Assembly (NCBI GenBank): GCA_017499595.2
Contig: CM039007.1
Coordinates: 992,001 to 1,056,000, forward strand
Source of the DNA: Psilocybe cubensis
Lineage: Eukaryota
Length of the DNA: 64,000 nt
Reading direction: 5' to 3'
The translations under genes were made by a program, and so were the position numbers. How positions within the stretch are numbered: position 1 is the stretch's first letter; the number at the start of each line of letters is the position of its first letter. Under the pieces are notes generated by a model, which was not told the origin of the DNA, searched no databases, and saw only the letters and a list, made by a program, of their open reading frames with translations. Below are positions 1 through 64,000 of the stretch, in pieces.

Positions 1-603
1 CCATCACATCCGTCGTCGACTGCGCTGGCATCATCCCTGAGCTCACACCCGACGACGACGAAGACATAGTCGTATGCACACTCCCCGGATTCCTCGCCGG
101 CTCATCATTACTCTTATTCCCCAGCACCCCGCCCACAATCCCGCCCACAACAGCAAGAAGCGCGACGACACCAAGCACATAGCCCCATTTCGTGCGCCAG
201 AACGCGGGGAGCTGCGAAGTCACGACGAGGCGCTGGGAACTCGCCATCGGGAGCTCGGCGTCGTGGTCGTGGTCATGGTTGGGGGAAGAGCCTGCCCGTG
301 GGGCGCCAGAGGCGATGGATCGTCGGGTGCGCGCGGGTGCTAGCGCGGGGGTGGGCGGGGACGTGGACGGGGGGTCCCGGTCTGTGCGCGCGTGCGCATT
401 CGCATTCGAATCGCGATCGCTCAAGTCTGCCTGGGATAGACGCGTGATGAGTATACTGTCACCCAAATATAAAGCACACAAAATCCCTCCTCCGCACAGC
501 GACAATGAGAGAAAAGCGAGCGAAGAACGGTGCGTACCTCGATATCTATGTACTCCGACGAGACCCCGTTGGCCTGGTGGGCCTGGGGCGCGGGGAGGGG
601 CAT
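1..603 (-). CDS. Hypothetical single-pass membrane protein, 5' part (runs off left edge)
   Basis: ATG at 603 (MPLPAPQAHQANGVSSEYIDIE), probable intron ~537-431 (GTACGC...CCCAG), then an open Pro/Ser-rich exon leading to a hydrophobic stretch WGYVLGVVALLAVVGGIVGGVLG. Downstream of the TM an alternative frame looks more protein-like (TTMSSSSSGVSSG), so frameshifts or errors are possible. Confidence 0.35.
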
Positions 604-3600
604 CTCTCGCCCTTCCTTGATCCTTCCTTCCTCAGGCGGAGGGGATTTCAGATCCCAGACGATGACGGTGGTAGCAGACAAAGGGCTGAAGCAAGTTGAA
701 ACGGGCACACTGCGGCGTTGTCAGCTGCTTGGACCAGTTGTCTCTGAATCTAGACCCCTTGATTGCTCGTCGTCTCTCTTTCAACAGCAATGCTAGCACC
801 GTCAAAGGTCAACAAGCAGCACAGGACAACACAAACGGACAGAACACAGCTCACCTCGACCCTACACACCCAACGCGTTAGTCTTCGTCGCCGTCGCAGG
901 AAACCAGAACCAATTGCAAGAACCAACAAACCCGAATCGAGCCAACGCAACCCTGTCGAATTAAATTGACACTCAGCAAAAAACTCAGAACATGTCTAGC
1001 AGTCTTCCCGGTCCATGCTCGGTCCCTGTTCTGTCCTCTTCAGTCGTTCCATCTACCCCCCTGCTTCTTCTTAGTGAACCCGAAACAGGTCCAGGGCAGA
1101 TATGTACCTATATACATACGTGCGAGTGTAGGCGAGCGTGTCCTTTGATTGGTAACCCGTTAACCCCCTTCAACCTACGCACCGTCGAATTACAGACGAC
1201 ACCTACGGCATTTGAATTTTCAAGTCTCCAATTGCAGCAATAAAAATAATAAATATCCTAAGAACATTCGCAAACGGACGTGATCATGATGTCTCTTCAT
1301 GATGAAGAAGGGAGAAGGGATGAAGTCTGAGAGGCCCGACAGGAGGACTAAGTTGAGATTCTAGGAACAGAATGACAACATCAACATCAACATCAACCTC
1401 AACTTAACATATCACATCACCACATCTCGACTCGACCTATAACAACCATGATCTATACAATCGACCATACGATCCCTCCCTCCCGCTACAGCTTCAACAC
1501 CTCGCAGTCAAAATATTAATAACAATACAGCTTACCTTACATTCCCTATCATATCTATACCACAAGTTCACAGCATCCTATCATCACCTAGAAATGGTAT
1601 CAAAAACGCCTCAAAGCCCTCAAAGCCACAAGCCTTCCTCGTCTTTACCTGTCGTCAATGCAGCTCGAGGATTTCTTCAAATATCATACCTTACCTCGAT
1701 CGATCTAGAATTTGGATCCCACATTGATCACGAAAATGATAAATGAACAACTTACGAAAGGTTCGAAGTCCTTCAAAGTTTAGTCACCAAATTTCAAGCT
1801 TCGCCACGCCGTTCACAGCTCATGATCACATCTCACTTACCCAGATAATCATAACTTGCATCGTCTATCACCTTATTTATTTATTACTATCAACGCGCCT
1901 CATGGGGAGAACAAGAACGAGCTGCAAAGGCCACTTTTGAGCTTTCAAGTTTTTCGATTTTCAATTTTCAGCTTTCAGTTTGAAGGCTAGACTGGCATTC
2001 GATACCCACACTGTCATTCGAGACGACTTCCATATTCAACATAACCCTAATAACCATAGCCATGGGACATCGGGGACGCGGACATTGACGTTGACGTGGG
2101 TATGTAATCCAAAAACCGCACGCGATGTCTTGTCATCTGCTCTTCATCTACGTCAGACACAACGCTCACAAAAACCAGTGATAACTATAGTCAAATCCCA
2201 ACAACAACAATAATAATGTTAAACACAAGTTGATGACAGTGGGCCCGGCTAGCTCAGGAGTAGGACTCACACCACTCCAAGTTTCCGACACCTCAAGGCC
2301 ACATTCGACTCCCTAGGTCCGAGTCTCGTCAGTATTCTCAGCATTCAATTAAAGGGCGGAAGAGGATCAGTGATGTCCTCTGACCTATGCTATTTTCAAG
2401 GATCACTAGCCAGAGCGCGCGCAGAGCCGCTGCGCAGCGCAGGCAGGTATCCATACACATACATGCCACACTCCGCTTTTGATATCCAGAACAAGAAAGC
2501 ATCAGGAAAGCAGACAGTACAAGCAACAGTCACACATTAAGAGAGACAAACAGAGTACCACGGTTCACAGTGTGAAGCAAGAAATTCGACTTCAGAGCGA
2601 GGAAAGAAGAGGAGAGGAGAGAGGAGGAAACATAGACCTCCCTACCCCCTACCCCCGATTCCCCAACACTTAGGCTCTCCTCTTGAGTGGACAAAGAGCA
2701 GAGAAGAGAAGAGAAGAACAAAAATTGCAACTCAAAGACTGAGAGTTCACAGTTCATAGGTATGCGCATAGCAGAAGAACGTGAAGCCGTGTCCGCGTCC
2801 CCAGGTTCGTCCCAGGCCCTAGCACTACACCCTTCCACTCGGATAGAGTGACCACTGCACTGCATTCAGGGACGTATACCAGACATCACACTCGCACTCG
2901 CACTCGCAGACCGCAACAAGTCAGACAAGGGAAATTTCCTAGCGTCTTTCCCAGAATAAGCACGAATGCGAATGCGATGTGAATGCAAATGCACATGTAC
3001 GGATACAGATATATGCGCCAAGCACAAGGGGTTAACAACGCACGGACCCGATTTCGATTTTGCTATTTGATTTGATTTCACCTCGGGACAATTTCACCAT
3101 CCGCAACGTGTCGGCCAGCTCCCAAACAAAGAACACTGCCAGAGGAGTTGATAGATACCAGATACACGGATAGATTCACTGCAGCAGACAGGCGCAGACA
3201 GGCGCCCGCTAACATGGCATCCAGGAACCACCTTTCATCGAAATTGCCACCCATCAAGCCGATGACACCAAGGACAAACCCAGAGCTCCAAATCAATCCC
3301 AATCCCAGTGCTCCAGCACAGTCAGTCCTTCATCAAACCGCATATACTCACATATAATGATACAGACGGAAAGTGGCATCTGAGTACAGTTTTTGTGGGT
3401 CTTTTGGGCTCTCGCGGTCTTTTTGTTTTTTGTATTCCGTTTTTTTTTGGGCTGTATATGTCTAAGGTTAACATTTTTTTTGTTTATCGTAGGAGTGGAG
3501 GGAACAAGAGAGAAAATGAAAAGTATGGTACTCGAATTATTAGGCCATATTAGTGTGAGAGCCTCGCCCGCTTCTAATACCATTACGACGATGAACTATG

Positions 3601-4158
3601 CTAATTGCACAATGAACGAGAGGAATAAAATGGAAACTACCAATACACATTATTTCAAGCGACGTATTGCACTCACACACATATAAAGGCGCCAAAGAGG
3701 CCTTGAATAAAAAGCGGATTGTTTTTTGCTTTATTCTCTTCTTGGCTTTGTTATCTATGCTTTGTGTCACTTGCGCTCTTTGCTTTATATTTCTTTTGCG
3801 AAGAAACGGGGACGCAAACAGCCTCACCGTTGGCCCAGTTCACCAAAACACGTTTACTAACACAGTTAAATCGGTTGGCGGTTCGAGTTAAAGTTCGTGA
3901 ATGAGTCGGATGACATATGCAACGGAAGAGTAGCGTCGTAGTTTTAATGATCATAGAATGGATGAACAAACATAAGAGGAGGTAGGATGAGGCTGGCAAC
4001 TTTGTTTGTATCTAATGCTGTCATGCTTCACGTAACAGCAAGGACAAATACAGCGCCGAGCTGATCACATCACGGCATCACGGCAATAAGCGTTCCAGAG
4101 GAACTTGGACCCGACGCCGCAACTCGTGCGCCTGACACGTCGTAAGTTGCAAAAAACG

Positions 4159-4191
4159 CCTAACACCAACGCTCCACCAAAAAAAAAAAAA
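4159..4191 (+). mobile_element. Extremely 5'-truncated non-LTR retroposition (20 nt + poly(A)) with 15-bp target-site duplication
   Basis: AAGTTGCAAAAAACG at 4144-4158 and 4192-4206 flanks CCTAACACCAACGCTCCACC-A13; same GCTCCACCA-poly(A) end as the LINE at 61262. Confidence 0.75.
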
Positions 4192-4582
4192 AAGTTGCAA
4201 AAAACGACCACACAGTTCTTCCAAGATGCTACTTTACAAATTTGAAAACGAATCAGACTCTATACCTTCCAAAAGTTACATCAGCGGCGTTGGTACTGGT
4301 ATACTTTACCCAAGGCCACTCGAAACAGTCTCGCGCTCAGTATTCTCAGAGCACCGGGCAGACATACCATGCACACAGAGACCCGGTATATTTACGCCCC
4401 TAACACTCTGCAATCAAATGACGTTGTTGTAGCTTGAAAACCTGTACACAACAATGGAAAAACATGGACAAATTATAAACTGATTCTCGGATTGAGTTGA
4501 AAAAAAGAAGTTTGAAGCCAAAATACATTCGTTAATCTGGCATTGGCACAACTTCCCATCCAACTCCAAACCCCCGTTTGCC

Positions 4583-5377
4583 CTACAAACTTTTCAATGG
4601 CGCATTCAGAGAATTTAACAATGGCTCTTTCCACGGCTGTGCACGTTCCCAATTGACAATCTCCTTCGGGAACCCCATTGGGCAAACGTTTCCTGCCCCA
4701 GAAGGACGGTCAATGACAATCACAAAAAAACCGCCCATATTTCCGGACCGTCTCGAGTCCTCGTCAAACAACTTCATCTGTAGCTTCAATTCATGTCTCT
4801 GCTCCGGTGGAAATCCGTCAACACTTTCAACCCTTGCTTCAAAGGCCAAGAAGAGCTTGCTAGACTTCGAATTCCCTTCTTCATCTACAACGGGGATCAC
4901 GTCAATGGCGAGGATATCGCGCAGCCGTCGGTCAGGGTCGTTTGCCAAATCCAGCGCTTGGATCCCGTATTTGAGTAATGAGGGCCGGTGCCTCGCGCAA
5001 AAGGTGCTCAGCTTCTTCATCACATCCTGTGCATCCGGGTGTTGTTTGCTATTCTCCACGTTGATCCTGCATGCAATCTTGTGAGTCGGCCACGCTGCCT
5101 TTTGGCACTCTTTGCTCTAAGAGGGATGTGCAGATGGCTTGAGTAAAGCATCCATTACAAGCTAGCGTATACTGACACAGTACCAGGCGCGTTTACAACC
5201 CCCACAGTTAGAGAGGATGACTCCGGGTTCCTGACGCGACTTATAGCACCATTGACATTGGGAGAGATCCTTCCGAGTGACGTTAGGGAATTGTGATGTC
5301 CCCTGACCACTCGTTGGACAAACCAGTCGTTGTTGGTCGGTTTGAGTATGGGATTCTTGAACCCCGATTTGATTCAT
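4583..5377 (-). CDS. MYND-type zinc finger protein, paralog 1 (C-terminus shortened by in-frame TAG)
   Basis: CQWC...CGGCKRAWYC|SKECQKAAWPTHKIAC, split by one intron (~5176-5117); C-terminal domain closely similar to paralog 2. Confidence 0.8.
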
Positions 5378-6035
5378 GGTGGTGGTTAGAAACTGAGTTT
5401 CAGAGTCGGTGCCAGATCTAGCCCGCATAATACCGGAAGGCCAATAGTCAGATACAAGGCACAACCGGTACAACTGGGCAATTATGACGTAGTCTTAGCC
5501 TGTTTGAGTCCTTTTGCATCAGCCTCGCCAAAACTGCCTTTTAATATGTTCAAAATCTAATACCATATTTGCAAGGAAAACTTGGATATGAGAAAAACTG
5601 ATCGAGTGATATCTGCACGCTATCTTCTTTAACCTGAGAAGCGAAAATACTACAAAGCTCACACTTGTAATGTTTCAGATATTTCATCATGTCCCAAAGC
5701 GCATTTGCCATTCCGACTGACCGACCGCCAGGTTGTGACGGTCTGCAAATCGTAGGTAGTCTGACCACCGAAGTGGAAATCCAAGCGCTCTGTATGACAC
5801 TTCCAGGCACATAGAGGTGGGAATGCACTGAATCGCCTTTGAATCGTTGAAGCAACTCCGATACGACAGATCAGTGTTTGATTTCTGCCCCGAAGCTAAC
5901 AACAACAACAACAACAACTCACTCATTTTGCCAGTAATCGATCTTGAGACTTATACACATCAACAACAAAATGAATACATTGTACAAGGATTTGCAATCT
6001 GAGTAGAAAGAAGTTTAAACATAAACATACACTCG

Positions 6036-6884
6036 CTATTCTGGCATAGGTACTGCTTCACATGCAATTTTAAATCCCCGTTGTTTTTTCTCAAGTCGTG
6101 TCAATGGCGCATTCAGGGCGTCTAACAAGGGCTCTTTCCACGGTAGCCCACGTTCCCACTTCAGAATATCCTTTGGGAACCCCATTGGGCAAACGTTCGC
6201 CACCCCAGAAAGACGATCAAAGACCATCACTAAGAAACCGCCCATACCTCCAGTCCGTCTCTGGTCTTCTTCAAACAACTTCATCTGTAGCTTCATTTCA
6301 TCTCTCCGCTCCGGTGGAAATGATTCAATACTTTTAACCCTCGCTTCAAATGCATGAAAGAGCCTGCTGGACTTCGAATTCCCTTCTTCGTCTACAACGG
6401 GGATCACGTCAATGACGAGGATATCGCGCAGCCGCCTCTCAGGGTCGTTGGCTAAATCCAGCGCTTGAATACCGTGCTTGAAGAAGGAGGGCCGGTGTCT
6501 CGCGCAGAAGGTACTCAGCTTCTTCCACACATCCTGTGCATTTGGAAGTCGTTTACTCGCCTCCATGTTGACCCTGCACCTAATCTTGTGGGTTGGCCAC
6601 GCCGCTTTTTGGCACGCTTTGCTCTAAGTGGGATGTGCAGATAACTTGAGTGCCACGTCTGTTACTAGCCAGCATGTACTCACACAGAACCTTGCCCGTT
6701 GACAACCCGCACATCTAGACAAGGTGATGCCGGGTTCTTGAGCTGACTTGTAGCACCATTGACACTGAGTGAGGTCCTTTCGAGTGACGTGAGGGAATTG
6801 TGATGCCTCTTGGCCACTCGCAGGACGTGTCAATGTTGGTTGGTTGGTTTGAGTGCAGTATTTGTCGACCTCAAATTGGCTCAT
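6036..6884 (-). CDS. MYND-type zinc finger protein, paralog 2
   Basis: MSQFEVDK...CQWC...CAGCQRARFC|SKACQKAAWPTHKIRC, one intron at the same position as paralog 1, then the 176-aa ORF to ...VPMPE*. Confidence 0.85.
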
Positions 6885-7471
6885 GGTGGTGGTTAGAGAC
6901 TGAGCATAACCAGCGCCAAATTTCATATCTATATAAGGAGGAGACACGGTGGCACGTCCTTGGCAGTATGGCCATTGACATAGCTTGTTTGTGTCCTGTT
7001 GATGGCCTGAAAGGGCCTGAATCTTGAGTTGAACATCATTTATGCGCTTTGATATGTCCAAAGGGCTGTCGATATTTTTGCAAGCTAGATCCAATGCTCA
7101 CCTCTAATGTCCAGGGCATCGTCCCTTTGGTTTACCAAACATATCCGGATCCCTGATCAATACTGGGGGGGAGGCTAGAAAGCACAATTTCCATCTAACA
7201 AGTAAATCTTCGGAATGGTGAATAAGATTATTAGTAGTTCTTGAGGGAATTCTGAGGAAAGGGCTTTACAAAGGGGATCAAGCAAGGTCGAAGGGAGGTG
7301 CGTCTTTCAAGTTGTTCAGATCCTTCAGATGAACACGGCTGATCGTATCACGGCACTGAGTCGGCAAGCGGACATATCCGACTATAAGTACAACTTTAAG
7401 AAGAGTCGTTGGCAAGAACTTGCAAGAAGGGTGTATGTATTATAGAAGTGCATTTTTTATCAGCCAATCTT

Positions 7472-7587
7472 TTAACTTTAATAGTACTGCTCTACTGAAA
7501 TTGGGGTATGATCCCCCAAAGCTGCAACCGGACGACTATCTCGTGCCGACCAACCGATAACGCTCGCGGCTCCACCACAAAAAAAAA
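7472..7587 (+). mobile_element. Short 3' tail of a non-LTR retrotransposon (truncated LINE or SINE-like)
   Basis: Ends TAACGCTCGCGGCTCCACCA-C-A9 (GGCTCCACCA at 7568-7577); resembles the reverse complement of the LINE tail at 61262-61400; candidate 6-bp TSD AATCTT at 7466-7471 and 7586-7591. Confidence 0.55.
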
Positions 7588-7742
7588 TCTTATGAGAATT
7601 ATAGTAACCTTGACTTTTGCTGCTAAAGTAAAAAAAATCTATTAGCAAGGCCTGAACCTGAAGGCGACCCACGGTGATGCAGTAATATATTCATGTTTGG
7701 TGATGAATATTAGCATAGTTCGATTCTTAATGTGAATTAAAA

Positions 7743-8481
7743 TCAACCATTGAATACCATGCCATAGTTCAACTTGGTAATCAACGGTTCTCTCCAATCG
7801 TCCATATCAAGGCCTGGAGGGGTCGAAGGAAGAGCGTGAGTGAACGCAATTGGCCAGGTTATGGATATCATGCTCTCAACGTCTGTCGTTATGACCACCA
7901 TTCCGCACAGTTGCTTATCTCGCTTCACTTCAGCCTTCAGCTTCTCCAACTCCAGTCAAAATCCCAATTCATGTGCTCCTCCGAGCTCGTCCATACGTCG
8001 GGGCTTTGCGTCAATCGCAAGGAATGCCTTTTCTGGGCGCAGCAACGATGCTCCAGGCGATGGACGGACTAAAATGTGAAACACCTCGTTCTCCCATCTT
8101 TCGATGTTTCGATGCAAATCGAGACCCAGTATGCCGTAGCACATCATTAGCGGGCGTTGCTTCATGCAGTATGCACGTAGCATGTTGTGACGATCGTTGA
8201 TAGAAGAGGTGGCCACAGATTTAAGGCCACGGATGCCTTGGCATGTTGGCTTGTGACGTGGCCATGCTGCCTTTTGACACTCTTTGCTCTGCGTTCAGAA
8301 GTCAGTGAAGTGAGTATGATATATTGTCCATAAGATAGTCAAACACTGAATAACGACGTACACAGTAATACGATGCTTGACAGCCTCCGCATTTGAAGAG
8401 AGTGACCCCATCATTTGTAGATTTCCAACAACCCTGACATTGCACGAGGTTTTTTCGAAGTCTTTTGTCTTCTCCAGGCAT
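7743..8481 (-). pseudogene. MYND-type zinc finger protein, paralog 3 (divergent; in-frame TGA at 7956-7958)
   Basis: MPGEDKR...CQGC...CGGCQASYYC|SKECQKAAWPRHKPTC; ORFs 7956-8216 and 7743-7949 are in the same frame, separated by one TGA; the distal part retains the WREPL motif (WKEPL in paralogs 1 and 2). Confidence 0.7.
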
Positions 8482-8862
8482 ATCTTCACACGAAATAGCA
8501 AGCGAGAAAGGCAAGTTGTTGGAGACAGTAGGAACCTAAAATTTGCACAATCACGTGCACTTTTTGACTTCGACAAAAACTCAACGGGTATAAGACCGGC
8601 CGATGACATAGTGAAGAAATTTCATGAGAGCATTGCTTTTATGGTGTACCGAATACATATCTCTGAATATGATAAATAACTTGAATAATATTTATAAACC
8701 TCATGGGAAGACTCGCACATGTAAAATTCATTGAAGTCATGAAATTCATCCGAACTTGGCATCAGCCTTTCCCGCGGGTGGACAACGCAGATCAGTGTGG
8801 GCGCCTAAGTGAAAAAAGCCCCAGCATTTACACAAGAGTGCGCTAGGAACTTGAGTCTTTCT

Positions 8863-9270
8863 TCAGCTAGTACTCCTCTTGAGGCGTCTCCCAGAAAACA
8901 CCTTATCGAAGCGGTCCCAGATCCCATTCCAAAAATCCCAGAACCGCATAGGCTCATCGTTAGTGATGAAGAACACCTCTCCCGCAACGAGAGAACGTGC
9001 ATAGGAATTGAGGCGGTCAGCAGCCAGAACATGTGCATCAGCGACATTCGCGACGTATGTCCGGTCGACCAAGTTAGTGTTGTGGCCATTTTGCGTTCTC
9101 CATTGACCAGTGTTGTAGTTTCATATAGATGATAGTGATTGTTGGTTGAACATGATTGTGCGGACCCGTGAACCCCATTTATATTCTTCATTTTGACGTG
9201 TGTATGCAATCATAGCCGGACAAATCAACACGAGCTCACAAAATAGTAAAAGGGTTGCGGTCTGAAGAAT
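8863..9270 (-). pseudogene. Degraded fragment of a 3-beta-HSD / sterol-4-alpha-carboxylate 3-dehydrogenase (ERG26/NSDHL-like) gene
   Basis: NTNLVDRTYVANVADAHVLAADRL...VAGEVFFITNDEPMRFWDF matches the C-terminal half of the 3beta-HSD family; stops upstream and no N-terminal Rossmann motif seen. Confidence 0.65.
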
Positions 9271-9356
9271 TCTTTCATTTGATTAAGCAGACTAGGAGGA
9301 CAAGACGCCATGTCGGTAAAATCGGTTATTACGACACCTAGATGATTTCAAAACAC

Positions 9357-10701
9357 TCAAAATATTACAAAGCAAGACAACATCATGTACCATCGACTCC
9401 CCGAATTTGAAGACCTGAAACAACCTGATCGTCCTTCTTCTCTCAAGGTCAAAGGAACACAAAGTTTGGTCATCGAATCCACAACCATGCCATCAGCGCA
9501 ACTGGCATCAAAGGCCTCCAATACAGCACGCGACCAAGAATCGTAATTTGTAGGGTTCCGAGATAGGCTTGCCTGCTCGGCATGCAGGAATTCGCCTGTG
9601 GCCGTTTTGCTGGTGGCAGCCCTGTTACAGACACGTGGAATATGAATTCCATTAATGTGCCTCCCCACAACGTTTTTGGTGGCTGTCAGAGGGCAATTGC
9701 TATCCGACGGAAGTGACACCCTCCAGGATGGAAAGCTCTGCTTCAATGTTCGCTGAAGTCTTTTTATTGGACGATCGATATCATCGGTGTACCATGCCTT
9801 GGATGACGATGAGTTTCCTGTAGGCAGTTAAACTTAGTCACGACCCAACAAGCAGGATCTAAACTCACCGATTCCTGAAGAGAGGAAAATATGATCGGAG
9901 GGACACTTCAAAGATCCCTTTCCATGAAGTTGCAGAAAGCTGCAAGAAGATGGGGAGCATCCTGATTTTCGATGTTGCCATTGGTAGATAGCTACACTTG
10001 CATCAAAAAAAGGTTCTTCCTGATAAATTTAGTTCAATTTTAATTTAAGAAAAGAGAAAAGCGATAATCACGTCATTATGTGCAGGGTCCGTTCGATAGT
10101 AATCCTGGGTGGGCGAAACAGGGAGAATGCAATTTGAATTGTCTAGATAGGCAGTACGAGTCCGACCGGTCACAAGAAGACTTCTGGATCCTGTCGATTC
10201 GAAAATATGTGCTGCTTGCTGCACAGTACCCAGATCATAACCTGGATGAGGGGCGGATATATGAAGATCTCTTGACGTCCGTGAGCGAGATGATGGAACA
10301 ATCATGAAACCCCAGCCCTTGAGGTATGTTCCGCACCGGGACGTTACTTCATACAGTACACAAAAGTTCCCAAAAGGCTCAATAGCATACAATCCTTGGA
10401 GAGAATGGGGGACTGATGTCGTTGAACAATCCCCGTCAACCGAGAGCAGCGATGCCACAGCAAGTCCCCAATCTCTTCGTTGATTTGCAACAGGCTGAGC
10501 CAAATTATACGTCGCAGCATCATAGAAAGCGTGAGGAACGGTAAAGGTGTCTAAACATGAAACCAGTGCGGTGAGAGTTGGCGATGTATGTAAACATGAA
10601 CGTGGAGAAAGGTTGAGATTTGTTTGTAAGCCTGTTATCTTCAGAAAGGTGTAAAACACAGGCTGCAGTAGGTTGACCCAAAAGGCTAGTATGGTTTGCA
10701 T
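9357..10701 (-). CDS. Conserved hypothetical protein, possibly a metal-dependent hydrolase (APHP-x-x-D, Q-x-HG, F-x-H-x-EQ motifs)
   Basis: Three exons (218-aa ORF, a short exon containing FLQLHGKG, terminal 129-aa ORF containing FLHAEQ) joined by two GT-AG introns; Cys-rich; hydrophobic C-terminus. Confidence 0.7.
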
Positions 10702-11167
10702 AGTATATGTTTGTGGGCCTCGATCTTGTTATGCACGACGTTACCATAAACCTTAGACGTCAAGGTGGAGTTTCCAATACCCCATGGCTCGAGCCTGATA
10801 CCCAATTTTTTCCACCACGACTCCGCTTTGCGAACCCGCAATTCGAACGGGTTATACGATTATTTAGTCGAGTGATCTTGTGATTATCGATGTACAGGAG
10901 GATCAATGTTGATGCAATGTCGATGTTTGAGGAAAAGACAAGATATTTGAAGGTAAAAGAATGTCACCCTGAGTACCGGTTATCGAACACGTCAACCCTA
11001 TCCTAAGGCACGTGATTCAGGAAAAATAGTTTCGCGCTTTGGAAACGCGAAAGGGAAGTATGGGCTTGACGATCCTTCCGAGTTATACACACAAATATAT
11101 ATATTTAAGACAACATCGCATCTAAATGAGCTACTATTAGAACTATTCAAAATTTGAAAAACATAAA

Positions 11168-14100
11168 TCAAGCATTCGAACTAGCTTTAGCTTTCGCGGC
11201 CGATTCCAGCTCAGTGAAAGATCCGCTCTTCATGCACATGTTTCTGAATATTCCATCCTCCTTGTTGATTAGATTCCAAGGGGTATCAAACTCGACGATC
11301 TGAAATCGTGGGTTAGTTCGTGAATTAAGTGGTTAGAAAACGGAGATGTCTCTACCTGTCCTTTGTCCAGAACGATTAAACGGTCATAGTCAATGACAGT
11401 ACGAAGACGATGTGCGACTGGGGTATATGCCATTAGTCACAAAGATAGAGTGTATAATCCAGAGTCAAATCACCTGTCAGAAGAAGAGAATTGGTAAACT
11501 CTTCACGAATGGTAGTTTGGATTTTGGCATCCGTCGCAAAATCGATGCTGCTGGTAGCCTCGTCCAATACAATAATGGAACTGCGACGAAGCAACGCCCG
11601 GGCCATCGCAATCAATTGTCTTTGACCCTGCGAGAAGTTAGTTCCCCCTGCAGATACCTTGGTATCAAGCGACACCGAAGCCTTGGAGTCAACATTGGTT
11701 GAAGCTGCTGACATGGTGTCAATGGTGCTTTCGCGATCGTGACCCGTTGGGGTTGAAGGTCTGGTTGGATTGCGCGATGATGATGCACTCTGATCTCTGG
11801 ACGATTCGAGAGACAAATGTGGACTGTCCGTAATCATATGCACTCTGCGCAACACGTCCAGGCATTCAGCATCAGTGTGGTCACCTAGCAAATGATTAGC
11901 CATGCGTAGAACTTAATTTGATGAGACGTACCAAATGGATCGAGGTTGTCTCGTAACGTCCCTGAGAATAGAGTGGCATCCTGTAATATATCAGATGTTG
12001 CTCTTCGCCATTCAAATAATGCTTACTTGAGGGATGAAGGTCTGTAGAAGTACATCGTAAGATCAAGTGGGCCAGGTATAAACAGAATGCTTACTAGTCG
12101 TGAGCGCAAGTCGTGAATTCCAATAGTAGATATGTCAATTCCGTCAATCATGATTCGACCATTGGTGGGGTCAACAAATCTCAGAATACTCATAGCAAGT
12201 GTAGATTTTCCACTTCCTATAATGTATATTAGAATAGGTCGAGGCGAGGTTGCTAAAGGCGTACCAGTGCGACCTAAAAGGCCAACTCTTTCCCCAGCTT
12301 TCAGAGAGAACGACACGCCATGCAAAACGGCCGGCAGATCTGGGGCATATTTGATCTCCAAATCTTCGACGACAACGAGCGAGTCGTTATTAGAACTCGA
12401 TGGCCAGTAAGCGGGTACGCGATTTGATTCAATTATTGCGGGCGGTTCCTGAGGAAGATCAAGGCTTTGCGGTATGTCAGTCCAAATTCTGTGATGGAAG
12501 ATGGGAAAACTGACTATTCAACGACACGTTCAACAGAGCTATTGGAAATTGAGCACCAATCAGAGTCAGTATTATACACCACTTACTTCAGATCGAGCTC
12601 GAGACCTGCAGGCAAAGCATTAGACCATGTATCGTATGACCGAAAGAGAAAGACTTACCAGTCCAGAATCGACACGCCCAATAAACTGCGATCACGTGAT
12701 ATTATTAACAAGCAAAATCGTACGAAGATAGCCAGCGTACCTGAAGATGTAAAGGCCATTGCGCTTGTAATACAGAGACCAGCGAGGCCGGCACCGTTTG
12801 CGAGCGTAGCTATAGAGAACAATGTGGTAACCAGTACAGAAAGTGCACCGAGAGCATCGAAATTGAGTAGCAGCCATCGGTTGGTCATCCAGAAAGTATA
12901 CCACATCTTTATCGATCGTGTCATCAAGTAGTAAAGCAAATATTAACAATAAAATACATACCTTGGTGGTAACATCAATCTTCTTGTGCAAATTATCCAA
13001 GAATCTCCTTTCGGCAGAGAAAGCTCTGACGGTGACAATTCCTTCAAGGAGCTCTCCGAAGTCTGAAAAGATAGGGGACCTCGAATTAGATTCCATTCTT
13101 CGAAGGTCTCGGCCAGTGTTGAGATATCCGATCGCCAACGAACGATAAGCAAAGCCTATGAAAATTGCTGGAATGATGAAGTAAGGGAAGACAACGCTGT
13201 TGGCCAAATATATGAGAGCAGAAATGAATTGAGTATTAAAGTTAAACTCACGCAACAGTGATGATGGCAGCAAAGAATCCCATCAGAGAGGAGTTGACGG
13301 CTTGCAAAGATCCAGCTAGGGAGGAGTCAATGGTTTCTACATCCTTCCCAAATCGATTAAGCATGCGGCCTAACAAAAGAATGAGACCGGCAAAACAAGC
13401 GAAAAGAATAGCAGCATACCCTGTGGGGTTGTATCATGGAATCGGAAGGTCGCTCGTACAACAGTTACGAGAAGTTGCCTAGTATGACATTAGCCCTAAG
13501 GTCACGGAGATATGGAAAGAATCAAGTATTCACGCACTTGAAAAGAATGCGGGAGGCTCGCAATGCACCCGTATACTGAATCATTACTGAAGTGATACTT
13601 GCTAGTGCAGTTGCCATACCAATGCCAGCGTAGATCCCGATGTAAAAGAGGGGATGTTCAGAGGCATTAGGCCATTGAATACCAAATATGCCTTTTGGGG
13701 GCGCTAGGCTCTGATAAGTATGGTAATGTTGATGATTCATGGAAAGGCCATCCATAGATGCTTCGTGTTCAGCGGTGGCAAACGTGCGGAACTCGTAGAA
13801 TGCTGGAGAAGTCTCGTTGCCGATCTTATACGCTTCACCCCAAGTCTATGAAATGATAAGCAAGGACATATTTTGAAACCAACATGCTGACCTTGATCCA
13901 AAGTTTCTCGGAAATGTTCAAAAATTGAATTAGGACAATGATCAAGGCTAGGAAAGCCCATGTCCAGTACGAGCTAGATCAACGTTGAATCAATGTCAGG
14001 AATTATCGCCCAAGAACAATAAAGACGTACGAGGCCTTGAGGTAACTCTTGTAGATAGACCACTTGACTCCCCCTGTCTCTCTATGCTCATCTTTGACAA

Positions 14101-17100
14101 GTTTCCTGGGCTTTTTGGTAGCGTCGGCCGTTTTAGAAGGATCTTCGAGGGTTTCTTCAATCGCAGCTGCATCCGCCTCAATAGCCTCTTCCTTGTGCGC
14201 GTCAACAGAGGCATCCAGTTTAATTTCTTCTAGAACACCTTGTTCCCTGAGTTCCTTGACTGTTCCTTGGGTGTCGATGCGGCCATCAAGCATACGGATA
14301 AGATAGTGGGCCCCAGGAAGCACAAGTTCGACATGATGTGTTACCAGTACCTAGACGGAGTGAGTGATTCACGCTTTACAAAGATAGACGACGAGGTATA
14401 CTCACAACAGTCCTGTTAGCCAAAAGTGGGCCGCGCAAAAGCTTCTCGTAAAGGAACCTTGATGTATGACTGTCGACCGCACTGAGAGGGTCATCCAGCA
14501 ACACATATTTGGTTCGAGCATAAACGGCTCGCGCCAGCGCAACTCTGGCTTTCTGTCCTCCTGATAAGCTCACACCCCTGGTAGTCAATGTTTCAATATA
14601 TTAAAGTGGAGAGCAACAATGCTTGAAAAACAACCGACCTTGCTCCAATCTCTGTCGCATCGCCGTCCTCTAACATCTTCAAATCGGGCCTGAGAGCGCA
14701 GGAATCGATAACCATGTTATATCGTGCCTCATCGTACGGGTACCCAAACAGGATGTTGTCCTTGATTGATTGGTGCCTTAACCATGGCGATTGGGCCGCG
14801 TAGGAGATACAGTGCATGAGTCCGTTCTCATCGACGCGCGACGGCTCCTTGGACATAATTATACGTCCGTTTGTAAGGGTCAATTCACCAAGAACGGCGA
14901 GCTATATAAGTGAGTTCAATGACTAGATCGTGCTCTAAAGATAATAGAACCTACGAGAAGTGCAGTTTTCCCAGAAGCGGTTGGTCCAGTAACAACAGTC
15001 AATTCACCCTGCGGGAAAACGACAGATATATCTCTTAACTCGAATACTCGGTCTTGAGGTCCCGTAACACTCCTTTCAGAGGCGTTATCATCAACGGTTG
15101 TGCTGGCGTCGTCGGCAGTCAGGTCGGCAGTGGTAGTAGGTAAGGTAGTTTTCCCGTCACTCTTGCCTTTATCTTTATCCACTGCATCCGTTACCTCATT
15201 CCATTTGAAAGACGCATTCTCGAGCCCAAGTCCTTCATCGTCCGCACCAGGCAATAGGGGCTCCGAATAGTCCTTCTTGAGCGAAGAAACCTGATCTGTG
15301 ACCTCTTCTTCGTCGAGATAGACAGAAATCCTATTGAGCGCGACACCAGTCTGAAGATTATATACAGGTTAGGGGACTCAAAAAAAATGGCGTCTGCCAC
15401 TAACCTGCAAAATTTGGACGATCCAGGTTGGGATAACATTCAGTGGTGCTCTGGGTGCCATTATCAATTATAATGACCACCTAATAAGTTACGTCATACA
15501 AACTTACCTGACCATATTGAATAGAGCAATTGCCTGTGATTTAACGCGTATATTAGGTGTGACAAAGGTGGGATGGCAAGATAACTAACCGTGAAAGCAG
15601 TACTAATGGTCAGCTCATTGCCCTGTAGAACATAGGCCATAAACGAGATGATGGATACTAAGATCGGAGCAGTCGTCCAGAGAAGGCCAAACAAAACCGA
15701 GTTGATACGAGCTGAGAGTTTTGCGTTAGCACGAACAATACAGGTAACATGATTCTAAATCACCTTTAACCATCCATTTCATTTCAAACTCTCGTGCGTC
15801 TAGGGCCTTGCCAATCCAACGCTCTTCCCAAGCAAAGAATTTGATGAATTTGACCTAGATCATGTTTGCAAGGTTATCGGGAGGTACAGACAATATATTA
15901 AGGAACGCACTGCGCCAATCAACTCATTAAGGACTCCCATACGCTTGTCTCGTGCAGCAAGCACGCCTTTCTGGATTCTGATACTTCGGCGAGCGATGAA
16001 GCTGTTGAGAGGCCATCCGACAAGCAATACTACAAATCCTGCAAAAGCGCTGAGACCCAATAGTCTAAGAACGAAGGTAAGTATTCGTCAATGTTGAAAC
16101 AGTGGCACGCTTAACTGATACAGGAATACACCAGCGATGATAATCTCAAAGGGCGCTGTATCAAAGATAATTAGAACTCGTCGAAAGGGACCGTTTGATG
16201 AAGCATACCGCCATATATGAAGTACAAGGCTGAAATTGTCATAGAAATCTATGAACAACATGAGATTGTGGTTTGCATCGAATAATGGTGACCTACCCTA
16301 TTGGCGTCCCCAGCCATAAGATTGACTATTTTTCCAACATCAGCTCCGGCTTTGGGGTCATCAGCTTTAGCTGCTTTTTCCTTTTCTTCTTTCTTCTTCG
16401 CTTTTGATTTGCCTTCGAGGGCGCATCAGCATTATGACGAAAATCGTGTTGTAATTTATAGGAGACACACGTTTGGACTCTTTGGTCTCGACACCATTTG
16501 ATGGGGATTCCTTAACTTCCTCCTCTTTTTTGTCTTTGTTGACGACGCCTGAGAAATCTTTGCGTTTCAACGCCTTGTCGTATATCGCCGCCATCAGCTC
16601 GGAGCGAATCCGCGTTGCTGCCCGTCGGCCAAACCATAGGTGCTGAACGTCAGCTTGTGCCTATAGAAATATCATGCCGGTGTCAACAAAGTTGATGGCG
16701 ATTGGCCAAACCTTCAAAATGGAACATGTGAACGCGAGGAACGCATATATGTATGCTCGCGTGCGGCTTTCCGGCGTTGGCTCTTCCAAGTCAATTAAAT
16801 CTAGGATCCGCCTTAAGATAAGTTAGAATTTTATTGGAGAATGCTAGACATGGCACATACTTTAGGAAAAAAGGACCTGCATAGTTAAACAATACGCTGA
16901 CAAAAGTTAAGGAGAAATCCAAGCTAGATAGTCGTATGTGTGAGAATCTAACAATGCGAGCATATGCTCAACCAACTGACATGAGATCAAGGGAGTTGGC
17001 CGCCCATAGGCGACGGAGCAGGGTGGAACGTTTGATGGAGCTGAACTTGACAAAAATAGGCCTCGATTGCATTGTGGGACTCATATCCCATACGTCCTTT

Positions 17101-17979
17101 TCTTCAAGCGTAGTATTTGTTCCCTATTGTTCAGATGAGCTCCGAGTCAATAGAGAGAATATGGAATCAACGTACCCGTTTAACCAAGGGGTAAACCCAC
17201 TTGAAAGTAATCCATCCCCACAGGTTAGTGTAGTCCTCCGGCGAGACAGAATGCCCCTATGGAAAGTTAGAGAAAGACACGCCTGCCACATATAAACCAC
17301 GTACAATTTCCTTAGGATCAACGCGGTTGCTCGGGAGTGCCAAAGGTATTGTGACAACTACAGACAATAGGAGTATGAGGGAAAGTAAATTGGTGAGCAT
17401 ACCAAGCAGGGCAAGATTAGATGGAGGCGGGGCCCCTAAGACACGGTTATCGAATAAAGCTCCGCCAAATTGAAGGATTGAGGTGAATAGCAGGATTAAA
17501 TACAATGTGAACATGTCGGCGGGGCCGGTCGCTGGCGGAATAACGATGGGTCGGACGACGGTGTACATCCAAGCAAAAGCTACAAGGAATGAAGCCACTC
17601 CTGCCCATATATCCGTTGTATCATTGTATATGAGGAATGAGCCATGTGCGACCCAGCAGAAACACTGCACGATTCCTACGAATACAAATACCACAGTGCG
17701 CCAAAGGGGGGCGATATGGGACACTTCCAACACAATCTCCGTGTCGTCTCCATCAAAACCTTTCTCTCCGGTGATATCAATGGCCTCCGCTTCATGTAAC
17801 GTCAGGTAAGTCTTGAATGGCGCGCCTAGAAATCGTAGTATCCGTCGGGCAGGTTGTGGTAGGGGTATAGTCGATAAGCACAAAGCGAAAACGAAGACTG
17901 CTGGAAGAAATGCGCTCCATGATAGTCGTACGCATTGACTGCTAAAGTCTAATGGGCCATGGTCCTCACAAAGGCCCAT
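11168..17979 (-). CDS. Full-length ABCC/MRP-family ABC transporter (YBT1/BPT1-like), multi-exon
   Basis: N-terminal TM extension (MGLCEDHG...), TMD1, NBD1 ([27 protein letters not shown]), TMD2, NBD2 ([24 protein letters not shown]); stop TGA at 11168-11170; many short introns. Confidence 0.95.
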
Positions 17980-18418
17980 ATCGCGTCGAAAACCCAAAGA
18001 TATAGCTGTGGTAGACGGTTGCGAAGGATGCAATCGAATTGGGTTAGGTTAGCTTGGCAACTTACTTAGTGAAAAGATAAAACTATTAATTAATTAATTA
18101 ATTAATTACATAAGTATATAGCAGTATTGTTGAATCGGAGATCAAAACTGGAATGAACAGTTACACGAATGGAACACAACCTTCAAAAGTTGTTCAAAAG
18201 CTCAACCACGGAACCTAAAGTTCTTGATCTTAAACTGCTGCTCGTTATTTCTTCGTTGAAATTAGACTCTTATCTAAACATATCTACGCGAAACGTGAGT
18301 AATGAGTATGTAAGTAGTAAAATTTCAAGCCAATTTGCTGCTGATGCTCTTGAAGTTCCAGATTGAAATGGATTGTTCACACAAGTCACTTGCTCACAAA
18401 TACCAACGTTGAATGCAA

Positions 18419-20022
18419 CTAATTTCTGGTCACTGCCTCCTGTGGGTGTACCACAGCACCCCCTGCAACTTCGCCAGTGATCAACGGGAACCAGGAAGTC
18501 CAGTTATGGGATGGCATGTATTCCGGAAATTCACGTCGAGCTTTCTCAAAATCCACAACAAAATCTTCCTTGGCCTGGTTTCTAGAGCTCCACCAGCTCC
18601 CTGTTCCTCTCTGCTTCGCCAGGACATCCAGTTCCATCATCACAATGCCCTCGTATTGAACAACGGCTGCGATACAAAAGTGGGGAGGAATTCCCGTCAT
18701 AGCGCTCGCGTTTTCTTCCACGCTCCATTCGGCTGAATCTTGACTGTGTCCACGGATGGACCCAGTGATGGTCATGGCATGTGCGAGTTGTTTCCTCACT
18801 TGCCACTCGGCGTTGACCTCTGGGCCCGTGTTAAATCCACCCACGCTGAACTGAGCTGGGATACTGAAACTATACTTCCTGTGGTGGCTTTCTTCGTTTT
18901 TTGCGCCTATGGCATATTTGGGCGCGACGTCAATCATCTTGGATGGATGTACTCCGCGGACAGATTTCAGTTTCCACTTGATCCGCAGAGCGTTGAACCG
19001 GCGGGAAGGAGATGGATGGCACTGGAACTGAAGAATCACCAAGCACCTGTGTGGCTCCAAAACCTGCACAGTCGACAACGATGCTGATAGATACGATGTC
19101 GATGACAACTCCTCGCTTATAATGACCGTTGGGGACCTGATAGGTTTTGGTCGATGCAACCCAGGTAAGAACCTCCAATGGTCCGAACTGTGTGTTTCCG
19201 TGGTCTCAGTTCTGGCTATAATCGCCTTGTCTTGTTGTTGCACTGCGTAACCTGGAGGCGGTCCTGGAGGTGGAGCGTATTGTGGTTCTCCAAATGTCGC
19301 AGGCTTGGACTCGTCAAATAAACCGGGATATCGATCTTGAACAATGCTAATCTGAGAGGTATTCAATTTTAATTCTTCTAAAAGTCGTGCCGCTCACCTC
19401 GTTGACATACGCCGCATACCGACTTCTATGCTCCTTCCATTTCTGCTCGAGAGACGTCAGCTGAAGGTTAGTAAATGCCTGCATGAGCATCTTCTCCCTC
19501 CGTAATTGTGAACTCGTTTCCATCGCCATTTCGTTCCACCAGGCAGCAAACTTTGTTAATATAATGCTGAACTGCTCCAAGTCCTGTACGCCTTTGGAAA
19601 GCAGTGTTTGCATCTCAGTAATACCGCAATCCCTTGTGGAATCTTTTTCGACCTTTATCTTATTTAGAAGCTACCGTTCTCATGAGATCAGCAAGGCCAC
19701 CTTTCAGACAAACATTGTACTTGCCTCTTCCACCGTCGTACGAACGTGAATAAAACCCAACTTTGCCTCTACTGCCTTGTCGTATCCTTGCTGTGTCGAT
19801 TCCTTCACTCCTTTCAAAAACGCAATTCGGTCTTCGGGAGTTGAATGCGGCATGAATTTAATAAGCGCTAAAGCATCATCGCAGATCGTGAATCCAACAT
19901 GAGCAGCATCGACGCTGGAACGAATGGCTTTGGAATAAATGATGGCTTGCTGTTACAATACCAAGTTGTGAGCTAAAGTGTAATGTTGAGGTAATGAACC
20001 ATGCTCATCTCGCATCATGATC
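18419..20022 (-). pseudogene. Gene A copy 1 (unique 3' end; exon 1 and start lost by deletions)
   Basis: 315-aa terminal exon differs from copies 2-4 at 12 substitutions within 18419-18710; 5' end has the deleted structure; frame is open from the internal Met (MPHSTPED). Confidence 0.75.
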
Positions 20023-20178
20023 TAGGAATCAAATCTTACGAGACAATGGGCGCTTAAGGGATAATTTCTCGTTATAATAGAGTATTAATAGTACAAAATT
20101 CGCACAGAAAGGGGACCCTGATGAAAAGAGATAGAAGTTCGAAACTGCCATTCCTCTTCCATCATCTAAACCGACCTG

Positions 20179-20240
20179 GTTTCTCCCCGCCCGAAGGCCG
20201 TGGACGGGGAGAAACGGCGTGAGGGGTTACGCCCTCACGC
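20179..20240. other. Two adjacent GC-rich hairpins (repeated at +7450 and +14900)
   Basis: GTTTCTCCCCG (20179-20189) / CGGGGAGAAAC (20205-20215); GCGTGAGGG (20217-20225) / CCCTCACGC (20232-20240). Confidence 0.9.
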
Positions 20241-20414
20241 ACTACCAACAAATGCGTTGAAGCACCAAAAGTCCTAAAATCGAGTTTGAGTGCAAGTTTT
20301 GATTTTCAGGAGATGGCTTACTGATCCAGACCCGAGACCTTTGCATACCTGCAAAATTGAACTTTTAACCCAAGGGTCGAGTTCGAGGCTGGGAACTCAC
20401 AAGGCGTGTTACAG

Positions 20415-21210
20415 AGTTTGCGGGACATTGAAAAATCAAATTTTCAACACGAGGGATGAGATCAAGGGCGTTCAGTTGCGGGACATCCGGAGAATGAGTT
20501 GCCATGAAGGTAGTTTGGTGGGAACTGGATTCTAAGTGAGCGGGAACCATGATTAACGGCAACAAGGTGTGTAATGACAAGTTTGCGGGACAGACACGAG
20601 GGGAAGACCGGTTGTTTGCTGCTGGAACCTGCACATTGGATGTAGCTGTTGCAAGACGAAGGTTCCCTGATGTCAAGTTTGCGGGACATCCATAAATCAA
20701 ATTTCTGACACGTGGGATAAGTGTCAGAGGTGGTTTAGCAGGAAACGAGTTCTAAGTGATAGAATCACATCAGTAACAATTGAAAGTCAACAAAGAAGGG
20801 AACCGACCAGGTAATCGAGGACAAGATCGCGGGACGTTCAAAAATCGAATTTTGAACACAAAGGGTAGACCTGTTGTTTTCTGTCGGAATCCGTAACATA
20901 TGGGTGGGTATGACAAGAGCGTGTGGGCGTCATGTTTGCGGGACATCCGAAAATCGAATTTTAAATCCAAGGGTTTGAAGGGCAAGTTGAAGTTTATGGT
21001 GTAAATCAAGTCTAAGTGAAGAAAATACATCAGTACATTGCTGCAATTCTATCAATGAAGACCACTGACCAGGTATTCCCGGACAAGTTCACGGGACGCT
21101 CAAAAATCAGATTTTGAATGCGAGGGGTGGGTGCATGTTGGTAGCGAGGGTTGTGGTTCACCGGACCTCGAAAAATCGAATTTTCATAGCGCGAGTAGAG
21201 TTCTAAGTGC
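20415..21210 (+). repeat. Degenerate motif array: (GTTT)GCGGGAC...AAAATCGAATTTT and TCTAAGTG
   Basis: GCGGGAC at 20420, 20478, 20585, 20681, 20829, 20938 (variants at 21091, 21161); TCTAAGTG at 20531, 20751, 21011, 21202. Confidence 0.85.
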
Positions 21211-23569
21211 ATGGATTGAATGAGTACACCACAGCTGCCCGGCACATAGCAAGAACCTACCTAGAGGTAGCAAGAAATGTCAACGTTGGTGCTGCGTATG
21301 ACATGGGAGTAGGGGTTAGAAGTGCATGGCACAGCCACGTACGTCTGGTGGAGAGGCATAAGGACGGGATACAATCCCTGGGGACTCGTAAATTCTGCTG
21401 CTGCTTATATGCATTTCTCCAAGGTCCCCGTCTCGCAGCCCTGACCGAGTCATTAGTCCCGGAACTTTGCACACACTCCATGATACGTGGCAACAGGCAT
21501 ATTCCGGCAGCAACAACTCGAAAATGTAATCGTTGATCGGGACTCGTTAATCTATTTTCATGCATTTGTTACTGCTCAACATAAACATATTGCATGTATT
21601 CCAAGGAGAAATCCCAAATTGTGCACTCAAAGCGATTTCCAACGGGCACTTTATATTGTTGACATCCACTTTTGTGTACATACATTTTCACGTTTAAAAC
21701 GCCCCGACTAACCTACATTTAGCACAGCTCAATCGAAAAGTCAGATCTAGGGACAGTTTCTTATCACAGACGCCCTCAAATCCAAGATACCGGGAGCACC
21801 CCTGCACCCCATCAATCGAGATTTTCCCCTTTCCAACTCGATAACGTACCTTGCCTGCAAGGTGAAGAATGTCGTCATTAGCAAGAGTTGTGCTCGGGTC
21901 GCCAAGGGGCTAGGGGTATAGAAGCAGCTGAGCTCGAGTGTATCCCTGAGTGCGCCCTAATTCTGGGAAAATACATTCACTTTCCGGATTTAAATCACGA
22001 ACAGTAACACGTCATAGCATGCCAGACGGCTCAAATGCACGGCTAATGGAATCATCGCACGCCCTGTGCGCATTTTGTGTCTGAAATTTACCCGTTTTTA
22101 ACATTTTAAATCTTCAAGTTGCTTGGTGACATATTTGCAGTCATGTAATGTTGCAGATTGGTGATATCATTGCGCCCAATCTACTCTGTAAACCCTTGCA
22201 GCGTGATTGACGTCGTTGAGGTGCTAGGTGTTAAAATAAGCGCCCATGTGTTCGACGTCTGTATTGTTCATTTTCGGGTCACTTGTGGACAATCCGAGCA
22301 TTCGACACTTGTATTATACACTGTATGGCAATGTACCGAGCTCTAAACTATCGTCAAGTCAAATATACGGTCACCGGAAGTACGAAAACGCGGTTTGATT
22401 TAGTGTTGCTTTTGAATGCGGTCTCGCAGGTCCAGCATCCAACCAAACCGCTTGTCCCATCTCTCAATGGGGTTGGAATGCAAAGTTATATCCATCCAGA
22501 TTATCCGGTACAGTCAAATCATCTTCCATCCCGCACAAAGCATGCGACGTGGCACGGGTACTCTATAATCTTCAGGTACATTTCATCTCTATTACCGCAT
22601 TTTTAGGTCAATTTAACAGGTCTAGCGTATCTTAAAATACAATATCAACTTACATTACATCTTTGTTGCGATGTATCGTATCTGAATGGAGCAAAAAAAG
22701 GTTGATATTCCGGATATACACCATTTCTGCTTATTTCAATGGATTCCGGAGAAAGGTTTTGTATGTATCAGTGCAAATAAAATGCTCACTTTGACTCTCT
22801 TTGAAATGAAGTCCCTTTATATCCACACAGAAGCCGAACAAATACATACCTACGCTCCCAGTATGTACACAGCTCACATCGACCTCAAACGAGCAAAAAC
22901 ACACTCACCAAGCACACCTACACCTCCCCATCACACACACACCATTCCCAACGCACACCAAAACCAAACACCACAACCTCTCCAACCGGCACGCAACACG
23001 CGCACACACACACCCTCCCCAAATCCCTCGTTCGGGATACACAACCTCCAAACACCGCCCTTTCCCAACGCATCCCTGAACGAAAACCACGGGAAGAAGG
23101 CGTGTCGTAAGTCTCGTAAGCGCTAGCGGAGGTGCTAATGCAGATAATTTTTATTCTGGCCTTGGAAGCGCGTGGATGTTGAGAAGGTGACATTGGAGGA
23201 GGTGCCGGTGTGCATCGTGATAGGCGTGAATATGGGTTTTTTGCGGCGGTGTGGTTGTTGGGGTATTATAAGGGTCGATAGTTGTACAGTTTATTTGTGG
23301 TAGAGAGAATCTGAGGTTGAGAAAAGTAAGTGATGAGATACGAATCTGGTTCCGAAGAACACAATCACCTTCAATCGTGTCGATGTGCTAGTATATTCGT
23401 GTTGCCCTGTAGAATCCCATGCATTATCGCACTATAATACCAAATCAGGCCCATGAACACCCCAAAGAGAACATACCATTGCCCTCGAAAAGATTTCACA
23501 ACCACGATACCCACAACCAAAAACAACGCCTCCTCCTTCCGCTCTTCAAACTACACCCCGCTCACAACG

Positions 23570-24206
23570 CACCTGTTTCAAAACAATATAAATGCCGTAT
23601 ACAGAGTCCGTAAGCGTGTAAAATAGAACGCAACCGGCGTTCTCTGGATGCATTAAGGTAGCGAGCTCGCTGAGAGCAATCAATCTACTTGTATTATTTC
23701 CGGGCAGTTTTCTGCGTTTCTAATGAATGCAATAAGTACATTGTGCATTGCACCGGCCAAGAGGTAGAAGTGATACGTTACCTGGACATACCACAAACCG
23801 CATAACATCACAGAATCACACCAACAAGTTCCAGCTCGTCTCGGACATCCTATCCTCCTCCCCGGAATCGCGTACACCTCGCCGTTCAAAACGCAGCATT
23901 CAATCCGGTTCTTTGCGGTACTAGCACCATCAAATATCACTGTCGTAAGCAATTTAGGATCGAAGAATGTTATTGTTGACACTCGGGAGTTGCGGGCAGG
24001 TTGGATGGGGACGTACATTTGATTTGCGAGAAATTCAATGTGCAATTGAATTTACCCGCTTTCCAAGAATGCGACGTGTACAGACTCACAGAAAGGAGGT
24101 TAGTCCATAACGTACTGAGTAGGTCCCCGTGTGTCTGTTGGTAGAATGAAGACCCGAGAGCGAGGTGATCTGAATACAGAGATTTGCCAAGTTCTGGCAG
24201 CGACAT
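23570..24206 (-). CDS. Possible small Cys-rich hypothetical gene or relic inside the spacer (copies at +7450 and +14900)
   Basis: ORFs 23970-24206 and 23680-24045, plus a GTAACG...TTAG intron that continues the frame (LWYVQ|KRRKLPGNNTSRLIALSELATLMHPE...); no family recognised. Confidence 0.25.
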
Positions 24207-24496
24207 TTAGATTTTCACAAATCATGTCCTACGACGCACTGTACATGATCCAGAACTAGCAAGATTGGAATATCTCTGCGCTTACAATAGTCAGCCCGAA
24301 GACAAAATCCACACCTCTTCAATGGGGTCCACTGCATTCAATGGAATACCTACACACAGTGACTTGGAAAAACACCAAAAACGCAATCCGAACCACCTAT
24401 CTTTTGCTTACATACAACGGCGATGATGGCATATCGGTTATTGGACCTCACATGAAGCATATTTCGGAAGGAAAGAAGGCAACGTAAGTGGAAGGG

Positions 24497-25480
24497 TATA
24501 AAGTCAGGGTATGCCACGCTGGCTTTTCTTCAGCAACCCGCTCTTCCTGGCTTGGATTTCCTCTCCTCTCCTTTCCTCTCATCTCATTTCATTTCATACG
24601 GCCAACGCGAGTACTGCAGAGCAAAAGGTAAGCGTGCGGCAACGTTGAGCTGGGTTGTTGCTCACCGTGTTGTCACAGCGAAGCAACGCGAGTCTGCGTT
24701 GAAGACGGTGAGCAGTGGCCTGATATTTTGTCGCCCGAAGGACTCGCTGACGCGTTGTTTTCACTAGTGAAGGTGTGCGCTGGAATATGGTGTTGTGCGA
24801 AGGTCAGAATAAGGTCCCCTATCTTGATTTGAGGCATTACTCACTGTCTGGCAACAGGAGCGGTGTTGCACTAGTCGATGTCGATGTCTTGAGGTCAGGA
24901 TAACGTTCGGAACGCCCCCCATAGCGTCACCCCATCGTTGTAACCTCGCCGTTGAGTCGCAATGACACGCTGTTAGTCAGCGTTGACGCTGTGCTGGTCA
25001 ACGTCGAAGTCATAAGGTCAGGCTCCCATGTTTCGATGCGAAGCATTACTCACCGTTCAAAGACAGGGGTATCACACCCACCCTCACTCACGCGCATATA
25101 CACCAACCCCAACGTCCTAAAATCGATGGATTCCTAGTGGTCGAGTCGAGATTGCGCACTGTCAGTTAAGGGTGTTTAAGACAGGTCAGTGTATGTGCAG
25201 AGCGGAAGGAATGACAGGTGCTTACTTTGTGTTGCAGAGTCCCTAACAATGTACTGAGGTAAGAACATCATCTCTGGCCTCGTTAGAAGGATTACTCACC
25301 TTCCAATTACAGGACTGCGCCACGATGTGCACCAACGCCCACTATCGTCCTTCAAATGGATGGATCCCGAGTCGCAACGGCAGACGGACGGCGGATGTTG
25401 ATGGAAGTGAGCTGGAACAAAGTTAGGTGGGTGTGCGCAGGCGTCACAAGGTTGTCGGGGAGATGCAGTGGGAATGTGAC
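24497..25480 (+). ncRNA. Putative micro-exon spliced non-coding transcription unit (copies at +7450 and +14900)
   Basis: TATAAA at 24497, CT-rich tract, then regularly spaced GT..AG introns with branch sites: 24628-24678, 24708-24767, 24803-24857, 24894-24976, 25017-25066, 25185-25237, 25259-25312; most exons 21-47 nt; the spliced product has only short ORFs. Confidence 0.5.
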
Positions 25481-25868
25481 ACGGTCAGTTGAGGAGGCAG
25501 AGAGTTAGCTGTAAAGTATGACAGGTGCTTACCTTGGGTATCCATCGAAGGGAATCACGGGATGTGTCGAGCGGGATGAAGGCAGCGAGGAGCCGTCTGC
25601 GATGAGTTGGCTGAGTGAATGTTTGAAGTGCTTTGATCAAAGGCCAGGTTGTGGAAGCATTGGCTTGGCGTTGGTGGGTACATGTATGCGCATAGACAAG
25701 CTGTGTGGGGCGACAGGGAATGAATGAAACTAGACTCTTATCTAAACATTTCTACGCGAAACGAGTATGTAAGTAGTAAAATTTCAAGCCCAATTGCTGC
25801 TGATGCTGCAGATTGAAATGTATTGATCACACAAGTCACTTGCTCACAAACACCAACGTTGAATGCAA

Positions 25869-27472
25869 CTAATTTCTCGTCACTGCTTCCTGTGCGTGTA
25901 CCACAGCACCCCCTGCAACTTCCCCAGTGATCAACGGGAACCAGCAAGTCCAGTTGTGGGATGGCTTGTATTCCGGAAATTCACGTCGAGCTTTATCAAA
26001 GTCCACAACAAAATCCTCCTTGGCCTGGTTTCTAGAGCTCCACCAGCTCCCTGTTCCTCTCTGCTTCGCCAGGACTTCCAGTTCCATCATCACAATGCCC
26101 TCGTATTGAACAACGGCTGCGATACAAAAGTGGGGAGGAATTCCCGTCATAGCGCTCGCATTTTCTTCCACGCTCCATTCGGCTGAATCTTGACTGTGTC
26201 CACGGATGGACCCAGTGATGGTCATGGCATGTGCGAGTTGTTTCCTCACTTGCCACTCGGCGTTGACCTCTGGGCCCGTGTTAAATCCACCCACGCTGAA
26301 CTGAGCTGGGATACTGAAACTATACTTCCTGTGGTGGCTTTCTTCGTTTTTTGCGCCTATGGCATATTTGGGCGCGACGTCAATCATCTTGGATGGATGT
26401 ACTCCGCGGACAGATTTCAGTTTCCACTTGATCCGCAGAGCGTTGAACCGGCGGGAAGGAGATGGATGGCACTGGAACTGAAGAATCACCAAGCACCTGT
26501 GTGGCTCCAAAACCTGCACAGTCGACAACGATGCTGATAGATACGATGTCGATGACAACTCCTCGCTTATAATGACCGTTGGGGACCTGATAGGTTTTGG
26601 TCGATGCAACCCAGGTAAGAACCTCCAATGGTCCGAACTGTGTGTTTCCGTGGTCTCAGTTCTGGCTATAATCGCCTTGTCTTGTTGTTGCACTGCGTAA
26701 CCTGGAGGCGGTCCTGGAGGTGGAGCGTATTGTGGTTCTCCAAATGTCGCAGGCTTGGACTCGTCAAATAAACCGGGATATCGATCTTGAACAATGCTAA
26801 TCTGAGAGGTATTCAATTTTAATTCTTCTAAAAGTCGTGCCGCTCACCTCGTTGACATACGCCGCATACCGACTTCTATGCTCCTTCCATTTCTGCTCGA
26901 GAGACGTCAGCTGAAGGTTAGTAAATGCCTGCATGAGCATCTTCTCCCTCCGTAATTGTGAACTCGTTTCCATCGCCATTTCGTTCCACCAGGCAGCAAA
27001 CTTTGTTAATATAATGCTGAACTGCTCCAAGTCCTGTACGCCTTTGGAAAGCAGTGTTTGCATCTCAGTAATACCGCAATCCCTTGTGGAATCTTTTTCG
27101 ACCTTTATCTTATTTAGAAGCTACCGTTCTCATGAGATCAGCAAGGCCACCTTTCAGACAAACATTGTACTTGCCTCTTCCACCGTCGTACGAACGTGAA
27201 TAAAACCCAACTTTGCCTCTACTGCCTTGTCGTATCCTTGCTGTGTCGATTCCTTCACTCCTTTCAAAAACGCAATTCGGTCTTCGGGAGTTGAATGCGG
27301 CATGAATTTAATAAGCGCTAAAGCATCATCGCAGATCGTGAATCCAACATGAGCAGCATCGACGCTGGAACGAATGGCTTTGGAATAAATGATGGCTTGC
27401 TGTTACAATACCAAGTTGTGAGCTAAAGTGTAATGTTGAGGTAATGAACCATGCTCATCTCGCATCATGATC
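25869..27472 (-). pseudogene. Gene A copy 2 (5'-deleted)
   Basis: Appears identical to copy 3; lacks exon 1 and ATG; exons 2-4 open from the internal Met. Confidence 0.75.
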
Positions 27473-30400
27473 TAGGAATCAAATCTTACGAGACAATGGG
27501 CGCTTAAGGGATAATTTCTCGTTATAATAGAGTATTAATAGTACAAAATTCGCACAGAAAGGGGACCCTGATGAAAAGAGATAGAAGTTCGAAACTGCCA
27601 TTCCTCTTCCATCATCTAAACCGACCTGGTTTCTCCCCGCCCGAAGGCCGTGGACGGGGAGAAACGGCGTGAGGGGTTACGCCCTCACGCACTACCAACA
27701 AATGCGTTGAAGCACCAAAAGTCCTAAAATCGAGTTTGAGTGCAAGTTTTGATTTTCAGGAGATGGCTTACTGATCCAGACCCGAGACCTTTGCATACCT
27801 GCAAAATTGAACTTTTAACCCAAGGGTCGAGTTCGAGGCTGGGAACTCACAAGGCGTGTTACAGAGTTTGCGGGACATTGAAAAATCAAATTTTCAACAC
27901 GAGGGATGAGATCAAGGGCGTTCAGTTGCGGGACATCCGGAGAATGAGTTGCCATGAAGGTAGTTTGGTGGGAACTGGATTCTAAGTGAGCGGGAACCAT
28001 GATTAACGGCAACAAGGTGTGTAATGACAAGTTTGCGGGACAGACACGAGGGGAAGACCGGTTGTTTGCTGCTGGAACCTGCACATTGGATGTAGCTGTT
28101 GCAAGACGAAGGTTCCCTGATGTCAAGTTTGCGGGACATCCATAAATCAAATTTCTGACACGTGGGATAAGTGTCAGAGGTGGTTTAGCAGGAAACGAGT
28201 TCTAAGTGATAGAATCACATCAGTAACAATTGAAAGTCAACAAAGAAGGGAACCGACCAGGTAATCGAGGACAAGATCGCGGGACGTTCAAAAATCGAAT
28301 TTTGAACACAAAGGGTAGACCTGTTGTTTTCTGTCGGAATCCGTAACATATGGGTGGGTATGACAAGAGCGTGTGGGCGTCATGTTTGCGGGACATCCGA
28401 AAATCGAATTTTAAATCCAAGGGTTTGAAGGGCAAGTTGAAGTTTATGGTGTAAATCAAGTCTAAGTGAAGAAAATACATCAGTACATTGCTGCAATTCT
28501 ATCAATGAAGACCACTGACCAGGTATTCCCGGACAAGTTCACGGGACGCTCAAAAATCAGATTTTGAATGCGAGGGGTGGGTGCATGTTGGTAGCGAGGG
28601 TTGTGGTTCACCGGACCTCGAAAAATCGAATTTTCATAGCGCGAGTAGAGTTCTAAGTGCATGGATTGAATGAGTACACCACAGCTGCCCGGCACATAGC
28701 AAGAACCTACCTAGAGGTAGCAAGAAATGTCAACGTTGGTGCTGCGTATGACATGGGAGTAGGGGTTAGAAGTGCATGGCACAGCCACGTACGTCTGGTG
28801 GAGAGGCATAAGGACGGGATACAATCCCTGGGGACTCGTAAATTCTGCTGCTGCTTATATGCATTTCTCCAAGGTCCCCGTCTCGCAGCCCTGACCGAGT
28901 CATTAGTCCCGGAACTTTGCACACACTCCATGATACGTGGCAACAGGCATATTCCGGCAGCAACAACTCGAAAATGTAATCGTTGATCGGGACTCGTTAA
29001 TCTATTTTCATGCATTTGTTACTGCTCAACATAAACATATTGCATGTATTCCAAGGAGAAATCCCAAATTGTGCACTCAAAGCGATTTCCAACGGGCACT
29101 TTATATTGTTGACATCCACTTTTGTGTACATACATTTTCACGTTTAAAACGCCCCGACTAACCTACATTTAGCACAGCTCAATCGAAAAGTCAGATCTAG
29201 GGACAGTTTCTTATCACAGACGCCCTCAAATCCAAGATACCGGGAGCACCCCTGCACCCCATCAATCGAGATTTTCCCCTTTCCAACTCGATAACGTACC
29301 TTGCCTGCAAGGTGAAGAATGTCGTCATTAGCAAGAGTTGTGCTCGGGTCGCCAAGGGGCTAGGGGTATAGAAGCAGCTGAGCTCGAGTGTATCCCTGAG
29401 TGCGCCCTAATTCTGGGAAAATACATTCACTTTCCGGATTTAAATCACGAACAGTAACACGTCATAGCATGCCAGACGGCTCAAATGCACGGCTAATGGA
29501 ATCATCGCACGCCCTGTGCGCATTTTGTGTCTGAAATTTACCCGTTTTTAACATTTTAAATCTTCAAGTTGCTTGGTGACATATTTGCAGTCATGTAATG
29601 TTGCAGATTGGTGATATCATTGCGCCCAATCTACTCTGTAAACCCTTGCAGCGTGATTGACGTCGTTGAGGTGCTAGGTGTTAAAATAAGCGCCCATGTG
29701 TTCGACGTCTGTATTGTTCATTTTCGGGTCACTTGTGGACAATCCGAGCATTCGACACTTGTATTATACACTGTATGGCAATGTACCGAGCTCTAAACTA
29801 TCGTCAAGTCAAATATACGGTCACCGGAAGTACGAAAACGCGGTTTGATTTAGTGTTGCTTTTGAATGCGGTCTCGCAGGTCCAGCATCCAACCAAACCG
29901 CTTGTCCCATCTCTCAATGGGGTTGGAATGCAAAGTTATATCCATCCAGATTATCCGGTACAGTCAAATCATCTTCCATCCCGCACAAAGCATGCGACGT
30001 GGCACGGGTACTCTATAATCTTCAGGTACATTTCATCTCTATTACCGCATTTTTAGGTCAATTTAACAGGTCTAGCGTATCTTAAAATACAATATCAACT
30101 TACATTACATCTTTGTTGCGATGTATCGTATCTGAATGGAGCAAAAAAAGGTTGATATTCCGGATATACACCATTTCTGCTTATTTCAATGGATTCCGGA
30201 GAAAGGTTTTGTATGTATCAGTGCAAATAAAATGCTCACTTTGACTCTCTTTGAAATGAAGTCCCTTTATATCCACACAGAAGCCGAACAAATACATACC
30301 TACGCTCCCAGTATGTACACAGCTCACATCGACCTCAAACGAGCAAAAACACACTCACCAAGCACACCTACACCTCCCCATCACACACACACCATTCCCA

Positions 30401-33318
30401 ACGCACACCAAAACCAAACACCACAACCTCTCCAACCGGCACGCAACACGCGCACACACACACCCTCCCCAAATCCCTCGTTCGGGATACACAACCTCCA
30501 AACACCGCCCTTTCCCAACGCATCCCTGAACGAAAACCACGGGAAGAAGGCGTGTCGTAAGTCTCGTAAGCGCTAGCGGAGGTGCTAATGCAGATAATTT
30601 TTATTCTGGCCTTGGAAGCGCGTGGATGTTGAGAAGGTGACATTGGAGGAGGTGCCGGTGTGCATCGTGATAGGCGTGAATATGGGTTTTTTGCGGCGGT
30701 GTGGTTGTTGGGGTATTATAAGGGTCGATAGTTGTACAGTTTATTTGTGGTAGAGAGAATCTGAGGTTGAGAAAAGTAAGTGATGAGATACGAATCTGGT
30801 TCCGAAGAACACAATCACCTTCAATCGTGTCGATGTGCTAGTATATTCGTGTTGCCCTGTAGAATCCCATGCATTATCGCACTATAATACCAAATCAGGC
30901 CCATGAACACCCCAAAGAGAACATACCATTGCCCTCGAAAAGATTTCACAACCACGATACCCACAACCAAAAACAACGCCTCCTCCTTCCGCTCTTCAAA
31001 CTACACCCCGCTCACAACGCACCTGTTTCAAAACAATATAAATGCCGTATACAGAGTCCGTAAGCGTGTAAAATAGAACGCAACCGGCGTTCTCTGGATG
31101 CATTAAGGTAGCGAGCTCGCTGAGAGCAATCAATCTACTTGTATTATTTCCGGGCAGTTTTCTGCGTTTCTAATGAATGCAATAAGTACATTGTGCATTG
31201 CACCGGCCAAGAGGTAGAAGTGATACGTTACCTGGACATACCACAAACCGCATAACATCACAGAATCACACCAACAAGTTCCAGCTCGTCTCGGACATCC
31301 TATCCTCCTCCCCGGAATCGCGTACACCTCGCCGTTCAAAACGCAGCATTCAATCCGGTTCTTTGCGGTACTAGCACCATCAAATATCACTGTCGTAAGC
31401 AATTTAGGATCGAAGAATGTTATTGTTGACACTCGGGAGTTGCGGGCAGGTTGGATGGGGACGTACATTTGATTTGCGAGAAATTCAATGTGCAATTGAA
31501 TTTACCCGCTTTCCAAGAATGCGACGTGTACAGACTCACAGAAAGGAGGTTAGTCCATAACGTACTGAGTAGGTCCCCGTGTGTCTGTTGGTAGAATGAA
31601 GACCCGAGAGCGAGGTGATCTGAATACAGAGATTTGCCAAGTTCTGGCAGCGACATTTAGATTTTCACAAATCATGTCCTACGACGCACTGTACATGATC
31701 CAGAACTAGCAAGATTGGAATATCTCTGCGCTTACAATAGTCAGCCCGAAGACAAAATCCACACCTCTTCAATGGGGTCCACTGCATTCAATGGAATACC
31801 TACACACAGTGACTTGGAAAAACACCAAAAACGCAATCCGAACCACCTATCTTTTGCTTACATACAACGGCGATGATGGCATATCGGTTATTGGACCTCA
31901 CATGAAGCATATTTCGGAAGGAAAGAAGGCAACGTAAGTGGAAGGGTATAAAGTCAGGGTATGCCACGCTGGCTTTTCTTCAGCAACCCGCTCTTCCTGG
32001 CTTGGATTTCCTCTCCTCTCCTTTCCTCTCATCTCATTTCATTTCATACGGCCAACGCGAGTACTGCAGAGCAAAAGGTAAGCGTGCGGCAACGTTGAGC
32101 TGGGTTGTTGCTCACCGTGTTGTCACAGCGAAGCAACGCGAGTCTGCGTTGAAGACGGTGAGCAGTGGCCTGATATTTTGTCGCCCGAAGGACTCGCTGA
32201 CGCGTTGTTTTCACTAGTGAAGGTGTGCGCTGGAATATGGTGTTGTGCGAAGGTCAGAATAAGGTCCCCTATCTTGATTTGAGGCATTACTCACTGTCTG
32301 GCAACAGGAGCGGTGTTGCACTAGTCGATGTCGATGTCTTGAGGTCAGGATAACGTTCGGAACGCCCCCCATAGCGTCACCCCATCGTTGTAACCTCGCC
32401 GTTGAGTCGCAATGACACGCTGTTAGTCAGCGTTGACGCTGTGCTGGTCAACGTCGAAGTCATAAGGTCAGGCTCCCATGTTTCGATGCGAAGCATTACT
32501 CACCGTTCAAAGACAGGGGTATCACACCCACCCTCACTCACGCGCATATACACCAACCCCAACGTCCTAAAATCGATGGATTCCTAGTGGTCGAGTCGAG
32601 ATTGCGCACTGTCAGTTAAGGGTGTTTAAGACAGGTCAGTGTATGTGCAGAGCGGAAGGAATGACAGGTGCTTACTTTGTGTTGCAGAGTCCCTAACAAT
32701 GTACTGAGGTAAGAACATCATCTCTGGCCTCGTTAGAAGGATTACTCACCTTCCAATTACAGGACTGCGCCACGATGTGCACCAACGCCCACTATCGTCC
32801 TTCAAATGGATGGATCCCGAGTCGCAACGGCAGACGGACGGCGGATGTTGATGGAAGTGAGCTGGAACAAAGTTAGGTGGGTGTGCGCAGGCGTCACAAG
32901 GTTGTCGGGGAGATGCAGTGGGAATGTGACACGGTCAGTTGAGGAGGCAGAGAGTTAGCTGTAAAGTATGACAGGTGCTTACCTTGGGTATCCATCGAAG
33001 GGAATCACGGGATGTGTCGAGCGGGATGAAGGCAGCGAGGAGCCGTCTGCGATGAGTTGGCTGAGTGAATGTTTGAAGTGCTTTGATCAAAGGCCAGGTT
33101 GTGGAAGCATTGGCTTGGCGTTGGTGGGTACATGTATGCGCATAGACAAGCTGTGTGGGGCGACAGGGAATGAATGAAACTAGACTCTTATCTAAACATT
33201 TCTACGCGAAACGAGTATGTAAGTAGTAAAATTTCAAGCCCAATTGCTGCTGATGCTGCAGATTGAAATGTATTGATCACACAAGTCACTTGCTCACAAA
33301 CACCAACGTTGAATGCAA

Positions 33319-34922
33319 CTAATTTCTCGTCACTGCTTCCTGTGCGTGTACCACAGCACCCCCTGCAACTTCCCCAGTGATCAACGGGAACCAGCAAGTC
33401 CAGTTGTGGGATGGCTTGTATTCCGGAAATTCACGTCGAGCTTTATCAAAGTCCACAACAAAATCCTCCTTGGCCTGGTTTCTAGAGCTCCACCAGCTCC
33501 CTGTTCCTCTCTGCTTCGCCAGGACTTCCAGTTCCATCATCACAATGCCCTCGTATTGAACAACGGCTGCGATACAAAAGTGGGGAGGAATTCCCGTCAT
33601 AGCGCTCGCATTTTCTTCCACGCTCCATTCGGCTGAATCTTGACTGTGTCCACGGATGGACCCAGTGATGGTCATGGCATGTGCGAGTTGTTTCCTCACT
33701 TGCCACTCGGCGTTGACCTCTGGGCCCGTGTTAAATCCACCCACGCTGAACTGAGCTGGGATACTGAAACTATACTTCCTGTGGTGGCTTTCTTCGTTTT
33801 TTGCGCCTATGGCATATTTGGGCGCGACGTCAATCATCTTGGATGGATGTACTCCGCGGACAGATTTCAGTTTCCACTTGATCCGCAGAGCGTTGAACCG
33901 GCGGGAAGGAGATGGATGGCACTGGAACTGAAGAATCACCAAGCACCTGTGTGGCTCCAAAACCTGCACAGTCGACAACGATGCTGATAGATACGATGTC
34001 GATGACAACTCCTCGCTTATAATGACCGTTGGGGACCTGATAGGTTTTGGTCGATGCAACCCAGGTAAGAACCTCCAATGGTCCGAACTGTGTGTTTCCG
34101 TGGTCTCAGTTCTGGCTATAATCGCCTTGTCTTGTTGTTGCACTGCGTAACCTGGAGGCGGTCCTGGAGGTGGAGCGTATTGTGGTTCTCCAAATGTCGC
34201 AGGCTTGGACTCGTCAAATAAACCGGGATATCGATCTTGAACAATGCTAATCTGAGAGGTATTCAATTTTAATTCTTCTAAAAGTCGTGCCGCTCACCTC
34301 GTTGACATACGCCGCATACCGACTTCTATGCTCCTTCCATTTCTGCTCGAGAGACGTCAGCTGAAGGTTAGTAAATGCCTGCATGAGCATCTTCTCCCTC
34401 CGTAATTGTGAACTCGTTTCCATCGCCATTTCGTTCCACCAGGCAGCAAACTTTGTTAATATAATGCTGAACTGCTCCAAGTCCTGTACGCCTTTGGAAA
34501 GCAGTGTTTGCATCTCAGTAATACCGCAATCCCTTGTGGAATCTTTTTCGACCTTTATCTTATTTAGAAGCTACCGTTCTCATGAGATCAGCAAGGCCAC
34601 CTTTCAGACAAACATTGTACTTGCCTCTTCCACCGTCGTACGAACGTGAATAAAACCCAACTTTGCCTCTACTGCCTTGTCGTATCCTTGCTGTGTCGAT
34701 TCCTTCACTCCTTTCAAAAACGCAATTCGGTCTTCGGGAGTTGAATGCGGCATGAATTTAATAAGCGCTAAAGCATCATCGCAGATCGTGAATCCAACAT
34801 GAGCAGCATCGACGCTGGAACGAATGGCTTTGGAATAAATGATGGCTTGCTGTTACAATACCAAGTTGTGAGCTAAAGTGTAATGTTGAGGTAATGAACC
34901 ATGCTCATCTCGCATCATGATC
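33319..34922 (-). pseudogene. Gene A copy 3 (5'-deleted)
   Basis: Appears identical to copy 2. Confidence 0.75.
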
Positions 34923-37900
34923 TAGGAATCAAATCTTACGAGACAATGGGCGCTTAAGGGATAATTTCTCGTTATAATAGAGTATTAATAGTACAAAATT
35001 CGCACAGAAAGGGGACCCTGATGAAAAGAGATAGAAGTTCGAAACTGCCATTCCTCTTCCATCATCTAAACCGACCTGGTTTCTCCCCGCCCGAAGGCCG
35101 TGGACGGGGAGAAACGGCGTGAGGGGTTACGCCCTCACGCACTACCAACAAATGCGTTGAAGCACCAAAAGTCCTAAAATCGAGTTTGAGTGCAAGTTTT
35201 GATTTTCAGGAGATGGCTTACTGATCCAGACCCGAGACCTTTGCATACCTGCAAAATTGAACTTTTAACCCAAGGGTCGAGTTCGAGGCTGGGAACTCAC
35301 AAGGCGTGTTACAGAGTTTGCGGGACATTGAAAAATCAAATTTTCAACACGAGGGATGAGATCAAGGGCGTTCAGTTGCGGGACATCCGGAGAATGAGTT
35401 GCCATGAAGGTAGTTTGGTGGGAACTGGATTCTAAGTGAGCGGGAACCATGATTAACGGCAACAAGGTGTGTAATGACAAGTTTGCGGGACAGACACGAG
35501 GGGAAGACCGGTTGTTTGCTGCTGGAACCTGCACATTGGATGTAGCTGTTGCAAGACGAAGGTTCCCTGATGTCAAGTTTGCGGGACATCCATAAATCAA
35601 ATTTCTGACACGTGGGATAAGTGTCAGAGGTGGTTTAGCAGGAAACGAGTTCTAAGTGATAGAATCACATCAGTAACAATTGAAAGTCAACAAAGAAGGG
35701 AACCGACCAGGTAATCGAGGACAAGATCGCGGGACGTTCAAAAATCGAATTTTGAACACAAAGGGTAGACCTGTTGTTTTCTGTCGGAATCCGTAACATA
35801 TGGGTGGGTATGACAAGAGCGTGTGGGCGTCATGTTTGCGGGACATCCGAAAATCGAATTTTAAATCCAAGGGTTTGAAGGGCAAGTTGAAGTTTATGGT
35901 GTAAATCAAGTCTAAGTGAAGAAAATACATCAGTACATTGCTGCAATTCTATCAATGAAGACCACTGACCAGGTATTCCCGGACAAGTTCACGGGACGCT
36001 CAAAAATCAGATTTTGAATGCGAGGGGTGGGTGCATGTTGGTAGCGAGGGTTGTGGTTCACCGGACCTCGAAAAATCGAATTTTCATAGCGCGAGTAGAG
36101 TTCTAAGTGCATGGATTGAATGAGTACACCACAGCTGCCCGGCACATAGCAAGAACCTACCTAGAGGTAGCAAGAAATGTCAACGTTGGTGCTGCGTATG
36201 ACATGGGAGTAGGGGTTAGAAGTGCATGGCACAGCCACGTACGTCTGGTGGAGAGGCATAAGGACGGGATACAATCCCTGGGGACTCGTAAATTCTGCTG
36301 CTGCTTATATGCATTTCTCCAAGGTCCCCGTCTCGCAGCCCTGACCGAGTCATTAGTCCCGGAACTTTGCACACACTCCATGATACGTGGCAACAGGCAT
36401 ATTCCGGCAGCAACAACTCGAAAATGTAATCGTTGATCGGGACTCGTTAATCTATTTTCATGCATTTGTTACTGCTCAACATAAACATATTGCATGTATT
36501 CCAAGGAGAAATCCCAAATTGTGCACTCAAAGCGATTTCCAACGGGCACTTTATATTGTTGACATCCACTTTTGTGTACATACATTTTCACGTTTAAAAC
36601 GCCCCGACTAACCTACATTTAGCACAGCTCAATCGAAAAGTCAGATCTAGGGACAGTTTCTTATCACAGACGCCCTCAAATCCAAGATACCGGGAGCACC
36701 CCTGCACCCCATCAATCGAGATTTTCCCCTTTCCAACTCGATAACGTACCTTGCCTGCAAGGTGAAGAATGTCGTCATTAGCAAGAGTTGTGCTCGGGTC
36801 GCCAAGGGGCTAGGGGTATAGAAGCAGCTGAGCTCGAGTGTATCCCTGAGTGCGCCCTAATTCTGGGAAAATACATTCACTTTCCGGATTTAAATCACGA
36901 ACAGTAACACGTCATAGCATGCCAGACGGCTCAAATGCACGGCTAATGGAATCATCGCACGCCCTGTGCGCATTTTGTGTCTGAAATTTACCCGTTTTTA
37001 ACATTTTAAATCTTCAAGTTGCTTGGTGACATATTTGCAGTCATGTAATGTTGCAGATTGGTGATATCATTGCGCCCAATCTACTCTGTAAACCCTTGCA
37101 GCGTGATTGACGTCGTTGAGGTGCTAGGTGTTAAAATAAGCGCCCATGTGTTCGACGTCTGTATTGTTCATTTTCGGGTCACTTGTGGACAATCCGAGCA
37201 TTCGACACTTGTATTATACACTGTATGGCAATGTACCGAGCTCTAAACTATCGTCAAGTCAAATATACGGTCACCGGAAGTACGAAAACGCGGTTTGATT
37301 TAGTGTTGCTTTTGAATGCGGTCTCGCAGGTCCAGCATCCAACCAAACCGCTTGTCCCATCTCTCAATGGGGTTGGAATGCAAAGTTATATCCATCCAGA
37401 TTATCCGGTACAGTCAAATCATCTTCCATCCCGCACAAAGCATGCGACGTGGCACGGGTACTCTATAATCTTCAGGTACATTTCATCTCTATTACCGCAT
37501 TTTTAGGTCAATTTAACAGGTCTAGCGTATCTTAAAATACAATATCAACTTACATTACATCTTTGTTGCGATGTATCGTATCTGAATGGAGCAAAAAAAG
37601 GTTGATATTCCGGATATACACCATTTCTGCTTATTTCAATGGATTCCGGAGAAAGGTTTTGTATGTATCAGTGCAAATAAAATGCTCACTTTGACTCTCT
37701 TTGAAATGAAGTCCCTTTATATCCACACAGAAGCCGAACAAATACATACCTACGCTCCCAGTATGTACACAGCTCACATCGACCTCAAACGAGCAAAAAC
37801 ACACTCACCAAGCACACCTACACCTCCCCATCACACACACACCATTCCCAACGCACACCAAAACCAAACACCACAACCTCTCCAACCGGCACGCAACACG

Positions 37901-40768
37901 CGCACACACACACCCTCCCCAAATCCCTCGTTCGGGATACACAACCTCCAAACACCGCCCTTTCCCAACGCATCCCTGAACGAAAACCACGGGAAGAAGG
38001 CGTGTCGTAAGTCTCGTAAGCGCTAGCGGAGGTGCTAATGCAGATAATTTTTATTCTGGCCTTGGAAGCGCGTGGATGTTGAGAAGGTGACATTGGAGGA
38101 GGTGCCGGTGTGCATCGTGATAGGCGTGAATATGGGTTTTTTGCGGCGGTGTGGTTGTTGGGGTATTATAAGGGTCGATAGTTGTACAGTTTATTTGTGG
38201 TAGAGAGAATCTGAGGTTGAGAAAAGTAAGTGATGAGATACGAATCTGGTTCCGAAGAACACAATCACCTTCAATCGTGTCGATGTGCTAGTATATTCGT
38301 GTTGCCCTGTAGAATCCCATGCATTATCGCACTATAATACCAAATCAGGCCCATGAACACCCCAAAGAGAACATACCATTGCCCTCGAAAAGATTTCACA
38401 ACCACGATACCCACAACCAAAAACAACGCCTCCTCCTTCCGCTCTTCAAACTACACCCCGCTCACAACGCACCTGTTTCAAAACAATATAAATGCCGTAT
38501 ACAGAGTCCGTAAGCGTGTAAAATAGAACGCAACCGGCGTTCTCTGGATGCATTAAGGTAGCGAGCTCGCTGAGAGCAATCAATCTACTTGTATTATTTC
38601 CGGGCAGTTTTCTGCGTTTCTAATGAATGCAATAAGTACATTGTGCATTGCACCGGCCAAGAGGTAGAAGTGATACGTTACCTGGACATACCACAAACCG
38701 CATAACATCACAGAATCACACCAACAAGTTCCAGCTCGTCTCGGACATCCTATCCTCCTCCCCGGAATCGCGTACACCTCGCCGTTCAAAACGCAGCATT
38801 CAATCCGGTTCTTTGCGGTACTAGCACCATCAAATATCACTGTCGTAAGCAATTTAGGATCGAAGAATGTTATTGTTGACACTCGGGAGTTGCGGGCAGG
38901 TTGGATGGGGACGTACATTTGATTTGCGAGAAATTCAATGTGCAATTGAATTTACCCGCTTTCCAAGAATGCGACGTGTACAGACTCACAGAAAGGAGGT
39001 TAGTCCATAACGTACTGAGTAGGTCCCCGTGTGTCTGTTGGTAGAATGAAGACCCGAGAGCGAGGTGATCTGAATACAGAGATTTGCCAAGTTCTGGCAG
39101 CGACATTTAGATTTTCACAAATCATGTCCTACGACGCACTGTACATGATCCAGAACTAGCAAGATTGGAATATCTCTGCGCTTACAATAGTCAGCCCGAA
39201 GACAAAATCCACACCTCTTCAATGGGGTCCACTGCATTCAATGGAATACCTACACACAGTGACTTGGAAAAACACCAAAAACGCAATCCGAACCACCTAT
39301 CTTTTGCTTACATACAACGGCGATGATGGCATATCGGTTATTGGACCTCACATGAAGCATATTTCGGAAGGAAAGAAGGCAACGTAAGTGGAAGGGTATA
39401 AAGTCAGGGTATGCCACGCTGGCTTTTCTTCAGCAACCCGCTCTTCCTGGCTTGGATTTCCTCTCCTCTCCTTTCCTCTCATCTCATTTCATTTCATACG
39501 GCCAACGCGAGTACTGCAGAGCAAAAGGTAAGCGTGCGGCAACGTTGAGCTGGGTTGTTGCTCACCGTGTTGTCACAGCGAAGCAACGCGAGTCTGCGTT
39601 GAAGACGGTGAGCAGTGGCCTGATATTTTGTCGCCCGAAGGACTCGCTGACGCGTTGTTTTCACTAGTGAAGGTGTGCGCTGGAATATGGTGTTGTGCGA
39701 AGGTCAGAATAAGGTCCCCTATCTTGATTTGAGGCATTACTCACTGTCTGGCAACAGGAGCGGTGTTGCACTAGTCGATGTCGATGTCTTGAGGTCAGGA
39801 TAACGTTCGGAACGCCCCCCATAGCGTCACCCCATCGTTGTAACCTCGCCGTTGAGTCGCAATGACACGCTGTTAGTCAGCGTTGACGCTGTGCTGGTCA
39901 ACGTCGAAGTCATAAGGTCAGGCTCCCATGTTTCGATGCGAAGCATTACTCACCGTTCAAAGACAGGGGTATCACACCCACCCTCACTCACGCGCATATA
40001 CACCAACCCCAACGTCCTAAAATCGATGGATTCCTAGTGGTCGAGTCGAGATTGCGCACTGTCAGTTAAGGGTGTTTAAGACAGGTCAGTGTATGTGCAG
40101 AGCGGAAGGAATGACAGGTGCTTACTTTGTGTTGCAGAGTCCCTAACAATGTACTGAGGTAAGAACATCATCTCTGGCCTCGTTAGAAGGATTACTCACC
40201 TTCCAATTACAGGACTGCGCCACGATGTGCACCAACGCCCACTATCGTCCTTCAAATGGATGGATCCCGAGTCGCAACGGCAGACGGACGGCGGATGTTG
40301 ATGGAAGTGAGCTGGAACAAAGTTAGGTGGGTGTGCGCAGGCGTCACAAGGTTGTCGGGGAGATGCAGTGGGAATGTGACACGGTCAGTTGAGGAGGCAG
40401 AGAGTTAGCTGTAAAGTATGACAGGTGCTTACCTTGGGTATCCATCGAAGGGAATCACGGGATGTGTCGAGCGGGATGAAGGCAGCGAGGAGCCGTCTGC
40501 GATGAGTTGGCTGAGTGAATGTTTGAAGTGCTTTGATCAAAGGCCAGGTTGTGGAAGCATTGGCTTGGCGTTGGTGGGTACATGTATGCGCATAGACAAG
40601 CTGTGTGGGGCGACAGGGAATGAATGAAACTAGACTCTTATCTAAACATTTCTACGCGAAACGAGTATGTAAGTAGTAAAATTTCAAGCCCAATTGCTGC
40701 TGATGCTGCAGATTGAAATGTATTGATCACACAAGTCACTTGCTCACAAACACCAACGTTGAATGCAA

Positions 40769-42518
40769 CTAATTTCTCGTCACTGCTTCCTGTGCGTGTA
40801 CCACAGCACCCCCTGCAACTTCCCCAGTGATCAACGGGAACCAGCAAGTCCAGTTGTGGGATGGCTTGTATTCCGGAAATTCACGTCGAGCTTTATCAAA
40901 GTCCACAACAAAATCCTCCTTGGCCTGGTTTCTAGAGCTCCACCAGCTCCCTGTTCCTCTCTGCTTCGCCAGGACTTCCAGTTCCATCATCACAATGCCC
41001 TCGTATTGAACAACGGCTGCGATACAAAAGTGGGGAGGAATTCCCGTCATAGCGCTCGCATTTTCTTCCACGCTCCATTCGGCTGAATCTTGACTGTGTC
41101 CACGGATGGACCCAGTGATGGTCATGGCATGTGCGAGTTGTTTCCTCACTTGCCACTCGGCGTTGACCTCTGGGCCCGTGTTAAATCCACCCACGCTGAA
41201 CTGAGCTGGGATACTGAAACTATACTTCCTGTGGTGGCTTTCTTCGTTTTTTGCGCCTATGGCATATTTGGGCGCGACGTCAATCATCTTGGATGGATGT
41301 ACTCCGCGGACAGATTTCAGTTTCCACTTGATCCGCAGAGCGTTGAACCGGCGGGAAGGAGATGGATGGCACTGGAACTGAAGAATCACCAAGCACCTGT
41401 GTGGCTCCAAAACCTGCACAGTCGACAACGATGCTGATAGATACGATGTCGATGACAACTCCTCGCTTATAATGACCGTTGGGGACCTGATAGGTTTTGG
41501 TCGATGCAACCCAGGTAAGAACCTCCAATGGTCCGAACTGTGTGTTTCCGTGGTCTCAGTTCTGGCTATAATCGCCTTGTCTTGTTGTTGCACTGCGTAA
41601 CCTGGAGGCGGTCCTGGAGGTGGAGCGTATTGTGGTTCTCCAAATGTCGCAGGCTTGGACTCGTCAAATAAACCGGGATATCGATCTTGAACAATGCTAA
41701 TCTGAGAGGTATTCAATTTTAATTCTTCTAAAAGTCGTGCCGCTCACCTCGTTGACATACGCCGCATACCGACTTCTATGCTCCTTCCATTTCTGCTCGA
41801 GAGACGTCAGCTGAAGGTTAGTAAATGCCTGCATGAGCATCTTCTCCCTCCGTAATTGTGAACTCGTTTCCATCGCCATTTCGTTCCACCAGGCAGCAAA
41901 CTTTGTTAATATAATGCTGAACTGCTCCAAGTCCTGTACGCCCTTGGAAAGCAGTGTTTGCATCTCGGTAATACCGCAATCCCTTGTGGAATCTTTTTCG
42001 GCCTTTATCTTATTTAGAAGCTGCCGTTCTCATGAGATCAGAAAGGCCACCTTTCAGACAAACATTGTACTTGCCTCTTCCACCGTCGTACGAACGTGAA
42101 TAAAACCCAACTTTGCCTCTACTGCCTTGTCGTATCCTTGCTGTGTCAATTCCTTCACTCCTTTCAAAAACGCAATCCGGTCTTCGGGAGTTGAATGCGG
42201 CATGAATTTAATAAGCGCTAAAGCATCATCGCAGATCGTGAATCCAACATGAGCAGCATCGACACTGGAACGAATGGCTTTGGAATAAATGATGGCTTGG
42301 TTTTGCACATCTTTTACAATACCAAGTTGTGAGCTAAAGAAATAACATGTAATGTTGAGGTAACGATATGTAATGAACCATGCTTACAATTCCTTCATCT
42401 CGCACCATGGCATTATGATCTCTAAAGCCTTCTCTGTGCTTCGAGCTAGCGCCACGGTGTCGAAAAACTTGGCCGAATCAAGGAATGCGATGGCGGGGTC
42501 AGTTGAGTCTGTGCTCAT
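40769..42518 (-). CDS. Gene A intact copy: ~530-aa protein with N-terminal helical domain, PPPGPPPGY linker and C-terminal beta-rich domain
   Basis: ATG at 42518 (MSTDSTDPAIAF...), a 54-nt GT-AG intron, a GC-AG intron after TTVEE and a GT-AG intron after YVNE give one continuous frame into the terminal exon (...AEWSVEENASAMTGIPPHFCIAAVV...). Confidence 0.85.
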
Positions 42519-42803
42519 CGTTGTGATGCTTGTTGTGTGCTAGGAACGTTTGGGAGACAATTTGAGATCATATAAGAATCAAATGTTCAAATTCAAACGC
42601 CTCGCCTTCAGCATGAGGAATCCTCATGACGTTGGACATATCCATCTTATCTCAAGTCTTAATATATTCTCCAATCGATGGTAGATCAATATAAACCTAT
42701 CGAGCCGTGGAGGAAAAGAAGTAAGCTATCAATAAAGAGTGCACGTAACTACAGAACTAAGGGTTCGATTTTCAAATGATAAATAGAATGTACGACTAGC
42801 TGA

Positions 42804-43893
42804 CTATTTCGAATGAGAGAAAAACCGACAAATCTTCTTCCACCACGAATACAGGCCCTCATCGCTACGATTAGCCTTATCTGCACCAGCCGGATACGAG
42901 CGTCTGTCGTTCAACGGGAGTTTGCCGCCGTCAGCACGGGCCTGAGGGTATGTGTTCCTTCGCCTGGTTTTTCCGTTCGTCTGCACAATAGCTGGATCGA
43001 TAGTCATAGCGTCTGCAGACTGTGCTATAGAGCTGCTGGCCTGCAAAAGGGCAGCCTGGTATTTGATCCAGATCTCGACCGTTGCCTTCGTTTCATCCCC
43101 AGGTGACGGAAAGTTACTTTGCCGATTCACGATCAGGGTAAGGAACGCGGCATGGTTCTCCCAGAACGCAAGAATGTCCCATAGAGAAGATCTCACATCC
43201 TCCAGTGCAGAGAATAGCGTCGTCACCGTGAGTTCCGGGTGCGCATCCTTCGGGGTTTGCTGCTGTTGCGAGTCGAGTGTCGATGATCGAGATTGACCTT
43301 TGTAAAGTTAGGAATAAGAAACACGACATTAAACGCGCACAAACGCAGGCCACTTACCACCTTTCTTGTTCTTCTCGGTCAGTTGGTCTTTCAAATCTTT
43401 CTCCTGGGTCCGGAAGCTCTGCAAATCTCTATCGTAAACTCTATTGACCTCTTGCAGATCTCGGAGAACACTCTTTCCTGACAGTTGACATCTTTTCGCA
43501 GAGATATGACGGTCATTTGGAGCACGTTGACATGAGGAAGTGAAGTCTACTGCGTGACGGTATCCACTCTGTAGAACCTGTCGAAGGCTCTCGCATTCAG
43601 TTCTAAACAGGTGTTTAGCCTCTTTGAATCGCTCGATCGTCCCTTTGTGTAGACCTTTGCGGGCTATAAGAGTCTTGTGGACATCGTAGAATGCTCCCAT
43701 GACCTTTTGCACATTCTCCGCCAGCGAGGAAACAGGTCTTTCCAAACCTTGCAGCCTCTGCCCGAAAACGATGAGTCAAGGTAAGTCTCGTGGGTGTAAG
43801 AAAATAACGTACCACAATGGGTGGAGGGTCCTTGTTGACTACGACGAGTGCGGTCCCGATGGGTGGGCCCTGTCGTACGTTGAGAGTGGCCAT
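42804..43893 (-). CDS. Gene B: ~325-aa alpha-helical/coiled-coil hypothetical protein
   Basis: ATG at 43893 (MATLNVRQG), two GT-AG introns splice in frame to ORFs 43329-43745 and 42804-43226; LEDVRSSLWDILAFWENH resembles gene A's LEQFSIILTKFAAWWNEM. Confidence 0.8.
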
Positions 43894-45721
43894 TTTTTGT
43901 GAGTTCGTCTAGAGAGATGTGGTAAGATGCCTGAAATTTAGGACCTGAAAAACGACTATACTCACGTATTATGTAGTCCTCCGCCGACGTCTGGGCTGTA
44001 GACAGCGAGTTGAAGAAGGGGGAAAGAATGATCGCCTTGCACAGTCGCTGCGAGTAGGCATGCTGCAGGCAGGGAAACACGAGGATGATATATATAAAAT
44101 TTATAGTGTTAATGGTCCTAATTCAACGTCATCGACACAAAGATAGCGTTTGGTACAAATCGTTTTCGAAATAGTGAAATCAGTAGAAACCATATTGGCT
44201 TATTGAGGAAGAAACAGCACTCTGAATCAGCCATAAGTTGTGATGAGAGCATTAAGAAGTCCCTGTTACTAGTCGCAGGTTGAAGCCCTTCGGCTCAAAT
44301 GTAGTCCTTGAAACGACGTTTTCAACAACCGCTGCTCGTGTCACCTGGCCGAAAAAGAGGCCGTATCAGGTGTTAGGAATCATTTGCCAGTAGCCGCATG
44401 GTAAACCATGCCTTATGAGTCTGGCAAGACGATAGTAGCACTGGCCGGGTGCTCTGTTAGAGCCAATAGTCTCAGCCGAAGATCATTCATGAGCAATATT
44501 GTTTGAAATGGATACTCACGTTGAAACTTGCAATCGCACTCCAAACCCCAGATACTATGCCACTGTGTCAAAGCCTCGTCTCAAACGTCCGTAGAGCCTA
44601 GTGCAATCGATAGGATCCCCATAGTCAACCCATTAAACCAGAAATCCAGTATGACGTCTTGCACTCAGCGATTCGGTAGCGTTGAACCGGCCATGCAAAC
44701 GCCAAAAGGTTTTGATCTCATAAACCTTGCTGCCATTGAATCGAGTATGATTGCGAAGTGATGATGACGATAGAGCGAACTGATGATGAGGGAGTAATAA
44801 TATACGATCAGCTAGTCATCACAGCTCAGCGATGTCGACGAGATTTAGATGATGATACTCACAAGCACAGAAAGATATAACACCTATTTTGTTCGGCCGT
44901 CACCCCTACAATTTCAACGACGCCCGCGTGTTTGTACCCACACAGCCGTTAACCACCATTCAAACGAGTTTCGTCAATGCCGACAATGAATAGATTCGCC
45001 GCTGTGAAGGGAATCCAGGGTTTGAATGCGACAACGCGGAGCTAAGTACTTGTGTCAGAGGGCGACATCGGAGCACAGGGCGTGTGGCAACGTACAAATC
45101 GATGAGCATATGCCATATGATCTTGCAGCTGCCTGAAGGCCGGCAGCGTCGTTAAAGGCGATATGACCAAGATTGCTGATGTTGTGGGGAACAAATGCGG
45201 CTCTTCATAGCACATGGTGGGCACTCTAAACGATCATGGCGGCCCCGATCTGGCATTGCTAGGGTATGGTTGATGAACATCAAGCAGGACCGCTACTGAA
45301 ACAGATAGCCTGCTCACCATGTGAAGAATTGTTCTCGACTTTTCGCATTGAACAACCAATGGCCACCCGTTCAAGAACCCTATCTCCTCGCCGCTGTCTG
45401 CGTTCCCATGAAACCCCCGGTCAGCGTTGAGCATGGGACCTCGACCCAACCACTGGATATCCGAACATCGTGGGCCGTCGTCTCGACAGACAAGGTAGTC
45501 GCAGTTGAACTGTTTAGACGTCGTATAAATAAGTCTGGTGGTGGATAACGCCCTTGGTGGCTACTTGCGTCAGGTGGCCATGGTGGATGCCGGCAAAGCT
45601 CGACGTGATGGGTGTTCGTGCGTGCGACACTGCCTCGAGCAACATAAAAAGTATTGTCGGACATGTCAACCTGCAACGCAGCCCACTGCAGCGCCCGCCC
45701 AACAAGCTTGAATTTAGGCAG

Positions 45722-48700
45722 ATGGGTATCTGCAATAACAGAAGTGTTTTCGAGTTCAACGACCCGTGCATTCGTGCATCGTGGTCTGCCTTGCTCCCTT
45801 TCGGACTTGTCGGCCTGTTGTGTCTATCCAAACTTCCCAAACCACGACCAGTACAACGATTTTGTCGTTTTTTACAATCACCTTTGCACAACTTCCTCAC
45901 TCTTCGTGAAGCTGAAGCTCTTGACAACAAATCTGCAATAGGACGCGCCTTTGAGAATGACAATATCGAAGACCTACCAAAATCCCACGTTCGTCGACAC
46001 CATGTCGCGTTCGCCTTCATCGGTGCCGCAGAAGGCCTCTGCTGGATAGTCAGTGGGTCTTTCCAACTTCACGATTCGCACAACAACGTAGACGGCATCC
46101 TTTGCTACGCTCTCGCGTTTTCATGGATCTACACCGCCATTCGCCCTTTGGTACCATCAACATCCAAGTCAGCCCCCTACGATGTCGTCGTCATCTATCT
46201 GCTTTTCTTCTTTGGTGCTATTGTAGATATCGGAGGGATTATCTACGATTACGCCGTCCTGCTTTCCCCTCTACCTTCGCAACTTTCCTTACTGTTACGA
46301 AGTGTCAACCTTCTTGCGATCGTGTCTTCGTTGATCATCATATTCAACATACCATCGGAATTACCCAGCGCGAAGGTCGATCCACAAGAAATTGTGAGTA
46401 AAAACGTCAACCATCAACATACCTCGCTAATTGTTATAAGGGTCACACTCTAACCACGGAGGATTATGCTACCTTGTGGCAGTGGGTGTCTTTCTCTTGG
46501 ATTTACCCTCTTATCCGATCAGTGAGTCCGATCCATTTCGCTTTCCCTGGCTCGCTCACACGTACGCTACAGGGTCGATATGCTACCCTCCATGAAAAGG
46601 ACGTTTGGAATATCAGTCCAACCATGCAATCACGCCCCCTGTTCGCAAAATTCAGTGCTTTGCGGTTGGTGTATACGTTATCAATGCTGTTTTTGTGGCT
46701 TATGAAAACAAATTGATAGGCAAACGAGTTTATTTCGTCGCATATGGGCCGCGAATTCGCTGGATATCATGTATGGAACAGTGACTAAAATGATGGTTTT
46801 TGCTGATATTTGACCGTAGAATTGACTTTACTCTTACCATTGTGAGCGTTGTACTACAATACACCGGCCCATATTTTTTGAAGTATGTGTCAACTTCAAG
46901 CCCTATCACGCGAAATACTTAGTTGGCTGATATTGTCCGTTTAATTAGGAAAATCCTCGATACAATTGACGTTGAAGTAATTACCCCTGAAAAAAAGCTG
47001 GAGGCTTACATATACGGCTTTTTGGCGTTCTTTTGCACTATACTGAAGGTCTAGGAATCACCATTATCTTGGTTAACAAATCGAATTGACGTGCAATACG
47101 AATTAGACACAATCCGACCTTCAACATCTCTGGTTCGCTCGTCGAGCATCAACCAGGATACGTTCGGAACTCATGACATCCATATATGCGAAAGCATTGA
47201 AAAGAAAGGATTTCTCCGCTATCGTCGACCAATCAAAGGCGACTGATTCCACGTCGCAAGCTCCTCCGACCTCCGGGCGTAAAGGTGAACCCATCTTATA
47301 TTAAAAAAAAGACTACACTCGGTCTCACTGTCTGAGAAGGAAAAGCGGGTAGCAAAGGAAAGTCCGACACTTCTGATGATCCCAAGCCAGGTGCCAGTAC
47401 GGGTAAAATTGTTAATCTTATGTCCAGTGACTCTAACCGAGTAAGTCTTTTCTTTCCTAATGGCACACATTTTATCCACTCCAATTCAGATATCAAGAAT
47501 GGTCACAATCATATTCAACCTTTACGGAGGTATGTTGCACAAATCTTACGTTCTGAGAATAAAACTACCCCTATCTTTCTACAGCTCCTTTCGAGATCAT
47601 CATTGCATGCACATTTCTCTACCAGTCAGTATGATGTTTTCAAGAGCAAAATCCTCGTCCCTAATATTTTTTTCAGACTTCTCGGCATTAGTGCATTCGC
47701 CGGTTTCTTGGTCCTGGTAGTAGGCTGGCCCCTGAACAATTTCCTCGCCCGTCGAAATGTCCGAATCAATAAAGGTATCATGAGTGCCCAAGATAAACGT
47801 ATGGGTGTGCTAAACGAGTTGATCAGGGCTGTAAGTCCTCTAAACTTTGGTGTCCGCTAACACACCGTCAACGCTCTTTGTTAGATCAAATTCATTAAAC
47901 TTTTTGCATGGGAAGAACGATGGATTGCGAGAGCAATGGAGGCAAGAGAATTGGAACTGAAGTGGATCAGAAAAGGTGAACAAGATCTCAAGCGCATAGT
48001 AGGATTAGTTTAAAGGCCTTACCCTTTTCAGCTCGGATCAACCAGATACTGTTCCATTTACTTACCAACAGCGCCCCGATATTGGTGTCTATCATATCGT
48101 TTTTTGCCTATGTGATGAGCGGTAACGAGTTGACTATAAGCACAGCGTTCACGGTAAGTTTCGACAAATTTCCTGTCACAAGTTTGCTCATTCAGTCGGA
48201 AATTCATCTCCAACAGGCGATTGCTTTGTTCAGCATGGTCAGGTATGGGACTCTAATATCTAGTTATTTTCTTTGGCCTTGATCGTATAATGAATTTTTC
48301 GTAGAGCCCCTCTCAAAGTGCTTCCCACTTACTTGGTCCAGATTCTTCAGGTTCCTCATAGTCATCGTTCTTTGTGGAATCAAATACTAATCTCTAAGCA
48401 AATCAGGCCCAGGTTGCACTGGAACGTATTTCTGTCTACCTCGATGAAGAAGAAGTCACCGAACAGGTCTCAACGCTGAAGAGAAATTCTCAACCATTTG
48501 ATGCAATCGTCGATGAAGGCTTGGGACTCAGCAACGCTACCCTGCGGTGGAACGAAGTGACTGTCGTTGAAAAGAAGGATAAAGCTAGGACTTCGTCAAT
48601 AAGCCACCCTCCTGCTACTTCAAGTGTTCCAGAGATCGCGGTTGTGGCAAACGAGGGAAGTTCATCTGACAGCACTACGTTGGAAAGTAACGAAGTACAT

Positions 48701-51700
48701 AAGTTTGAGCTGAGCGACATATCTGTCAAGTTCCCGGAAGGCAAATTGACCGTCGTGACTGGACCAACTGCCTCGGGGAAAACTGCTCTTCTTGCAAGTG
48801 TCCTTTGTATGATTCAACGTTACGTGTACGCTAACATTCTTTTGGCTTAGATGGCGATATTAGGCGAAATGACCTTGGTTTCGGGAAGAATCCTGTTGTC
48901 TAAAGATCCAAATCGTGTCGACGAGAATGGCCTCATGTATTGCATCTCATACGCTGCTCAACTACCGTGGTTGCTCCATAGATCTATCAAAGAGAACATC
49001 ATCTTCGGGTATCCATTCGATGAGGAGAGATATAATACGGTTGTCGAGTGCTGTGCTCTCCTTCCCGACCTCCAAATGCTAGAAGATGGGGATGCCACCG
49101 AAATTGGTGCCCGGTACGCCTTTGATTTACAATGAATAATGTCCTTCTTAACCACTTTACCGCATTTCTTCGGGTTGAAACAGTGGCGTCAACCTATCGG
49201 GAGGGCAAAAAGCAAGAGTCGCTCTCGCGCGAGCAGTCTATGCCCGGACAAAATTCGTACTTCTAGATGACCCCCTGAGCGCAGTAGATAGTCACACGGC
49301 CAGATTTCTCTTCGATCGACTACTCTGTGGTCCTCTGTTGGCAAACAGGACAGTCGTATGTATTTCCGCTCATTCCGAATTCTTCATTTACATATCGATA
49401 TGTCTTAGGTTCTCGTAACACATCATGTAAACCTGGTACTTCCAGCCGCTCATTATCTTGTACGTATGCTGGACGGTCGTATTGACACTCAAGGTGGCGT
49501 TCACGAGTTGAGGGAGCAAGGTGTACTCAGCGATATTGTTGTTGAATCTTCAATCCGAGTGCATGAGGAGGTCAAAGTTGAGGTCGAGCAACCTGAAGCT
49601 AAGACCGCTCTCGAAGACCAACTGGAGCCCAAGATAGAGGTCAAGAAACCTCGAAAATTGGTATCGGATGAATTTAGGGAGACAGGTGGTGTAAAGTGGT
49701 CCATCTACAACACCTACCTGAAGGCGTCGTATGTCCTAACGTTCCATCGCTTTCAGCAAATCTTAATCCTTTTTTTCAGTTCGTATCGAATCTGGTTTAT
49801 CTTGGCTGTCATAGTATTTGTTAACCAATTTTTGGGCATCGCTGAGAAATTATGGATCAGGGTATGTTGAACTAATTCAACAATCTCTCTAGCTCGTAGC
49901 TGATCGACTACCTCTAGACATGGGGAGAAGCATATAGAAATGAGACCAGTAGTACACCGTATGGTGTACAATATCCGACTATTTTAACTATCAATTTGAA
50001 TGCGGCCAACGACCAGACCAACTTCGGAATCCAGCAATTTGGACAGGCGGTAGGTCTTGACTCAAGAACCCCCGGTCCTTTTGGTATCGTTTGGCCTAGT
50101 GCCATGGAACATCCACTTTTGTACATTGGAATATACGCTGCCATCGGGATGATAACTACTTTGGTCAGTGTACTGTCCGTCACAGCACAATACACAGGCG
50201 CGCTGCGCGCCTCTCGCATTTTGTTCAAGTGTGTGATGTCCTGTCCATTTTTCTCTCTTTCCTTCTTATCAATGTCATAATAGGAGGCTCCTCGTGGCCA
50301 TTGTTCACGCAACTTTCAGATTTCACGATATCACACCCCAGGGTAAGTGATATTTTATTTTTTATGTCATTCAAATAACATTTCGTTTCCCCTAAGGTCG
50401 CATTCTGAATCGTTTTGGAAAGGTTAGTTACAACCCACAGTAAGTGCGTGTTATGTAATAAATACTGACGGGCGAGAAGGATATGGACACCATCGATTCT
50501 TCCCTCGCTGGGACCCTCCAGGCCGTCAATTCAGCATTGGCGGGATTTCTTGTAGCCATTCTTACTGTTGCGTACGTCCACAACTAAAATATTGACATGG
50601 CGGTGTAGTAACTTTAATTTTCAAACAGCGTGGTTTTACCATACTTTTGCATACCGGCATTCTTCATTGGATTAATTTACCGCGAACTTGCTTTAGGGTA
50701 TTTGAACACAGGCAGGGATCTCCGACGAATGGAGGCCACGACAAGATCACCGATTTACTCCCATTTTGGGGAAATGTTGGAGGGAATTGTGACAGTCAGA
50801 GCTTTTTGCGCTGAGAGACGCTTCCTTGATGGCCTCTATGTTAAGATCGACACTACTACAAAGGCAGCGTACTATTTTCCTTCTGTGTCTCCACGTTGAG
50901 CTTATTGTTTTATTTGGCTAGATGTGGTATATGTTCTGGATGACTAATCGCTGGTTACTGGTCAACTTTGATACCCTTGGGGCATTGATCGTTCTCCTAA
51001 CCACATTGTTCTCCATCTCGATCCTCAAGAACGACGCCGGGCTGGCAGCCCTATGTATCACCAGCGCCATGGCATTTACGTTGTCAGGTATCTAGATATA
51101 TTACACCTATGATGAAGTGTATCTAACGGTATGGGACCTACAGTCTATTGGACATGTAGATACTGGACAAGTAAGCGGTTGATAGTTATGACGGCTTTAC
51201 AATGCTAATGGAGTATGTTAGCACTGGAGCTGGACCTTAAGTATGTCAATTTTTGATCTGGAACAACATATTTGTACTCAATTTGCGAAGCTCTGTCGAG
51301 AGACTAATTGAGTAGTAAGCCTAGCTTATTCTCCTTGCTGAATATGATCAGAACTAACTAGGCCATAGTCTCGATGTCCCGCAGGAACCTCCAGCGATTA
51401 TAGAAACAAAAAGGGCACCTGCATATTGGCCGTCGTACTCCAGCAACAATGACCTACTTGTTGTAGAGAACTTAGAAGTCAAATATGCACCAGAGCTTCC
51501 CTCTGTGATTAATGATGTATCCTTTTCGTTGAAAGCCGGTGAACGTATTGGCTTGCTTGGGAGAACCGGTACGTTTTCAACAATCTTGATGTATTCTGGT
51601 CTCACACTTGAATCAGGTAGTGGAAAGTCGACTTTGGCTACCAGCCTTATGAGATTTGTACGTTATGATGTACCTCCGGTCGTTCTTTGTTTGGTAATAA

Positions 51701-64000: not shown

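Follow-up and report, generated by a model that had tools for sequence, protein, structure and literature searches.

A family of non-coding inserts between host-DNA repeats at six loci of the Psilocybe cubensis genome

The 64,000-nucleotide stretch of Psilocybe cubensis DNA analysed here (the window) contains a tandem array in which a non-coding insert, termed X, separates copies of a protein-coding gene (gene A), and the same architecture recurs around a shared motif at six loci of the genome. At the locus in the window there are empty alleles and the ends of the array are chimeric, and across the family the host repeats exhibit a divergence gradient and a deletion bias. Our preferred reading, to which we assign a probability of roughly 55%, is that X belongs to a non-coding element family that would carry its own homology arm and whose copy number would be set by recombination.

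The array and its native allele

In window coordinates, the parts of the array are as follows.

18257..18710, minus strand: native 3' end and UTR of gene A copy 1 (N3), like the insert-free allele wherever informative (20 of 20 sites)
18711..19592, 26161-27042, 33611-34492 and 41061-41942, minus strand: core of 882 bp, identical in all four window copies
19593..20023, 27043-27473 and 34493-34923, minus strand: element-side 5' end of gene A (D5), from comparison with the insert-free allele
20024..25724, 27474-33174 and 34924-40624, plus strand: insert X, 5.7 kb, three copies
25725..26160, 33175-33610 and 40625-41060, minus strand: element-side 3' end of gene A (D3), from comparison of the copies
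40769..42518, minus strand: gene A copy 4, the sole window copy with a native start
41943..42600, minus strand: native 5' end and upstream flank (N5), agreeing with the insert-free allele at each of 7 sites at which the internal copies differ

The three 7,450-bp units are identical letter for letter. In a self-comparison, identity at a lag of 7450 is unbroken over 18711-34492 (15,782 positions), equivalent to the span 18711-41942, which bears out the exact period that the original prediction had claimed from 18711 to 41942, and the identical core of about 880 bp that it had claimed for the four gene A copies measures 882 bp. Its description of the end copies is likewise precise: the substitutions number exactly 12 for copy 1, in 18419-18710, in addition to UTR indels (its UTR being longer), and exactly 8 for copy 4, in 41943-42264, copy 4 being free of the deletions. 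The change at 42177 is private to copy 4, that is, no internal-copy change, which leaves 7 of the 8.

The unit ends beside X carry 7 deletions of 8-11 bp each. D5 has 7 substitutions and five 8-11-bp deletions, the last three of which were called by eye from the comparison of copies, and has lost the start codon, and in D3 the coding part differs by 12 substitutions, of which 7 are synonymous and 5 are not, and the UTR has lost two pieces of 9 bp. The idea that the array is too young to have decayed thus holds for the amplification and fails for the unit, the ends of which are 2-4% off the native gene and bear the 7 deletions.

A single, insert-free copy of gene A is present on the same contig (G000:C10:540127-542108), in a second version of the region that is 96-99% identical and lies about 470-503 kb upstream; the gene A cluster comprises the four window copies and this fifth one. 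We infer from the sequence that the second segment is the other haplotype, the alternative being a segmental duplication. Copy 1 does not differ from the insert-free allele over 17000-18997 and agrees with it at every informative site on the left (20 of them), and copy 4 matches it at 7 of 7 sites on the right, a count that omits the row at 19952 as an alignment artefact beside a gap. Private sites number 1 in copy 4 and 22 in the insert-free allele, and the latter fits a rejoined gene, made of the left part of copy 1 and the right part of copy 4, with zero conflicting sites. The prediction that this joining rebuilds one native gene is hence matched by a real single-gene allele that agrees with both ends, and the X-free state it envisaged is present in the second segment of the contig as well as in two other runs (X13 and X14). 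That the ends match the insert-free allele indicates that the native state is one gene and that both X-touching ends are the odd ones out.

The core and the insert-free allele differ at 17 substitution sites in 18998-19425 and by a 12-bp indel. Neither the insert-free haplotype nor any X13 or X14 read has the base that the four window copies carry at 19076 and 19425, a pattern suggestive of a tract of conversion or gap repair, although a rare host allele would give the same picture. Gap-repair copying of the element core onto both end copies fits better than one clean crossover, since the single-crossover (Campbell-type) integration originally put forward accounts for the chimeric ends, but in its plain form leaves the identical 882-bp core unexplained. 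Circle integration and unequal exchange are reciprocal products of the same repeat recombination, and either may have produced the array. In addition, the mostly synonymous end changes, together with one 5' change shared with the empty alleles, indicate that the carried copy of gene A is a mosaic of allelic variation and erosion near the joints.

Presence and copy number in other strains

Among 14 runs, 12 contain part of the window interval 16000-25700, and in 7 at least half of its words are present; 4 of these 7 are flagged as possible sources, and the remainder (X5, X6 and X7) come from two studies. The detailed comparison took in four of the 14, X1 and X5 as contigs and X13 and X14 as raw reads, and left out the small-share runs X10-X12. 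X1 is itself flagged as a possible source.

Reads from X13 and X14 extend over the flank and gene A, but most of X has a depth of 0, which identifies empty alleles. The 9-bp deletion at 18295 occurs in 0/28 reads of X13 and 0/28 of X14, and at 19651 both runs have the internal-copy base (0/27 and 0/22 reads differ, respectively). Because insert-free alleles exist in these other strains, a fixed A-X-A' arrangement is excluded.

X1 and X5 each contain one contig that runs D5-X-D3 with 0 differences over 19920-25700, and the X-to-D3 joint is found in both; such a contig is compatible with both a circle and an integrated form. The depth of X versus the flank is 26.9 versus 50.8 in X1 and 11.1 versus 20.8 in X5, about 1.06 per haplotype, which hints at one X copy on one haplotype in these runs, although contig depth is no copy number. 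Across the material, X is present in 0, about 1 or 3 copies, the 3 in this assembly only and the value of about 1 from contig depth. The predicted threefold copy number is accordingly confirmed for this assembly only, contig depth in X1 and X5 hinting at about one copy, and the threefold array would be a recent, probably clone-specific expansion. The portrayal of the region as an 'accordion' locus is right in that copy number varies, but it is not a one-off gene accordion, because X belongs to a six-locus family of the same architecture.

X13, X14 and X5 also contain short X blocks with loose ends (around 20180-20216, 23101-23140 and 24376-24437), which appear to be related elements elsewhere, including in strains without X at this locus. 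A related copy with a variant second hairpin is likewise seen through loose ends in X13.

The insert and its family

Within X, the following features were recognised.

20114..20200, plus strand: family motif of about 90 bp, made of a GACCCTGA..AAAGAGATAGAAGTT box, a spacer and a TCTCCCCGCCCGAAGGCC box
20179..20240, plus strand: two adjacent hairpins, z -3.6 as DNA, strong in this subfamily only
20415..21200, plus strand: iterated GCGGGA(C/A)...AAAAATCGAATTT repeats, 6 copies of a 46-nt family, common to the C6, C7 and C9 members
21355..21381, plus strand: short conserved block GGCATAAGGACGGGATACAATCC, present in other members
23911..24136, no strand assigned: two short blocks (62 bp and 87 bp) that resemble, at 75-82%, a subtelomeric repeat found on C15, C10 and C4
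24497..24633, plus strand: promoter-like block with TATAAA at 24497, a CT tract at 24557-24580 and the first splice-donor-like site at 24628
24600..25724, no strand assigned: tract that is rich in splice-donor-like words, contains internal repeats and lacks a long frame

The motif begins 90 bp inside X. By DNA search, X as a whole is found at this locus only. A genome search for the hairpin box returned 18 matches (control 0), and one for the upstream box returned 29 (control 1), 28 of which lie within six loci; the remaining match, with a score of 14 bits, is without the second box, and no long repeat lies within 20 kb of it. In a leave-one-out motif profile, five members find the sixth at E 2e-9 to 1e-19, and the reversed sequence reaches at most 12.6 bits. 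The six loci are listed below.

This window: 3 copies, period 7,450
C9:2.10-2.15 Mb: 4 copies, period 11,049
C7:188-241 kb: 6 copies, period 7,837
C7:2.75-2.79 Mb: 4 copies, periods 9,932 and 9,942
C6:223-325 kb: 10 copies, mixed periods
C1:4.16 Mb: 1 copy

All six loci, the single-copy C1 included, have the order host repeat, insert, host repeat, and five of them are tandem arrays. The host repeats measure 1,628-2,408 bp at the six loci and end 60-160 bp ahead of the motif; at this locus the target repeat is 1,767 bp long and is present as one copy in the empty allele. A genome search covering two of the five other loci (C1 and C9) found the full repeat to be locus-specific. The contents of the repeats are unrelated, comprising a Ras-family gene (which we take to be rho1), a DUF4140/DUF4139 gene, part of a NADAR gene, gene A, and two repeats without a Pfam match. 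The inserts are 4-8 kb in size; longer collinear blocks of 60-80% identity are common to three members, and the member in this window shares short blocks only. The sister arrays can be taken as real DNA, because an intact Copia element, flanked by a 5-bp target duplication (GACAT), lies within one sister unit and two unit types alternate in another array.

Divergence within the host repeats is concentrated at their ends. When the first and last repeats are compared, pooled over five of the six loci (C6, which is more complex, was left out), the differences per 100 bp by repeat tenth are 5.8, 3.3, 1.5, 0.8, 0.9, 0.6, 1.6, 1.1, 1.0 and 3.3, a gradient that three loci show clearly and C7:2.75 Mb and C9 only weakly. 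Furthermore, among indels of at least 5 bp in the outer thirds, the insert side is the shorter one in 20 cases versus 2 (p=1e-4, with 2 mid-repeat indels set aside and the polarity anchored by an empty allele at this locus only), and the pieces lost on the insert side are 7-19 bp long.

A TATA-like box and a CT tract pointing into the next repeat are present in 6/6 members, and many splice-donor-like words are common to the inserts. In the window, the promoter-like block is directed into the next host repeat and is antisense to gene A; its TATA box and CT tract are consistent with a promoter role. The GCGGGA..AAAAATCGAATTT repeats were not seen in the C1 member. No coding gene was found in X, 4 window frames being without a Pfam match, nor in the sister inserts, in which the blocks conserved among three of them hold frame-breaking gaps. 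Similarly, no Rep gene was found and no RT-like frame was seen in the inserts.

The window interval 15000-47000 has 0 rRNA or Rfam matches and no tRNA match, and the sister arrays at 7 loci have 0 Rfam matches, on which grounds an rDNA spacer or other structured-RNA locus was rejected. The motif has no conserved fold across the family, with z below -3 in this window's copy alone, and a hammerhead or tRNA was discarded, and a guide-RNA scaffold disfavoured, for want of an Rfam or tRNA match and of a conserved fold. The long hairpin at 22880-23340 was dropped as a feature (z +1.2). The genome also holds a motif-less array with a 29,470-bp unit on C15; the subtelomeric 29.47-kb repeat was rejected as the parent of X, with which it has two short blocks in common and no motif.

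Gene A encodes a two-domain fungal hypothetical protein of 524 aa (P0007) with 292 relatives at E<=0.001, and protein matches place relatives in Galerina, Gymnopilus and Agrocybe. It has no match in Pfam, and a structural model with a pLDDT of 49 has none at E<=0.001 in Foldseek, where weak rows (beta-pore-former, arrestin and adaptor-ear, TM about 0.13) were discounted; the best protein atlas score of 0.78 is taken as a lead only. A dosage story in which gene A is the point of the array is unsupported, because other family members carry unrelated genes, and gene A is probably incidental to the array.

Formation of the arrays and relation to known systems

According to the preferred reading, X would be a member of an old non-coding element family, and each member would carry a 1.6-2.4-kb copy of host DNA from its own locus, joined just upstream of the conserved motif, X and the carried host copy together forming the functional unit. 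The match between the carried copy and the native site would allow homologous recombination to place the unit in an empty allele, to excise it in circular form or to multiply it in head-to-tail orientation, and the ends of the array would be left as native-left/element-right and element-left/native-right chimeras. The middle of the carried copy would be repeatedly converted to host alleles, and the X-adjacent ends would be sheltered and erode. A circle would form and re-integrate, the promoter-like block may be active, and the motif and the iterated repeats may function in origin, nick or break formation; candidate roles of the motif itself are an origin, a nick site or a fork barrier.

A more far-reaching version, which we offer only tentatively, is that these elements could be self-propagating nuclear gene minicircles of mushrooms, in which a constant non-coding core would be combined with one captured host segment as a homing arm. 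The core would provide an origin or break site, iterated binding sites and a strong promoter, and the minicircles would spread to empty alleles of their own locus in the dikaryon or in meiosis, amplify there and rarely jump by capturing a new arm, using host recombination and no encoded integrase.

Certain observations speak against the preferred reading. Arrays without the motif exist in the genome, and amplification may therefore be generic; X1 and X5 have about one copy by contig depth; and the divergence of the inner ends is partly ordinary allelic variation, as seen from the 19651 base in X13 and X14 and from the mostly synonymous changes.

A somewhat unlikely, although serious, alternative is a one-time insertion of X with a target duplication of about 2 kb, by a transposase or repair event, followed by passive unequal crossing-over as at yeast HXT6/HXT7. 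An A-X-A' haplotype would then persist and its outer halves would recombine with empty alleles, with no circle or drive. Such a history predicts the same chimeric ends and the same gradient, and it agrees with inner-end changes that are mostly synonymous and partly common to empty alleles, with about one copy in two strains (X1 and X5, by contig depth) and with the many unrelated arrays in the genome. However, pop-out to zero would be an absorbing state, yet the inserts have drifted to 60-80% identity in short blocks, 5/6 loci are amplified now, and an undescribed process making 1.6-2.4-kb duplications six times would still be required. In yeast, the HXT6 and HXT7 genes are direct repeats around a spacer, a hybrid gene is located on the HXT6/7 circle, and this circle is the proposed intermediate to the HXT6-HXT6/7-HXT7 amplification (PMC7430651). 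Hybrid internal copies between two parental end copies occur here as well, but the HXT6/7 spacer consists of ordinary DNA of the locus and the native state there has two genes, whereas here a single gene is native and the spacer is foreign and common to six unrelated loci. Amplification of this kind is in itself a familiar event, its copy number here being uncertain.

It is improbable that X is a non-autonomous Helitron2- or Replitron-like element, for which a Rep-helicase would nick the motif, read into the flank and produce rolling-circle tandem copies, as in the junction model of ToxB. In its favour, the hairpin word CCGAAGG resembles the ends of FoHeli, for which hairpin words of this type, tandem copies and joined-end amplicons are reported (PMC5148889), and iterated repeats adjoin the word; moreover, the genome contains intact Helitrons, with 22 Helitron_like_N matches, several in open frames of 1,958-2,808 aa. 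The ToxB-HLE of Pyrenophora tritici-repentis shows the same unit-junction-unit layout, with a non-coding junction between tandem host gene units that is absent after the last copy, and rolling circle and unequal crossover are proposed there, not functionally validated (10.1101/2025.11.13.688278). Against this, no motif match occurs at the 22 Helitron_like_N positions with up to 3 mismatches, Helitrons insert without target duplication, and no conserved second terminus was seen: no common word is present at the right junction in 5 loci, the left end alone being conserved. FoHeli has two defined termini, inserts between target bases and leaves joined flanks that restore the empty site (PMC5148889), whereas here there are one conserved end and a 2-kb target repeat, and X lacks the tested defining features of Helitrons, given the 1,767-bp target repeat and the absence of two conserved termini. 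ToxB-HLE, in what is accessible of its description, concerns one gene unit, in contrast to the 4-8-kb inserts, six loci and diverged chimeric repeats found here, where Helitron termini are not established.

We also doubt that the threefold array arose in assembly, by over-expansion of a real single A-X-A' locus or by the threading of extrachromosomal concatemer reads into the chromosome: the three units are letter-identical, the possible source X1 has about one copy by contig depth, and the contig seems to hold both haplotypes of the region, so that the assembly has oddities, but the repeats are only 1.7 kb and unit-spanning reads would be expected to resolve them, the sister arrays vary internally beyond what an assembler would invent, and the explanation bears on copy number alone and leaves the family untouched.

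Several other systems share single traits with the family. Integrase-independent Tf1 enters by Rad52-mediated homology and forms tandem copies (PMC11042837), but it is protein-coding and uses homology to existing element copies, whereas here the homology is to a carried host gene with its introns kept. Replitrons have flank-derived sequence at one end and variable target duplications, and have been likened to plasmid origins with iterated repeats (PMC10288648); their terminal repeats and flank carry-over are short, in contrast to the kilobases of host DNA found here. CUP1 eccDNA comes from a host gene array without a shared mobile insert, where transcription of a tandem repeat favours breakage and circle formation (PMC6890164), and the promoter-like block may act in a comparable way.

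An LTR, DIRS or Penelope-like element was rejected, as the repeats are locus-specific host DNA (C1 and C9) and no RT-like frame was seen; for the rho1 and DUF4139 genes, which lie in sense orientation, inner copies show no intron-sized deletions relative to the first copy. A TIR DNA transposon (CACTA or MITE) was rejected in that no inverted pair lies at the X ends among the 25 longest of 81 pairs. PF07282, representing Fanzor/TnpB (OMEGA), has no match in the genome in a search that ignored introns and for a domain that is short. The element family appears to fit no tested known class, its newness resting on the architecture in one genome. To our knowledge, no known transposon class routinely sits inside 2-kb duplications of its own target. 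The motif has 0 matches in metagenome and viral contigs, collections that are poor in mushroom DNA, and no description of this element family was found in the open literature, although subscription journals and supplements could hold one.

To conclude, the family suggests an undescribed kind of mobile DNA that would travel with a piece of a host gene and re-enter by recombination. If re-entry by homology is true, these elements would be natural site-specific gene amplifiers, perhaps nuclease-free drives, they would alter the dosage of the captured gene, rho1 included, and they would explain several arrays in the genome that otherwise resemble unrelated accidents. Should the elements prove to be passive, the recurrence of one architecture at six loci would still point to a mode of insertion not yet described. 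In either case, the motif offers a direct handle for finding members in other Agaricales and for testing origin, nicking and drive.

Gene A and its surroundings in the window

Gene A, which is copied four times around the non-coding insert X, encodes (window 40769-42518) a fusion of a helical N-terminal domain and a beta-rich C-terminal domain, and these two domains are mostly separate among its relatives. A fold search returned weak, non-significant rows, beta pore-formers among them. The array is bracketed by two ABC-transporter genes in opposite orientation (window 10000-17980 and 45587-52660), which share 63-73% identity in blocks, and a palindromic (TAAT)n microsatellite found on both haplotypes (window 18085-18108) separates gene A from the ABC gene. 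The window also holds two older tandem gene pairs, at 4504-6904 (80% identical) and 52826-58588 (73% identical); the latter looks like a pair of MFS transporters, and a Pfam search with one piece of it gave no match.

Large repeats in the assembly

On the window's own contig, G000:C10, ~455-577 kb is collinear with 958-1053 kb, the half that takes in the window, at 96-99% identity and an offset of 470-503 kb. This duplicate probably represents two haplotypes put into a single scaffold, and therefore gene counts in the region may be doubled. A near-exact three-fold tandem with a period of ~29,470 lies at G000:C15:40000-128000 (stretches L024-L032), on a subtelomeric contig where telomere repeats and Penelope-like RT elements abound. 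The ~90-bp motif of the insert family is absent from this tandem. Stretch L023 has a group I intron match (3581-3877).

Other family members and their joints

The heterogeneous array at G000:C6:223000-325000 (L127-L137) comprises ten copies, and its host repeat is a complete rho1-type GTPase gene; a 17-kb duplicate within it (99.99%) possibly reflects a join made in assembly. On C7, an intact Copia element (G000:C7:225037-229671, L078) with 182-bp LTRs, a 1,395-aa frame and a GACAT duplication lies within a single unit of the 7,837-bp array. The single-copy member on C1 adjoins a long inverted repeat (>2.2 kb, 98%; G000:C1:4181542-4190000). A 26-bp exact copy of repeat-interior sequence sits at a repeat-insert joint (G000:C1:4161502-4161527), and other such joints carry shorter shards resembling flank, which suggests template switching.
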